NCBI GenBank assembly: GCA_037137455.1
Contig: JBAXKG010000003.1
Coordinates: 20,373-84,372 of the forward strand
Direction of reading: 5' to 3'
From: Bacteroidota bacterium
GTDB lineage: Bacteria > Bacteroidota > Bacteroidia > Bacteroidales > FEN-979
DNA length: 64,000 nt
Shown here: piece by piece, positions 1-64,000 of the stretch
Numbering within the stretch: position 1 is the first letter of the stretch
How the letters are laid out: each line of letters begins with the position of its first letter
Made by a program: the position numbers and the translations under genes
Notes under the pieces: generated by a model
Database searches by the model: none
Seen by the model: the letters and a program-made list of their open reading frames with translations, nothing else
What the model was told of the DNA's origin: nothing

Positions 1-3
1 AAC

Positions 4-639
4 ATGACCCTGATGCTGGGTGGTTTCGGTTTATGCGGAATACCTGAAAACTGCATTGCAGCTTTGGCTGCAAGCGATATCACCGGGCTGACATGTATTT
101 CGAACAATGCCGGAGTCGACGGATTCGGTCTTGGTATGTTGTTACAAAAGCATCAGATCCGAAAGATGATCTCTTCATATGTGGGAGAGAATAAAGAATT
201 CGAACGTCAGCTTCTCAGCGGTGAACTAGAAGTGGAACTGATTCCGCAGGGTACCCTGGCTGAAAGGATCAGGGCAGGAGGGGCAGGTATTCCGGCTTTT
301 TTCGTCCCAGCCGGCTATGGGACTGAAGTTGCTCTGGGAAAGCCTGTTCGTGAGTTTGATGGAAAAATGTACTTAGAAGAACGATGGCTGAAAGCAGATT
401 TTGCAATCGTCAAAGCATGGAAAGGTGACACACAAGGCAATCTGGTATATAAATATACGGCCAACAACTTCAACCAGGCCATGGCTACAGCCGGCACGAT
501 TACCATCGCAGAGGTAGAAGAGCTTGTTCCGGCTGGCACTCTCGATCCTGATCATATTCATACCCCCGGGATTTTTGTACAGCGCATCTTCGAGGGAACA
601 AATTATGAAAAAAGAATTGAATTTGTCACAACCCGATGA
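4..639 (+). CDS. scoA: 3-oxoacid/succinyl-CoA CoA-transferase subunit A (probably 5'-truncated by the window edge)
   Basis: Motifs [35 protein letters not shown] and [10 protein letters not shown]; directly upstream of subunit B. Confidence 0.92.
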
Positions 640-643
640 AAAA

Positions 644-675
644 CAGCGAAATAACGAAATAGAGAATTAGGGAAA
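644..675. repeat. Degenerate 8-bp tandem repeat in the scoA-scoB spacer
   Basis: Four units read directly: cagcgaaa taacgaaa tagagaat tagggaaa. Confidence 0.45.
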
Positions 676-708
676 TGGAACCAACTGTCTGTTTTAAATT
701 ATTTTATT

Positions 709-1365
709 ATGGGGTTAGATAAAAACGGAATAGCAAAACGTATTGCACTGGAATTGCAAGATGGTTTTTACGTCAATCTTGGTATTGGGATACCCACTCT
801 CGTGGCTAACTATATTCCTGCCGGGATGCAAATTGTTTTGCAGTCAGAAAATGGATTGCTTGGCATCGGCCCTTTCCCTGACAAAAACGATGTTGATCCC
901 GATCTTATCAATGCAGGGAAACAAACCATTACAGCCGTTCCCGGGGCTGCATTTTTTGATTCGTCCGCGAGTTTTGCCATGATCCGGGGCGGACATATTG
1001 ACCTCACCGTACTCGGAGCCTTTGAAGTATCTGAAAATGGCGATATTTCCTCATGGAAAATCCCGGGAAAACTTGTTAAGGGCATGGGGGGTGCCATGGA
1101 TCTGGTTGCATCGGCCAAGAATATTATAGTGGCCATGATGCATACTAACCCTCAGGGGGAATCGAAATTGCTGAAAAGATGTACGCTGCCTTTGACAGGT
1201 GTCGGGGTTGTGAAACGCATCGTCTCGGATCTGGCTGTAATTGATGTTACCTCTCAGGGCTTTAAATTGCTCGAGCGGGCTCCTGGTGTTTCTATTCAGG
1301 AAATCATCAATGCAACTGAAGGAAAACTAATTGTGGAAGGAGAAATCCCGGAGATTAATGTATAA
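709..1365 (+). CDS. scoB: CoA-transferase subunit B
   Basis: VNLGIGIPT, catalytic QSENG motif, DLINAGK and GMGGAMDLV. Confidence 0.93.
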   Translation: MGLDKNGIAKRIALELQDGFYVNLGIGIPTLVANYIPAGMQIVLQSENGLLGIGPFPDKNDVDPDLINAGKQTITAVPGAAFFDSSASFAMIRGGHIDLTVLGAFEVSENGDISSWKIPGKLVKGMGGAMDLVASAKNIIVAMMHTNPQGESKLLKRCTLPLTGVGVVKRIVSDLAVIDVTSQGFKLLERAPGVSIQEIINATEGKLIVEGEIPEINV

Positions 1366-1432
1366 GGCTAACAATCAAGCCGGAGTATAATCGATATTTT
1401 GTTTTCATTTTATCACCACACCTTCTGGAAGT

Positions 1433-2074
1433 TTACCAGACAGGTTTTCCGATTTTTCCCTTCTTTACCGGGATCAATTGGTTACCACCTTCATAAATAT
1501 AATAAAAATCTTCGGGAGCGAATGGCTGGCTGATACGCAATTTCAGATGTTCCTTGAAGGTGAATTTAATCTTGCGGCCATCGGTGCTAATCCTGATTTT
1601 CGATACGGGATATGATACCCTGGTAACCAGCGCATCATCCAGATCCACATCGATTTTCCCCATCTTTTTAAGATTCCCGTCTTTAAACATATAGGCACGT
1701 AACTCTGAGTCGTATATATATCGGGACTCCCAGATTACTACAATACCATCGGAAGTGTTATTAGTACGATAAAAGTACAAGTGGGTTGAATCACTTACAT
1801 TCACGGTATCAAAGGCAGCAACCGGTTCCCTGTTCCGATTATTTTTAAAAGCGCCTACCCACATGTCACCAAGATAATAACGGAAAATTAAACCTATGGT
1901 CGTAACATCATCGAGGTTATAACAATGACCAACCTTCAGGGTATCAAATCGCTTTATGGCATTGTTCTTAGCCGGATTGAAGGCCGAATAGGACCTTGAG
2001 GCCTGTGCAAAAATTACCTGACACCCGCCTGCAAAAAACAATAACAGGATAAACAGTTTAATAAATTGGCGCAT
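1433..2074 (-). CDS. Hypothetical exported protein
   Basis: 213 aa ORF with an N-terminal hydrophobic signal (MRQFIKLFILLLFFAGGCQVIFAQ); last gene of a co-oriented run; no family recognised. Confidence 0.7.
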   Translation of the reverse strand: MRQFIKLFILLLFFAGGCQVIFAQASRSYSAFNPAKNNAIKRFDTLKVGHCYNLDDVTTIGLIFRYYLGDMWVGAFKNNRNREPVAAFDTVNVSDSTHLYFYRTNNTSDGIVVIWESRYIYDSELRAYMFKDGNLKKMGKIDVDLDDALVTRVSYPVSKIRISTDGRKIKFTFKEHLKLRISQPFAPEDFYYIYEGGNQLIPVKKGKIGKPVW

Positions 2075-2086
2075 CGGTAATCTTTA

Positions 2087-2728
2087 TTATTTTTTATTCG
2101 TATTATCGTCTTGTTTTTTAAATTTTAAAATACCGCGTATCAGAATAGTCATTGTAACCAGGGTGATTCCAAGCACAAAATATTCAATATTATCTAGTGA
2201 TGCAGGAATTTTTTTTCCTATCAGGTATCCAAGAGGGATCAACGTCCCTGACCATAAAATGGCTCCTGCAATATTATACATATTGAACTTCCAGAAATTC
2301 ATATCGATTGTGCCTGCAAGAATGGGCACAAAGGTGCGTATGACGGGCATAAAACGACCGGCAATTAGCGCAATCCCGCCATATTTTTCATAATAAACAC
2401 GCGATTTATCAAGATGCCGTTGTTTAAAAAACCAGTTGTCTTTTTTTAATAAAATCCGGTGTCCAAAAAATTTACCGGTTAAAAAACCGACAACATTGCC
2501 TGCAAAAGCAGCAACAATAACACTTATTACCAATAGCCAGATATTTACTGCCAGGTCGCTTCCGCAGAGTAACCCCGCTGTAAACAGCAGAGCATCCCCG
2601 GGAAAAATAAATCCGAAAACCAATCCGGTTTCAGCAAATATCACGATCAGCAGAAGGGCAAGCCCACCATAACGGATCAATTTTTCTGAACTTAAAAGGA
2701 TTTCAAAAAACTCTTTAAAATCTTCCAT
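2087..2728 (-). CDS. DedA family (VTT domain) membrane protein
   Basis: FAETGL-x-FGFIFPGDALLFTAG, GRFMPVIRTFVPILAG and F-x-x-YNIAGAILW are DedA signatures. Confidence 0.92.
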   Translation of the reverse strand: MEDFKEFFEILLSSEKLIRYGGLALLLIVIFAETGLVFGFIFPGDALLFTAGLLCGSDLAVNIWLLVISVIVAAFAGNVVGFLTGKFFGHRILLKKDNWFFKQRHLDKSRVYYEKYGGIALIAGRFMPVIRTFVPILAGTIDMNFWKFNMYNIAGAILWSGTLIPLGYLIGKKIPASLDNIEYFVLGITLVTMTILIRGILKFKKQDDNTNKK

Positions 2729-2738
2729 TAAATTGAAA

Positions 2739-2960
2739 TCATTTTTTAGTTATCTCACGATAAACCTGCAATATTTCGGACTTATATTTTGCGGGGGCTT
2801 CCAAATAACCCCATCCAAATTCCATTTCCATGATTCCCCCCAGGGCTGTATCATCGGAGGTGATAATTCCATGAGGAATTTTTCGGTCAGAGAGCACCTC
2901 TTCCATCAGGCCTGCTTCAAACTCATTGTTCAAAACAAGAATTTTTTCATAGGTTTCCAT
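2739..2960 (-). CDS. Small DUF2007-like (putative signal-transducing) protein, 73 aa
   Basis: Start moved to the ATG at 2960 (METYEKILVLNNEFEAGLMEEVLSDRKIPH), which removes the overlap with the response regulator; the EA-x-L-x-x-x-L-x-x-x-x-IP pattern resembles DUF2007. Confidence 0.6.
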   Translation of the reverse strand: METYEKILVLNNEFEAGLMEEVLSDRKIPHGIITSDDTALGGIMEMEFGWGYLEAPAKYKSEILQVYREITKK

Positions 2961-2976
2961 AGTCGTTATTTTTCCC

Positions 2977-3681
2977 CTAAGGTACGAAATTTTGTAAGAA
3001 TCTGTACCCCACATTGTGTACGTTCTCAATTTTTATATGTGGATCGGATGACAGGATTTTACGCAATCGGGATATGAAAACATCAAGGCTCCGGCTCGAG
3101 AAAAAATGGTCATTACCCCAAACTTTCATAAGAAGCACTTCTCGCTTCATAATCGTATCAGGATTGGCAGCAAGAATCTGTAAAAGCTCAGATTCCTTAT
3201 GGGTTAAAGTGACTCGCTTTTCTCCATCACTTAATTGTTGGTTTGCCGGGTCGAACATGAATTTGCCAATAGAAATAATGTTCTGATTTCTGGTTTCAGG
3301 CTGATAAATGCGGGTCCGCTTGAGGAACACTTCTATTTTTAGTGCCAGCTCCTCAATGCTGTATGGTTTGGTGATATAATCATCAGCTCCTTGTTGCAAA
3401 CCATGGATTCTATCTTCTCTTGTCGATTTTGCAGTAAGGAAAATAATAGGAATGTGATCATTTTTTTCGCGGATCCTCCTTGCAAGGGTAAAACCATCCA
3501 TTTTTGGAAGCATTACATCCAGGATACAAAGATCATATTTGTTAACAGCCAATTTATCCAGGGCATCGACACCATCAATGCAATGATCCACTTCATATCC
3601 CCTTAGTTCCAGGTTATCCCGGGTGACAAACGACAATGTTTCATCATCTTCAACATATAAAAGATTTGCTTTTTTTTTCAT
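2977..3681 (-). CDS. OmpR/PhoB-family response regulator
   Basis: Receiver domain (LYVEDD, ILDVMLP, FLTAK, DYITKP) plus winged helix (SRSLDVFISRLRK, NVHNVGY). Confidence 0.95.
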   Translation of the reverse strand: MKKKANLLYVEDDETLSFVTRDNLELRGYEVDHCIDGVDALDKLAVNKYDLCILDVMLPKMDGFTLARRIREKNDHIPIIFLTAKSTREDRIHGLQQGADDYITKPYSIEELALKIEVFLKRTRIYQPETRNQNIISIGKFMFDPANQQLSDGEKRVTLTHKESELLQILAANPDTIMKREVLLMKVWGNDHFFSSRSLDVFISRLRKILSSDPHIKIENVHNVGYRFLQNFVP

Positions 3682-3689
3682 CCCGGTCT

Positions 3690-4958
3690 TTATTTTTTTT
3701 GTGGGATAATAATAATAAATGTCGACCCTTTTCCCAATTCGCTCTGCAATCTGATATTCCAGCCATGTGCTCGACAGATAGTTTTCACGTAATAGAGGCC
3801 TAATCCGAAACCTTTAACATCATGAACATTTCCCGAAGGAACGCGAAAAAATTTGTGGAAAACCTGTTTCTGATACTTCGCACTGATACCCGGGCCATTA
3901 TCACTCACCTTGAAAGTAATCTGTTTGTACTCTTTGGTGGTGCTAATGATAATTTGTGATTTTTCGCCTGAATATTTTACAGCATTATCCAAAAGGTTAT
4001 AGAGGATATTTGTCAGATGAAGCACATCAGCCTCAACGGTCCCGATTCCTGGATCGAGTGATGTTTCGATTAATATGCCATCGGTAGTATTAGCGCTGAA
4101 TGTATCTGAAACAGTTTCGATCAGGGAATTCAAATCAAGAGGTTCCATTTTTAGTTGGACGCCCTGTTTTTCTATTTTAGCCACCTGAAGTACTTTCTCG
4201 ACCTGACTGATCATACGGTTATTTTCCTGTTTAATTACTGTAGCATAGGTCAGAAGTCTTACGGGATCGTTAACTATTCCGGGTTGCGAGATAACATCGG
4301 CCGAAATATTGATGCTGGATAATGGTGTTTTAAATTCATGGGTCATGGTGTTGATAAAATCCTTTTGCATTTCCGACCATCTTTTCTGCCTAAGGATCAC
4401 AAAAATGGCATATACGAAAAAGATAACGGAAAACAACAGGATGGCGCTCAGGAAAAACCATATCGCCATGTTACCGGCAAGGGTATTTTTTAAAGCTGGA
4501 AACCGGACACCGAAATAGTAGATATACCTGTCATATTTTGGCAGGGAAAAAGAAAGGATAGGAGGTTTGCCAGAACCATCGACTGAAATGTAGTTGCCAT
4601 AAACCATCTTGTCGGTATGGCAATCATAGATGGCATACTCATAATCGGTGTGCAGATTAAGTTTGGCAAATTCCGTTTTCAGATAGTATTCCAGCACATT
4701 GGCATCTATCACACTGTTTACATCCACAACAAAATAATTTGAAGTGATCTGTTTCACCGGGTTTCCGTAAGGCAGCGCCGATTCGTTGAATGTACAGATT
4801 TTTTCAGCTACATTTTTCAATCCGATCATGACAGTCTGGTGAAATTGTTTCTCCCTGATATCCCAGGCCTGCAATAAGAAATAAAGTTGTATGGCAATGA
4901 TCCCGATTATAGAAACTGCTCCAAGCAATACAACAGACCGAACCTGCTTATGCTTCAT
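3690..4958 (-). CDS. Membrane sensor histidine kinase
   Basis: Two TM helices around a periplasmic domain; H-box THEFKTPL, N-box NLLDNAVKY, DNGPGI and GFGLGL. Confidence 0.95.
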   Translation of the reverse strand: MKHKQVRSVVLLGAVSIIGIIAIQLYFLLQAWDIREKQFHQTVMIGLKNVAEKICTFNESALPYGNPVKQITSNYFVVDVNSVIDANVLEYYLKTEFAKLNLHTDYEYAIYDCHTDKMVYGNYISVDGSGKPPILSFSLPKYDRYIYYFGVRFPALKNTLAGNMAIWFFLSAILLFSVIFFVYAIFVILRQKRWSEMQKDFINTMTHEFKTPLSSINISADVISQPGIVNDPVRLLTYATVIKQENNRMISQVEKVLQVAKIEKQGVQLKMEPLDLNSLIETVSDTFSANTTDGILIETSLDPGIGTVEADVLHLTNILYNLLDNAVKYSGEKSQIIISTTKEYKQITFKVSDNGPGISAKYQKQVFHKFFRVPSGNVHDVKGFGLGLYYVKTICRAHGWNIRLQSELGKGSTFIIIIPQKK

Positions 4959-4971
4959 AGGATATTGTTAA

Positions 4972-4979
4972 CAAAGTTA
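4972..4979 (-). promoter_or_regulatory. Bacteroidota -7 promoter box (TAACTTTG) for the kinase-regulator operon
   Basis: Exact TAnnTTTG match 13 nt upstream of the kinase start. Confidence 0.55.
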
Positions 4980-5186
4980 TATTGTAAAAAACAAGCTTAC
5001 ATTTTTGTAAAAATAGTCATATTACATAATAATAGCCTTGGTTTTACTTTTCATTAACACAATTTTACATTCCGTTATTACATTTTTACATTTCATTTAC
5101 CTGATTCTCTAAAGGAAGACAGATATTTGCAGTATCAAACTCCAATCCAAAATTATTCATAAACCTTAACCATAATATCAATCACC

Positions 5187-5630
5187 ATGAAAAAAATGAT
5201 CTTCGTAATTCTATTGCCTGCTGTTTTATTCTTATCACAGGCAAATGCACAAAACCAACCCGCTCAGAATGCCGGAAAAACTGAAATCAAAGCAAAAGTT
5301 AACGGTCCTGTTGCCAGGTGGGATATTACAGAAAGTAATATGGGAGATATTCCCCAGGGTATCCCGAAGACAGGTCAGTTCAATCTTTCCAATGATGGAA
5401 ACGAACCGCTGATCATTGCTTCCGCACAGGCCTCTTGCGGGTGTACAAATCTGAATTATTCTAAAGAACCCCTGATGCCGGGAAAATTCACTACAATTTC
5501 TGTCACCTATAACGCCGCGGCTAAGGGCAACTTTACCAAAACAATTACTGTCAGGACTAATGCCAGCGACCAGCCAACAATTCTTTGGATTAAAGGGAAT
5601 GTTGTTGAGAAACCAGCGGAGCAGAAATAA
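5187..5630 (+). CDS. DUF1573 domain exported protein
   Basis: Signal peptide; N-x-G-x-EPL-x-I-x-x-x-x-x-SCGCT, P-x-x-PG and G-x-F-x-K-x-ITV-x-TN are DUF1573 signatures. Confidence 0.88.
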   Translation: MKKMIFVILLPAVLFLSQANAQNQPAQNAGKTEIKAKVNGPVARWDITESNMGDIPQGIPKTGQFNLSNDGNEPLIIASAQASCGCTNLNYSKEPLMPGKFTTISVTYNAAAKGNFTKTITVRTNASDQPTILWIKGNVVEKPAEQK

Positions 5631-5859
5631 TGACTTTCCGAAACTTCCTGAATCCCAAAATGCTGCCGTAGGTCAAAAGAAAAAATCCTATACCTGAGAT
5701 TAATCCTGGATGTGCAGAAAACATGTTCTTAATAAAATTGAAGAGCACAAGGAATATACTCTGGAAGGCATGCACAATGGGACTAAAGATGTGGGGAAAT
5801 GCATTGATGAATACCTGAAGAATGTCGAAAGATGCGATAATTTGAGAAAGAGTTTCCAT
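5590..5859 (-). CDS. Small hypothetical membrane protein (89 aa)
   Basis: Hydrophobic segments followed by a basic tail; its own TAnnTTTG box lies at 5877-5884; the 3' end overlaps the DUF1573 gene. Confidence 0.5.
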   Translation of the reverse strand: METLSQIIASFDILQVFINAFPHIFSPIVHAFQSIFLVLFNFIKNMFSAHPGLISGIGFFLLTYGSILGFRKFRKVIISAPLVSQQHSL

Positions 5860-5876
5860 GGGTTATGAATTTCTGC

Positions 5877-5884
5877 CAAAATTA
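5877..5884 (-). promoter_or_regulatory. -7 box (TAATTTTG) inside a TCTGCCA-N9-TGGCAGA inverted repeat
   Basis: Exact TAnnTTTG match on the minus strand 17 nt before the ATG at 5859. Confidence 0.45.
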
Positions 5885-6031
5885 ATATGGCAGAGTCCTG
5901 AAGGAAATTCTTTTTCGATGAATCACCGAAAACAGGGGGATGAATGAGGTGTACTGTATGACAAATAACCGGCGCCTTGAAATCATTCATGAGCCCGTTG
6001 TCCATAGAAACTTTTAGCCAATCATTTCTTT

Positions 6032-6039
6032 TATCTTTG
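6032..6039 (+). promoter_or_regulatory. -7 box (TATCTTTG) for alkaline phosphatase
   Basis: Exact TAnnTTTG match 28 nt upstream of the start codon. Confidence 0.55.
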
Positions 6040-6067
6040 CAGGTTACATTTTCTGAAGGTTTCCTGC

Positions 6068-7495
6068 ATGAAACAAACGAATAAAATTTTTCTGGTTGTT
6101 TTTCTACCAGCAATTTTCCAGTGGAATAGTATTTGGGCTCAAAAAAGAATCGCCCTGCCGAATCCGAAAAATGTCATCATCATGATTGGCGATGGCATGG
6201 GATATAATCATATTGAGGCTACTAATTATTATTTCGGAACAGCCCGGCAGGTTTATGAACAATTCCCTGTTCAGCTGGCTATGGCACACTACCCCGCCAA
6301 GGCCGGTGAGTATGACGAAATAAAACCTCGTTCAAATTACTTTGCTTCAGGTTATAATCAGGGGCTAGCCTGGAAAGACACAGCTTATCTGAAAATGAAT
6401 GTCACTGAATCGGCTGCGGCTGCCACCGCTTTGTCAACTGGTGTAAAAACCTACAACAATTCCATCGGGTTATCGGTCGACTATGACACGTTGGAAAACC
6501 TTGTTCAATGGGCTAAATTATTGGGTAAATCGGCTGGGGTTGTTACAAGTGTTGAATTTAGTCATGCAACACCAGCGGGGTTTGTCGCCCACAACATCAC
6601 TCGCCGGCATTGTGATGAGATTGCTTATGAAATGCTGCTCGACAGCCGTTGTGATGTCATAATGGGATGCGGGGATCCGATGTTTGATGACGATGGACAG
6701 GCAATGGAAATAAAATGGAAAAATTCAAAATATGTTGGTGACAGTATATTTTGGCGGAAACTGATCGCGGGTAGCGGAAAGCAGACGAAATTTTTAATTA
6801 ATGGGAAAACGAAAACAGTCAGGGATATTAATGGTGATGGAATACCAGATCCTTGGACAGTGATCCGCGATCTTGCTGATTTCCGCGCTTTACAAAAAGG
6901 GAGTACACCCGTGAGGGTTTTAGGATGTCCCAAAGTTTATTCAACGCTTCAGCAGGGCAGGACAATGAAAAGCGGAGAGAATAAGGATTCACCACCTTTT
7001 GTGACCCCTATAATTTATACTGTTCCGACATTGGCAGAAATGGTTGGTGGCGCCCTGAATTTACTTGACAATAATCCAAAAGGTTTTTTTATTATGATTG
7101 AAGGTGGTGCAACCGACTGGGCTTCACATTCAAACCAGAAGGGCCGTTTGATCGAGGAGATGAAAGGTTTTAATGAAGCGGTAAATTTAGTGGTTGACTG
7201 GGTAAATACCCATAGTAATTGGAATGAGACACTGTTAATTGTAACCGGTGATCATGAAACCGGATTACTTTGGGGGAACGATCCCTTTATTCCGTTGAAA
7301 GACAGTGGAAAAAAGACATTACCTGAGATGAAGTATAATTCATCGGACCATACAAACTCCTTGATTCCTTTCTTTGCCAGAGGCGCCGGGAGTGAATATT
7401 ACCGTAACTATGCCGATGAACGTGACAGTGTGCGAGGCCCGTTCATTCAAAATTCGGAAGTTGCACAACTTATTCATCTGCTCTGGGTAAAGTAG
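6068..7495 (+). CDS. Alkaline phosphatase (PhoA family), exported
   Basis: IGDGMG, catalytic TESAAAATAL, SHATPA, EGG-x-x-DWASH, TGDHETG and SDHT metal ligands; signal peptide. Confidence 0.93.
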   Translation: MKQTNKIFLVVFLPAIFQWNSIWAQKRIALPNPKNVIIMIGDGMGYNHIEATNYYFGTARQVYEQFPVQLAMAHYPAKAGEYDEIKPRSNYFASGYNQGLAWKDTAYLKMNVTESAAAATALSTGVKTYNNSIGLSVDYDTLENLVQWAKLLGKSAGVVTSVEFSHATPAGFVAHNITRRHCDEIAYEMLLDSRCDVIMGCGDPMFDDDGQAMEIKWKNSKYVGDSIFWRKLIAGSGKQTKFLINGKTKTVRDINGDGIPDPWTVIRDLADFRALQKGSTPVRVLGCPKVYSTLQQGRTMKSGENKDSPPFVTPIIYTVPTLAEMVGGALNLLDNNPKGFFIMIEGGATDWASHSNQKGRLIEEMKGFNEAVNLVVDWVNTHSNWNETLLIVTGDHETGLLWGNDPFIPLKDSGKKTLPEMKYNSSDHTNSLIPFFARGAGSEYYRNYADERDSVRGPFIQNSEVAQLIHLLWVK

Positions 7496-7502
7496 GTGGG
7501 AT

Positions 7503-8189
7503 TTATTCTCCGAATTTGCGTTCGATTTTGGCAAAATCATTCAAAACATTTTTTAAATCGCTGGTGGTTAGATCGTTAAAAAGTTTGTCTAAAAAGAATA
7601 ATCTGGCATATGCTGACTGCAGCGGAAGAAAGTTACTCAATAATGGAGCTTTTCCGGTTCTGATAACCAGGTCGACCGGGGTGTTTACCCATAGGTATTT
7701 GTAAAATTGATTCGGGTTATCCGATGCGTTGCAGGCTTGAATAATTTCTTCAAGCGGATCGTATGCCAGCAGGAGGTTCACTTGTCCATTACTGTTCTTC
7801 AAGCTTGATTGCTCAATTTTCGAAATAGCGGCAAGCAATGATTCCGGAATAATTTTACGATTACCTGCGATGACAATTCTGAGATTATTCCGTTCGGCAA
7901 TTTCTTTTATCTCGTTTTTTAATCCTGATTCGATCTGCCCGAGATTTACTGACAGGACTTCCGGGTTCCTTCTGAAATTTTGAATACTGTTGAGATAAAT
8001 GCTGATCATTTGCACTCCATTCTCCAGAAGTAAGCTTGTAAAGGCCTCCAGAAGGGATCTTGTGTGTTTATAAGCATTTTCGAGTGTGCAGCCATTGGCC
8101 AGCGCCCATCGCCTGCCTCCATCGGGTATGATTCCTACATGAAAAGGAACGGAACCGGGAGTAGGATGGAAATCGGATGTTGTACTCAT
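7503..8189 (-). CDS. cis-prenyltransferase (UppS-fold) family protein with non-canonical active site
   Basis: HVGIIPDGGRRW, S-x-x-N-x-x-R, VDLVIRTG, LSNFLPLQSAYA and C-terminal RKFG. Confidence 0.88.
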   Translation of the reverse strand: MSTTSDFHPTPGSVPFHVGIIPDGGRRWALANGCTLENAYKHTRSLLEAFTSLLLENGVQMISIYLNSIQNFRRNPEVLSVNLGQIESGLKNEIKEIAERNNLRIVIAGNRKIIPESLLAAISKIEQSSLKNSNGQVNLLLAYDPLEEIIQACNASDNPNQFYKYLWVNTPVDLVIRTGKAPLLSNFLPLQSAYARLFFLDKLFNDLTTSDLKNVLNDFAKIERKFGE

Positions 8190-8192
8190 AAA

Positions 8193-9191
8193 TCAGCTCT
8201 TTTTATAGGTTATCCGTTTCGATAACTCCATAAATGGTCTTTCAATGAATGTAAAAAACAGCCAGGCTGCAAAAACAGAGGTGAAAAGCGCGATGAAAAC
8301 GAAGAGGCTCCGTATCCATTCGTTTTGTATAAAGGTTTCGCAAAGATTGATAATTCTTCCTCCGATTGGAATATGAACGAGGTACAATGAATATGAAATA
8401 TTTCCAAGGAACTTTGAAAACCGGTCATTAAATTCAAAATAGGTGATAAAGAAATAAGGTAGAAGGGCGGCAACAAGATACCTGTTGTCGAATTTTGAAT
8501 AGATAAGAAGCAGGGTGACCAGTAAAAACGATCCAAACTGTTTTTTGTTCAGGTAACCTATATGAAACTGGAACATCAGGATTCCAGCAATAAACAGGAA
8601 TGAATAGTTGAATATATAGTTGTGGCCGGAAAAAATAAGGCTTGAAAAGCCAAAAATCAAAAGGGCGCCAAAGGAGTATCTTTTTTCAGCATGGATCAGC
8701 AATGGGAAGATCAGCGCTATAATAATATAATATTGAAATTCAATGGCTAGAGTCCAATAAACATCGTTGACCCAGGGATATTCGAAAAAGGCATTCAAAT
8801 ATCCCAGATGTAAGGCAAGCGCTTCGAAATTGATTGAAAAAGGGACCCCCCGGTAATAGGGAGAAAGGGTACTGACCCAGTTCAGCAGTAAAACAAGAAG
8901 GATGCTGACCAGGTATGGAGGCTCGATACGGATAAGGCGCTTGGTGAGAAATCTTCCGAAATTTTTAATTTGATAATTGCCGCGATACATGGCATAGGGG
9001 ATTACAAATCCGGAAATCACGAAAAAAACATCGACTCCCAGGAACCCGAATCTCCCCGATATATAAAGAAAATTGGTCTTGCTTAAGAAATCGGGATTTC
9101 CATGGGTAAAGTGAAAAAAACATACTGCAACGGCAGCCAACCCCCGAAGCAAATCAAGTGATGATAAATATCCGATTTTACCGGTCTTCAT
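8193..9191 (-). CDS. Acyltransferase family 3 (OafA-like) membrane O-acyltransferase
   Basis: LDLLRGLAA-x-x-V-x-x-x-H, GVDVFFVISGF, R-x-x-RI-x-PPY, WTLAIEFQYY, LGNISYSLYLVH and IERP. Confidence 0.93.
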   Translation of the reverse strand: MKTGKIGYLSSLDLLRGLAAVAVCFFHFTHGNPDFLSKTNFLYISGRFGFLGVDVFFVISGFVIPYAMYRGNYQIKNFGRFLTKRLIRIEPPYLVSILLVLLLNWVSTLSPYYRGVPFSINFEALALHLGYLNAFFEYPWVNDVYWTLAIEFQYYIIIALIFPLLIHAEKRYSFGALLIFGFSSLIFSGHNYIFNYSFLFIAGILMFQFHIGYLNKKQFGSFLLVTLLLIYSKFDNRYLVAALLPYFFITYFEFNDRFSKFLGNISYSLYLVHIPIGGRIINLCETFIQNEWIRSLFVFIALFTSVFAAWLFFTFIERPFMELSKRITYKKS

Positions 9192-9231
9192 ATTTAATAA
9201 TTTTTTTTAATGTTTCCTTTTATCCACCAGT

Positions 9232-10038
9232 TCAGTGTTTGTATTGTTGCATTTGAAAAAAATAGGCATCGGGGTCCTGATAGCGTGCTTCAAAAATCAA
9301 GTCAAATAATTTGATCCGCAATTCGGTCTTATGGCTGACTGAATCCATCACCCTGGCCAATTCCGGTGCTGGATTGTATTTGCTGATGGCAGATAATAAT
9401 CCGTTGATTTCCGGGATTTTCGTATTTAGAGGATCGCCGGGGTGGTAAATAGCTTGGATGGGCACAAACCCGGTTGGTTTACCGGTTATGGCATGTTGAA
9501 TGAGCATGTCATAAATAATTCCAAATCTCGACACCCCAATTTTTTCGGGTATAGCAGTGAGTTTCATTGCCCTGAAACCACAAGCCACATCCGGACAGGT
9601 AATATTCAGGTGTTTTTTAAAAAGCAGGATTGCGAACATGTTGGAAGCAATTTTACTTGCGGGAATTTCGGTCAAATCATGAAACCGGTCTCCGGAAACA
9701 AGGTCGTAATGTTGAAGCGCCTGTATAAACGCGGGAATATATCGCGGATCATGCTGACCATCACCATCAATGGCAATAAGGTGTGTGTAATTATTTTTTA
9801 ATGCATGGATTTTTGCTGTTGCATAAAAACCGGCAAGTCCTATGTTTGATGATCTTGAAAAAAAATTAAACCCCATTTTCTTTACTACGCCAATTGTCTC
9901 ATCATGGCTTCCATCATCGATTACGATTACATCCAGTTTCCATGCTTTAAGTCTGACAAGCAAGTCGGAAATATTCTGCGCTTCGTTATAGGTCGGAATA
10001 GCGATTAGCGGTTTGATGGTTTTTTCAGGTGCCTTCAA
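9232..10038 (-). CDS. GT2 glycosyltransferase, polyprenol-phosphate (DPM1-like) type
   Basis: IPTYNE, DDGSHD, DGDGQHDP, D-x-V-x-G-x-R and D-x-x-CGFRA. Confidence 0.85.
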   Translation of the reverse strand: MKAPEKTIKPLIAIPTYNEAQNISDLLVRLKAWKLDVIVIDDGSHDETIGVVKKMGFNFFSRSSNIGLAGFYATAKIHALKNNYTHLIAIDGDGQHDPRYIPAFIQALQHYDLVSGDRFHDLTEIPASKIASNMFAILLFKKHLNITCPDVACGFRAMKLTAIPEKIGVSRFGIIYDMLIQHAITGKPTGFVPIQAIYHPGDPLNTKIPEINGLLSAISKYNPAPELARVMDSVSHKTELRIKLFDLIFEARYQDPDAYFFQMQQYKH

Positions 10039-10799
10039 TCAAACAGATATTTTGGGGATTTATAAAAATGGGCGATTGGCCTCATGGTTTTCAGAAAAAG
10101 TGTAAAGGCGTTCCCAAAATTATTTTTTTTCATAGCCCTGTAATCCTCCCTCCATTTCCTTGAAATCGTTTTCATTGTCCGGTTACTGATGCCTCCTACC
10201 CGCATCTTCACCATCACAAGGGGCAGATATGTGGTTTTGATTTTATATCTGACCAGGTAACGCAACAACGAATCATAGTCAGAAGCAATTTCAAACGATG
10301 GATCAAAGGCTCCATATCTGTTGTACAACTCCCTTCTCATATAAAAAGTGGGATGCGGTGGCGACCAGCCAAGATACAATTTCCACAGGTGGAAGTTTCC
10401 TGATTTGCGGTTTGTAAGTGCCTTCTGCACGTTGATTTGATCAACAAACCGGATGTCTCCGTAAACAGCATCGACCTCAGCACATGCAAGCGATTCCACT
10501 ACCTTTTTAATCACATTTTCATCTGCAAACATATCATCGGAATGCAAGAAACCAACCACTTCCCCGGTTGCCAATCCAATGCCCTTATTGAGAGCGTCAT
10601 ACAATCCCTTATCAGGTTCACTGATCCATTTGCTGACTTTAGGGCCAAACGATTTGATGATTTCAACTGTTTTATCCTCCGACTGTCCGTCCACAATGAT
10701 ATATTCTATGTCGGGATGTGTCTGTGCCAAAACCGAATTAATGGTATCCGACAGGAAATTCTCACTGTTGTAACAAACGGTAATGATAGAAACCTTCAT
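10035..10799 (-). CDS. GT2 glycosyltransferase (WcaE-like)
   Basis: SIITVCYNS, VDGQSED, EPDKGLYDALNKG, LHSDD, PPHPTFY and MRVGGISN. Confidence 0.92.
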   Translation of the reverse strand: MKVSIITVCYNSENFLSDTINSVLAQTHPDIEYIIVDGQSEDKTVEIIKSFGPKVSKWISEPDKGLYDALNKGIGLATGEVVGFLHSDDMFADENVIKKVVESLACAEVDAVYGDIRFVDQINVQKALTNRKSGNFHLWKLYLGWSPPHPTFYMRRELYNRYGAFDPSFEIASDYDSLLRYLVRYKIKTTYLPLVMVKMRVGGISNRTMKTISRKWREDYRAMKKNNFGNAFTLFLKTMRPIAHFYKSPKYLFD

Positions 10800-10817
10800 G
10801 GTAAATATGTTTGTATT

Positions 10818-12251
10818 TCAAGGTCTTGCATGTCCTGGAAAGTCCTGGTTGCCCGACAATGTTTCAGATTGGTATACATGATATTTCTTTTTATTCTGTT
10901 TGATCTCCAATATTACTTTTGTAATATAAAAAACCAGGAAAGTAACGAGTGCGGCTTTTGTAAGATAGTTAAAAACAGTGGCGAAATCAGTTTCCGCTTT
11001 CATCACCTGGAAAAACAGGAATGGTATCCAGATAATCAATGGGGGATTATTTTTTGATAATGAAACAACATTGATTATTACCCAATTGTAAAGGAGTGAA
11101 ACCATAAATATGAACACCATACCTCCCAGGTATCCGAAGTTGGCATAACCCTCTCCGACGAGAGAGATATCCATGCTGGTGGTTTCAGGCAATGGGGTCC
11201 CGGTGAATCTTTCGAAATTTGCCCTTCCTCCTGCCTGGGCCTTCGATGGAGCAAGGAACCTCGGCAATAGCGAAGCATATAGGGCTGTTTCAATCGTTTC
11301 ACCTCTTACAAAGGGTTGTTTTTTTGGCATATAGTTCATGATCCGGGCAATTATCCATCCCTGATTCAGCCTGGCAGCCGCATTTTTCATTGGGGTAGCA
11401 TTTAAGAGCAGCGATGGATTGGAGAGCCTTGAAATAATGATCTCTTTATAAATCTCCGAATTGGATTTAGAACTGGTTGCATACCATGTCGCCATCCGGT
11501 ACTCCTCCTTTGTTGATTGCACCAGCATGATGAGAAAGACCCCGAAAAAAATGATGATAGCTTTACCCCACATCGGGATTTTAATCACCATTGCAATGAT
11601 AAGGAACGACAACATAAACCACTGAACCAATTCACCAAACATGCCCTGAATTATGGCAGCTGAAGTTGCCAATCCCATAATGGCTGCAAAGACAAACCAC
11701 TTAAACTTTGAATCACTGAAAAGGATCATATACATCCCGACGTACTGGAGGTTGGTGAGAAGAAACATCAGGAAAGTCAGGCTTGATGGCAGGCTTTTAC
11801 TCGTAAATCCGGCAACGAGTCCAATTGCTGCTAAAATGTATCCGATATATGGGTGCTCATTCAGGTAGACCTTCATCCGGTCAATATCCTCCCCGTTTAT
11901 GATTCGTTCATCTTTCAGGGGAAGATAAAGCCCGAGAACCATAAAATAGCAAACCGGGACGACAAAATCCATATAAACATTCTCGGGAACTGCCATATAG
12001 TAGAGCTCATCGAAGGGCAGTATATTGTAAGCAATCGTTGGGCCGATAATCCATTGAAGTACAGACATGAAGGCAATCATATCGCGGATTTCAATGCGTT
12101 TTCCCAAATCATCGATAAACTTTATCCCAAGCCCGGCAAACAGCGCGATACCAAAGTTCGTCATATAATAGAGACTGGTAAAGAGCTCAAGGCAGGTAAA
12201 TACCAGGAAACCAATTGCCAACAATCTGATGCTCCGGGCTGAAAAGTACAT
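10818..12251 (-). CDS. Wzy-like polysaccharide polymerase (multi-TM with large periplasmic loop)
   Basis: About 10 or more TM segments; PRFLAPSK and GEGYANFGYLGG resemble motifs common in O-antigen polymerases; lies among glycosyltransferases. Confidence 0.7.
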   Translation of the reverse strand: MYFSARSIRLLAIGFLVFTCLELFTSLYYMTNFGIALFAGLGIKFIDDLGKRIEIRDMIAFMSVLQWIIGPTIAYNILPFDELYYMAVPENVYMDFVVPVCYFMVLGLYLPLKDERIINGEDIDRMKVYLNEHPYIGYILAAIGLVAGFTSKSLPSSLTFLMFLLTNLQYVGMYMILFSDSKFKWFVFAAIMGLATSAAIIQGMFGELVQWFMLSFLIIAMVIKIPMWGKAIIIFFGVFLIMLVQSTKEEYRMATWYATSSKSNSEIYKEIIISRLSNPSLLLNATPMKNAAARLNQGWIIARIMNYMPKKQPFVRGETIETALYASLLPRFLAPSKAQAGGRANFERFTGTPLPETTSMDISLVGEGYANFGYLGGMVFIFMVSLLYNWVIINVVSLSKNNPPLIIWIPFLFFQVMKAETDFATVFNYLTKAALVTFLVFYITKVILEIKQNKKKYHVYQSETLSGNQDFPGHARP

Positions 12252-12261
12252 TGTTCTTCAA

Positions 12262-13434
12262 CTATTTAATTGATGCGGTTATATTTATTTCAAAGCTTTT
12301 GCAAATATGTTCGAATGACCAGGATGCAATCAGCCTCATCGAGGATTCTCCCATTAGCCGCGTCTGTTCCCTTGATTCCGTCATTTTGTTTAGTAATGAG
12401 GCGCATTGATCTGCATTGCCGGATGCCATGATATAACCATTTTCGCCTGGAATTACCAGGTCTATAGCACATCCCGATTTGTTGCTTACCAGGATTGCCT
12501 TTCCGCAGGCCATGGCTTCGTTGACTACCAGCCCCCATGTTTCGCCCGGTCCCTGCGAAGGTAAAGCAAGTATGTCGGCCATGTAATAAACAACAGGAAT
12601 CCTGCTTTGGTTCTGGAAAGGCAGAAAATGAATTATTTTATTCCCGGCAGCTATGGTTTTCATCTGTTCCTCAAGAATACCGTTTCCGACAAAAACAAAA
12701 TGGACATCGGGCTTGTTCAACTTTTTAGCAGCCTCAAGCAGAAGTATCGGGTTTTTCTTGGGTTCGAACTTGCCAACAAAAACCACCACCATATCTTCAC
12801 TCCCGATCCCGATTTCTGATCTCCATTTTTCCGCATCCTGAAGCATTGTCCCCGTAGGATCACTGAACCGCCGGTTGTCGATCGCATGTGGGGCGAAAAA
12901 AAGGTGATTGTCATGAAACCCATGTTTGAGATAGTATTGCCGGTTGTTTTCGCCCACAAAAAATGCATAATCGGCTTTTCGGTAAACATAACTCAGGATG
13001 ATTCTGCGTAGCATCTGCTTCAGTCCCCCGGTATCGTCGAGCAAGGTGGAGTCACCCCTGAACCATACAGGAATATGTCCCTTGAAATGTTTCATGGCAT
13101 GATAGTGGGCATGATAATTCCATCCATATACCAGCAACGCATCGGCGCCCCAGTTTTTGATCATTTTGTTCAAACCCGGGCAAACGATCCCACGGTATCC
13201 GACAGGTCCGGGAGTTTTTGAAACATTTTCAACGAATTCATAAGGATATCCCTCAAGTAATGGAATATCCCACAGAATTGCTTTACCGAAATCCTTGTCG
13301 AAAAGTGTCTCCCTGCTCTGGCTCCAGGTATAAAATACTTTTATGTCGAGCAACTCAGACCTGGCAAGCATGGCAAACAGCGGGGCATTGTACTGAATCG
13401 GATGGCTGGTTATGATAGCCAGTTTCTTTTTCAT
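12262..13434 (-). CDS. GT4 glycosyltransferase
   Basis: FVGKFEPKKN and ETWGLVVNEAMACG (E-x7-E motif). Confidence 0.92.
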   Translation of the reverse strand: MKKKLAIITSHPIQYNAPLFAMLARSELLDIKVFYTWSQSRETLFDKDFGKAILWDIPLLEGYPYEFVENVSKTPGPVGYRGIVCPGLNKMIKNWGADALLVYGWNYHAHYHAMKHFKGHIPVWFRGDSTLLDDTGGLKQMLRRIILSYVYRKADYAFFVGENNRQYYLKHGFHDNHLFFAPHAIDNRRFSDPTGTMLQDAEKWRSEIGIGSEDMVVVFVGKFEPKKNPILLLEAAKKLNKPDVHFVFVGNGILEEQMKTIAAGNKIIHFLPFQNQSRIPVVYYMADILALPSQGPGETWGLVVNEAMACGKAILVSNKSGCAIDLVIPGENGYIMASGNADQCASLLNKMTESREQTRLMGESSMRLIASWSFEHICKSFEINITASIK

Positions 13435-14726
13435 GATTTCAATATTTTATTGAAAAAAGCAACTTGTTTGCGGGTGGCTTCCCTGGCGGAATAGGGCTCG
13501 AATTCATTCCAGTTGGTATCTGGAACAAAAGGGATACGTTTCATGTATTGCTGCATGACCAAAAAGATTTTTTCGCCAAGAGTATCCACATCATCGTCAT
13601 TCCTAAAAGTTGCACAATCTCCGGCTCTTGTTTTTTCGAGGATTTCGACTACGGTGCTGTTTTGATTAAAGACCGCGATCAGGGGTCGGTTGGCAAGAAT
13701 ATAAGGATAGAGTTTAGATGCGGTATAATTGGTATCCGTCGAGCCTGGAATAATCAGGATGTCAGCATCTTTTAATACTTTCAGTGCAGAGAAATAGGGT
13801 ATCCGGTCGGTGATTTCAACCACGTGATCGCCGACACCATATTTTGCAGCAACAGGTTCGATGGTTTTGAGTCCCTGTCCGTCGGCGGCATAGCTGGTTC
13901 CAACAAAGTACATTTTTACCCTTGAAAAAAGAATGGGATTGCGTTCAAGACCTTTTTTCAATGCAGCGAAAATACCGCTGACAGCCAGGCTCATGTCATG
14001 ACCTCCACGTCCGATATAGGCAAAATTAATGGTTTCAACATCTGGGGTAAACAGGGAATTTGAAACCTGCCTTTTCTCCAGCACTTCAAAATCAATGGAG
14101 GCGCCACCAAAGGGAATGACTGTACACATATCGGGGCTGATATTCGGATATCTTTCCATCAGGGTTTTTGGGTATCCCGGCGACACAGATACAATGCCGT
14201 CAACCTTTTTCATGGTGAACGCTTCCATAAATTTATCCATATTATAGGCAAACAGGAATTTGGGTGGTCGTTCATGTTTTGGTTTATCAAGATAGAAATC
14301 GTTTCTCCAGGGATCCTGCATATCAATGATGAATGGGATCCCGAATTTTCTTTTCCAGTAGCGGCCCAGGATCATGACAGGAAATGCAGTGGTTGAAAAA
14401 TAAACCAGGTTAAACCGATTTTTTCTGATAAGTGCATTGCAGGTCTTCAGGTAGGACCACAGCGAACGGTATCCAAGGTTACCCAATCCTATTTTTCGCG
14501 TATATTTGGGATTAAAGGCCCTGATCCGTATCACATGTGCACTTTCCGGAATCGTTTCAATTAAAAGGGGATCTTCGCTCATTTCAACAAATCCGGGTTC
14601 CACCGCCACCACTGTGGGCTCCCATCCCATTTCAGTGAAATAGGTCAGACTTTGTCTCACCCGGTGCATATCCGCCGCATTGATGGGAGGGAAATTAGGA
14701 GAAATTATCAACACTTTTCTCATCAT
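13431..14726 (-). CDS. GT4-like (GT-B fold) glycosyltransferase
   Basis: Start moved to the ATG at 14726, which overlaps the upstream stop as ATGA (MMRKVLIISPNFPP); DMQDPW, ASKLYPYILANRP. Confidence 0.85.
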   Translation of the reverse strand: MMRKVLIISPNFPPINAADMHRVRQSLTYFTEMGWEPTVVAVEPGFVEMSEDPLLIETIPESAHVIRIRAFNPKYTRKIGLGNLGYRSLWSYLKTCNALIRKNRFNLVYFSTTAFPVMILGRYWKRKFGIPFIIDMQDPWRNDFYLDKPKHERPPKFLFAYNMDKFMEAFTMKKVDGIVSVSPGYPKTLMERYPNISPDMCTVIPFGGASIDFEVLEKRQVSNSLFTPDVETINFAYIGRGGHDMSLAVSGIFAALKKGLERNPILFSRVKMYFVGTSYAADGQGLKTIEPVAAKYGVGDHVVEITDRIPYFSALKVLKDADILIIPGSTDTNYTASKLYPYILANRPLIAVFNQNSTVVEILEKTRAGDCATFRNDDDVDTLGEKIFLVMQQYMKRIPFVPDTNWNEFEPYSAREATRKQVAFFNKILKS

Positions 14727-15967
14727 CCTGGCGAATTTATTGCTTCCTGAATCCAACTGACCAGCCATTGTTCCTGTATTTCCCAGCAAAATTTCTCACG
14801 GGCCGTATCCAGGGCTGCTTTTTTTGCTTTTGCAAGTTGTGCACGGTCAGATGACAACATAATTAAAAGGGATGACAATTTCTGGCGATCTTTGTTTTTG
14901 AAGAGGAAGACGGCCCCCGGTGCTTCCGTTGCTACTTCCTGCTGACCCAACGTATCGGTTGCAATCACTGCGATTCCTCCCTGGAGATATTGCAAAATTT
15001 TATTTGTTATAGTAAGATTGCGGCTGTCGGGAACATATTCTTCTGTTGCAAGCCCGATGTCGTGTTCAGCAATCCGGGATAAAAGCTCGTTGTGAGGAAC
15101 CAGCGGATGAAAGAAAAGCCGGTGTCTATTGTTTTCCGGGAAACGCTGCATCAACTCCTGCTTGAAATTCTGAAACAAATTGCCTCGCAAATGTAATTCC
15201 AGGGGCATCTCAACATCATGAAGGCAATCAAGTAGAAATTCTATTCCCCGCCCGGGGCCGATGGTCTGGGAATACCAATGAATCGAAGGGATTGCCGGAT
15301 CGACCCGGTCTTTTATCTGGTTGTCAAGGTGTTTCCGGTCACTGAACGGAAATACATTTTGTAAAACCATTGGTGGCGCTACATCGGCAAATGACCCCAA
15401 TGCACTGGACAAAGCCCGCGATGTGGTATAGGATAGTACTCCCCGCCGCAAGGCCATCTTCTCATAGCGCTCAAGAAGCCGGATTGGCCTGTATCGGTTT
15501 GCTTCGGGCAGCAGGTCGTGAGAATACCAGTCCTCAATATCAAAAGCTGCTTTAAATCCCTTTTGGATCAGTTTGCAGCCGATCACTGTACTTATTTCCT
15601 GATGACAGATATAAAGATCAGCTTTTTCACGTAATGCAGCGCGAAGGTTCTTGTGATAGTCATAGCCGAGGGCATATATGTTTTCCAGTCCAAATCGCGC
15701 AATAACCTCACCAGCTCCTCTTCGCACTAATCGTTCTTTAAGGCGGCGCCAATCCGCTGCCTGCGATGACATCATATTAACAGCCCCTTTAAGGATAACA
15801 CCAGAACCCGCAATAAGTTGCTGATCCTCTTTAAGCATATCAGGATGGGTAAAAGTCGTGAGGATGGTTACATTAAACCCAGCCTTGGAAAGGGCAATTG
15901 ATTCCTTGACTACCCTTGGGTTACGGCAAAGGTGACTTTGTGTTAAGATGCAGACCTTTTTCTTCAT
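14723..15967 (-). CDS. GT4-like (GT-B fold) glycosyltransferase
   Basis: RNPRVVKE, D-x-EDWY, GPGRGIE and NKILQYLQGG-x-AVIATD. Confidence 0.85.
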   Translation of the reverse strand: MKKKVCILTQSHLCRNPRVVKESIALSKAGFNVTILTTFTHPDMLKEDQQLIAGSGVILKGAVNMMSSQAADWRRLKERLVRRGAGEVIARFGLENIYALGYDYHKNLRAALREKADLYICHQEISTVIGCKLIQKGFKAAFDIEDWYSHDLLPEANRYRPIRLLERYEKMALRRGVLSYTTSRALSSALGSFADVAPPMVLQNVFPFSDRKHLDNQIKDRVDPAIPSIHWYSQTIGPGRGIEFLLDCLHDVEMPLELHLRGNLFQNFKQELMQRFPENNRHRLFFHPLVPHNELLSRIAEHDIGLATEEYVPDSRNLTITNKILQYLQGGIAVIATDTLGQQEVATEAPGAVFLFKNKDRQKLSSLLIMLSSDRAQLAKAKKAALDTAREKFCWEIQEQWLVSWIQEAINSPG

Positions 15968-15974
15968 TGCAACC

Positions 15975-16961
15975 CTATTTTTTTAACAAAGCATGAATTC
16001 CTGTTCTCAGCAATTTTGACACTTTCCATCCTAAAAAACGCTTTGTCAATTCAATCATCTGACCGCCAAGGATGGGGATATCCGGCTTTTTCCCGGTTTT
16101 GCGTACCTCTGCTTCACACTCAGCTACGAGTGCCGGAAATTTGGGATACGCATTGATTGCAATCTCCTGGTAAAGGGTTGACATGGCCTGGAGATACCGG
16201 TCTGACCTGGTCAGATTGCCAAGGTACTGTGCCTTGAGGTTCAAGGCAAGCAGGGCACTGCGAAGGTTTTCAATTTTATTGGCCTTGGCGGAAATATTTC
16301 CTCCCAGGGTAAACCGCCTGTAATAATTGATACCGCCGGTTATACGTATCCCGTTGGAGGCAAGAACTGCACGGGCAAAATATTCCCCGTCCTGGTCCAG
16401 GAGCAGGTTCTCGTTCCATGGGCCGATAGTATCGGTAATAGTTCTGGGGGTCAGCCAGGCGCTGGTTTGTACCATCCAACGCTCACCATCACCCCCGTAA
16501 AGCCTGACTAAAAAATTAACAGGATCGTCTGTATCGTGAATCCAGAACGACTCTTCTCTTGGGTGCATATGCATGTAATCCTCGCCGTTCATGAAATGGA
16601 CCGTAGGGCTGACACCAAGGTAACCGGGATTTTTCTCGAGTATTTCAACTTGCTTTTCAATTTTATCATGACTCAATACATCATCCGCATCGAGATACTG
16701 GATATATTTTCCCTGGCTCATTGAAAGGCCTTTGTTCCTTGCCACACAGGCGCCACTGTTTTTTTGTTCTAGGACTGTCAGAGCGCCCGACTGATAGGTT
16801 AGGGCAATAGCGACTGTATCATCCTTTGATCCATCATCGATAACAAAAACTTCCAGGGATGGCCAGGTCTGGTTAATAACGGAATCAAGTGTCTCACGAA
16901 TGTATTTGCCGGCGTTGAAGGCAGGAATGATAACTGAAACGAGGGGTAAGTGTTCTTCCAT
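15975..16961 (-). CDS. GT2 glycosyltransferase
   Basis: VSVIIPAFN, IDDGSKD, GACVARNKG and YLDADD. Confidence 0.92.
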   Translation of the reverse strand: MEEHLPLVSVIIPAFNAGKYIRETLDSVINQTWPSLEVFVIDDGSKDDTVAIALTYQSGALTVLEQKNSGACVARNKGLSMSQGKYIQYLDADDVLSHDKIEKQVEILEKNPGYLGVSPTVHFMNGEDYMHMHPREESFWIHDTDDPVNFLVRLYGGDGERWMVQTSAWLTPRTITDTIGPWNENLLLDQDGEYFARAVLASNGIRITGGINYYRRFTLGGNISAKANKIENLRSALLALNLKAQYLGNLTRSDRYLQAMSTLYQEIAINAYPKFPALVAECEAEVRKTGKKPDIPILGGQMIELTKRFLGWKVSKLLRTGIHALLKK

Positions 16962-16966
16962 TTTCC

Positions 16967-17734
16967 TTATTTTGTAAGCAATGATTTTGCCGGGATTCCC
17001 CCAACGATATCACCGGCAGCAACACTTTTAGTCACAACTGATCCTGCCGCAACAATGGCCCGGTGTCCGATAGTCACCCCTGGCAGAAGTGTAACCCTGG
17101 CCCCGACCCAGGCTCCATCCTCAATGATTACCTTGCCTGTGTGCACGCCACCTTTCCAGGCAGCAAAAGTGTCGGAGTGGTAATCGTGATCGTGGGTATA
17201 AACAATGTCAAAAGGGCCCAGTGCAACCTGATCGCCAATAATTACATCATCACTGGTATCAATAATGGTGTTGTCACCGATATTTGATCCCTGGCCCATG
17301 ATAAATTTCCCATCGTATCCCGGTTCTCTGGGAAAGATATTGCAGTAACTTGAGATGGAGCTTCCATCTCCGAGTACCACCCCTTTCCCATTTCTCAAAA
17401 CGGCATGTGTGAGTACGGAACACTTCTCGCCCAGGGTTATGACAGTATCTTTCCCGGCGTGAATGTTTGCTTCAGGATGAATCCTCGAACCTTTACCGAT
17501 GAATATATGACTTCCGGCCGAAAGACCGATGGAAGTTCGTTTCATCAACTCAGCGCCATCTCCGATCGTTAACCGGCCATGACCTTCAATGATCACAGGA
17601 AAGTGGATCCTGACGCCAGCTCCCAGGGTAGCCTGCGCTAACCGTAGATTCCAGTAAAAGAAGCGGACCAGCCTGTTTCCAAGGTATTTGACATATAGTA
17701 ACTTTATTTTAATCAGGTTTACCAAGGTCTTCAT
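16967..17734 (-). CDS. Hexapeptide-repeat (LbH) O-acyltransferase
   Basis: Many [LIV]G-x4 repeats; THDH, IEDGAWVGARVTLLPGVTIG and GGIPAK. Confidence 0.9.
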   Translation of the reverse strand: MKTLVNLIKIKLLYVKYLGNRLVRFFYWNLRLAQATLGAGVRIHFPVIIEGHGRLTIGDGAELMKRTSIGLSAGSHIFIGKGSRIHPEANIHAGKDTVITLGEKCSVLTHAVLRNGKGVVLGDGSSISSYCNIFPREPGYDGKFIMGQGSNIGDNTIIDTSDDVIIGDQVALGPFDIVYTHDHDYHSDTFAAWKGGVHTGKVIIEDGAWVGARVTLLPGVTIGHRAIVAAGSVVTKSVAAGDIVGGIPAKSLLTK

Positions 17735-17738
17735 CGCA

Positions 17739-18632
17739 CTAAAATTTTGGTTCTTTCCGTGCTAAAACTAATAACTGAAAATATGAAAAGTGTGTTTGTT
17801 TGCGGAGTTCCTGCATAATTTTCCTGGAATGGTTTTTACCCACCCCCAGAATATACCTGGCCTGATTCCAATGAATTTTTTGGAGGGCTTTTGCACGGTC
17901 ACCGGCTGACAATGGGCACTCCTGGCGGTCGATCATCTCTTCGGCGCATTGAAGATATTTGAATGGAATCGTAAAATCGGTACGGTTGTTCTGCATCTCC
18001 TGCTCCTCATGTTCGCGGTACCACACCACACCATGGGGCATGAGAACTACAGGATATCGAGCTGCGAGAATGTGCCACATCTCGAAATCGCCCAGATACC
18101 GGCGACCGGTAAAGCCGCCAACAGCATCGAAAACATCCTTGCGGATGATGGCAGATAATGGCGCTTTGTGAAACAGCTGCTCCTGAAAATAGTGTCGTTT
18201 ATAAGCATCTTCAGGAGTTAACATAAACGGGAAAATCCTGAATTTGTCCTGAGGCAGGGAACAAAGTCCAAAACCTGCTTCAGGAAATTGTTCCATACCA
18301 TTCACGAGGACCTCGAGTCCGTTCGGATAGATAAGGTCATCGGCATCAACATACTTAATATATTTTCCCTTTGCAATGCTGGCGGCCTTATTCCTGTTCG
18401 GATAGTCACCCAGGTTCTTTTCATTCAGCACTGAATTAACCCGCGGGTCCCTGGCTGCAAAATCAAGGGCTATTGCAAGACTAAGGTCTTTCGACTGGTC
18501 ATCAACAATAATCAGTTCAAAATTGTCATAGGTCGAAGCAAGAACACTTTCTACAGCCTGAGCGAGATATTTTTCGCGGTTGTAGGTTGTCATGAGCACA
18601 CTCACCAAAGGTTTTTCCGTTTCCATTGTCAT
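17739..18632 (-). CDS. GT2 glycosyltransferase
   Basis: VSVLMTTYNR, VDDQSKD and YVDADD. Confidence 0.92.
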   Translation of the reverse strand: MTMETEKPLVSVLMTTYNREKYLAQAVESVLASTYDNFELIIVDDQSKDLSLAIALDFAARDPRVNSVLNEKNLGDYPNRNKAASIAKGKYIKYVDADDLIYPNGLEVLVNGMEQFPEAGFGLCSLPQDKFRIFPFMLTPEDAYKRHYFQEQLFHKAPLSAIIRKDVFDAVGGFTGRRYLGDFEMWHILAARYPVVLMPHGVVWYREHEEQEMQNNRTDFTIPFKYLQCAEEMIDRQECPLSAGDRAKALQKIHWNQARYILGVGKNHSRKIMQELRKQTHFSYFQLLVLARKEPKF

Positions 18633-18637
18633 TCGTT

Positions 18638-19621
18638 TTATTTTGTTTTTGCCTGAGCTCCCTGGGGCGGGTACCCTACAAAATAGACTTGCGACGCTTC
18701 CACTCCTTTTATCCCTCTGGTTGCAGCAAAGGCTGTAAAAAGCAGAGCAGCCGACCAGGAGGCAAGAACCAGGTTCAGATTGTAAAGAATCCAGTTTAGT
18801 TTTTCTTTAAATGGCATATGTTTTTTTACCATCCTCACCAAAATCTGAGGAACGGAAACCAGCGGGTTTTTCGGAAATTTTATGTAATCGTAGAATTTGT
18901 AGTTCTGGTAAAGAATTATATAAGTTCGTTTGAAATAAAATTTGAAATTCTGATGATGGTAATGATATACCCTGGCCCGGTAATCGTAAACAATCGCGAA
19001 ACCCTGCGAAAGAGCTTCCTTAGACCAAAGAGTATCTTCAGAGAACATCAGTTTTTTGAACGGGAGTTTTTCTTTAAGCGATTTACGGTAAACAGCGGTT
19101 ACATCATCCCAGTTGCAGTATTCATGCTGTTTTTTCCCGGGTAACGAAGTAAATGCTGAAGAGTCTTTAAACTGGATGAACATGGGTTTGGCCTCACTTG
19201 CCGGTGAAAACCATTGAAGAGGGTTTTTATCAGAGTCGGAGCCAACGATCTGCTGACCACATACACCGGCAACTTCAGGATTGCTGAAATGGCTGAGCAT
19301 GATCTCGATCCAGTCGTTGGAAGCCGGAGTGGCATCCTGAACTGTCATTACGACAAAGGTTCCCTTTGCCAGTTGTATCCCGAGGTTCCGCGTTTCACCA
19401 TGGTTAAAGTCCTTTGGCGGAAGGTTGTGAACCCTCACAGGGTATTGTTTCAGCAGGTCGAGTGTGCCATCGGTCGATCCTGAATCAATTACAATCACCT
19501 CAAAGTGGTCTTTCAATGTCTGACGAAACAAACCATCCAAACACGATGGCAGGGTATCGATCCCGTTTTTCACAGGAATGACAACTGATATTAATGGCTC
19601 CTTCATCGGGCTTGTTGCCAT
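18638..19621 (-). CDS. GT2 glycosyltransferase (rhamnosyltransferase-like subgroup)
   Basis: IDSGSTDGT, FNHGETRN, TVQDA, SED-x-x-W and VYHYH. Confidence 0.88.
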   Translation of the reverse strand: MATSPMKEPLISVVIPVKNGIDTLPSCLDGLFRQTLKDHFEVIVIDSGSTDGTLDLLKQYPVRVHNLPPKDFNHGETRNLGIQLAKGTFVVMTVQDATPASNDWIEIMLSHFSNPEVAGVCGQQIVGSDSDKNPLQWFSPASEAKPMFIQFKDSSAFTSLPGKKQHEYCNWDDVTAVYRKSLKEKLPFKKLMFSEDTLWSKEALSQGFAIVYDYRARVYHYHHQNFKFYFKRTYIILYQNYKFYDYIKFPKNPLVSVPQILVRMVKKHMPFKEKLNWILYNLNLVLASWSAALLFTAFAATRGIKGVEASQVYFVGYPPQGAQAKTK

Positions 19622-19622
19622 T

Positions 19623-20645
19623 TCATTGGGTTTTTAAGTAGGAGTGTTTACCAATGTTACTATCCTGACGGTACTTTTGGGTTATCATTCTGATCTGTCG
19701 GTCAAAGGCAACGATACGGTTTAATCGCAAAAAATAGAAAGACTGGATCAGCATCAATTTCAAGGCACCGCCGGTAGAAAATACCCCGTTTTGTAATCCA
19801 AAGCGGATGACTGAAAAGCAAATTGCCGTATTTAGCGCCTTGGCAGCCCCGATAGCAATATTTCCACCAAGGAGATTCAGGTCTTCTTTTATCTCATCAT
19901 TCATGACCGGAATCAGGGAAGTCGCATGGTTTATGAAAATATTTTTCCGGCTCTGCAACTTTGCCGGTGAGCTGATTTCTCCCTGGCTGATGCTGTTGGT
20001 TTCATGTTGACGGTATAGTACATCCGGCGGAAGGCAATAATATTTGAGACCTTTCAACCCGGAGATGATTGCCTTGAGATGAAAATCAACATCCTGCCAG
20101 CAGGCAAGTCCTTCGGTAAAACCACCGATTTTTTGAACTGCCTCTTTTCTCCATATTGGGCCTGATGTTTGCCATGGCGCATCAAGTATCAGGAAACGGT
20201 GAAGATCTGGCTTCCCATTGTCGATATTCCATAAAAAATCGGCATTCTGCGGATTGGTGGTAAACATGCGGATTGGAAATACCCAAAAATCACAACCGGG
20301 TTCTTTTTCAATGATTGAAGCACGTTGCGACAAAGCATTAGGCATAAGCAAGTCATCAGAATCAAGGAAAATAAGAAAGTTTCCTTTTGCGAGGGCAATT
20401 CCAATATTCCGGCAAGTAGGGGCTCCTGATGGCTTCCTGTCTCTTTTAAAAAAAGTGATGCGCGAATCATTTTTTGAAAAGGCGCCACTGATCTGTTCAC
20501 TGTTGTCGGATGATCCATCATCCACCACGATTGCTTCCCAGTTCTGATAGTCCTGTTTTATAATTGATTCAAGTGTCTCCTGCAATAAATCGCCGCGGTT
20601 GTAATTCGGAATGATAACTGATATTTTAGGACTTCCGGGATTCAT
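19623..20645 (-). CDS. GT2 glycosyltransferase
   Basis: SVIIPNYNR, VDDGSSD, CRNIG and FLDSDD. Confidence 0.92.
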   Translation of the reverse strand: MNPGSPKISVIIPNYNRGDLLQETLESIIKQDYQNWEAIVVDDGSSDNSEQISGAFSKNDSRITFFKRDRKPSGAPTCRNIGIALAKGNFLIFLDSDDLLMPNALSQRASIIEKEPGCDFWVFPIRMFTTNPQNADFLWNIDNGKPDLHRFLILDAPWQTSGPIWRKEAVQKIGGFTEGLACWQDVDFHLKAIISGLKGLKYYCLPPDVLYRQHETNSISQGEISSPAKLQSRKNIFINHATSLIPVMNDEIKEDLNLLGGNIAIGAAKALNTAICFSVIRFGLQNGVFSTGGALKLMLIQSFYFLRLNRIVAFDRQIRMITQKYRQDSNIGKHSYLKTQ

Positions 20646-20655
20646 TGGGATAGTA

Positions 20656-21690
20656 TCAGGTAGGATTACTTTTTGTTCTGAAGATTGATTTTACGGCAAC
20701 ACCGATTTTTACAGCAGGGTCACCTAAAAGGGGCAACAACAGCATTTTCCAGGTGCGTCTATCTTTCCATCCGTCACGCAGAATTTCACCGCCATACTTT
20801 CTTATCTGCTGCCAATCACCGGCGTTTACTACCAATCCATAAATATATTCCAGGTCTTCACGGAAGTTATTTCCAGAAGAAGAGTTCGCGGTTAGCTTTA
20901 TTGCTTCCTTTGATTGAGCCGGTGCAACTGGTTCCCCACGCATGATAGGATCAGATCCGGTTTCGCGGCGCTGAAGCGAGTATTCGATCAATAATTGCCG
21001 AAAATGTTGAATCTTGCCGGAATGACGCTGTGTCGCTGATGCCCCGTGCAACCTCATAAAATATGTGCATTTGTTCAATACCGCGATCTTGTATTTTTCA
21101 AGTAATCGCAACCACAAGTCATTGTCTTCTGAAACTGTAAATTCCGTCCGGTATTTTCCGATGGAGATTACCTCTTGTCGGCGGTAACAGGCAGTACCAT
21201 GCACCACCGGACTTGAGCTGTGAATATTAAAATGGGAGAAATCGAGATCTACCATGGCACGGTCCCTGAAAAAATTGCTGTTGGGGACCCTGTATTTCCA
21301 GGCGATTTTTCCGATGGCAGTCATGAAGGCTTCCTGGTTGCATACCATAACATATTCGGGATGGGTTTCAAGGAAATCAACCTGAATCTGAAAGGAATCG
21401 GGGGTTGAAATATCGTCAGCATCATGCCGTCTCACATATTTTCCCCGGGCAACATCGAGCCCGTTGTTCAGTGATCTGGCTACTCCCTGGTTTTTCTGGG
21501 TTAAGGCAACGATCCTCGGATCATGGTATTCCTTAATTATTGTTTCTGTGTCATCGGTTGATCCATCGTTGACTATGATCAACTCAAAATCGGTAAAAGT
21601 CTGAGCAAGTATGCTATCTATGGCAGGCCTTAGATAATCCCTGCCATTGAAAACCGGCATCAGAACACTCAATGTTGGTCGAGGTTCCAT
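20656..21690 (-). CDS. GT2 glycosyltransferase
   Basis: SVLMPVFN, VNDGSTD, HDADD and SEDNDLWLR. Confidence 0.92.
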   Translation of the reverse strand: MEPRPTLSVLMPVFNGRDYLRPAIDSILAQTFTDFELIIVNDGSTDDTETIIKEYHDPRIVALTQKNQGVARSLNNGLDVARGKYVRRHDADDISTPDSFQIQVDFLETHPEYVMVCNQEAFMTAIGKIAWKYRVPNSNFFRDRAMVDLDFSHFNIHSSSPVVHGTACYRRQEVISIGKYRTEFTVSEDNDLWLRLLEKYKIAVLNKCTYFMRLHGASATQRHSGKIQHFRQLLIEYSLQRRETGSDPIMRGEPVAPAQSKEAIKLTANSSSGNNFREDLEYIYGLVVNAGDWQQIRKYGGEILRDGWKDRRTWKMLLLPLLGDPAVKIGVAVKSIFRTKSNPT

Positions 21691-21699
21691 AACGATTAT

Positions 21700-22956
21700 T
21701 TATTTAAAACTCCAGGCAGACTGTAGTACTGTTTTGGCCCGTTTATCAAATGGATAAGGTCTTTGGATAAACTTATCTCCCTGTTTAATCGTAAACCGGA
21801 TACAGTTTTCTATATAATCAAAAGTGCCATAGGAATTGCCAAGCCATAAAGAAATATAATATGTTCCCGGTGAGAAACAGATATTGCGCACTATCACTGC
21901 GATGGTGGTGGTATTGCCTTTAGAGATGTTCTTTATCTCAAAACAATCATCAGCGTTGTTAATATGGCCGATGAATTCGTTTGCATCATTTCGGATATCA
22001 AGTGTCATATCACAGAAATCGATCGTTTCATTGGCTTTTGAAGTGGCGGTAACCATAAAATCATCTCCGAGGAAAACCTCATCAATGGGTTTGCCGCTCA
22101 TATTGGTCATTTTGTACTCCAAAAACTCGATGACCCGTGTGCCGCTTCTGCGTAATTCATTTTCGTCGACCGACATTTGTTTGTAGGCGGAGGTGATATC
22201 ATGCACTTTCCCTTCCATCTTGAGCATCCCGTTTTGCATAAGGATCCCCTGGGTGCATAATTGTTCAACTGCCGTAAGATTATGACTTACAAAAAGAACA
22301 GTTCGGCCACTGCGTGAAACAGACTGCATTTTTCCGATAGCCTTCTTCTGGAATTCAGCATCACCTACCGCAAGCACCTCATCGACAATCAGTATTTCCG
22401 GTTCAAGGTGGGCAGCCACGGCAAAAGCAAGTCTTACATACATGCCGGATGAATATCGTTTTACAGGGGTGTCGACATATTTTTTTATCCCCGAAAATTC
22501 TACAATTTCATCGAATTTAGATCTGATCTCCTTTTTTGTCATGCCCAGAATAGCGCCATTGAGATATATGTTCTCCTTTCCCGTAAGTTCGGGATGAAAT
22601 CCGGTGCCCACTTCAAGCAAGCTGGCGATACGACCTTTGATTTTTATTTCACCGGTTGTAGGTGAAGTAACCCGCGACATCAGCTTAAGCAGGGTCGATT
22701 TTCCGGCGCCGTTTTTACCTACAATGCCAAGGACTTCGCCGTCGCAGATTTCCAGGTTCACATCCTGCAAAGCCCATACATACCTGCCATCAACGGTATC
22801 GAGCCGGTTTGATACTCCCACTTTCATTGTAGGATCTTCTTTCCCGAGGGCCCTGGCAAAAAAACGGTTCAGGTCATGACTTAGCGTACCCGTTCCGACA
22901 TTACCAAGCCTGTATTGCTTGGAAACATTTTCGAGTTTTATAACAACATTCGGCAT
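21700..22956 (-). CDS. wzt: Polysaccharide ABC exporter ATP-binding subunit with C-terminal Wzt_C domain
   Basis: Walker A GKNGAGKST, LLEVGTGFHPELTG, YSSGMYVRLAF and DEVLAVGD; about 150 aa C-terminal beta-rich extension. Confidence 0.93.
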   Translation of the reverse strand: MPNVVIKLENVSKQYRLGNVGTGTLSHDLNRFFARALGKEDPTMKVGVSNRLDTVDGRYVWALQDVNLEICDGEVLGIVGKNGAGKSTLLKLMSRVTSPTTGEIKIKGRIASLLEVGTGFHPELTGKENIYLNGAILGMTKKEIRSKFDEIVEFSGIKKYVDTPVKRYSSGMYVRLAFAVAAHLEPEILIVDEVLAVGDAEFQKKAIGKMQSVSRSGRTVLFVSHNLTAVEQLCTQGILMQNGMLKMEGKVHDITSAYKQMSVDENELRRSGTRVIEFLEYKMTNMSGKPIDEVFLGDDFMVTATSKANETIDFCDMTLDIRNDANEFIGHINNADDCFEIKNISKGNTTTIAVIVRNICFSPGTYYISLWLGNSYGTFDYIENCIRFTIKQGDKFIQRPYPFDKRAKTVLQSAWSFK

Positions 22957-22999
22957 TTTATAATATTTTCATGAATCAAATATTTTTTGAAGTTGATCT

Positions 23000-23878
23000 T
23001 TAAACAGTGTCCATGAATGTCTTCTCCACTTTGTTAAAGATGATGACCCCAATCATCAGAAGGACAATAGTGAAACAAAAACTGTAGAGAAGGTGTATGT
23101 AATTGATCTGGCCGACACCTAGTAATGCGGTTCTGAATGTCTCTACAACAGGTGTCATGGGATTCGCAATTACCAGCAGTTTGTATTTTTCAGGAATTTC
23201 GGATAACGGATAAATGATGGGAGTAGCATACATCCAAAGTGTAACACCAAATGTAACCAGGTGGGAAAGATCACGGTACTTTGTAGTGAGTGATGAAATA
23301 ATGATTCCAAACCCCAAACCTAACCCTGCCATCAATATTACGAGGAAAGGGATCCATAAAACAAGGATATTAGGGCTGACATCAGAACCACGGGCCATGA
23401 AATATACAAGAAATAAGCAAAGAAATGCGAATTGAATCACAAAGCTCACAAGGTTGGAAATCACCACAGAGATAGGCAGTGCCAGACGTGGGAAATAGAC
23501 TTTGCCAAAAATGGAGGCATTTTTAATGAAGGTCTGGGAGGTGTCGTTCAGGCATGTGGAAAAGTAGGTCCAGCCCACGATCCCCGACATATAGAACAGC
23601 ATTTTAGGAATCCCGTTTGTGGGGATGCCGGCAATGTTCCCGAAAATAATTGTAAACATAATTGTGGTAAGTAACGGTTGTATAATGAACCACAATGGGC
23701 CAAGGATGGTTTGTTTGAATTTGGAGACGAAATCCCGCTTGACGAAAAGCATTATCAGATCGCGGTATTGCCAGAGTTCATGAATATTAATATCCAGTAA
23801 ATTGCGTTTGGGACGCAGTATCATCGTCCATTCATCAGGCAGGATGTTGCTTTGTACATCAGAATTGTGTGTGTTCAT
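23000..23878 (-). CDS. wzm: Polysaccharide ABC exporter permease
   Basis: KQTILGPLW, KVYFPR, YRDL, MYATPIIYP and NPMTP. Confidence 0.93.
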   Translation of the reverse strand: MNTHNSDVQSNILPDEWTMILRPKRNLLDINIHELWQYRDLIMLFVKRDFVSKFKQTILGPLWFIIQPLLTTIMFTIIFGNIAGIPTNGIPKMLFYMSGIVGWTYFSTCLNDTSQTFIKNASIFGKVYFPRLALPISVVISNLVSFVIQFAFLCLFLVYFMARGSDVSPNILVLWIPFLVILMAGLGLGFGIIISSLTTKYRDLSHLVTFGVTLWMYATPIIYPLSEIPEKYKLLVIANPMTPVVETFRTALLGVGQINYIHLLYSFCFTIVLLMIGVIIFNKVEKTFMDTV

Positions 23879-23899
23879 GTTCTGTTCTTCAGATTAAAA

Positions 23900-24865
23900 T
23901 CAACCATACTTTTTGATAAAATCGCAATATGTACTTGTAATCCCTTCACGCAAGGTGATTCGCGGCGTAAAACCGAGTGCAGTAAGTTTGGTGACATCCA
24001 ACAATTTTCGGGCAGTTCCATCGGGTTTCGAATGGTCAAAGATCAATTCCCCCTGAAAGCCGACGACCTCCCTGATAAGAAATGCCAATTCTTTGATGCT
24101 TATATCTTTCCCCCAGCCCACATTAAAAAACTCATTCCCGAAATAGGTTTCCATCAGGAAAACCCCGGCTGCAGCCAGATCATCAACATGCATGAATTCA
24201 CGCAAGGGTGAACCTGTACCCCAGATATCCACATGTGAGGCATTCGATATTTTGGCTTCATGGAATTTCCTGATCAGGGCTGGTAAAACATGGGAATTCT
24301 GGAGATCATAATTGTCATTTGGTCCGTACAAGTTAGTTGGCATGGCTGAGATGTATTTTGTGCCATACTGCAGGTTGTAGTTTTCGCACATCTTCAGGCC
24401 GGCAATTTTCGCAATGGCGTAAGGTTCATTGGTGTATTCCAATGCGCTGGTAAGCAAATGCTCTTCCTTAATTGGCTGAGGGGCATTCTTTGGATAGATG
24501 CAGGAACTACCCAGGTATAAAAGTTTTTTAACCTGGGTCAGGTAGGAAGTATGAATTACATTATTCTGAATCTGCAGGTTTTCATATAGAAACTGTGCCC
24601 GGTATGTATTATTTGCAACGATTCCGCCGACTTTTGCGGCAGCATAAAACACATAATCAGGTTCTTCCTCAGTAAACAGATAGCTGCATGCATTCGAATC
24701 CAGAAGATCTACTCGCCGATACCTGACAGATTCCATCTTTTCGGGTACATTGCGGTTATATGTTCCAACGATATTATTATATCCCTGTTTGAGCAGGTTT
24801 CTGAGAATTGCACTTCCCACCATTCCTGCAGAACCGGCTATCAGGATTTTATCCGTTTTATTCAT
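23900..24865 (-). CDS. fcl: GDP-L-fucose synthase
   Basis: [40 protein letters not shown] and [10 protein letters not shown]. Confidence 0.96.
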
Positions 24866-25973
24866 AGTAATTTTTTATTGCATAACCACCCTCTTTTAGA
24901 TATCTGTCCTTTTTCATCAGAAGCAGATCTCCGGCAACCATGTCTTTTACCAGCGATTGTAAGTCATGTTCGGGAACCCATCCAAGTTTTTCCTTCGCCT
25001 TGGTCGGGTCACCGATCAACAGTTCCACCTCCGTTGGTCTGAAATACCTTGGATCAACGCGAACCACCACATTGCCCGGTTTCACATGGAATTCGGGATT
25101 AGTGCACTCCTTAACGATGCCTGTTTCATTTACCCCTTCGCCTTCAAAGTCAACAATAATACCGAGTTCCCTGAAGGCCATACGAACAAAGTCGCGTACC
25201 TCGGTGGTCACTCCTGTTGCGATCACAAAATCATCGGGTGTATCCTGTTGTAAAATGAGATACATTGCCTTCACGAAATCTTTTGCATGGCCCCAGTCCC
25301 GTTTAGCCGACAAATTTCCAAGGTGAACACTATCCTGAAGCCCCAGGGCAATTTTTGCAACGGCCCGGGTTATTTTACGGGTCACAAATGTTTCACCCCG
25401 GATTGGGGATTCATGGTTGAAAAGAATCCCGTTGCAGGCAAACATGTTGTAAGCTTCACGAAAGTTCACCACGATCCAGTAAGCGTAGAGCTTGGCAACA
25501 GCATATGGTGACCTTGGATAAAAGGGCGTTTTTTCAGTTTGCGGAATCTCCTGTACCTTACCATACAATTCGCTGGTGGAGGCCTGATAGAATTTTGTTT
25601 TTTCCGTCATTTTCAACAACCGGATTGCTTCCAACAACCGCAAAGTCCCGACAGCATCAGCATTGGCTGTATACTCGGCAGTATCAAAACTAACTGCAAC
25701 ATGCGACATAGCCGCGATATTATAAATCTCATCGGGCTGGGTTTCCTGAACGATCCTGATAAGATTGGTAGAATCAGTCATATCTCCATAATGGAGGAAA
25801 AAATTCTTGTTGGTAGCAAAAGGATCCTGGTAAAGGTGATCAATACGGTCGGTATTGAAAAGTGAGGATCTGCGTTTGACCCCATGAACAATATATCCAA
25901 GTTTAAGCAGATATTCCGACAGGTAGGCTCCGTCCTGACCGGTCACTCCCGTAATCAATGCGACTTTACTCAT
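24858..25973 (-). CDS. gmd: GDP-mannose 4,6-dehydratase
   Basis: [35 protein letters not shown] and TFVTRKIT. Confidence 0.97.
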
Positions 25974-26010
25974 GGTATTTGTTTTTAAATAGTAAAATTT
26001 TCCTTTGATG

Positions 26011-28380
26011 TTAAAACTTCCTGATTAGTTCAATGATCGACTTTCTGACTCCGATAAAAATTCCTGGAATAATGGATTTCCGCCCCAGTTCAGCGCTGAG
26101 ATCATTCCCGGCAATTTTAATCTTTTGTTTAAAATCTGTAAATACAATATGAATTCTCTTCATCTTATTTTCAATTGCCTCGGCAATTGATTTTGCAAAC
26201 ATTTTTTTATCAGAGTGATTATACCTCGTAACAAACAGGGTAACATCGGCAAAACGGTTGAGCAGAAAAGCATCTCCAACAATCCCGATAGGAGGAGTAT
26301 CCATGACGATAAAGTCGTATCTTTTGCGCAACTCGGCAAACAGGAGTCGGTTTTTTTCCGATTCAATTAACTCATCAGGGTTGGGAGGAACAGGTCCTGA
26401 AAGCAATATGTCAAGGTTTTTGGTATATGTTTTTTGTATGACCTGGTCAACGGGGATATCATTGATTAAAAAATTGGTTACTCCTTCATTTCCGGAAAGG
26501 TTGAACGATTCGGCAATTTTAGGTCGTTGCAGGTCGAAACCGAGTAGCAGTGTCCGTTTTCCAGCCAGGGCGTAAATAGAGGCCAGGTTTATAGCCAAAA
26601 ATGTCTTTCCATCTCCGTTAATTGATGAGGTTATCATGATTACCTGTTCTCCGCTCCTGGGATCCAGGTTGAGTTTTATCTTTATTATCCTTAATATCTC
26701 AGTGAAGAATGAATTGGCCTGGAGAAGGATTTTCCCTGTCCTCTTGTCGGTATTGCGGATGAGGGTTCCGATAATCGGAACATCGGTGATTGCCTCAATA
26801 TCATCTGTTGACATAATCCGGTTGTTGAAGAGAACGACAACAAACAGGAAAACAGCAGGTAGAAGCAATGCCCAGATAAAGGCGTTTATAAAAGCCGTTG
26901 TGGGACTGGCAGAAATAACCATGACGCCTGTATCGCCGGCATAATCAACAATTTCATGATCGGAACTGTTAGCAGCAAGTTGAATCTCAACCTCCGATTT
27001 CCGTTTTAATAAAAAGTCGTAGAGATTATTGAAAACATTGTATTTTCTCTCTATTTCAAGGTATTGCCTTTCAATACCGGGTAATGTTGCAAATTCGGCA
27101 TCCTTTTTCCCCAAACGCTCATCTGTATCTTTGATTTTGATTTTAGTGGTCTGAATTATACTCTGCATGTTTTCCAATAATGCAGTCTTCATGTTGACAA
27201 TCTGTTCTTCAAGTGTCTGAATATAAGGATTTTGTCGCGATGAATTTGCAACCAGATCCTCCTTCTCAAGCGATACAGTGGATAATTTTAAAACCAGGTC
27301 TGAAAACAGGGGCAGACTTAGTCCAACAGTTGAGGGCATCACGATATCACTATATGAGTTTCGTGTTTGCAGATAATCGAGCAAATATTCATAATACTTT
27401 AAATCGGCCATTAATCCGGCACGGCTTTTTGATTCATTGTTCATTTCACTCAGCAACATAGCGGCTTTGGCCGAAAGTTGCATGAATTTATTAACCTTTC
27501 TGAACTCTTCCAGTCGTTGTTCTGCCGAATCGAGATCTTTACCCATTTGGAGCAGCTGGCTGTTGATGAATTCAATTGTACTGATAAGGATTCTGTTCTT
27601 TTTTTCAAGGTTGGATGTCAGAAACATCCGGGTTAGTTCATTCAGGTAATCTTTCTCTTTTTCTTTGTTGGGGCCTGATGATGAAATGATAATGACAGAA
27701 GTTTGTTTCTCGGGTTCGATGACCGTTTTGTCGCGGTACTGGCCAGCCAGCTGATTGATGTCATTAATGATGAATCCATATACCTGCGAGGTGTAATCCT
27801 GCGCATTGATGCTGTCTTTGAGCGCAACTGAAAAAGAGTATTCGTTCGACTCAACAGTATCGCCAAACATAAAGGTTTTCGGTTCTTTAAAAGGAGGGTA
27901 ATCATCTGACCAGATCTGGAATTTGCCTGGCCCGGTTAATTTCAAGTTAAACATGATTGTTTTTGGCTGCTTATGCGATTTGTTAAAGGAGACCAGAAAA
28001 GGAGCTCTTTTATAAATCTCTTCCCAAACGTATTTACCCTTAGCAAAATAGGATACCTGAAAATTGAGATTTTCAAGAATATGCCTGATTTGTGAAAAGG
28101 ATTTTAAAATGGCGATCTGGTTGTCAATAAGTTTTGAATTCAGAAAAAGCGGATCAGCCGAAATGGAGCCGCGCTGGTCGAGTACCGATTTGTTGCTTTT
28201 ATCTTCAATCAGTACAGAAGTGGATTGTTTATAAACCGGGATTACATACCGGTTTTTATACATAGCAAAGAAATAGGCAATAATAAACGCAAATAAAAAC
28301 AGATACCAGTTGCCCAGATATTTATTCAATACCCTTTTGATATCGATTCCTCCGGTCAGGCCTGCACTGGCTTTACCCAC
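26011..28380 (-). CDS. wzc: Wzc-like polysaccharide co-polymerase / BY-kinase lacking the C-terminal Tyr cluster
   Basis: Two TM helices around a coiled periplasmic domain; Walker A GDGKT, A' FDLQRP and B MDTPP; GTG start. Confidence 0.9.
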
Positions 28381-28383
28381 GGT

Positions 28384-29193
28384 TTATAGTTTAGTTAACG
28401 TAAGAACCAAAACCGCGAAAGTTACAATCGTCGTCAATATCGATATAGAGAAAGTGGGAGTAATCCCAAACGCTTTGGCTTTCATGGGTTCGGCATATAT
28501 CAGATCGTTCGGGTATACATAAAACATGTTTTTCCCGATCAAATTACCACTCCTCAAATCAATTACATACATTTTCTTTTCACCATTTTCATTGCGCAGA
28601 ACTTTTATCTTGTTCCGCTTGGCATAGTCTGTCAATCCTCCTGCCAGTGAAACGGCTTCGAATATTGTAAGTTTATTTCGCATCATGTTATAGGTGCCTT
28701 GCTTTGTAAACTCACCAAGCATATAAATGGTGTTATTAATCAGTACTACCTCAATTCTGCAACGGCCAACAATTTTGGCTGCATGCACTTTCACGGTATC
28801 GCGAGCCTCTCTGATAGTCAAACCTCCGAGTCGAATGATGCCAATATAGGGGAAATAAATGGTGCCATCGTCATACACATGATATCCGACAAGCGCCTGA
28901 TTTTCGCTGTTAAGGTAGTTAATACCAGCAACAGGTTCCACAAACTGTGTTATAGGTTTTTCGACAGAAGTTATACTGATGTATAAGTAATCATTTGGCT
29001 GAATACGGTATATGGTATCTTCAAAATGTTTTCCCTCAAAGGTGTTGGCATAGGTGCTGTCGATCAGTTTGTCGTACTGCATTAAAAGCAGATTCTTTTG
29101 AGGGATGCATGAAGACAGAAAAACAAAGGCAATGAGAATACTGAAGATAAAAATCCGGTTGATGGATAAAGATCCTGATGAGGTTAAAATCAT
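28384..29193 (-). CDS. wza: Wza-like polysaccharide export lipoprotein
   Basis: Lipobox LSSC, YRIQPND, DGTIYFPYIG, SLBB motif LAGGLTDYA and C-terminal hydrophobic helix. Confidence 0.9.
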   Translation of the reverse strand: MILTSSGSLSINRIFIFSILIAFVFLSSCIPQKNLLLMQYDKLIDSTYANTFEGKHFEDTIYRIQPNDYLYISITSVEKPITQFVEPVAGINYLNSENQALVGYHVYDDGTIYFPYIGIIRLGGLTIREARDTVKVHAAKIVGRCRIEVVLINNTIYMLGEFTKQGTYNMMRNKLTIFEAVSLAGGLTDYAKRNKIKVLRNENGEKKMYVIDLRSGNLIGKNMFYVYPNDLIYAEPMKAKAFGITPTFSISILTTIVTFAVLVLTLTKL

Positions 29194-29218
29194 GACATTC
29201 TCTCCCTGTAAATCGAAA

Positions 29219-29226
29219 CAAATATA
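29219..29226 (-). promoter_or_regulatory. Internal -7 box (TATATTTG) upstream of wza
   Basis: Exact TAnnTTTG match in the 116-bp gap before wza. Confidence 0.5.
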
Positions 29227-29309
29227 ATAAAATAGATACGGAAAGGAAACAATAAAATTAATATAATGGGATTGAATCCGCTATAAGCTCTAAAATTTCA
29301 ATGCAATGG

Positions 29310-30881
29310 TTATTTTATTGTACGATACACAATACGAAGTAAATCGTTGCGATTGACAGGTTTCACCAGGTATCCATTGAAATTATTGTCTGTGATGCGG
29401 TCGATTAAGCTCTTTGCGGTAAAAGCAGTTTGAGCGATGAAAGGAATATTTTGATATTCGGGCCACCTTTTTTCCATTTCCGCCTTTAAGAGTATTCCGT
29501 CCCATGGTTTTGGCAATCCGATGTCCATAATCACAATATTAAAAATAATACCCTTGTTATAAAAACCCTCTGTAATATTCAATGCTTCATTGCCTGAAAA
29601 GGCTGTTGAAACAGCAGAAATATTCTCGAAGTACAAATTCAGAAGGGATGCACTGAATTTGTCGTCCTCAACAATTAAGATATTCAGAGCCCTTTCCCCT
29701 ATGTTTTGTTCTAATTGTGCCAGATCATCCAGGCTGTCGCTTCCAGGTGCAAGCGGAAGCGATACATGTGCTATTTCTGCCATCTGTTCGCCAGTTGAAA
29801 ATGTTATTTTTCCGTCAACCAGATTTAGTGTGTTTAACAGAGACTTAATTTCCGGACTTTGCGATAATACAGGATTGGTTATGTCGTAAAGGTTTTTGGC
29901 ATTCTCGCGTTTAATAAAATTGATAATTCCCTGGGGAATATCCTGGCCCAGATTGTCAATAACAATCACAGCTTTTTCATGGGACGGGTCAAATGCAACA
30001 TCAACAACGACATATTCATTCCTGGAATACTGAAGCGCTTTGGATAGTAGAAATTTAATAAGTTCCAGCAGAAGGAATTCATCAGTAAATACTATTATTT
30101 CATCCGACTGTCTGATTTGGATAGTCAGGTTGTTTTCTCGGGCAACAGGATCCAGCAATATCTGGGCCTTTTGAATGATGGAGGCAATAAGGCAAGGGGC
30201 CCGGTTTACTTCGTAAGAATCAGTTTCTCCGATACTTAACTTATTCAGGAGTGTTTTCAACTGATTGCCGCTCTTCATAATGTATTCAACCTGGCCAAGC
30301 AATTTTTTATCCTTTGAAACAATCGGCTCTTTAAAAAGGAGAGAGCTAAAGCCCAACATATTGTTCAGTAAGTTCCTGACCCGGTGCTCAAAATCAATAT
30401 TCCAACGACCCTGAATCTCGATGGTATTTTCTGATTGCGACAATGTAAGTAACTCATTCCGGGGCTGATCTGCAGTCTGCCTTGCGGTATCTGCAATCTC
30501 ATTTTCCTCAACAACAACACAGGTCCCAAGAAATTTTTGTCCTTCAATTTCCTTAAAATCAATTAAAATTGGAATAAGATATCTCCGTGCATCAATAATG
30601 AAAATTCGGGAAGTAAATTCTGAAAATTGCTTTGCCTCAAAAGAATTTTCATGACCTTTTAAAGTCACAAACAGATCTCTTACATGATATTCTTTGATCT
30701 CTTCTTCAGTATAACCGGTCAATAATTGTGCTTTCTTGTTAAGGATAAGCAAGTCTCCCTCAATATCGGCAAGGAATGTAGCTTCTCTTTTGTTTTCAAT
30801 AAGGGTTTTATAATAATCTTTGTTCGCGAGAGATTTTTTATCGCGTGTCTCTTTATTTCCGAATACTGAACGAATTGCCAT
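29310..30881 (-). CDS. PAS + degenerate HisKA/HATPase + receiver protein (pseudo-histidine kinase)
   Basis: PAS-like LNKKAQLLTGYTEEEI; H-box EHRVRNLLNNMLG; N and G boxes degenerate; intact receiver (IVEDD, IMDIGLP, QTA, LVKP). Confidence 0.8.
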   Translation of the reverse strand: MAIRSVFGNKETRDKKSLANKDYYKTLIENKREATFLADIEGDLLILNKKAQLLTGYTEEEIKEYHVRDLFVTLKGHENSFEAKQFSEFTSRIFIIDARRYLIPILIDFKEIEGQKFLGTCVVVEENEIADTARQTADQPRNELLTLSQSENTIEIQGRWNIDFEHRVRNLLNNMLGFSSLLFKEPIVSKDKKLLGQVEYIMKSGNQLKTLLNKLSIGETDSYEVNRAPCLIASIIQKAQILLDPVARENNLTIQIRQSDEIIVFTDEFLLLELIKFLLSKALQYSRNEYVVVDVAFDPSHEKAVIVIDNLGQDIPQGIINFIKRENAKNLYDITNPVLSQSPEIKSLLNTLNLVDGKITFSTGEQMAEIAHVSLPLAPGSDSLDDLAQLEQNIGERALNILIVEDDKFSASLLNLYFENISAVSTAFSGNEALNITEGFYNKGIIFNIVIMDIGLPKPWDGILLKAEMEKRWPEYQNIPFIAQTAFTAKSLIDRITDNNFNGYLVKPVNRNDLLRIVYRTIK

Positions 30882-30935
30882 GAGTAAAGAGTTATCCTTT
30901 TACGGCTTCCGGGATATAATAGTTTGAAAGTTTCC

Positions 30936-31445
30936 TTATGAAGAAATCAATAACAAAATAATTGCAGCCATGGCTACAATCAAGGCAATTATGAGAAAAC
31001 GTTTTCTGTATTTTTTTATTTTCATGGTATTTATTGCCATCTCCTCACGTAATTTGACGGAATCGAGGATTTGCTTCAAAGTTTTTTCCAGATTAGGAAC
31101 AAGGTCATCGTCTTTGACTATAAAATCGACCGCGCCTTGTTTAAGCAAGGAGGTGGCTTCTCCAATGTCGGAATTGGATGTGAGCATCACTACCGGAAGA
31201 TTCTTGGTTATACGTCGGATAAATCGCAGAATTTTTTCACCGTTCATTGCAAAACCAAGAGGACTTTCAATAAAATAGTCGAGTAGAATAATATCGGGAT
31301 CATATTCCCATGACGAGATCATTTGTTCACCCGATCGGAAAGAATGAACGATGAAACCCTGATTTCGGAGAGAAACTGAAAGGGTTTCGGCAAACATTTC
31401 ATTATCTTCTACGAGGAAGATAGTAGCGCTATTATTTTTTTCCAT
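30936..31445 (-). CDS. Receiver-domain protein with C-terminal transmembrane anchor
   Basis: FLVEDN, ILLDY, MLTS, DFIVK; ends KKYRKRFLIIALIVAMAAIILLLISS. ATG at 31445 preferred over TTG at 31457. Confidence 0.88.
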   Translation of the reverse strand: MEKNNSATIFLVEDNEMFAETLSVSLRNQGFIVHSFRSGEQMISSWEYDPDIILLDYFIESPLGFAMNGEKILRFIRRITKNLPVVMLTSNSDIGEATSLLKQGAVDFIVKDDDLVPNLEKTLKQILDSVKLREEMAINTMKIKKYRKRFLIIALIVAMAAIILLLISS

Positions 31446-32616
31446 CTTTTTCTTCAATATTATCTAACAACAGCCGGTTATCAACCTGCATTCTGAGCGC
31501 TTTGTTTTTAAGCCTGCGACCCTTGAACCATTCTTTTATCAGCTTGTAAAGGGTCAAAAACTCTGAAAAAAGAATGACTTCAAGAAACAACAATGAAACC
31601 ACCAGTGCAAAGTGTTGTGAACGCAATAAAAACCCAGTTGTAATAATAACAATGTTCGCTGTATAGAGGATTTTTGCTGACCTTGGGTGGTTTAACCCGG
31701 TTTGCATGAGCAAATGATGGATATGGGTTTTATCGGGGCTGAAGGGTGATTTTTTATTAATTACCCTGCCGGTAAAAACCCGTAGGGTATCATAAACCGG
31801 GAGAAGGAAAATGCTAAAAACTATGATAGCCGCTTCGGTGTAATTAAAATAAGATGACTGTCCGCGGCTGAAGACCATCGTGACAATTCCTGCTGCTGAT
31901 AAAAGATAACCAAGGATCATGGAACCGGTATCACCCATAAATATCCTGGCAGGATGCCAGTTGTATTTCAGGAATGCCAGCAAAGCTCCGCCAGTTGAAG
32001 CAGTAATAAAGGCGACTCCCAATTCACCGGAAAGATAAAATATGATAAAAAAACCTGTCAAATCTATCAGAGCTAATCCTCCCGCCAGTCCATCAATACC
32101 ATCAATCAGGTTAAATGCATTGATAACACCGGCCACGATAAATACCGTAATAATATACTGGATTACAATGGGTAATTGGTTGATTCCGAAAATTCCGAAC
32201 ATGTTATCAATCAAAAGACCCGCGTGCGCCAGGAATAGAGCAGCAATCACCTGTCCAAGGAACTTTACTTTGGGTGGCAATTCGCGCAGATCATCGACAA
32301 TGCCAATAATCATGAGGATTAACAGTCCGGTTAACAAGTGAAGCAGGAAGTTGTTGTTTGTATAAAGAAACCACAAAGGGAAAGTTGATAATGTACCTGC
32401 AACAATTCCAAGTCCTCCCAACCGGCTTATCGGCACCTTATGCACTTTTCGTTCATTGGGTTTATCTACCAGGTTGTAGTGAATAGATAATTTGATGATT
32501 AAAGGAATCAGAACCAGGCAAATAATAAAGCTTCCTGCAAATGCAGCGAATAAAAAAAATATTTCATTTTCTCCGGCTGCCTGTTCGATTTTTTGCAATG
32601 AATCAGTCATGATCAT
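31432..32616 (-). CDS. WecA/TagO-like undecaprenyl-phosphate HexNAc-1-phosphate transferase (MraY family)
   Basis: DKPNERKVH, GIVDDL, NAFNLIDGIDGLA, FMGDTGS and PDKTHIHH. Confidence 0.93.
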   Translation of the reverse strand: MIMTDSLQKIEQAAGENEIFFLFAAFAGSFIICLVLIPLIIKLSIHYNLVDKPNERKVHKVPISRLGGLGIVAGTLSTFPLWFLYTNNNFLLHLLTGLLILMIIGIVDDLRELPPKVKFLGQVIAALFLAHAGLLIDNMFGIFGINQLPIVIQYIITVFIVAGVINAFNLIDGIDGLAGGLALIDLTGFFIIFYLSGELGVAFITASTGGALLAFLKYNWHPARIFMGDTGSMILGYLLSAAGIVTMVFSRGQSSYFNYTEAAIIVFSIFLLPVYDTLRVFTGRVINKKSPFSPDKTHIHHLLMQTGLNHPRSAKILYTANIVIITTGFLLRSQHFALVVSLLFLEVILFSEFLTLYKLIKEWFKGRRLKNKALRMQVDNRLLLDNIEEKDGKK

Positions 32617-32634
32617 AAACCAAATTTATAAGGT

Positions 32635-33402
32635 TTATATTTGGCGATTTACCCATTCAGGTGGCATGAATTGTTTGAATTTTGATGCATTTTTATTAAA
32701 AAGCGCGGTGAAGGATATTAATCCATTGATATGCATGGCCCTAACATCTTCAAGGCTTTTTCTGATAACATTTTTGATACTTTTATTACTTTCCCCTCCG
32801 AGACGCATTCGGATAAGGACCAAAGGTATATAAAAAGTGCTAACCCTGAAGCGGACCAGGAAACGGAGTATCGATTCATAATCGGCCGCTATTCTGAAAG
32901 TTGTGTTGAACCCGCCATATTTAATATAAACTTCACGTTTTACATAAAATGTAGGATGTGGAGGCATCCAGCCGGTAAGGGCACGCGCACGGGAAAACTT
33001 ACGGGAACGCCAGAAACGAACAATTTTATCTGTGTCCTGCTGATCGACATATACTAAATCACCATAAACAGAATCAACTTTGAATTTGATAAAGGCTTCA
33101 GCAATCATTTTTATTGTTTCAGTTGAAGCAAAGATATCATCGGAATGTAAAAAGCCGACAACATCGCCTGTGGCAAGCCCGATCCCTTTATTTAATGCAT
33201 CATAAAGCCCATTATCCTTTTCCGAAACAAAAGTCGCAACCCGATCTCCATATGATTGGATGATTTCACAAGTGCTGTCTTTTGATTTCCCATCCACAAT
33301 TATGTACTCAATATCTTTGTAGGACTGGCTCAAAACCGATTCGATCGTATCGCGCAGTGTTTTTTCACTATTATAGGTGATGGTAATGATCGATATTTTC
33401 AT
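32635..33402 (-). CDS. GT2 glycosyltransferase (WcaE-like), paralog of 10035-10799
   Basis: SIITITYNS, GLYDALNKG, LHSDD, PPHPTFY and MRLGGESN. Confidence 0.92.
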   Translation of the reverse strand: MKISIITITYNSEKTLRDTIESVLSQSYKDIEYIIVDGKSKDSTCEIIQSYGDRVATFVSEKDNGLYDALNKGIGLATGDVVGFLHSDDIFASTETIKMIAEAFIKFKVDSVYGDLVYVDQQDTDKIVRFWRSRKFSRARALTGWMPPHPTFYVKREVYIKYGGFNTTFRIAADYESILRFLVRFRVSTFYIPLVLIRMRLGGESNKSIKNVIRKSLEDVRAMHINGLISFTALFNKNASKFKQFMPPEWVNRQI

Positions 33403-33462
33403 GATACTGTAGGCATTGGATCTATGTTTGCAAGTTAGCAGAAAACCCTGATTAAAAATAAT

Positions 33463-34014
33463 TTATGCAACAATTACCCGCTCCTTAATCTTAACTGCCG
33501 GATTTCCCTGATAAATACTGTAAGGATCAAGATCACGGGTAGCGACCGAATTAACGGCAAGAACCGAGTGGGATTTACATTTTATTCCGGGACAAACTAT
33601 GCTGAATGCGCCGATCCATACTCCATCTTCCAGTGTAATTTCCCCGGTTATAAGGTCAAAGGTGCTTTTTTTAAAATTGTGATTTCCACATAATAACATG
33701 GCGCCTTGAGAAATACAACAGTTGCTGCCAATAACCACATTATCGAGATTATCTATCCATGAATTTTCGCCGATCCAGGTGTTATCGCCAACAATTAAAC
33801 GCCATGGATACTTGATATTGACACAGGGCTTGATATTGACTCCCTTCCCGACTTTTGCCCCGAAGGCCTTGAGCAATGCACATTTCATTGTGCTGGACGG
33901 AATCATTCCCGATTTAAAAAAAAGCACATTCACATAATACCAGCACAATCGCTTCAGTGCGTTGGCCCCGGGCTTGTATTGACTGTTATCATATCGGGAA
34001 ATTTCTGTGATCAT
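33463..34014 (-). CDS. wcaF: WcaF-like polysaccharide acetyltransferase
   Basis: FGAKVGKGVNIKP-x-VNIKYPWRL, WIDNL, SQGAMLLCGNH and GNPA. Confidence 0.9.
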   Translation of the reverse strand: MITEISRYDNSQYKPGANALKRLCWYYVNVLFFKSGMIPSSTMKCALLKAFGAKVGKGVNIKPCVNIKYPWRLIVGDNTWIGENSWIDNLDNVVIGSNCCISQGAMLLCGNHNFKKSTFDLITGEITLEDGVWIGAFSIVCPGIKCKSHSVLAVNSVATRDLDPYSIYQGNPAVKIKERVIVA

Positions 34015-34016
34015 GA

Positions 34017-35156
34017 TTATAAATTGAAAAGATTAATGTTTTCTGCAAGCATTTCAGGATTTGCAATATATGATTTGGCATATGCGAATGCATTATCGGA
34101 ATAGGTGGCAAATGCATTTTGGTCAAGAGCGGCAAAAAAATCAATCGCTTCTTTAAACCGGCCAGGGTTTTCAAGGGGAATATCCATTCCTATCCCCGAC
34201 TTCTCGAGATCCCTCCATGGTGTACGGTCGCTGATTATTACCGGGCACCCGGCCATGAAGCTTTCTAAAATCGTATGTCCGAAGTTTTCACCGGTTGTAG
34301 GTAAAAGCATCACATCAAATCCCTGCAGTTCTTCAAGGATTTTTTCACTCGGAATGCTTCCGCGATAAGTAACGGTTACGTTCGCCGGCATAGCGCCGAT
34401 AATCTCTTTACATTCATTCCAGTAAGCCTCATCATATACCGGCCCGATAATATCATACCGGATTTCGTAGTTTCTGCACTGGTTCAGAATTTCAAGTGCA
34501 TACAACTGGTTCTTTTCAGGCGAGATACGAGCCACGGTTACCATGGTTAATTTGCCTGCGGTTTTCTGCTTGCGAATAGGAGGTCGTGAGACTTTTCTCG
34601 GCAATTCCCGGGCTTCAGCGATTTTGATATTTTCACCAATATGTGCCCTGATATCGGAAGTTTCGTGGGCTATAACAGAATGAAACACCGTTCCATGATA
34701 AAACCTGATCATTTTCATCAGGGTAAGGAAACTTTTTTTTCTGAATGATTTCACTCCAAGCGCCCCCTGTCCGAGAACCCCATGCGAAGCAATGATAATA
34801 CTTTTATGCCGATCTATTTTGGCTAATAACAGGGGTAAAAAAGAAAACCAAAAACCGAAAAGGAGGTGAATATAAACCACATCATATTTCCTTTCATTCA
34901 ATAACCGATTGAACAGTCCAATCTTGTGGTTAGCCGCAGAGACATAAAAGACATTTACATTCGGGGAAATCACATTCCACCGATCAGGAATTATTTCCGG
35001 GTAAGGGATAGATTCAGTGTAATCGGTATCGCTGGTTACAATATAGAATTCAAAATTATCCTTCAAATAGTCAACCTGGTTCATAAAAGCCCGAATGGTG
35101 CCACCTGCCTTGTATCCCGGCCAATAATAATCGGTAAACGAAAGGATCTTCTTCAT
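34017..35156 (-). CDS. GT4 glycosyltransferase
   Basis: PGYKAGG, RISPEKN and ENFGHTILESFMAGCPVIISD. Confidence 0.92.
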   Translation of the reverse strand: MKKILSFTDYYWPGYKAGGTIRAFMNQVDYLKDNFEFYIVTSDTDYTESIPYPEIIPDRWNVISPNVNVFYVSAANHKIGLFNRLLNERKYDVVYIHLLFGFWFSFLPLLLAKIDRHKSIIIASHGVLGQGALGVKSFRKKSFLTLMKMIRFYHGTVFHSVIAHETSDIRAHIGENIKIAEARELPRKVSRPPIRKQKTAGKLTMVTVARISPEKNQLYALEILNQCRNYEIRYDIIGPVYDEAYWNECKEIIGAMPANVTVTYRGSIPSEKILEELQGFDVMLLPTTGENFGHTILESFMAGCPVIISDRTPWRDLEKSGIGMDIPLENPGRFKEAIDFFAALDQNAFATYSDNAFAYAKSYIANPEMLAENINLFNL

Positions 35157-35157
35157 G

Positions 35158-36150
35158 TCATTCTTTTAATAATTGCTCGTAGATGGTGGCAAATTGCATC
35201 CCGATTTCTTCGGGTTGGAATCGTTTAACATTTTTAAACCCTTTAATAATCAAAGTGTTTCGCAGCGTGGAATCGTTTATAAGCTGGATTACAGCTTCCC
35301 TGATCGCTTCAGTATTTTCAACATCAATAACCATGGCAGCATCGCCAGCAACTTCAGGCAGCGAGGTATTATTGCCGGTGATCACCGGTCTGCCGATGGC
35401 ATTGGCTTCAAGAATTGGCAATCCAAATCCCTCATACAGGGAAGCAAAGAGAACGATATCGGCGTTGCGATAGTGATCCAGCACCTCATTGTATGGCAGG
35501 TTGAAAAAGTTTTCATATCTGATACCGTATTTTGTTAGCAATGCAGTATGTTCGTCGGTTAATTTTCCAATGATTACAAGTTTCAAATTGAGTCCTTCCA
35601 ACGCCGGAATAACGCGGTGAAGATTTTTATTAGGGGTTGTGCCAATTTGAATGATCACCGGGCATGCATCATTAAACTCACGTGGAAAAGGCTTAATATC
35701 TGAAGAAATGCAATCATGAACCACCAAAATTTTTTCGGCATTTATCCCGGTTTTCTGGATCAATTCCTGTTTGATGAATTCAGATATAACGGTTATGTAC
35801 CTGACTCGCATAGCAGGCATAGTAAACCAGAAAAACTTCAGCACCGCAAGCCGCAAGCCCCCGCCCGAAGAAAGAATGCGCAGATCGTGAATGGTCAGGA
35901 TGGTTTTTCGTTTTTTCATGAAAACAGCGATATAATGAACATCGCCGGTAATATGATTCACTTCAGCCTGATGGAAGGCGGAATCAATAGCGTTGAAAAT
36001 CCTTTTCCACAAACCAATGCTGTTGTGCTTCATCACATAACGTGAAGAGCCAACCTGTGCAGGGAGTGCGGCGATGATTGTATCGAAAAGCTCTTCAATA
36101 CTATGATGCCAGGGGGCATTGGCTTTACGAAAAAAAAATACAGTTCGCAT
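35158..36150 (-). CDS. GT4 glycosyltransferase
   Basis: LTIHD, NKNL and [19 protein letters not shown]. Confidence 0.92.
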
Positions 36151-36200
36151 GAGATGACTTCAATCTGAGTTCAATAACATTCAGAAGGTTATACATCAAT

Positions 36201-36641
36201 TTAATCGTTGTCCATTAAAAATTTTTTTATCTTGGAAAAAGCTTTTTTTACCGGAGTGTTGTCAGACTTATTCTTCATCTCAGACTCTATTTCCTTTAAA
36301 ACAGGCAGAAGATTTTCAAAAGCCTTTTCATCTTTTTTAATATACTCACGGGCTCCTTGCTTAATTGATTGCACAGCCAGTTTAACATTTTTTTGCCCCG
36401 ACATGAAGATGACCCGGAGGTCGGGTTTATATGCCCTGATTTTTTGTAAAACCTCCACTCCGTTTACCATCCCAAGTTGCTGATCCATAATAATTACATC
36501 CGGAACTCTTTCTTCGTATACCTGAAGAAGGCATTCCAGTCCGTTATCCACATGTTTTATTTCATCATATCCCTCATTTTTCAATAATTCAATGAGCATT
36601 GTTGCATAAAAGGGATCATCCTCAACCAGGAGTATAAACAT
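36201..36641 (-). CDS. Stand-alone receiver-domain protein (first gene of the polysaccharide locus)
   Basis: LLVEDD, IIMDQ, FMSG, EYIKK; no output domain; short basic amphipathic C-terminus. Confidence 0.9.
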   Translation of the reverse strand: MFILLVEDDPFYATMLIELLKNEGYDEIKHVDNGLECLLQVYEERVPDVIIMDQQLGMVNGVEVLQKIRAYKPDLRVIFMSGQKNVKLAVQSIKQGAREYIKKDEKAFENLLPVLKEIESEMKNKSDNTPVKKAFSKIKKFLMDND

Positions 36642-36682
36642 GGCTCTGAATTTTATTGGTTAGCAAGATAAATATTTTTCAC

Positions 36683-36690
36683 TACTTTTG
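36683..36690 (+). promoter_or_regulatory. -7 box (TACTTTTG), candidate promoter of the hybrid kinase
   Basis: Exact TAnnTTTG match on the plus strand in the divergent spacer. Confidence 0.4.
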
Positions 36691-36705
36691 ATGAAGAACT
36701 TTACA

Positions 36706-36713
36706 CAAAGTTA
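36706..36713 (-). promoter_or_regulatory. -7 box (TAACTTTG), candidate promoter of the polysaccharide locus
   Basis: Exact TAnnTTTG match on the minus strand in the divergent spacer. Confidence 0.45.
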
Positions 36714-36787
36714 ATACTTTTTGATACGGATAATGAACCCCTTGCAATATAACCATCCAAAGAAATATTAATCTTTCAAAAATTATT

Positions 36788-39700
36788 ATGGAAAAGGACA
36801 TACAAAAGACTTTACTTGAATTGTCTTTTTCAATAGGAAGCAACGCCGAAAGTTCCAAATTTGACCTGGCCAAATACCTTCAAAACACACTTCCGGTATT
36901 TCTTGAAAAACTTGATCTAAGCGGAGCCTGTGTATTGCAACTTGCTGATCATGGGTTTCAGGTTATATACGAACGAAGCCATGTTGAAAATCCGTGTTTC
37001 CCCATATCAGAAATTACAGAGAGACAATTCGTGAGATCTTCAGAATCCTCACATACTCAATCATATCAAATAATTAAGGAAATATTATTTCATCATATTT
37101 TTAATCTTGACAATTTTGGAGTTCTGATTCTTTCGGGCGAAAAGAAATTAACTTCTGACCTGCTTTTACAGTTACACCCGGTAATTTCCATGCTTGCCCA
37201 TGCATGTAATTTTTACTCCGGGATCAGTAAGCTAATGAAATCGGAAGAAAAGTTGAAGCAGGAACGTAATCTTTTTCACACCATTATTGATAACATACCT
37301 GATCCCATTTATGTAAAGGACCTCGATGGGCGAAAAATCCTCCTCAATAAAGCAGAGGCTGATCTGCTTGGAGTAGCTTCAATTGATGCGGCAATTGGCA
37401 AAACCGATGAAGATTTTTATCCCGTGGAGATAGCTGAAAAAACCAGGTTGGAAGACAAACGGATCCTTGACCTTAAAACGCCAATGATTCATGAAGAGGG
37501 CAGGCTTATTACCCGGACTGGGGAAGAGCTGTGGTTTGAAGGAAATAAAATTCCATTTTTTGACGAAAATGGTGAGGTTTTGGGAATTGTGGGGATAAGC
37601 CATAACATTACAAACCGTAAGAAAGCAGAAAAAGAAATCCAGGAGAGTGAAGAAAAACTGGGTAAACTTCTTCACCTGCAAAACCTGTTAACACAATTGG
37701 CAACAGAATTTATTAATATTCCCGTTGAAAACAGTGATGAAGCAGTAAACAGGCTGCTTACGATTATTGGTGAGCAAAACCAGATAGACCGGGTTTATAT
37801 TTTCAGCTACGATTTCGAGTCCAAAACCATGTCGAACACACATGAATGGTGTGCCGAAGGGGTTAGTCCTGAGATTGACAATCTTCAAATAATACCTCAC
37901 TCTTTACTGCCTTCCTGGGTTGAAACACATTTAAAAGGAGAGATTCTGACAGTTCCTGATGTTAGCGAATTGCCCGTGGATGGCGTTTTACGTCAGATAC
38001 TTGAACCACAAGGCATCAAGACGCTAATCACGGTTCCAATGATTTTAAATGGCGAGTGCCTTGGATTTGTCGGATTTGATTCAGTAAGAATAGTAAAACA
38101 ATGGAGTGGGGAAGAAATTACTTTTCTCCGTTTGTTAGCCGATTTGCTTTGCAATGTCGTTGACCGGAAACGAACCGAAAAGACGCTTGTTACGCGTGAG
38201 GCATATCTAAAGTCGATATTTGACAATGTTCCTTACCTGATGTGGCTGAAAGACACAGAAGGCCGGTATTTGATTGTTAACCAGCCATTTCTTGATTATT
38301 TTAGTTTTACGATTCATGATTATCCGATTGGTAAAACGGCCCATGACCTATGGTTGTCAAATATTTCACAAAATTTTGTCGATCAGGACAATGAAGTATT
38401 AAAAACACGAAAATTAAAGGTTGTTGAGGAACAGGTTGACTTTCATGGAAAAATGGTCTGGTTCGAAATTTTCAGGGCGCCAATAATAGATCCTAATGGC
38501 AAGCTTCTTGGAACAACTGGCATTGCGCGTGATATCACCAGCAGGATCATGGCTGACCATGAATTAAAAAAAGCCACAGAGGCTGCTGAATCTTCAAATA
38601 TTGCTAAAACCCGTTTCCTTGCAAATATGAGTCACGAAATACGTACTCCCCTCAATGCAATTACCGGCATGATCAGGCTGTTTCGTGAAACCTCTCTCGA
38701 TCCGTCACAATTGAAATTGCTTGGCAATATGAATACGGCATCGGAAAACCTGTTGACTGTTATTAATGATATCCTGGATTTCTCAAAAATTGAATCAGGA
38801 CAGATTACTCTTGATAGAACAGACTTTAATATTAATGAGTTATGTCGCAGGGTATATGATGCCAATGAATACCGGGCAGAGGGAAAAAACATTAAACTGC
38901 AATATTCAGTTGACCCTGCCATTCCTGAGTTTTTAAAAGGAGATCCGGTTCGTCTTCATCAGGTTCTAAATAACCTTGTTAGTAATGCAATTAAATTTAC
39001 CAATGAAGGCGGGGTTGAAATGCATTTTAAACTTATTGGAGAGGACAAAAATATCAGTACAATTCTTTTCGTGGTAGAGGATACAGGAATCGGCATAAGT
39101 CCGGAAAACCAAAAGAGAATATTTAACAGTTTCCAGCAGGAGGATGAAAGCATCACACGTACTTACGGGGGAACCGGTCTGGGTTTGCCCATCAGCAAGC
39201 AATTGGTGGAGCTCATGGGAGGCGAACTTAGCCTTGAGAGTACCAAGCACAAAGGCAGCAGCTTTTTCTTTACACTTAACATCCCAAATGGATCGGCCGT
39301 CGGATGTGAAATTGAAAAACCTGCAGTTGAACCCGGATCAGCGAATTTAACCGGATATAGGATTTTGTTGGTTGAAGATAATAAATTCAACCAGTTTATT
39401 GCTCAGTCTATTCTTGAAAAGTGGGGTGGGGCGGTGATGATCGCCGAAGATGGCCAACAGGCTGTAGATAATCTTTCTTCCGGCAAATTTGACTTGATAT
39501 TGATGGATATTCAGATGCCGGTAATGGATGGTTTAACTGCGGCTAAAATTATCAGGAACAAACTCAATTTGCAAACTCCTATACTTGCGCTTACGGCCAA
39601 CGTAGTGAAAGGGATTGTAGAAAGATGTGAAGAGGCCGGCATGCAGGGTTATATTTCAAAGCCATTTGATGAAAATGAACTTTACACGAAAATCATGGCG

Positions 39701-40099
39701 GTAATTGGTAAAAATCAGGGATATGATGAATCAGCCCCTCTGATTTCGCCTGAAGTTATAGTTGCCGACACATCCAGGTTATCAAAAATGGTTGGTAATG
39801 ATAAGTCGATGCTGAATAGAATGATTCTCAAGTTTCTTGAGGTTACTCCTGCATATATGAACGAATTATCTGATGCAGCTGTGAACAATGATCCTGATGC
39901 TATAAGCCGGATGTCGCATAAAATAAAATCGAGCGTTGACCTTGTTTCAACTGACAAAGTTCGCGACCTTATTAAACAGATCAATGAAAAAAGTAAATCG
40001 CCCGGGGAGATCGAAAATCTTCGTGAAATGATTAAAGAATTTTCCATGCAATTTGAATTATTGGTCAGGCAGCTGAATGATGTTGTCAACATGAGTTAA
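36788..40099 (+). CDS. Cytoplasmic hybrid histidine kinase (PAS-GAF-PAS-HisKA-HATPase-REC-Hpt)
   Basis: PAS IDNIPDPIYVKD, GAF SNTHEWC, SHEIRTPLN, NLVSNAIKFT, GGTGLGL, LMDIQMP and Hpt SHKIKSS; no TM segment seen. Confidence 0.94.
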   Translation: MEKDIQKTLLELSFSIGSNAESSKFDLAKYLQNTLPVFLEKLDLSGACVLQLADHGFQVIYERSHVENPCFPISEITERQFVRSSESSHTQSYQIIKEILFHHIFNLDNFGVLILSGEKKLTSDLLLQLHPVISMLAHACNFYSGISKLMKSEEKLKQERNLFHTIIDNIPDPIYVKDLDGRKILLNKAEADLLGVASIDAAIGKTDEDFYPVEIAEKTRLEDKRILDLKTPMIHEEGRLITRTGEELWFEGNKIPFFDENGEVLGIVGISHNITNRKKAEKEIQESEEKLGKLLHLQNLLTQLATEFINIPVENSDEAVNRLLTIIGEQNQIDRVYIFSYDFESKTMSNTHEWCAEGVSPEIDNLQIIPHSLLPSWVETHLKGEILTVPDVSELPVDGVLRQILEPQGIKTLITVPMILNGECLGFVGFDSVRIVKQWSGEEITFLRLLADLLCNVVDRKRTEKTLVTREAYLKSIFDNVPYLMWLKDTEGRYLIVNQPFLDYFSFTIHDYPIGKTAHDLWLSNISQNFVDQDNEVLKTRKLKVVEEQVDFHGKMVWFEIFRAPIIDPNGKLLGTTGIARDITSRIMADHELKKATEAAESSNIAKTRFLANMSHEIRTPLNAITGMIRLFRETSLDPSQLKLLGNMNTASENLLTVINDILDFSKIESGQITLDRTDFNINELCRRVYDANEYRAEGKNIKLQYSVDPAIPEFLKGDPVRLHQVLNNLVSNAIKFTNEGGVEMHFKLIGEDKNISTILFVVEDTGIGISPENQKRIFNSFQQEDESITRTYGGTGLGLPISKQLVELMGGELSLESTKHKGSSFFFTLNIPNGSAVGCEIEKPAVEPGSANLTGYRILLVEDNKFNQFIAQSILEKWGGAVMIAEDGQQAVDNLSSGKFDLILMDIQMPVMDGLTAAKIIRNKLNLQTPILALTANVVKGIVERCEEAGMQGYISKPFDENELYTKIMAVIGKNQGYDESAPLISPEVIVADTSRLSKMVGNDKSMLNRMILKFLEVTPAYMNELSDAAVNNDPDAISRMSHKIKSSVDLVSTDKVRDLIKQINEKSKSPGEIENLREMIKEFSMQFELLVRQLNDVVNMS

Positions 40100-40121
40100 T
40101 TTACAGAAGGGTCTTGAAATC

Positions 40122-40904
40122 ATGTATGGCTTAGATTTTATATTTTACAAGACATTCCTGCAATTCGTGATGCCACTGGGAGTGGCATTTATAGGATTTC
40201 TGACAGCTTTGATTTTCTTTTTTAAATGTAAAAGCAAAAGAACGGGTTTTATTTTGTTTATGAGTTCAATTGCATGGCTATGGCTCTGGAGTATGCCTTT
40301 GTGGAGTGATTTCATACGAAACAGATTAGAGTCGCAATTTAAATACCGGCCCGTTTCAACGTATCCTGAGGCAGATGCAATTGTCGTATTGGGAGGCGGA
40401 ATAAGGGGATATGCAGGATCAGCAATGCCGTCACTTGACCTGAACGGGGCTGCAGACCGGGAATTGTTTGCAGCGCAGCTTTTTCATGCGGGCAAATCAC
40501 ATGTGGTTATTTTAAGCGGCGGAGCAGATCCGATAATCAGAACTGGTATTTCGGCCCTTGCCATGAAGGAATTTCTTTTAATTCTTGGAGTTCCGGGCGC
40601 ATCAATACGGATTGGTTCCGGTAGCAGGAACACCGTTGAAAATATGCAGGAGGTCGGGAAAATGATGAAAGAAATGAAAGGAGACTCAATCTTACTTGTA
40701 ACATCGGCCCTGCATATGCCACGCGCTGTTTGGCTTTTTGCCCGCAGCGGACTTCATGTGATACCGGCCCCTGCCGATTTTGAATCTATTCCTGTTCCAT
40801 TTCGATTAATCAGGTTACTGCCTGATGCTGAAGCATTGGGAAACAGCTCGCGTGCAGCAAAGGAGCTGATAGGATTATGGTCCTATAAACTTATCGGGTA
40901 TTAA
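40122..40904 (+). CDS. YdcF/ElyC/SanA (DUF218) family envelope protein
   Basis: Two N-terminal TM helices; AIVVLGGG, ILSGG, SRNTVEN, LVTSALHMPRA and KELIG. Confidence 0.92.
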   Translation: MYGLDFIFYKTFLQFVMPLGVAFIGFLTALIFFFKCKSKRTGFILFMSSIAWLWLWSMPLWSDFIRNRLESQFKYRPVSTYPEADAIVVLGGGIRGYAGSAMPSLDLNGAADRELFAAQLFHAGKSHVVILSGGADPIIRTGISALAMKEFLLILGVPGASIRIGSGSRNTVENMQEVGKMMKEMKGDSILLVTSALHMPRAVWLFARSGLHVIPAPADFESIPVPFRLIRLLPDAEALGNSSRAAKELIGLWSYKLIGY

Positions 40905-43741
40905 GCTTCTTGTGGGTTATCCTCGATCCATTTTTCAAGCTGAGCGATCATCAAAGGGAATTTTATTTTTATTAGCTCAAACAAATTTGGAAGCTTGTCA
41001 AGGTTCTGCTTTTCATTAGCATAAAGATATATGAGATTTATTGTGTCACGTATTGATTGGGTGGCGATGAGGTCCAAACTTGATTTAATTTTATGGGATG
41101 TTTGCAGGATATTCTCAAAATCATCGGCCTCATATGCATCTATCAACGCCTTATAATATTCCGGGATATACTGCAGAAACTTTACTATCATAGCATGGCT
41201 CTGTTTCTTATTATTACCTAAGAACCGGAATAGCTTTGATAGGTCATAGTGAATCTCATCCTGCTGCATATCGCTGCCATATATTTCAGGTGGATTGGTT
41301 CCATCTAAATAAAACTCAGGTTCGATACCAACAGCCTTCAATAGTTTTATATACAAATCTTCTTCGTCAAATGGTTTGGTGATATATTCGTTCATCCCGG
41401 CATCATAAGCCCGTTGAATTGCCTCTTTTGTAACATTTGCCGTCAGTGCGAAAATAGGAATATTCTTATTTATTTCGCTCCGGATAATCCTTGTGGCTGT
41501 CACTCCATCCATTTCCGGCATTTGCATATCCATAAGTACAATATCGTAATAAGTTTGTTTGAGATTCTTAACGGCAATGGTGCCATTTTCAGCAATTTCG
41601 GTTGATGCCCCCCACTTTTCAATGAGTGATTTGACAATGAACTGATTGAATTCGTTATCCTCAACAATCAGGATTTTCTTGTTCTTCAAGGCTGCGGGGT
41701 CAAATTTTACTTTCTGATCTTCCTTCTGGAGCGCCTTTTCATCGGTCGTTATAAATTCCAGAGTAAAAAAGAACCGGCTGCCCTTTCCTTTTTCGCTTTC
41801 AACCTGCAGTTCCCCATCCATCAGGTTCACCAGTTGCTTGCTAATGGCAAGGCCAAGGCCGGTTCCTCCATAAATTCTTGTAACGCTGTCATCTTCCTGC
41901 CTGAACCGTTCAAATATGTAGTTCAGGTTTTCTTTGCTGATCCCGATTCCTGAATCAGTAACCGAAAAAAGCAATCTTGTTTTTGTTTCAGTTTCATCAA
42001 TCAGTTTGCAGGAAACTTCCACACCTCCGGTTTGCGTAAATTTAATAGCATTACTTACAAGATTTGTGAGCACTTGCTGCAGCCGGACAGGATCGCCGAT
42101 CAAAGCCCTGCCAATCCGCTGATCGACACTGGTTGTAAGGGTAATCATTTTTTCTTCAGCCGTATGTTCAAGGGAACTGTAAACCCGCCTGATCATTTTT
42201 TGCAGGCTGAAGGGTATGGCTTCCATTTCAATCTTGCCTGCTTCAATTTTCGAAAAATCGAGAATTTCATTAATAATACCTAATAAATTTTCGCCGGAGA
42301 TAAGTAATTTGTCGTTAAGTTTTTTCTGTTCTGAAGTCAGAGAAGTGTCGTACAGGAGTTTTGACAAACCAATAACCGCATTTAGAGGAGTACGGATTTC
42401 ATGACTCATTTTGGCAAGAAAAAGACTCTTGGAAGAATTGGCTGATTCAGCCTCTGTAGTCGCTTTTCGTAAATCATTCTCAATTTTTTTCCTGGAAGAA
42501 ATATCGCTGTATTGCCATAGATTCCCAAGAAATTTCTGATCAAGAAAGATCGGAATATAATCCCGTTCGAAAATCCTGTTATCGGCCAATTCAATTTCCT
42601 CGCCAATCACTGGTTTTTTTTCTCTGAGAATTATATCAATCCGATTTACAAAATAGTCAGGATCAAGGAATAGTTGTTTGGATTGATTAGCAGAATCGGA
42701 ACAATCTGATCCCAGCAATGCTTCCGGTTCAACCGGAATGCTGAACATGTTACAAAAAGTTTTATTGATCAGGGCAATATTTCGGTATTGGTCTTCCACA
42801 AGAATTCCAGAATTCATATTGGTTATAAGGGTCGCTAACCGCATGGTGATTGATTCCATTTCATTTTGCGCTTTTTTTTGATCAGTGATATCGCGCTGGA
42901 TGGAAATAAAATTGGTAAGTTCTCCCTGTGCATTAAACACTGGCTGAATCTGGAGTCGCACCCAATACGGGCGCCCATTCTTATGATAGTTAACCAGGTC
43001 GGCTTCGATAGGAATCATCATGTTAACAGCTTCCGCAATTTTATTCACGATTTGCTGGTCTGTATCATCACCCTGAAGGATTTCTCCGGGCTTGATCCCT
43101 TTCACCTCTTCAAATTTATAGCCGGTGATGCGTTCAAAACTTCGGTTAACCCATTCTGTAAGGCCGTCTTTGCCTGTAATGATAACAGCATTGTCAGTTT
43201 CCTGTGCAATCAAAGATGCCAGCCGTAATTCAACCTGCATCATAATATTGCCATATATTCCTCCGGCGATATTGCAGATAAAGGACAGGATGGCAACAGT
43301 TTCATCATTAAAGTGGTTTTTTTCAGAACTGACAATACCGAATGCACCAACAGCCTGATCTCCGTTCATAACCGGCACGTAAAGCCTGGAACGTACAATA
43401 AAACTTCTTTCAGATGAAATAGACCGGTGCTCCGGATCATTCTCAGTATCCGGAATATTTAAAATCTCCCTGGTGCGGAAAACATATCCGGGATGTCGTT
43501 CCATTCCTGTACGTTCTGCTTCCCTCAGTTCCTCATCATTAAATCCTTTGGCAACAAGTAATTTTAACTTGTTTTCATGGAAATCGTAAAGGTAAAGACC
43601 CGAAAACTCAATGTCCATAAGATCATCAAGCACAGCTTCAACCTCAATTGCCAGATCATTTAAATTATGGATTGTTGTATATCCGGAGGCAAAACGTTTC
43701 AACCGGTTTAACAATTGCAGATTATCGATAATTTTCATCAT
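40901..43741 (-). CDS. Cytoplasmic hybrid histidine kinase (GAF-PAS-PAS-HisKA-HATPase-REC-Hpt)
   Basis: N-terminal GAF, two PAS domains, SHEIRTPLN, NLVSNAIKFT, GGTGLGL, LMDMQMP and Hpt SHKIKSS. Confidence 0.94.
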   Translation of the reverse strand: MMKIIDNLQLLNRLKRFASGYTTIHNLNDLAIEVEAVLDDLMDIEFSGLYLYDFHENKLKLLVAKGFNDEELREAERTGMERHPGYVFRTREILNIPDTENDPEHRSISSERSFIVRSRLYVPVMNGDQAVGAFGIVSSEKNHFNDETVAILSFICNIAGGIYGNIMMQVELRLASLIAQETDNAVIITGKDGLTEWVNRSFERITGYKFEEVKGIKPGEILQGDDTDQQIVNKIAEAVNMMIPIEADLVNYHKNGRPYWVRLQIQPVFNAQGELTNFISIQRDITDQKKAQNEMESITMRLATLITNMNSGILVEDQYRNIALINKTFCNMFSIPVEPEALLGSDCSDSANQSKQLFLDPDYFVNRIDIILREKKPVIGEEIELADNRIFERDYIPIFLDQKFLGNLWQYSDISSRKKIENDLRKATTEAESANSSKSLFLAKMSHEIRTPLNAVIGLSKLLYDTSLTSEQKKLNDKLLISGENLLGIINEILDFSKIEAGKIEMEAIPFSLQKMIRRVYSSLEHTAEEKMITLTTSVDQRIGRALIGDPVRLQQVLTNLVSNAIKFTQTGGVEVSCKLIDETETKTRLLFSVTDSGIGISKENLNYIFERFRQEDDSVTRIYGGTGLGLAISKQLVNLMDGELQVESEKGKGSRFFFTLEFITTDEKALQKEDQKVKFDPAALKNKKILIVEDNEFNQFIVKSLIEKWGASTEIAENGTIAVKNLKQTYYDIVLMDMQMPEMDGVTATRIIRSEINKNIPIFALTANVTKEAIQRAYDAGMNEYITKPFDEEDLYIKLLKAVGIEPEFYLDGTNPPEIYGSDMQQDEIHYDLSKLFRFLGNNKKQSHAMIVKFLQYIPEYYKALIDAYEADDFENILQTSHKIKSSLDLIATQSIRDTINLIYLYANEKQNLDKLPNLFELIKIKFPLMIAQLEKWIEDNPQEA

Positions 43742-43751
43742 GGAATAAACA

Positions 43752-44168
43752 TTAAATGCAATTCACTGCAGCCTGTGCACAAATCTGATCCTGTTCATAG
43801 TGGCCCCCGCTGATTCCAATAGCTCCAATTATCTGGTTTTCAAATATTATTGGAATTCCGCCTCCCATAAGCATAAAGTCGGTAAAATCATGTACGCCTT
43901 CCCTGAGAATTGGGTCATCCTTGATGAAATCAAACCATGATTTACCTGTCGGGAGTCCGAATCCAACTGCAGTGATTGCTTTTTTTCTGGAAGCATCCAC
44001 TGCAATTAACGGCGCATTATCCATACGGGCAAAAAATTTAATTACTCCGCTTTCATCAACGATAGTGACAGCTATTGCAAGCCCTGACTCCACCGCTTTT
44101 TCAATGGCTGCCTTTGCCATTTTTTCTGCGTCTGTGAGTCCGACCGAATTTTTGGTAAAGTTTTTCAT
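43752..44168 (-). CDS. GlcG/HbpS-family (putative haem-binding) protein
   Basis: IVDESG, RMDNA, KKAITA, GGGIPI and IGAIGISGG-x-x-EQD; no signal peptide. Confidence 0.9.
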   Translation of the reverse strand: MKNFTKNSVGLTDAEKMAKAAIEKAVESGLAIAVTIVDESGVIKFFARMDNAPLIAVDASRKKAITAVGFGLPTGKSWFDFIKDDPILREGVHDFTDFMLMGGGIPIIFENQIIGAIGISGGHYEQDQICAQAAVNCI

Positions 44169-44250
44169 TCTTTTCAGATTTCAATAATTCAAAAATTCAA
44201 GAAGAAAAGGTGATCAGTTTTAATGAGGATAAAAATAGCAATAATAAGTT

Positions 44251-45696
44251 TCATTGAGCAACCGTTGCCCGCTTTACTCCGCTATAGGTTACTGTTTTTT
44301 TATTGCTGAGGTAATTAATCATTGCCTCTGCTGTTGTTGTGGCTGCTGTTTTCCCCTGGTCGCGGTGATCGAATTTGTAAGTAACAGCCATGTAATTGTT
44401 CATGGCGACAGAATAATCCATGGCAGGATCAAGTGGTTTCCCTGATTTGCCGATCATTTTCACGCTCGTACATTGATTCTTCTTATCATTTGTGATAATG
44501 TATGTCATGCCGGAAACCTGGAGGTCGATATCCTTCTCAAGCTTGTACGCATAACAAATCAGTGATGCAATTTCATCGGCATTCATTTTGAAAATCACAA
44601 CCTGGTTGTTGAACGGATCAAGCTTATACAAATCCTTCAGAGTAATGTTCCCTTCGGCCAGTTCAGGCAAGCGGATTCCGCCTTTATTCTGAAATGCAAA
44701 ATCTACTTTAAGCTCACTGGTCAGGGCATCGGTCATCAAACTACCGAGCTCATCGTATCCTGTAATGGTTTTCTCTGTGAAACCTATTACCTGGTCGAAT
44801 TCCTTGTTATCGTTATACTGATCGATGAGTTTTCTGACCTCCTCATTTTCCTTTTTCAGGTCGGCAACAGGAATGACCTCATCACGACGATCGCTTACAT
44901 GTCCATTTTCGATCTGTAATGTTGTTTTTCCAAAGTATCGCAGGTTCGCGCCTGCCTGTAAAATCATTACACCATTTTCCATCAACGGTTTCTCAAGAAG
45001 CGTATGGGAATGTCCGCCGATGATCAAATCAAATTGAGGCATTGAATCGGCCAGGCGCACATCATCCTCGACCCCCAGGTGAGTAAGTCCGACCAGGATT
45101 CCATAACGGTCTTTAAGCCAGGCAAATTCACGGGCTTTGGCCAACCCATTGGTAAATTTGATCCCAGTCATTTTTGAAGGATGTGAACTGGGCAGTCCGT
45201 TTTCATCGAGTTGAATGATTCCCAGAATTGCTAATGAATCACCGTTTTTTGTACCGAGGATAATGTATGGTTTGACAGGATGCATCCGGGCTTCTGATAC
45301 ATCAAGGTTACAGCTGATAAATGGAAATAGGGCCTGTTCAATGCGTTTATTGAGAAAATCCTGGCCCATATCAAACTCATGGTTTCCGAGGGCGCTGACA
45401 TCGAAACCGCAATGGTTCATCAGGTCGATCATCGGAAAGCCCTTATCCGGAATCATGTCGACCACGGGATTCCCGGTAAAATTATCACCGGCGGCTACCA
45501 AAAAAACATTAGGATGAAACCTGCGCAAACTATCCGCAAGATAGGCCAGTTTTGCCAGGTTGTCGATCTTGGCATGCATGTCGTTTGTATGCAGGATAAT
45601 GATCTCTGTCGGTTTTTGTTTTGCTGGTTCCTGAGTGAAACCAATAGAAAACTGAAACAGAAGAGAAGTAAGGACAAGGAAATATCGTTTAAACAT
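44251..45696 (-). CDS. Bifunctional metallophosphatase / 5'-nucleotidase
   Basis: HTNDMH, AGD, GNHEFD, LTHLG, GGHSHT and C-terminal N-x-GGIR; signal peptide. Confidence 0.93.
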   Translation of the reverse strand: MFKRYFLVLTSLLFQFSIGFTQEPAKQKPTEIIILHTNDMHAKIDNLAKLAYLADSLRRFHPNVFLVAAGDNFTGNPVVDMIPDKGFPMIDLMNHCGFDVSALGNHEFDMGQDFLNKRIEQALFPFISCNLDVSEARMHPVKPYIILGTKNGDSLAILGIIQLDENGLPSSHPSKMTGIKFTNGLAKAREFAWLKDRYGILVGLTHLGVEDDVRLADSMPQFDLIIGGHSHTLLEKPLMENGVMILQAGANLRYFGKTTLQIENGHVSDRRDEVIPVADLKKENEEVRKLIDQYNDNKEFDQVIGFTEKTITGYDELGSLMTDALTSELKVDFAFQNKGGIRLPELAEGNITLKDLYKLDPFNNQVVIFKMNADEIASLICYAYKLEKDIDLQVSGMTYIITNDKKNQCTSVKMIGKSGKPLDPAMDYSVAMNNYMAVTYKFDHRDQGKTAATTTAEAMINYLSNKKTVTYSGVKRATVAQ

Positions 45697-45711
45697 GGGA
45701 GTTCGTTTTTA

Positions 45712-45719
45712 CAAAAGTA
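45712..45719 (-). promoter_or_regulatory. -7 box (TACTTTTG) for the 5'-nucleotidase gene
   Basis: Exact TAnnTTTG match 15 nt upstream of the start. Confidence 0.5.
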
Positions 45720-45754
45720 CAAAACAACAGGAAGATGTATTGCAATGACCTGGG

Positions 45755-48700
45755 TTATTTAGGGAGAGTAAATATAAAAGCGCTGCCTTTGCCAGGTTTG
45801 CTCTCTACCCTGATTGTGCCATTGTGCTTTTCAATGAATTCACGGCACAGGATAAGTCCGAGGCCTGAACCACGTTCCTTTTCAGTGCCTTTTCGGGTGT
45901 ATTTATTATCGAGAAGAAATATTCGGGAAATATTTTCCTCGGCGATTCCTATACCGGTATCCTGAACCATTACTTCATAGTGGTTATCCTTTTCTTTTAC
46001 CGACACGGTAATCTGTCCCTGTGGCTGTGTGAACTTGATGGCATTGGTGAGGAGGTTGCGCAAAACGGTGTCGATCATCCGGGTGTCGCCGGTTGCCATG
46101 ATCGGGCCGGCTTCAATATAAGACAGTACAATATTCTTTTTCTCTGCCTGGCTTTTTACGATATCCGTATTTTCAAGAATCCGTTCAGATAAATCGAAGG
46201 AAACCGGCTCGAAATCAAGAGCGCCGGTTTGTGATCTTGCCCAGATCAGCAGGTTCTGGAGCAGATCGAAGGTGTGCTTCGCGGTGTCACGAATATCGAA
46301 AACAATTTTCCGGACCTTTTCCGGTTCCGCGTCACCGGTGTTCCCAATTGCCATTTCCGACAACCCCAGAATGGTATTGAAGGGATTCCGGAGATCATGG
46401 GCAATGATAGAGAAGAATTTATCTCTGGTTGTATTCAGCGCCGACAGTTCATTGTTCAGCTTGTTCAGCTCCTCATTTTTCTTTAATATTTCGGCATTTT
46501 GCTCTTCTATTTGCAGGGTTCGGATGAGCACTTTTTTCTCGAGATGGTCGCGTTCACGAAGAAGTTTCCGCTCACGGATCCGGATATATATTATGATTAC
46601 TCCAACCAAAAATATAAAGTATGCTGTCCATGCCCAGCTGCTCCGCCACCATGGTGGCTTGATGATAATCTTAAGGCTGGGGCCCGACTCATTCCAGAGG
46701 CCATCGTTATTTGAGCCTTTTACTCTAAAGGTATATTCACCGGGAGGAAGGTTTGAGAATGGCACAAAACGGCGGTTTCCGGTCTCAATCCAGTCGCCCG
46801 AAACCCCTTCAAGCATGTAGGCATAACGGTTTTTATCGGGGTTTGTGAATTCCAGGGCTGCAAATTCAATCGTAAACGTATGGTCGTTGTAGTTCAATAC
46901 CACTTCGCTGGCATTTTCCACATCGATATATTCTTTATTTCCTTGTACAGTCTTGAAAAATGATGTGAATACGATTTCGGGGATAAATGGATTGTCTCTG
47001 AGTGAATCAGGGTAAAATGAGTTAAAACCATTCATCCCGCCGAAAAAAATCTCTCCATCACTGCTTTTACAGCAGGCGCGGAGGTTGAACTCCAGGCTCT
47101 GCAGGCCCTCTTCAACCGAATAGGTTCTGAAACTGTTCGTTGTAGAGTCAAACCGGCAAAGGCCGCCACCAGTGGCAAACCACAAATTCCTTTGGTTATC
47201 CTGAAGGATTTCGAAAATTCGGTTATTGGGCAAACCATTCTCCTGGGAATAGTAAATGAAGGTTGAATCATGCTTCACAAACCTGTTTATATATGAACCG
47301 GTTCCAATCCATATATCCCCGTGATAGTCTTCGCATAAGCTGATAACAAAATTATCGCAAAGTGAGTTTGGTTTATTGTTCTTAACGTAGCGCTTCATTT
47401 TTCCCGATTTCGGGTTATAAATATCCAGCCCGCTGAGTGTGGCAATCCAGATCAACCCTTCGCGGTCCTCAATCACTGAATAGACAAGGTTCCCGCTGAT
47501 GCGATGGTTGCCGGATGACTCTTCTCTGAAAACTTCGGTCGTAGATTTTTCAATGTTTATCCGGTACAACCCATTTTGGGTACCTATCCAGTAATCGTTT
47601 TCATGGCTCTGGATGATGCTGTAAATCCTTTCATAGCGGAAGTCGGGCAGGCTGTTGTTTTTGAAAAACTCCCTGAACCGTATAAATCTTTTCGTTATCC
47701 TGTCGTAAATACAAATGCCATCGCGGGTCCCGATCCAAATATTTTTGCGGGTGTCGGCAAAGATTACATGAACAAAATCGTTTGGGATGTATTGTTCCCC
47801 CCATAATCGTGTTGAAAAATAGTCGACCTGGCCGGTCTTGCGATTGAGGAGGTTTAACCCCTGCCCCCAGTTGCCTACCCATATAAGACCATCATCATCT
47901 TTGTAAATTGATGCGATCACATTGCCAAGCAGATTTGTTGAAAAGGGAGTATCATCACGACGATAAAGGTGAAACTTGCGTTGTTTTAGATCAGTTTTGC
48001 TTAATCCCTGGAGGGTCCCTATCCAGAGGTTCTGCGATTTGTCAACCATAAGCGCCAGTATAATATTATGACCAAGGCTATGATTTTCACTTGTGAAATT
48101 TTCCATGATCAGTCTGTCATCATTGGTTCGAGAGGCGCGGTTAAGTCCGCCGCCTTCGGTACCTATCCAGATAAACCCGTAAGGATCGCCTGTAATAGCA
48201 CGGATAAAGTTGTTGCTTAGTGATTGATGGTTGCGGGCATCGGAGTAAAACTTTTTTATTGAATGGTTTTTCTTGTCTAAGCGGTTCAACCCGGATGTGG
48301 TACCGATCCAAATATAACCTGTGCCATCTTCATATAATGCGGTGATTGTATTGTCACTAATCGAATTGAGATCGTTGGCGTTATGGATGAAGTATTTGAA
48401 TTCCGTTGTTCTTGGGTTAAAGCATGCCAGCCCCCTCGTGGATCCAATCCATATCAGTCCTTCCTTGTCCTCAAGCAAAGGCACACGGTTGTCCTTTACA
48501 GAGCCATCATAAGAAAGACTGCTTGTAAAATGGTTAAATGAATTGACTGACGGATTAAAGATCGTAAGAACAGGCGGGGTGTTGATAAGAATATTGCCGT
48601 TCCGGGCAACGCGCGCATCGTAGGAATAATCGGTAACATCATTCGTGTAACCTGTGGAATAATTTATACGCTTGAATCGTTTTTCCTTTCGCAACCATTG

Positions 48701-49012
48701 GTTAATGCCGCCTTTCGTACCTATCCAAAGGTTTCCCTGATGATCCTCGTCAATTGAATATATCCAGCTGTTTGAAAGGGAATTTGAATCGGATGGGTTG
48801 TGTGAATAGATTTCAAAATAGTAGCCATCAAAGCGATTCAAACCATTTTGGGTGCCTACCCAGATATATCCTCTTGAATCCTGGAACACGCAATTGACAA
48901 CACTTTGAGAGAGACCTTTTTCAATCGGAAAGTTAGTGAAAAAAAACTCTTGCGAACGGGTGGTCAGACTTGTAAGAAGAAGGAAAACGATGACAACTGG
49001 CAGCTGTTTCAT
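45755..49012 (-). CDS. Membrane sensor kinase with beta-propeller (Reg_prop) and Y_Y_Y domains; no receiver or AraC module
   Basis: Repeated D-x-x-G-x-(I/L)W(I/V)GT-x-x-GL, YAYMLEG...LPPGEYTFRVK, PPWW plus TM, AHDLRNPF, NLLTNAIKF and GSGLGL; ATG at 49012 preferred over TTG at 49042. Confidence 0.92.
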   Translation of the reverse strand: MKQLPVVIVFLLLTSLTTRSQEFFFTNFPIEKGLSQSVVNCVFQDSRGYIWVGTQNGLNRFDGYYFEIYSHNPSDSNSLSNSWIYSIDEDHQGNLWIGTKGGINQWLRKEKRFKRINYSTGYTNDVTDYSYDARVARNGNILINTPPVLTIFNPSVNSFNHFTSSLSYDGSVKDNRVPLLEDKEGLIWIGSTRGLACFNPRTTEFKYFIHNANDLNSISDNTITALYEDGTGYIWIGTTSGLNRLDKKNHSIKKFYSDARNHQSLSNNFIRAITGDPYGFIWIGTEGGGLNRASRTNDDRLIMENFTSENHSLGHNIILALMVDKSQNLWIGTLQGLSKTDLKQRKFHLYRRDDTPFSTNLLGNVIASIYKDDDGLIWVGNWGQGLNLLNRKTGQVDYFSTRLWGEQYIPNDFVHVIFADTRKNIWIGTRDGICIYDRITKRFIRFREFFKNNSLPDFRYERIYSIIQSHENDYWIGTQNGLYRINIEKSTTEVFREESSGNHRISGNLVYSVIEDREGLIWIATLSGLDIYNPKSGKMKRYVKNNKPNSLCDNFVISLCEDYHGDIWIGTGSYINRFVKHDSTFIYYSQENGLPNNRIFEILQDNQRNLWFATGGGLCRFDSTTNSFRTYSVEEGLQSLEFNLRACCKSSDGEIFFGGMNGFNSFYPDSLRDNPFIPEIVFTSFFKTVQGNKEYIDVENASEVVLNYNDHTFTIEFAALEFTNPDKNRYAYMLEGVSGDWIETGNRRFVPFSNLPPGEYTFRVKGSNNDGLWNESGPSLKIIIKPPWWRSSWAWTAYFIFLVGVIIIYIRIRERKLLRERDHLEKKVLIRTLQIEEQNAEILKKNEELNKLNNELSALNTTRDKFFSIIAHDLRNPFNTILGLSEMAIGNTGDAEPEKVRKIVFDIRDTAKHTFDLLQNLLIWARSQTGALDFEPVSFDLSERILENTDIVKSQAEKKNIVLSYIEAGPIMATGDTRMIDTVLRNLLTNAIKFTQPQGQITVSVKEKDNHYEVMVQDTGIGIAEENISRIFLLDNKYTRKGTEKERGSGLGLILCREFIEKHNGTIRVESKPGKGSAFIFTLPK

Positions 49013-49402
49013 GCAGGCTTTTATGTTATAACAATTTCGCAAATGCCATTTTTTAAAAGGGGGCGTAAGCTCACGTATTATCCATTAGTCGTCCGGAACA
49101 TTAACGGGTAAAGTTAGCGGATTTTTCGGGGATCACACGAAAATCTTTGCATATTATCTATCCCGGGCAATATCCTGCTTTGACGTTGCATCACCACTCA
49201 TGGTTACATGTGCAAAAGCTGCAACGTTATTGAAGTTCTTCCCAGAGGAGCTATTTGCTATTATTATACAGGCACCGCACTATCGGCCGCCGGGCTATAT
49301 TTTGTTGCCATTGACCATCATTGCATTTTCGATTGTTACAGGTGCAGTGCTTCGAAAGGTGTGGACGGGAATATTCGGGGGATTAACTATGCAAAAATTT
49401 CC

Positions 49403-49410
49403 TATATTTG
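49403..49410 (+). promoter_or_regulatory. -7 box (TATATTTG), candidate promoter of the CDF gene
   Basis: Exact TAnnTTTG match about 146 nt upstream of the CDF start. Confidence 0.4.
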
Positions 49411-49556
49411 TTCCCACGAAAACATACATTTGAAAATTCCCAACATTTGTTTTACTGGTCGCTGGAATTCATTTATGTTTTGTGTTATTTGCCAATGCCA
49501 GCTTGAGATAAGGAGAATAAACAACAATTGAGTAGTACGGATAACGAAGAAAATTA

Positions 49557-50471
49557 ATGATGGAAAGCAAGATGGAACAAGAGAAAAAGCGGGTTGCCGG
49601 TGTGTCGGTTTTCGCTGCATTATTTCTCACGGGGTTTAAGCTGGTTGTAGGACTGATTACCGGTAGCCTTGGATTGTTGTCTGAGGCTTTGCATTCAGGG
49701 CTCGACCTTGTTGCCGCGGTGATCACCTGGTTTTCAGTCAGAATTTCTGACAGGCCACCTGATGAAAACCACCATTATGGCCATGGCAAGATTGAAAATT
49801 TTTCTGCTCTTGTCGAGACTTTTTTGTTGCTTATCACCTGTGCATGGATCATTTATGAAGCAATGCGCCGGCTTATCAGCGGGAATACGGAAATAGAAGT
49901 AAATATTTTTAGTTATATCGTGGTCATAACATCCATAGTGGTCGATATTCTACGCTCCAGAGCCCTTTACCGGGTAGCGCGGAAATACAAAAGTCAGGCG
50001 CTGGAGGCTGATGCTCTTCACTTTTCAACCGATATTTATAGTTCAGCTGTTGTGCTTCTCGGCCTTATCCTTGCCAATTTCAAATTTTATTTTGCCGACT
50101 CGGTCGCGGCTCTGGCGGTGGCGCTCATCGTGTTAGGAGTTTCCTGGAGGCTTGGTAAACGTGCTACTGATGTGCTTCTCGACCGCAGTCCTAAGCCGTT
50201 GGTTGCAAACGTTGAATCATTGTTAAAAGGGGCGAAAGATATATTGAGGTATCATGACCTTAGAATACGAACTTCAGGCGCCGAAAATTTTATAGAAGTT
50301 ACCATCCATGTGCAGCCTGTACTTACCCTTGAGGAGGCTCATGAGATATCACACCGGGTTGAAAAACAGATCATAGAATCAATTCCCCGATCCTTTGTAC
50401 ATGTTCATATCGAACCGGATGAGCATCAAACTGAACTGGACATTAACAACATCGTAAATTCAGAATCGTAA
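49557..50471 (+). CDS. Cation diffusion facilitator (CDF) transporter
   Basis: S-x-x-LLSEALHS-x-x-D, PPDENHHYGHGKIE, ADALHFSTD and C-terminal HVHIEP dimerisation domain. Confidence 0.95.
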   Translation: MMESKMEQEKKRVAGVSVFAALFLTGFKLVVGLITGSLGLLSEALHSGLDLVAAVITWFSVRISDRPPDENHHYGHGKIENFSALVETFLLLITCAWIIYEAMRRLISGNTEIEVNIFSYIVVITSIVVDILRSRALYRVARKYKSQALEADALHFSTDIYSSAVVLLGLILANFKFYFADSVAALAVALIVLGVSWRLGKRATDVLLDRSPKPLVANVESLLKGAKDILRYHDLRIRTSGAENFIEVTIHVQPVLTLEEAHEISHRVEKQIIESIPRSFVHVHIEPDEHQTELDINNIVNSES

Positions 50472-50504
50472 CATAATAAATAGTTTACTTAATAATTTAC
50501 TAAC

Positions 50505-50798
50505 ATGAACTGTCCGAAATGCAATATTACCCTCCTGATGACCGACCGTCAGGGAGTTGAAATTGATTATTGTCCCCAGTGTCGTGGGATTTGGCTCGAT
50601 CGAGGTGAACTGGAAAAGATAATCGAACGGTCAATGGGATTTAATCCTGCTATGGACCAGGGCCAGGGATTTTCGCCTATGGGAAACAATGATAGCCATA
50701 ATTATAAAAATAGCGGCCATGACGACCACCATGGATCCTATAATCAATATGGCCAGCGCAGAAAGAAGGGATTTCTCGGAGAACTTTTTGATTTTTGA
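50505..50798 (+). CDS. zf-TFIIB zinc-ribbon protein
   Basis: MNCPKC...GVEIDYCPQCRGIWLDRGELEKII and a C-terminal KKGFLGELFDF. Confidence 0.9.
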   Translation: MNCPKCNITLLMTDRQGVEIDYCPQCRGIWLDRGELEKIIERSMGFNPAMDQGQGFSPMGNNDSHNYKNSGHDDHHGSYNQYGQRRKKGFLGELFDF

Positions 50799-51583
50799 AA
50801 ACCAGGATAACCGGTTTTTTGATTTTTTTGTGCAATTACCAGCATTTCAAAATCTTCAGTTGTCAATTTATCATTCCGGTTAAAATTGCCAAGTTTTGCA
50901 CTGTAAATGTCAATGAAATTAAAATCAAGTGATTTCAGCAACCATGTTATCTCACTGGGTACATAATACCTTTCGTTACATTTCAATTCCTTTTTGTTGC
51001 CAAAATCATCTTCGGTAATGGTAATGTTGTAATCGCGAAAAGTCATCAAATCAAATGAATTATTTTGATAGGTTGCATTCCCTTCTTCGGAAACTGAAGC
51101 AAGAAAATCTTTTACCGAATGAAACAACGGGAATAATCCGTTCAGTGTGGTAAATATTAATTTTCCGCTATTTCGCAAAGCAGTCGAGGCATTTTTTAAA
51201 ATTTGAAAGTTCATTTCATCGGTTTCCATGAGTGGAAATGCTCCTTCGCAAAGCATGATTATTAAATCAAATTGGTTTGAAAAATTAGAATTGCGGGCAT
51301 CGGCCTGAATGAAATTAATTTTTAGATTCTGCGCCAATGCTTTTTCTCTTGCACTATCTAACATTGATTTAGATAAATCGATTCCGGTTACCGGATAACC
51401 CCGCTTAGCCAATTCAATTGAATGACGACCAGTGCCACATCCAATGTCTAAAATTTTCAACCTCTTATCGAAATTAATTTCTTGTTCGATAAAATCACAC
51501 TCTTTTATCGTTCCACGCGTAAAAATTTCTTTGTCGTATTTACGCCCATAATTCTCAAATAATTCTTCGTACCACTGTTTCAT
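50744..51583 (-). CDS. Class I SAM-dependent methyltransferase
   Basis: ILDIGCGTGRH, GIDLS-x-x-ML and FIQADAR. Confidence 0.92.
   Translation of the reverse strand: MKQWYEELFENYGRKYDKEIFTRGTIKECDFIEQEINFDKRLKILDIGCGTGRHSIELAKRGYPVTGIDLSKSMLDSAREKALAQNLKINFIQADARNSNFSNQFDLIIMLCEGAFPLMETDEMNFQILKNASTALRNSGKLIFTTLNGLFPLFHSVKDFLASVSEEGNATYQNNSFDLMTFRDYNITITEDDFGNKKELKCNERYYVPSEITWLLKSLDFNFIDIYSAKLGNFNRNDKLTTEDFEMLVIAQKNQKTGYPGFQKSKSSPRNPFFLRWPY
50798..50829 (+). terminator. Possible intrinsic terminator after the CDF and zinc-ribbon genes
   Basis: AAAACC-a-GG ataa CCGGTTTT hairpin followed by a T-rich tract; weak stem. Confidence 0.3.
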
Positions 51584-51695
51584 ATTATTTCATATCAGGA
51601 TTAAAAACCGGAGACTTTCATAATTTATGAATTGCATTCGCATAAGGTGTTGATAATGATACTTTTAATTGATAGTTAGATAGTTTTTGTTAAAA

Positions 51696-51703
51696 CAAAG
51701 ATA
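51696..51703 (-). promoter_or_regulatory. -7 box (TATCTTTG), candidate promoter of the methyltransferase
   Basis: Exact TAnnTTTG match in the AT-rich upstream region. Confidence 0.4.
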
Positions 51704-51908
51704 AGTTTTTATTTATTTTCAATTTGGCAATATCAATGATTCAGTGGATGCCAAAAACAATATGACCATCAAAAAGTTTATTGGTTTCATCGAATAAAAG
51801 AAGCCTACTATGAAAAACCGCACTATATTTAGCCAACTTTTTGCAATAAACTAAACAGCCCTGGTTTCCCGAAAATTCGAGACGACCTTTAACCAAGAAA
51901 CGATTTAT

Positions 51909-54212
51909 ATGAAGACTATGAACATTTTTATCCGCGTGATTATTATTATGCTTTTTGGGATAATCCCAACCTGGTTAAATGCACAGGTGGAAAATGCTTA
52001 TCTGGTTGAAAAGCGGCCGGATCCTTCGGTTCCCAGTACGAAATATTCTGAAACTCCCGATGCCCGCAGGCAGGCGGTCAGGGTCGCAGATCCGATGATT
52101 GCTGCCATGGTCAGCGCTATAAATGTTGATACACTCAGGGCTACTTTGCAGGAGATGCAAAACTGGGGATCCCGTTTTTTAATGAACGAAAATAAAAAGG
52201 AGATCGCCATTTCCATTATGAATAAGTTTCTATCTTATGGATATACCGATGTAAAGCTTGATTCCTTTTACCTGAGTGTTAACAATTGGGGTGGTACGAC
52301 GTATAGCTCGTGGCAATACAATATAATATGCACCCTTACTGGCTCTTCTGCCCCTGATGAGATCTATGTTGCAGGTGGGCACTGGGATTCCTACTGTTCC
52401 CCCGACCCATACAATGATGCCCCAGGAGTTGATGACAACGGCACTGCCATTGCCGCTACTCTTGAGATAGCCCGGATAATGAAACAGTTCGACTATCGGC
52501 CTGAGGCCACTATTCAGTTTTCGCTTTTTGCTGCCGAAGAGTTAGGCCTTTATGGGTCGCGGTACTCTTCCGGCAATGCCCGGATTGCAGGAGATGATAT
52601 CCGGTTTATGCTCAATCTCGACATGATCTCAAACAATCCCAGTAACCTGGCGAAAGTTAAAGTTTACCAATACCTCAACTTTGAATGGGCCGGAAATTGT
52701 GCCGCCGATGCAATCGAACGCTATACTGATCTTTCGGTGGATATCCCCGGAGACAAAATGAATAGTGGCTCCGATTCCTATCCATACTGGTTAAAAAGCT
52801 TTCCGGCGACCTATTTCGAAGAGATAACTTTCAGCCCGAACTGGCATAAATCTTCCGATACCCTTGGCAACTGCAATGTTCCATATTTCAGAAAGGTAAC
52901 CGGTGGCGCCCTTGCAACTCTGGCTGAACAGCAACAAGTTCCGTATCCTCAGGAATTACACGCGCAATCAACCATGCAAGATATTGTTCTTCACTGGAAA
53001 CCCACTAAAAATAATTTTGTCAAGGGTGTCAATGTTTATCGCTCAGAAATTGCCGGAAGTCAATATCAGAAGATTACATCATCACCTGTAGCCGACTCAA
53101 CCTACAACGACCTGATGGCAGAACAAAACAAGCAATATTATTATGTTATTACTACCGTCAGCGATTCACTGCAAGAGAGTTTGTTTTCACGCGAAGTTTC
53201 AGGAGCGCGCTTTAATTTCAGTGATACACTGCTGGTGCTCGCTAACCTCAAAGGCACAAAAACTACGCCTGACAGTGTACGCGCATTTTACAATTCCTTA
53301 CTGGATATTCCTTATAAATGGAAAGACATCAATGCAGTGCAAAAAATAAACATGTCGCTGATTTCCCGTTACCGCTCAATTCTTTGGATATCGAATACTT
53401 CTGAATTTGAATCAGTTAACGATGAAATGACCAAGTGCGTTTTGGCCCATATTTCCAATGGGGGGAACATACTATTTGCCGGCTTTACCCCGGCTAGATT
53501 CTGGATGTCACCGACCATCCCATACCCTAATAAAGTTCCGGAAACAGCTCTTTTCCATCAATTATTCAAGGTTGACAGTAACGATCGAAAGATACAAAGC
53601 ATGCTCTTCAGGGCCAATACCGTACTTCCAGACTATGACACGCTTTATATCGACTCTCTGAAATACATGGATATATTGTATCGCGGACAGATTTACAATG
53701 TGGATGTTTTTGCACCTGCTCCTGAAGCGACAGTGATTTATCGTTTTGATTCAAGGTTTGATTCATCCACTCCCTTTGGTAAGTTGAAAAACCGACCGGT
53801 AGGTTTGGAGTACATGGGGGTTGATCATAAAAGTATCTTGCTCAGTTTTCCGCTTTATTACCTTGATACCAGCGATGCCCGTGACTTTTTGCATTATGTT
53901 TTAACTTCGAAGTTTGACTATCCGGTGGGTATAACCCCAACTTCCCCGGCCCAGCCGTTTGCGCTGCATGTGTTCCCAAATCCTGCAAAAGACGCCTGTA
54001 ATATTACTTTTAAGCTTGATCAGCCTGGCAGTGTACGACTTTCACTGGTTTCGCAAAATGGAAAGCTTATTGCCACCTGGCTGGAGAGTAAGCTTGAAAT
54101 GGGAACCCATTATTTTCGTTTTAATACATCATCTCTGGCGCCAGGGAGTTACAACATTGTGCTTTATCAAGGTGAAGCAAGAGCAGTGAGTAAGATCATA
54201 CTTTTTCACTGA
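51909..54212 (+). CDS. M28-family metallopeptidase with FN3-like domain and T9SS C-terminal sorting domain
   Basis: GGHWDS, PGVDDNGT, AAEELGLYGS, NLDMI, GSDSYPY, WHKSSD; LHWKP...VNVYRS...YYYVIT; C-terminal FPNP...LAPGSY...KIIL. Confidence 0.9.
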   Translation: MKTMNIFIRVIIIMLFGIIPTWLNAQVENAYLVEKRPDPSVPSTKYSETPDARRQAVRVADPMIAAMVSAINVDTLRATLQEMQNWGSRFLMNENKKEIAISIMNKFLSYGYTDVKLDSFYLSVNNWGGTTYSSWQYNIICTLTGSSAPDEIYVAGGHWDSYCSPDPYNDAPGVDDNGTAIAATLEIARIMKQFDYRPEATIQFSLFAAEELGLYGSRYSSGNARIAGDDIRFMLNLDMISNNPSNLAKVKVYQYLNFEWAGNCAADAIERYTDLSVDIPGDKMNSGSDSYPYWLKSFPATYFEEITFSPNWHKSSDTLGNCNVPYFRKVTGGALATLAEQQQVPYPQELHAQSTMQDIVLHWKPTKNNFVKGVNVYRSEIAGSQYQKITSSPVADSTYNDLMAEQNKQYYYVITTVSDSLQESLFSREVSGARFNFSDTLLVLANLKGTKTTPDSVRAFYNSLLDIPYKWKDINAVQKINMSLISRYRSILWISNTSEFESVNDEMTKCVLAHISNGGNILFAGFTPARFWMSPTIPYPNKVPETALFHQLFKVDSNDRKIQSMLFRANTVLPDYDTLYIDSLKYMDILYRGQIYNVDVFAPAPEATVIYRFDSRFDSSTPFGKLKNRPVGLEYMGVDHKSILLSFPLYYLDTSDARDFLHYVLTSKFDYPVGITPTSPAQPFALHVFPNPAKDACNITFKLDQPGSVRLSLVSQNGKLIATWLESKLEMGTHYFRFNTSSLAPGSYNIVLYQGEARAVSKIILFH

Positions 54213-54256
54213 TCTATCCTGTTTTTTCTATTTTCACCCATCTGAATCCGGATGCT

Positions 54257-55519
54257 ATGTTTCTTGATTTCATAAAGGATCTTCGAAGGAGTGACCACAA
54301 ACCCCGTTTCGGAGGTTTGGACATATTGAAATATATCGGACCGGGACTTCTTGTCACGGTTGGTTTTATTGATCCGGGCAACTGGGCATCGAACATTGCT
54401 GCCGGCTCGGGGTTCGGTTATGAATTGCTATGGATGGTCACCCTTTCAACCATTATGCTGATTATTCTTCAGCACAATGTTGCCCATCTTGGTATTGCTA
54501 CCGGGTTGTGTCTTTCCGAGGCGGCAAACAAGTATACTTCAAAGTGGACGTCACGATCGGTATTGATTACTGCCATGGGCGCCTCAATTGCTACCTCACT
54601 TGCGGAAATAATGGGAGCAGCAATAGCGCTCAACATGCTGTTTGATATTCCGATTCCGGCAGGAGCGATAATGGCCTTCGTTTTCGTGATAATCATGCTG
54701 TTTACCAATTCTTACCATAAAATCGAAAAATTCATCATCGCCTTTGTTTCCATCATCGGACTCTCCTTTTTATATGAGTTGACCCTGGTTGATATAAATT
54801 GGGTCGAGGCAGGGATTGGATGGGTAAAACCAAGTATTCCCCAGGGATCGATGATCATTGTGATGAGCGTGTTGGGCGCTGTTGTGATGCCGCATAATCT
54901 GTTCCTTCATTCCGAAATAATTCAAAGCCGACAGTGGAACCTTGAGGACGAAAAGGTTATCAAACGTCAGATGGATTATGAACTTTTCGATACCCTTTTT
55001 TCAATGGTGATTGGCTGGGCCATTAACAGCGCAATAATATTGTTGGCAGCTACTGCGTTTTTCACAAATCACATCCAGGTGAATGAATTGCCACAGGCTG
55101 CAACCATTCTTAAGCCACTTCTGGGGAACAATGCTGCTGTGCTTTTTGGAGTGGCGCTGCTTTTAGCAGGCATTGCTTCGACCATTACATCAGGGATGGC
55201 AGGAGGCAGCATTTTCGCGGGTCTTTTTGGCGAGCCATATGATATTCACGACAGCCATTCACGACTCGGTGTCATTATTTCGTTGGTAATCGCCTTGCTG
55301 ATAATTTTTTTCATAAGTAATCCATACCAGGGATTGATAATTTCGCAAATGGCCCTCAGCATTCAATTGCCATTTACCATTTTCCTGCAGATATACCTGA
55401 CATCATCGAAGAAGGTGATGGGGAAATATGTGAATAGCAACACTACAAGGTTAATGCTTCTCATCGTTGGCATTATTGTAGTTTCCCTGAATATTTATTT
55501 GCTTATCAGTTTCTTTTGA
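54257..55519 (+). CDS. mntH: Nramp-family divalent metal (Mn2+) transporter
   Basis: GPG-x-x-VTVGFIDPGNW and GAVVMPHNLFLHS signatures. Confidence 0.94.
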   Translation: MFLDFIKDLRRSDHKPRFGGLDILKYIGPGLLVTVGFIDPGNWASNIAAGSGFGYELLWMVTLSTIMLIILQHNVAHLGIATGLCLSEAANKYTSKWTSRSVLITAMGASIATSLAEIMGAAIALNMLFDIPIPAGAIMAFVFVIIMLFTNSYHKIEKFIIAFVSIIGLSFLYELTLVDINWVEAGIGWVKPSIPQGSMIIVMSVLGAVVMPHNLFLHSEIIQSRQWNLEDEKVIKRQMDYELFDTLFSMVIGWAINSAIILLAATAFFTNHIQVNELPQAATILKPLLGNNAAVLFGVALLLAGIASTITSGMAGGSIFAGLFGEPYDIHDSHSRLGVIISLVIALLIIFFISNPYQGLIISQMALSIQLPFTIFLQIYLTSSKKVMGKYVNSNTTRLMLLIVGIIVVSLNIYLLISFF

Positions 55520-55526
55520 AAATCTT

Positions 55527-55534
55527 TACTTTTG
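55527..55534 (+). promoter_or_regulatory. -7 box (TACTTTTG) for the GT39-like gene
   Basis: Exact TAnnTTTG match just after the mntH stop. Confidence 0.45.
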
Positions 55535-55575
55535 TCATGTGAAAAAGGTAATCAGATGACAAGATAAGAGGGTAA

Positions 55576-55623
55576 CAATCACTCAGTCACTCAATCACTC
55601 AATCACTCACTCAGTCACTCAAT
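55576..55623. repeat. Tandem 8-bp repeat CA(A/G)TCACT (about 6 units)
   Basis: Read directly: caatcact cagtcact caatcact caatcact cact cagtcact caat. Confidence 0.85.
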
Positions 55624-55631
55624 AATATAGA

Positions 55632-57395
55632 ATGCCATCAAACCGAAAGATATACTGGGCTTTGTTCATCCTGATAATGGTATCGACCATTGCGCGCGGG
55701 TTCATTGCCGGTTTTATCGAATTGGGTAACGATGAGGTTTATTATTGGACCTACGCGAAATTCCCGGCCCTCAGCCATTTCGACCATCCGCCAATGGTGG
55801 GTCTGGTGATTCAACTTTTTACATTAAATCTCATTCTTGACAGCGAATTTTTCCTGCGATTAGCCTCAGTAGTGTTGGGAAGCCTTAGTACCGGCATGAT
55901 GTTCCTTATCGGCCGGCAAATAAAAAATCCACTAACCGGATTATACGCAGCGCTATTATTCACGGCCTCTTTCTATGGATTTATCCTGAGCGGAACTTTC
56001 ATTCTCCCCGATGCGCCTCAGGTATTTTTCTGGCTGGTGACGCTCTATTTTCTTTTGAAATCGCTGCCTGATTACGATCTGGCAAATGAAAGCAGAAATT
56101 TTCTCTTCTTTGCCGGAGTCACCGCCGGTTTGGCATTATTGTCGAAATATCATTCAGTTTTTCTGGTTGCAGGAGCATTTATGTTCATTTTGCTATACAA
56201 CCGCAAATGGTTCACCGCTAAAGAGACATATGGCGCTTTTTTCGTTTTTGTACTTCTGTTTCTTCCTGTCGTATTCTGGAATTTTGAAAATGACTTTATC
56301 AGTTTTACATTCCATGAAAACCGTGTTGGTATTACCACATCAGGATTCCAGCCACAATATTTTCTGACCGAGATAACCGGCCAGTTTTTTTACAATAACC
56401 CGGTAAATGTGGTGATCATTATAATGGCTTTGCTTGCGCTTTTTCGAAGGAAACATTTCCTTGAAGTATCCTTTAGCCGCATTCTTTTATGGACCAGCGT
56501 TCCGCTTGTTTTAGTTTTTCTATTTTTTTCCATCTTTCGCAGTACTCTGCCGCACTGGACAGGCCCAGGTTACCTTGGTTTTATCATAATTGCTGCAGCT
56601 TATCTGGCTGAACCGAAACAAAATGGATCTATACAAAGGCTGGTTCCCTGGCCGGTTGCACTTTCACTTGCATTTCTGCTCACGATCGCTATTACCGCCA
56701 TTGGCCAAATCCGTTATGGTTGGATCCCGCTGAAGCGGTGGAAAGTGGATGACGTTTCACTCGATATGTATGGTTGGAAGCAGTTTGGAGAAAAGTTTGC
56801 AAATGTTGTAAAATGGGATGAAGAACATTTCCTAATCGATAAAGGAGCGCCAATCTTAACATTCCGATGGTTTCCGGCAGCCAATTTTGATTATTATCTG
56901 GGTCGTAAAATCCTGAAACCGGTTTACGCTTTAGGAGAATTGGAAAGGATTCATAAATATAATTGGATTAATCAGTCACGTGGAAATCTCAAGAAAGGGA
57001 GTGACGCCTATTATATTGCATTGAGCGATGATTATGAAGACCCGGTGTCATTATATGGAAAGTTGTTTGAGATGATCCTTCCCTCTGATACCCTGTTTCT
57101 TACCCGTGGTCGTGATACGGTTCGTAAAGCGTTTATTTTCAGGCTGATCGACCTGAAACAGGATATGATATTTACTCGCGACAAGTACGCGGACCCTAAG
57201 AGAGTAGAAAAAGATGATACTCTTACCTATTTTCTGAACCAGATCCGCTCTGACCGGCAGTATATGGATCTTCTTGAAAAAAGGTCGGTCAAGCTGAAAA
57301 CTCCCCTTGAAGACCTCATCAAGGAAGAAGCAATAAAAATGTTGGAGGAATCGAAACAGAAGTTGGTGTTGCCTGACACGAACCGATGGAACTAA
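55632..57395 (+). CDS. GT39/ArnT-like (PMT_2, GT-C fold) membrane glycosyltransferase
   Basis: DEVYYW, FDHPPM, ILPDAP, LALLSKY, PVVFWN and PHWT; multi-TM with a soluble C-terminus. Confidence 0.9.
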   Translation: MPSNRKIYWALFILIMVSTIARGFIAGFIELGNDEVYYWTYAKFPALSHFDHPPMVGLVIQLFTLNLILDSEFFLRLASVVLGSLSTGMMFLIGRQIKNPLTGLYAALLFTASFYGFILSGTFILPDAPQVFFWLVTLYFLLKSLPDYDLANESRNFLFFAGVTAGLALLSKYHSVFLVAGAFMFILLYNRKWFTAKETYGAFFVFVLLFLPVVFWNFENDFISFTFHENRVGITTSGFQPQYFLTEITGQFFYNNPVNVVIIIMALLALFRRKHFLEVSFSRILLWTSVPLVLVFLFFSIFRSTLPHWTGPGYLGFIIIAAAYLAEPKQNGSIQRLVPWPVALSLAFLLTIAITAIGQIRYGWIPLKRWKVDDVSLDMYGWKQFGEKFANVVKWDEEHFLIDKGAPILTFRWFPAANFDYYLGRKILKPVYALGELERIHKYNWINQSRGNLKKGSDAYYIALSDDYEDPVSLYGKLFEMILPSDTLFLTRGRDTVRKAFIFRLIDLKQDMIFTRDKYADPKRVEKDDTLTYFLNQIRSDRQYMDLLEKRSVKLKTPLEDLIKEEAIKMLEESKQKLVLPDTNRWN

Positions 57396-57408
57396 TGGTT
57401 CGAAAAGA

Positions 57409-58806
57409 TCACTTTGGCCCTGTCATCTTTTTCGGATCAACGATACGGGTAAATTCTTCATCCGAAAGTAATCCAAGTTCGAGGGTGGCTTCACGTAAGG
57501 TTTTGTGTTCCTTGTGGGCTTTCTTGGCGATTTTGGCTGCATTGTCGTATCCGATATGCGGATTTAGCGAAGTAACCAGCATCAGGGAGTTTTCAAGATT
57601 TTTGTTGATGGCTGCCATATTCGGTTCGATCCCGATAGCACAGTTATCGTTGAATGAAACGCAGGCATCGCCCAGTAATCTCGCCGACATTAGCAAATTG
57701 GAGATCATCAGGGGTTTGAATACATTAAGCTGGAAATGGCCACTGATTCCGCCGATGTTGATGGCTACATCATTGCCAAGAACCTGTGCGCAAACCATGG
57801 TCATGGCTTCGGGTTGGGTGGGATTCACCTTTCCGGGCATGATACTCGATCCGGGTTCATTCTCGGGAAGCATCAACTCGCCGATACCGCAACGCGGGCC
57901 CGAAGCCAGCAACCTGATGTTGGAAGCAATGTGCATTAGGCTTACGGCAAGGGTTTTCAGGGCTCCCGATGTTTCAACCATCGCATCATGTGCCGATAAT
58001 GATTCAAATTTATTATCTGCAGTGATAAAAGGCAGCCCGGTCAGTTCAGCAATTTTCTTTGCAACCAGCACATCATAACCCTTGGGGGCATTTAATCCGG
58101 TACCCACGGCTGTGCCTCCCAGGGCCAGTTCGGATAGATGGGGAAGAGTGTTTTTCAGCGCTTTCAAACCATGTTCCAATTGAGAAACATACCCTGAGAA
58201 TTCCTGTCCCAGTGTTAGTGGCGTAGCATCCATCAGATGGGTACGTCCTGTTTTTACAATATCTTTGAATTCTTCTGATTTCTTTGCAAGTGTTCCTTTC
58301 AACAGTTCTATTCCCGGAATGGTTGTTGACGTAACCATTTTGTATGCAGCTATGCTCATGGCTGCAGGGAAAGTATCGTTTGACGATTGTGATTTATTGA
58401 CATCATCGTTGGGATGAATCACGGTTTTTCCCTCGCCGCCTAACTCACCGCCATTCAACACATGGGCGCGGTTTGCAATTACCTCGTTCAGGTTCATGTT
58501 GGTTTGGGTGCCCGACCCGGTTTGCCATATCACCAAAGGGAATTGATCATCCAGCTTCCCGTTAAGGATTTCGTCACAAGCCTTCACGATCAAATCCTTC
58601 TTCTCTTTGGCAAGCACGCCAAGGTCGGCATTTACCATGGCAGCAGCTTTCTTGAGAATGGCCATTCCGCGGATCATCTCTTTGGGCATTGAACCTGGTT
58701 CTCCGATTTTGAAATTGGTGAGTGAACGCTGCGTCTGGGCTCCCCAGTACTTGTCAATGGCAACTTCGATAGGCCCCATTGTGTCTTTTTCGATACGTGT
58801 TTGCAT
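57409..58806 (-). CDS. fumC: Class II fumarate hydratase
   Basis: [27 protein letters not shown] and [13 protein letters not shown]. Confidence 0.97.
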
Positions 58807-58837
58807 AGCAGGATTTTTGATGGTTTGGTTCTGGATT

Positions 58838-59188
58838 TTATTTTAATAAAGGCTCGATGTTTTCAACAGGATCACCGATAACTGCTTTGTATTTGCTTTC
58901 AACGATTGGTCGTTGCAGGAGTTTTGGGTTCTGAAGAATGATTTTTATCCATTCATGATCTTCAAACTTTTTTCCCTTCAGGTTTTGTTTAAAGTAAACC
59001 TCGTGGGTGCGCACAACATCAGCTGGTTTTTTATTCATTTTTATCAGCAACTTTTCCATCTCCTTTTCTGTCATGGGATTCCTGATGTACTCAACTACTT
59101 CGAAAGGTTTGCCTGATTCCTTGATGAATTGCAGTCCGGCACGGGACTTTTTGCATTGCGGATTATGATAGATTTTAAGCATTCCCAT
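58838..59188 (-). CDS. ArsC/Spx-family (glutaredoxin-type arsenate reductase-like) protein
   Basis: [11 protein letters not shown] and PKLLQRPIV. Confidence 0.88.
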
Positions 59189-60264
59189 ACTCCATCAGAT
59201 AAGACTTGATAAAAGCTGTTAAATCACCATCGAGAACTGACTGTGTATCAGATGTTTCTTGTCCCGTGCGCAAATCCTTCACCATTTTGTAAGGATGAAG
59301 CACATAACTACGGATCTGACTTCCCCATTCGATCTTTTTCTTCCCACTTTCGATGACAGCAATTTTTTCACGTTGCTTGCGAAGTTCGATTTCATAAAGT
59401 TGCGACTTCAACAGTTTTAACGCTTTTTCACGATTTTGGCCCTGGGAACGGGTTTCCTGACATTCGATCACGATTCCTGATGGTTCGTGTTTGAGACGAA
59501 CAGCGGTTTCAACTTTATTCACATTTTGGCCGCCCGGGCCACTGCTCCGAAAAGTATCCCAACTGATTTCAGCCGGGTTTATCTCGATCAGAATGTCATC
59601 GTTGATGATGGGATAAACATAAACCGATGCAAACGATGTATGCCTTTTGTGGTTTGAATCGAAGGGTGAAAGCCGTACCAGTCGATGCACCCCATTCTCG
59701 CCTTTGAGATATCCATAGGCATAATCGCCATCAAATTCAATGGTAACCGATTTGATCCCGGCCACATCGCCCTCCTGAAAATCCACTTCGGAAATCTTAA
59801 AGCGGCTCCTTTCGGCATACCTGATGTACATGCGCATTAGCATTTGCGCCCAATCCTGGCTTTCGGTACCTCCTGCCCCGGAATTGATCTGCACTATTGC
59901 GCCAAGTTTATCCTCTTCGCCACTTAGCATATTGCGGAATTCAAGCTCCTCGATAAGGGTCAGAGATTCTTTGTAATGAATTTCAAGCTCATCTTCAGTT
60001 CCCTCTCCCTGGATATGGAAATCCCACATAATCAGCAGGTCGTCATAGCTTGAAACAGCCTGCAAAAATGCGTCTGTCCATAGTTTTTTATCGCGGATCG
60101 CGCGTAATGCAAGTTCCGCTGTTTTTGGATTGTTCCAGAAATCGGGCGCCTGGGATAGGGTTTCTTCTTCAGCTATCTGTGAAAGCTTCTTATCGATGTC
60201 AAAGGTACCTCCTCAACACATCGAGCCTGGTTTTAAGGTCTCTCAGTTGTTCTTGTGCTATCAT
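59175..60264 (-). CDS. prfB: Peptide chain release factor 2, decoded by a programmed +1 frameshift (362 aa)
   Basis: Frame 1: [21 protein letters not shown]-stop. After CTT TGA C the +1 frame reads DIDKK...PDFWNN, GAGGTES, SPF anticodon motif, GGQ and WGSQIRSY. Confidence 0.96.
60198..60213 (-). promoter_or_regulatory. prfB frameshift cassette AGGAGG-TAC-CTT-TGA-C
   Basis: Canonical internal SD, 3-nt spacer, slippery CTT codon and UGA-C stop. Confidence 0.95.
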
Positions 60265-60265
60265 G

Positions 60266-60754
60266 TCAGATTTTAAGTTCTTTTAATACTTCGGCGGTCA
60301 GGTCAAATTCAAATCCTTTGCCTGTGACAAAAGTGATAATTTTTTCGCGGATGTTCAAGTTTTTTTCCGGTTTAATTTCTAATTTTTTTTTGAGGATCAA
60401 TTCCATGACGGTTTTCCGGTAATCTTCCTCGCTGATCTCCAGCAATGCTTCATGGATGATATGATCGGGAATGCTACGGCATTTTAGTTCATATCTTATT
60501 CTCAAACGGCCCCATTTGTTGATACGAAATTTGCCCCTTGCAAATAGCTTTGCAAAGCGCTCATCATCAATGAAACCCTCATCCTTAAGTTTTTTTGTGA
60601 TTTTATTGCTAATACCACCGGGAACTTTCCATTCCGAAAGTTTTTGTTTCACATCCCATAAGCACCGCTCCTGGTAAGCACAGTAACGACTGATCCTGTC
60701 AAAAATTCCTGCAGGATCGCTGTTTGATGAATCAGAGTTGCCAGTTTTCGCCAT
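60266..60754 (-). CDS. recX: RecX regulatory protein
   Basis: RYCAYQERC, GFIDDERFA, KWGRLRI and KGFE; start placed at ATG 60754 to avoid overlap with the upstream gene. Confidence 0.9.
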   Translation of the reverse strand: MAKTGNSDSSNSDPAGIFDRISRYCAYQERCLWDVKQKLSEWKVPGGISNKITKKLKDEGFIDDERFAKLFARGKFRINKWGRLRIRYELKCRSIPDHIIHEALLEISEEDYRKTVMELILKKKLEIKPEKNLNIREKIITFVTGKGFEFDLTAEVLKELKI

Positions 60755-60773
60755 ACCCGGACAGCATTTATTC

Positions 60774-63700
60774 CTATTTTTGTTTCTCAAACACATCAAC
60801 CTCCCTGAAGTAGATTGGCCCATGCGATGAATCTTCGCTTATCCAGAGGAGATATCTGTATTGCCTTGATTTATCATTCAACGGAATTATGGTGTAAAGA
60901 GCTTTACTGTTACCCCAGATATCTTCGGGGGGCGCATAAAGAATATAATTCCACCCCGAAGCCATCGGATCGCCTTTTACCGGAGGACATTTATCACCTG
61001 AGGCGCCCCAGAGCGTGAATGTTTGAACTCCCCGTTTTGTATTTTGAGCTGTGAAAATATGAATGCTGTCAAGTTCAATCTCTTTCTGAAGGTCCATCAG
61101 GATGCGTCCTTCACCTTTCTCCGACCACTTGTCGTTGAGCGAATCGCCAGGTAAAAGATCGTACATGCCATCGTTGATGGCCGATACATTCATTCCATTC
61201 TTTATTGACCCTGTAAGGGATGAATCGGCTCCACTAAAGTAATAGGTCGATGTTACTCCGTTGGGTTGGTGGATGTCGGCATAATCTTTCATGGTTAGGC
61301 GGGCAGGCAATTCAGTAAGTTTACGGTTTCGGGTTACAACCAATTTGGCTGCCGGCGCCATGTTCTCGTCCACGTTGCTTTTTGGCAGATTCAAAGGCAT
61401 AGATTGCCGTTCAGTAAAATCATCGTAAAGAGCTGCTGCCTGACGAACCTGATCGAAAGGGTTATCAGAAACCGAAATGGCGAAAATTTTAATAGCATCA
61501 TTTTCCGGAAGTTGAAGAGTTCCGCTAACGGGAGAGGCCTCCAGGGAATATTTGAAAATATACCCATAATTGTAAGGGATGTTTATTGTGTCCTTATGCA
61601 GATGTGTTGAAAACCATGCAACCTCATTGCGTTTGATATATCCTTTTTCCAAACCATTGATACGTCCGAGTTTATCCCATCGGCGGTTGTCAAACTGCCC
61701 GATGTTGCCATGATATTTTTGAATCCTGAGATTAGTTTTAGCGCCTCCGACCCTGAAGGTGCCGATTGTATCGTTGAGCGCCGCAGCAAGAAGATAAACA
61801 TGGTTGAAATTTCCGGTTTTGGGTAAAACAATCTTTTGTCCGTTACATGAAAGTACGTTATTTTTTCCATCGGTTTTGGACCCCAGATTGAATTGAACTC
61901 CATCGACAATCAGCGACTCAGGCAACAATTCAGCCGGGATGCTTAGTCCTATATCATCGAAACCGCCATTCTTTTTGTTTTTTTCGTTGCTTATTACATC
62001 CTGATCATAAGGAAGAGGAAGCCCGATTGAGGAAGGCTCAGTGAGCTTTTCTACCGGAGGTTCCAATTGAACAGCAAAACTGCGCATGGCATATTTTTTC
62101 ATGTCTATGAGCAACTTTCCATTTTTCAGGGTAGCATCCCCGATATTGCGTTCCTGTCCGTCAACTTCCCATGTTTTAATGATTTTTCCCGGCAACGAGA
62201 CTTCCACATTCTGAATATCTTTCCCAACCAATTCCTGAAGACGAAGTATTATTTCCTTGCCGTTTTCAGCCTTTTTGAGCGAGCGCAGATCAACTTGTGG
62301 AACAGAGATTTTCGCAAACGAGAAATTTTTTCCAAGGAACCCGGGATGCTGTGAGGCCTGGAATGGCCTGAGCGGCTGATTAAGGCTACGCGCCTGCCAT
62401 TCGGATAGTCCTGTGCGCCAGTCCCCTTTGTGGCTGTATATCCCATAGGTGATTTCATGAATTCCCCAGTCCTGTGTTGCCTGATCGTGATAAAAATTGG
62501 TAGTGGGAGTGAAAAGCATTGTCAGGCGAAGGGTTTTGTCGTCAGGTTTATCAGAACCGAATTTGCAATTTTCCAGGATTGTAACACCAAAAGAGCCGGA
62601 TTTATCAGTGAGGTCAAACCATTCGCGGGAGGGAACTTCATACTTTTTTTCATTGTTATTTGTCCGTTCTGCAGTTCCCAATCCAAGATTATAGGTTGCC
62701 ACGGTATTGGAAGCCGTGAGAGGAAAAGCTACTTTCAGGCTTACCCCGCTTGATTGCCAGTTGATAGTGTTCCGAACGATGACATTCTCCTTCGCTGCCG
62801 CGAGCTGGATATACTGTGTAAATACCGAATTTCGGGCATTGCGTTCAATTTTCAGTGTGGCGCGAACCGGACCATTTTCCAGCACAGTTATATTAGCCGG
62901 ACCTGCAACATAATCAACAGGAGGATTCTTCCGGTCGTTCCAGTCCATGTTCCAGGCAGGCCAGTATTCAGGATGCTCCTTCTGAAATTCCAAACGGGAA
63001 GGAGATGAAAGAATCTCTTTTCCCAGTTTTTTATCGAAGATCCTGGAAATATCACCTGCTGAGTTAACCGTCACCTTTAAAAATTCATTTTCGAGTGTGT
63101 TATTTGAAATAGTAAGCATTGTTTTATAAGTTGAAGCTTCTTTGACCGGTTGAACATCGAACACGGCCAGTCCGAGAGAGGGAACTAAGGCAGAAAAAAG
63201 TATCCTGATACTGTTCTTGGTTGAATTGAGTAACTGTGATGGAATTTCCGTATTCATCGCGTCAAATACTTTTACGGCTTTCGGAGCGCCTTCCGCATAA
63301 AGGATTTCTGCTTCAACAACATCCTTACGGGCAATTGCAAGAGGATTATAAACCACTAGAGCTATTCCCTTTCCCTGAGTATCCATAGCCCGGATCAGGA
63401 CCCCAACCGAACTTTCAAGACTGGCGGAGAATTTATTCATGGCCAGGACTTCATCATTCCAGGCATATTCATATGCTTTCGGAAGGCTTGTACCTGGCAC
63501 AATATCGTGCATCTGGCTGCCCAGTACCAACCACCAGGCTTCGTTCAGCGATCGCTGTGGGTATTTGATACCACCCAGCCAATCGGCCATAACGGCTAAG
63601 GGTTCAGCAGCAAGAGCAAGTTGTTCGTTCTGACGGTTCCAACGTTTCATATAGGCTTGTGATGTGAGTGATCCCGATGAGTGTTCTGTCAGTAAAAGAT

Positions 63701-63998
63701 CACCACTATAAGAGGGAAGCTGTTTTTGTTGATCTTCGGTGAGGTCGCGGAAAAGCTGGTCGGAGGAAGTAAGATAAACATTGATTTTACTATCGGGCAG
63801 GCCCAGACTTTCAACCGCATTTTTAACATCTTCCTCACGTGGAGCGCCACCTTCATCGCCTACACCATAATACCGGTAGTCGGCAAAAACGCCATATTTT
63901 TTTCCATTTTCCATCACGCGGTTTACCCAGTAACGGGTTGTATCCAGCCGTTTTTTAATATCACTTGTATAGCTTGTGGCATTCAGTGCGGCAATCAC
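60774..63998 (-). CDS. GH38 alpha-mannosidase (N-terminus lies outside the window)
   Basis: YGVGD-x-GG, MKRWNR-x-NE-x-L, QMHDIVPGTS, VYNPL, LENEFLKV and YEVPSREWFDL; long C-terminal beta-sandwich extension. Confidence 0.9.
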   Translation of the reverse strand: MIAALNATSYTSDIKKRLDTTRYWVNRVMENGKKYGVFADYRYYGVGDEGGAPREEDVKNAVESLGLPDSKINVYLTSSDQLFRDLTEDQQKQLPSYSGDLLLTEHSSGSLTSQAYMKRWNRQNEQLALAAEPLAVMADWLGGIKYPQRSLNEAWWLVLGSQMHDIVPGTSLPKAYEYAWNDEVLAMNKFSASLESSVGVLIRAMDTQGKGIALVVYNPLAIARKDVVEAEILYAEGAPKAVKVFDAMNTEIPSQLLNSTKNSIRILFSALVPSLGLAVFDVQPVKEASTYKTMLTISNNTLENEFLKVTVNSAGDISRIFDKKLGKEILSSPSRLEFQKEHPEYWPAWNMDWNDRKNPPVDYVAGPANITVLENGPVRATLKIERNARNSVFTQYIQLAAAKENVIVRNTINWQSSGVSLKVAFPLTASNTVATYNLGLGTAERTNNNEKKYEVPSREWFDLTDKSGSFGVTILENCKFGSDKPDDKTLRLTMLFTPTTNFYHDQATQDWGIHEITYGIYSHKGDWRTGLSEWQARSLNQPLRPFQASQHPGFLGKNFSFAKISVPQVDLRSLKKAENGKEIILRLQELVGKDIQNVEVSLPGKIIKTWEVDGQERNIGDATLKNGKLLIDMKKYAMRSFAVQLEPPVEKLTEPSSIGLPLPYDQDVISNEKNKKNGGFDDIGLSIPAELLPESLIVDGVQFNLGSKTDGKNNVLSCNGQKIVLPKTGNFNHVYLLAAALNDTIGTFRVGGAKTNLRIQKYHGNIGQFDNRRWDKLGRINGLEKGYIKRNEVAWFSTHLHKDTINIPYNYGYIFKYSLEASPVSGTLQLPENDAIKIFAISVSDNPFDQVRQAAALYDDFTERQSMPLNLPKSNVDENMAPAAKLVVTRNRKLTELPARLTMKDYADIHQPNGVTSTYYFSGADSSLTGSIKNGMNVSAINDGMYDLLPGDSLNDKWSEKGEGRILMDLQKEIELDSIHIFTAQNTKRGVQTFTLWGASGDKCPPVKGDPMASGWNYILYAPPEDIWGNSKALYTIIPLNDKSRQYRYLLWISEDSSHGPIYFREVDVFEKQK

Positions 63999-64000
63999 GC

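Follow-up and report, generated by a model that had tools for sequence, protein, structure and literature searches.

Gene content of the locus

The 64,000-nucleotide window (the whole stretch of DNA that was analysed) comes from an uncultured freshwater Bacteroidales bacterium and holds a surface-sugar export cluster with its own phosphate-relay proteins (table 1). The polysaccharide operon runs on the minus strand from 36641 down to 7503, flanked by two hybrid kinases, HyHK1 and HyHK2, that both end in Hpt domains. Apart from its signalling genes, Pfam searches identified gmd/fcl, a Wzm/Wzt ABC transporter, about 12 glycosyltransferases and uppS, and the genes across 32635..36150 are separated by gaps of 1–60 nt. 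An earlier note on this DNA had ended the locus at 26011, which is wrong, as the operon continues through the Wzm/Wzt transporter to uppS; the features it listed were all recovered, by Pfam domains and motifs, where it had placed them. ABC2_membrane in Wzm, together with ABC_tran and Wzt_C in Wzt, assigns the locus to the ABC-transporter-dependent pathways. No LMWPc, PHP or NusG-like match was found in any ORF of at least 130 aa between 7503 and 44168, in agreement with the same note's claim that the locus has neither a Wzb phosphatase nor an UpxY antiterminator. The genome carries two LMWPc genes, both on other contigs. The window also holds an OmpR-type pair at 2977-4958, including a classic histidine kinase (3690-4958), and a Reg_prop/Y_Y_Y kinase at 45755-49042.

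Table 1. Genes of the polysaccharide operon and of its signalling flank, with the evidence for each.
Feature	Position	Strand	Evidence
HbpS-like (haem-degrading/GlcG-type) protein	43752..44168	-	Pfam PF03928 E 2.3e-33
HyHK2, cytoplasmic hybrid kinase (GAF, PAS, HisKA, HATPase_c, REC, Hpt)	40901..43741	-	Pfam, motifs
DUF218 (Upr-like) membrane protein	40122..40904	+	Pfam DUF218 E 2.5e-27
HyHK1, cytoplasmic hybrid kinase (PAS, GAF, PAS, HisKA, HATPase_c, REC, Hpt)	36788..40099	+	Pfam, motifs
REC1, stand-alone receiver, first gene of the operon	36201..36641	-	Pfam REC E 6e-24
Two GT1, hexapeptide acyltransferase, GT2	32635..36150	-	Pfam
WecA-like polytopic phosphoglycosyl transferase (PF00953)	31432..32616	-	Pfam E 3.6e-40
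RECtm, receiver with C-terminal transmembrane anchor	30936..31445	-	Pfam REC E 3e-17
Pseudokinase-REC (PAS, DHp, degenerate ATPase-like domain, REC)	29310..30881	-	Pfam, alignment, AF2
Short Wza-type outer-membrane export protein	28384..29193	-	Pfam Poly_export + SLBB
Wzc-like PCP-2a, P-loop domain, without Tyr cluster	26011..28380	-	Pfam, phmmer, alignment
gmd, fcl, wzm (ABC-2 permease), wzt (ABC ATPase + Wzt_C glycan-binding domain)	21700..25973	-	Pfam
Operon remainder: ~10 glycosyltransferases, second hexapeptide transferase, 477-aa polytopic membrane protein, acyltransferase-3, uppS	7503..21690	-	Pfam

The hybrid kinases and their neighbours

Both hybrid kinases retain the canonical H-box histidine, the G1 and G2 boxes (DxGxG, GxGLG), the receiver aspartate (DxxMPxMDG) and the Hpt histidine motif. 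The corresponding sequences are HEIRTP at 616, DTGIG, GTGLG, DIQMPVMDG at 907 and HKIKS at 1044 in HyHK1, and HEIRTP at 447, DSGIG, GTGLG, DMQMPEMDG at 738 and HKIKS at 883 in HyHK2. A clear hydrophobic or transmembrane segment is absent from both, and with their Pfam domains this bears out the earlier description of two cytoplasmic, Hpt-ended hybrid kinases beside the locus. Both Hpt domains scored 21.8 bits in hmmscan, below the Pfam cut-off of 24.6, and rose above it in a six-frame search of the genome (26.6 and 26.7 bits) and in orthologues (up to 25.2 and 29.4 bits). The whole 3.37-Mb genome contains only three Hpt matches and two of them flank the operon, so a chance adjacency of hybrids and operon is unlikely. 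As the earlier note had stated, no HTH, AraC, GGDEF or EAL match was obtained with Pfam at E<=0.01 in any of the five signalling proteins.

The DUF218 gene between the kinases begins 22 nt downstream of HyHK1 in the same orientation, and its product has an N-terminal transmembrane segment at 11-38. The DUF218/Upr family is described as Und-PP-polysaccharide release factors (preprint 10.64898/2026.10.14.759067), and with its DUF218 domain following the N-terminal anchor this protein is a putative release factor. We assign the gene to the polysaccharide pathway, and its co-orientation and close spacing tie HyHK1 to the locus. The HbpS-like gene immediately precedes HyHK2 in the same orientation, a pairing that recurs in the related locus L021 (72% identity).

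Receivers, transferase and export proteins

The phospho-acceptor aspartate, which the earlier note had reported as kept in all three receivers, is D52 in REC1 (read from the sequence), D56 in RECtm (invariant in 26 sequences) and D453 in the pseudokinase-REC (invariant in 18 sequences). REC1, encoded divergently from HyHK1, consists of a REC domain alone in Pfam and has a Lys-rich tail of 40 residues. RECtm ends in a 20-residue hydrophobic helix, and all 24 orthologues likewise have a hydrophobic tail; D14, D56, K111 and Y146 are invariant among the 26 aligned sequences, and the alignments of both RECtm and the pseudokinase-REC retain the Asp, Thr/Ser and Lys of the receiver. Being membrane-tethered and lacking an output domain, RECtm has no usual route to DNA. 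Its ATG overlaps by 14 nt the stop of the WecA-like gene, whose family (PF00953) has three members in this genome. The WecA-like transferase has multiple transmembrane segments and a cytoplasmic tail with a conserved [DE]NR[LF]L motif, in which N380 and R381 are invariant.

Pfam detected PAS, a weak HisKA and REC in the pseudokinase-REC, with no HATPase_c match there and none recorded in homologues down to ~29% identity. The H-box, G1 and G2 consensus sequences are absent: G1 is altered to DN[IL]GxD, and the Mg-binding Asn of the N-box is replaced by Lys or Arg. These changes mark the protein as a dead ATPase, predicted to be unable to bind ATP. The DHp histidine is kept in 14 of 18 aligned sequences, replaced by Asn in two and missing in two. 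An AF2 model (mean pLDDT 79.8) placed PAS at 21-123, DHp at 162-216, a CA-like domain at 227-377 and REC at 400-522, and its top Foldseek matches were histidine kinases; as modelled, the fold remains PAS-DHp-CA-REC.

The Wza-type protein has hydrophobic segments at its N-terminus and C-terminus. Wzc is homologous to E. coli Wzc over both the periplasmic-transmembrane part and the P-loop domain (phmmer E 3e-35), with transmembrane segments at 21-40 and 493-524 around the periplasmic domain. There is no Tyr in its last 60 residues, in line with the tyrosine-free tail noted earlier, and 33 of 33 orthologues lack a C-terminal Tyr cluster (at most two Tyr in the last 25 residues) and carry a conserved basic C-terminal helix in its place. 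Judging from this alignment, a tail without the Tyr cluster is characteristic of the family. Walker A (GK[TS]) is intact in 30/33 and Walker B ([DE]T) in 33/33, so the protein may still bind ATP; in 30/33 Walker A' has GFD in place of DxD, its first Asp having become Gly.

Conservation across related genomes

We compared 36 loci from species representatives, all of them in uncultured genomes; the carriers are kin, so counts of loci overstate the independent support. The linkage that the earlier note had proposed to check proved to be conserved. The wza gene directly follows the pseudokinase-REC gene in 34 of 35 related loci (the contig of the 35th ends 481 bases downstream, with a partial match), and a full wzc then follows in 32, the remaining three contigs ending first. 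Downstream of wzc, gmd, fcl, wzm and wzt are conserved in most related loci. The WecA-like and RECtm pair is present in 24 of the 27 loci having at least 4.9 kb of upstream DNA (all except L044, L056 and L057), in co-linear and in divergent arrangement, with the REC only 32-38% identical in the latter. The 14-nt overlap occurs in seven genus loci whose ORF starts at ATG, and gaps of 5-28 nt separate the two genes in three distant loci. Linkage between signalling and polysaccharide genes persists through three gene arrangements and down to 29% identity.

Orthologues of the pseudokinase-REC were found in 11 of 39 other genomes of the genus, and the best 11 full-length matches of the HyHK1 core (54-77% identity) fell in these same 11, on the same contig in eight. 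A DUF218 gene lies beside the HyHK1 orthologue in 6/7 genus loci; REC1 orthologues occur in 7/10, always divergent from the HyHK1 core, and a HyHK2 orthologue adjoins the locus in only 4/7. Two of the seven HyHK1 orthologues (L013, L016) gave no HisKA match and align only past the H-box. Among the 27 loci with enough DNA, the 10-kb upstream flank contains a full hybrid kinase ORF in 12 and a kinase cut by the flank limit in two more; no hybrid kinase was seen within it in 13.

Proposed mechanism and alternative explanations

We interpret the region as an accessory locus for a surface polysaccharide that is initiated by the WecA-like enzyme and exported by the ABC transporter with Wza and Wzc; control would lie with a dedicated multi-step phosphorelay that ends on proteins and not on DNA, and we give this reading a probability of about 50%. 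The relay proteins have no DNA-binding part and therefore probably switch membrane enzymes directly. The flow of phosphate, the partners and the post-translational action are what we infer from the gene products. HyHK1 and HyHK2 would autophosphorylate, HyHK2 possibly together with the HbpS-like protein, and each would pass phosphate via its own receiver to its own Hpt domain, from which the three output-less receivers would be charged. RECtm, in the inner membrane beside the WecA-like transferase, would set the rate of the first committed step; the anchor kept in every orthologue, and its place beside the WecA-like gene even after rearrangement, fit an action at the membrane. The pseudokinase-REC may act on, or relay phosphate at, the Wza/Wzc export machine, whose Wzc P-loop domain has lost its tyrosine switch, and REC1 could be a further branch or a phosphate sink. 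A more specific version is a two-point post-translational switch, in which RECtm gates the WecA-type transferase while the pseudokinase-REC, once phosphorylated, binds to the P-loop domain of the Tyr-less Wzc and so drives Wzc through its assembly cycle. We consider this version distinctly unlikely; if it were true, aspartyl phosphorylation would have taken over the role of Wzc/Wzb tyrosine phosphorylation in this lineage.

Alternatively, control may be transcriptional, with the Hpt domains feeding a DNA-binding regulator whose gene lies elsewhere, and the receivers of the operon acting as sinks or modulators that tune the flow. Output-less receivers are well known as phosphate sinks, some of the related loci lack a nearby hybrid kinase, and the OmpR-type pair lies in the same window. 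At L057, moreover, an NtrC-type regulator (REC with sigma-54 AAA+) is encoded directly upstream of the hybrid kinase-Hpt, and a transcriptional output is therefore possible. However, no DNA-binding regulator, HTH-bearing receivers included, was found in the window either within the operon or beside it, nor do the genus loci share a conserved one. A sink would need neither the conserved anchor and position of RECtm beside the transferase (24/27) nor the fixed place of the pseudokinase-REC before wza (34/35). We regard this explanation as unlikely, although it carries appreciable weight. It is also conceivable that the pseudokinase-REC is a histidine phosphotransferase joined to a receiver, whose DHp histidine shuttles phosphate between receivers and leaves Wzc untouched, its position before wza reflecting co-expression only. 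ChpT and Spo0B are built in this way, from DHp and a dead CA domain, and the frequent DHp histidine, the ATP-dead CA-like domain in a kinase-like fold (AF2, Foldseek) and the intact REC all suit such a role. Yet the histidine is Asn or missing in 4/18 sequences while the rest of the protein is conserved, and an additional histidine carrier is not needed because the hybrids have Hpt domains of their own, so that we find this quite improbable.

That the signalling genes merely lie beside the operon, with no functional relation to it, is strongly disfavoured and, in our view, hardly credible. The window is rich in kinases, among them the classic histidine kinase and the Reg_prop/Y_Y_Y kinase. Against this stand the linkage kept through rearrangement and divergence, the exact match of HyHK1-core presence and absence to the locus within the genus, the two of three genomic Hpt domains found here and the overlap of the WecA-like and RECtm genes. 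The signalling genes thus evidently form part of the locus and did not come to lie there by chance, and to that extent the earlier note's interpretation is borne out.

For the preferred reading, a phosphorelay ending on proteins, the parts list is compact (two kinases, three receivers, one transferase and one Wzc) and could be rebuilt in E. coli. Two marker sequence families are also defined, the tail-anchored receivers and the PAS-pseudokinase-REC proteins tied to wza-wzc.

Comparison with known systems

To our knowledge, few mechanisms have been described by which cells restrain polysaccharide pathways in competition for undecaprenyl phosphate. The Rcs phosphorelay (RcsC hybrid kinase, RcsD Hpt, RcsB) controls the colanic acid capsule through a hybrid kinase and an Hpt step, as we propose for our locus. 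That relay terminates in RcsB, which binds DNA, and its genes are not known to lie within the capsule operon; at our locus no RcsB-like protein or HTH-bearing receiver was found in the operon or adjacent to it. The capsule loci of Bacteroides that carry UpxY/UpxZ resemble ours as Bacteroidota surface-polysaccharide operons headed by a regulatory gene, but the first gene here encodes the receiver REC1 and not a NusG-like antiterminator. The pseudokinase-REC resembles RetS and NifL (both Foldseek matches), ChpT and Spo0B, in which a DHp and CA-like fold has lost autokinase function and works through binding or phosphotransfer. It differs from them in its domain order, PAS-DHp-deadCA-REC, and in the invariable linkage of its family to wza-wzc, and no significant sequence relationship to the four was found beyond the shared fold.

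In Caulobacter, HmrABCX, a hybrid kinase with putative histidine phosphotransferases, is reported to regulate a polysaccharide adhesin while transcription of the known regulator is unchanged; unlike here, the route proposed there is c-di-GMP (DgcB) and the genes are not embedded in the biosynthesis operon (PMC11481889). A close likeness is found in Myxococcus, where, as described in 2025, the phosphorylated single-domain receiver EpsW~P activates the initiating phosphoglycosyl transferase EpsZ post-translationally (PMC12802240). The M. xanthus DifE, EpsW~P, EpsZ pathway shares with our locus an output-less receiver encoded with the polysaccharide genes and a Tyr-less BY pseudokinase (PMC12802240), and we propose the same post-translational action on the initiating enzyme here, through putative binding. 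By the same account, EpsZ is a large monotopic transferase lacking the dimerising beta-hairpin, EpsW is soluble, the input is a CheA-like kinase and the pathway is Wzx/Wzy-dependent, whereas here we find a polytopic WecA/MraY-family enzyme (PF00953) outside that type, a tail-anchored receiver whose gene overlaps that of the transferase, hybrid kinases with Hpt domains and Wzm/Wzt (PMC12802240). That precedent, the first for a receiver with direct control of an initiating enzyme, comes from the monotopic transferases of myxobacteria (PMC12802240), and our locus suggests that the same logic arose with the WecA/MraY-type superfamily, in Bacteroidota and in an ABC-transporter pathway.

Tyr-less BY pseudokinases, EcpK and HfsB, were described in 2025 as acting by binding (PMC12004946). 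With this and the receiver control of an initiating transferase (PMC12802240) already published, the earlier note's phrase 'undescribed system' was too strong. Like EcpK/EpsV and HfsB/HfsA, of the phosphorylation-independent PCP-2 subfamily, the Wzc studied here has a BY-kinase-like P-loop domain without a Tyr tail, and its conserved basic C-terminal helix recalls the positively charged C-terminal helix of EcpK (PMC12004946). In contrast to those pseudokinases (PMC12004946), it has the Wzc-type fusion of PCP and P-loop domain and keeps Walker A and B, and it is encoded in an ABC-transporter locus in which a pseudo-histidine-kinase-REC gene always stands before wza-wzc.

Gene content of the locus

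Pfam analysis of the window bore out the open reading frames and domains that the earlier note had assigned to the kinases and receivers; the minus-strand operon encodes three receivers without output domain, namely REC1, the tail-anchored REC and the pseudokinase-REC. The end of the locus had been placed too early: minus-strand genes run down to uppS at 7503. Intergenic gaps from REC1 through wzt are at most 116 nt, and wzc is followed by gmd, fcl, the Wzm permease and a Wzt ATPase with a Wzt_C glycan-binding domain. Beyond wzt lie about ten further glycosyltransferases, a 477-residue membrane protein, an acyltransferase and uppS. The genome contains three PF00953 genes, so the WecA-type transferase of the locus would be an extra, dedicated one. 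Judged by this gene content (WecA-type enzyme, Wzm/Wzt), a WecA-type enzyme initiates the polymer and an ABC transporter moves it, probably handing it on to the short Wza and the Wzc-like co-polymerase.

Features of the locus and its surroundings, in nucleotide positions of the window
Feature	Position	Strand	Description
477-residue protein	10818-12251	-	polytopic membrane protein without Pfam match
pseudokinase-REC	29310-30881	-	523 residues; PAS / weak HisKA / REC; 116 nt upstream of wza
tail-anchored REC	30936-31445	-	receiver with hydrophobic anchor at end
REC1	36201-36641	-	receiver without output domain
HyHK1	36788-40099	+	PAS/GAF hybrid kinase
DUF218 protein	40122-40904	+	N-terminal membrane anchor; starts 22 nt after HyHK1, overlaps HyHK2 end by 4 nt
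HyHK2	40901-43741	-	PAS/GAF hybrid kinase
HbpS-like protein	43752-44168	-	PF03928; immediately upstream of HyHK2
Reg_prop/Y_Y_Y kinase	45755-49042	-	sensor kinase ending at HATPase
release factor 2-like ORF	59175-60065	-	TTG start

The nearest Atlas clusters of the 477-residue protein are unnamed Bacteroidota proteins; in the rank-11 cluster, 13% of members carry the Wzy polymerase family, no more than a lead. Within an ABC-transporter locus, a Wzy-like or ligase-like step would be unusual.

A scan of 25500-44500 gave 51 promoter-like sites against 53.6 in shuffles, using a sigma-70 consensus unsuited to Bacteroidota, and found no convincing intergenic terminator on the minus strand. DNA nearly identical to 28300-36700 is present in metagenome runs from lake water and freshwater that belong to other studies, at word shares of 0.80, 0.60 and 0.54 (study P2) and 0.46 (study P3), with no RNA run among the matches listed. 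Further along the window, the match of the release factor 2-like ORF to the PCRF profile does not begin until position 72, and the N-terminal part of this ORF may be located in another frame; prfB is known for a programmed frameshift.

Alignment of Wzc with its E. coli counterpart spans the periplasmic and P-loop parts (E 3e-35). Among 33 orthologues, Walker A is kept in 30 and Walker B in all, while the first Asp of Walker A' is replaced by Gly in 30. The absence of the Tyr cluster, reported earlier for the window protein, extends to every one of the 33 C-termini, all of which end in a conserved basic helix, RRxIIDLLRK[FI]. The genome search found no other Wzc, and a second copy was rejected. 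The locus was also correctly described as having no Wzb phosphatase; both LMWPc genes of the genome sit on other contigs, which discards a locus-linked Wzb.

Hybrid kinases and output-less receivers

HyHK1 and HyHK2 share a canonical H-box (HEIRTP), G1 and G2 boxes, a receiver Asp in DxxMPxMDG and a C-terminal Hpt domain with an HKIKS motif; neither has a clear membrane segment. The Hpt domains scored 21.8 bits by hmmscan, below the Pfam cut-off, and 26.6 and 26.7 bits, above it, in a six-frame search of the genome. Two of the three Hpt domains of the genome are located at this locus.

The gene between the two kinases encodes a DUF218 protein. This family, renamed Upr-like, comprises Und-PP-polysaccharide release factors according to the consulted part of a 2026 preprint (10.64898/2026.10.14.759067), which ties the HyHK1 transcription unit to the polysaccharide pathway; the protein is probably the release or recycling enzyme of that pathway. 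The HbpS-like gene and HyHK2 lie on the same strand, and the pair recurs in the relative locus L021. HbpS has a role with SenS-SenR in Streptomyces, and the HbpS-like protein may be an accessory sensor for HyHK2. The Reg_prop/Y_Y_Y kinase has neither the REC nor the AraC part usual in Bacteroides hybrid two-component systems, and its neighbourhood to the locus is not conserved in relatives.

The ATG of the tail-anchored REC lies within a 14-nt overlap with the stop of the WecA-like gene, whose product has a [DE]NR[LF]L tail. Across 26 sequences, D14, D56, K111 and the Tyr directly before the anchor are invariant and position 89 is Thr or Ser; a strongly hydrophobic C-terminal stretch is present in 24/24 orthologues. 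Complex prediction for the WecA-like enzyme and this receiver, each given as an alignment, returned scores of 0.28 and 0.26 (mark 0.32), which speak neither for nor against the pairing. Longer relatives of the receiver included no WecA-REC fusion, all seven matches being hybrid kinases, which is weak evidence.

The AlphaFold2 model of the pseudokinase-REC (mean pLDDT 79.8) consists of a PAS domain (21-123), two DHp helices (162-216), an alpha/beta CA-like domain (227-377) and a REC domain (400-522), and by structure it comes closest to histidine kinases, ShkA, RetS and NifL among them. The N-box has Lys or Arg instead of the Mg-binding Asn, the G1 box has the form DN[IL]GxD, and a G2 box is lacking. 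HATPase_c was not recorded in homologues down to about 29% identity; the domain turns up only among true kinases at greater distance. Of 18 aligned sequences, 14 have the DHp His, and D453, T485 and K507 of the receiver are invariant. A 474-aa DHp-CA-REC paralogue without PAS (29% identity; genome G000, C7:32670-33806) occurs in many genomes of the genus, locus-free ones among them; it is probably a true kinase, because related proteins carry HATPase_c.

Conservation of the locus

Full-length orthologues of the pseudokinase-REC (52-77% identity) were found in 10/36 sampled genomes of the genus, or 11/39 once three further genomes had been checked, and in none of 24 genomes drawn from as many other families of the order. 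We fetched ten of the genus loci. In all ten, wza and wzc lie downstream; the WecA-like gene and the tail-anchored REC lie upstream in nine, the tenth being a contig end. REC1 is present with its four enzyme genes in seven (other genes in one, contig end in two), and all seven have a divergent HyHK1 orthologue, with only the HATPase-REC-Hpt core in common. Among these orthologues, two have PAS/GAF sensors, five a HisKA match and six an Hpt match (E<=0.001). DUF218 follows in 6/7 loci, and HyHK2 is present in 4/7.

The top 11 hits to the HyHK1 core over full length (E<=2.9e-157) belong to precisely those 11 genomes that carry the locus; eight share its contig and three are located elsewhere. 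Lower-scoring hits comprise orthologues of HyHK2, a widespread paralogue (about 835 residues) and alignments of partial length (51-53% over 384 residues in G026 and G007). Two HyHK1 orthologues, L013:11965-13737 and L016:15128-16999, are short (590 and 623 aa), have no HisKA match and align only after the H-box; the HyHK2 orthologue is long in the same genomes (1330 aa in L013; for L016, whose genome is G023, an open frame of 1338 aa). There, one kinase may have assumed the role of the other.

A scan of species-representative genomes yielded 36 loci with a full-length relative of the pseudokinase-REC (29-77% identity), all from genomes labelled as uncultured Bacteroidales-type; this set overlaps the genus set and includes its relatives. 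Wza follows directly in 34 of the 35 loci with a pseudokinase-REC ORF, and in the 35th the contig ends after 481 bases with a partial match. A full Wzc is found downstream in 32/35, the remaining three contigs ending earlier, and Wzm/Wzt in most. Where at least 4.9 kb of upstream sequence was present (27 loci), the WecA-like gene with the tail-anchored REC was found in 24 (not in L044, L056 or L057) and a full hybrid kinase ORF in 12, while in two more the kinase is truncated at the flank limit.

Three arrangements occur: a co-linear one; a divergent one (L040-L058), in which WecA-like/REC and GT1/pseudokinase-REC occupy opposite strands; and that of L057, where GT1 and the pseudokinase-REC come after an NtrC-type regulator, a hybrid kinase-Hpt and a REC lacking the anchor. 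The linkage for which the earlier note proposed a survey is seen in relatives and survives rearrangement. Some co-linear loci, in four genus relatives (L014:6145-9363, also L015, L016 and L017), carry a two-gene insert between the tail-anchored REC and the pseudokinase-REC, encoding a 680-aa DUF4114/DUF4842 protein and a Branch-family (core-2/I) glycosyltransferase. The distant relative L053 (1613-6616) has three genes immediately next to its tail-anchored REC, which encode a REC-HK protein, a PAS-GAF hybrid kinase and a FIST-domain sensor protein.

Role of the signalling genes

The locus is real, conserved and well delimited. Linkage that survives rearrangement, co-inheritance of the HyHK1 core and the share of genomic Hpt domains found here together make it likely that the signalling genes serve the locus polysaccharide (probability about 0.85). 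We rejected chance adjacency on these grounds and on the 14-nt overlap of the WecA-like gene with the tail-anchored REC.

From sequence, we infer that the receivers act on proteins, because the membrane anchor is conserved, the tail-anchored REC is tightly coupled to the WecA-like gene and the pseudokinase-REC is fixed before wza-wzc. A transcriptional end point encoded elsewhere is possible, and the most distant locus (L057:3035-8711, 29% identity) speaks for it: an NtrC-type regulator (REC and sigma-54 AAA+) and a 1206-aa hybrid kinase-Hpt lie upstream of its anchor-less REC, with no WecA-like gene found within 10 kb. Direct regulation of the transferase by the tail-anchored REC is a tentative reading, at slightly under even odds; action of the pseudokinase-REC on Wzc is rather doubtful.

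Comparison with known systems

Among known systems, the Myxococcus EPS pathway comes closest. There, the single-domain receiver EpsW in its phosphorylated form acts post-translationally to stimulate EpsZ, a monotopic transferase; in the consulted part of that paper, its authors expect wide occurrence and note reported fusions of receivers to small monotopic transferases (PMC12802240). The same pathway uses a Tyr-less BY pseudokinase, EcpK, and Caulobacter HfsB is a second such case (PMC12004946, consulted in part). The literature searched, which includes few subscription journals, contained no paper that links a receiver to a WecA-type transferase or describes a relay of this type for capsule loci of Bacteroidota, and the phrase 'membrane-anchored response regulator' had no occurrence. 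No tail-anchored receiver was found there either; in the sole co-mention with 'response regulator' and 'receiver domain', it is BcsB that is tail-anchored.

To call the system undescribed, as the earlier note did, goes too far. Receiver control of a transferase has recently been established and is not a new category; five distinguishing features were not found in print in a search covering few subscription journals. Compared with the Myxococcus pathway, the transferase here belongs to another superfamily, the receiver has a membrane anchor, input comes from Hpt-bearing hybrid kinases, the polymer takes an ABC-transporter route, and a pseudo-histidine-kinase-REC family is tied to wza-wzc.
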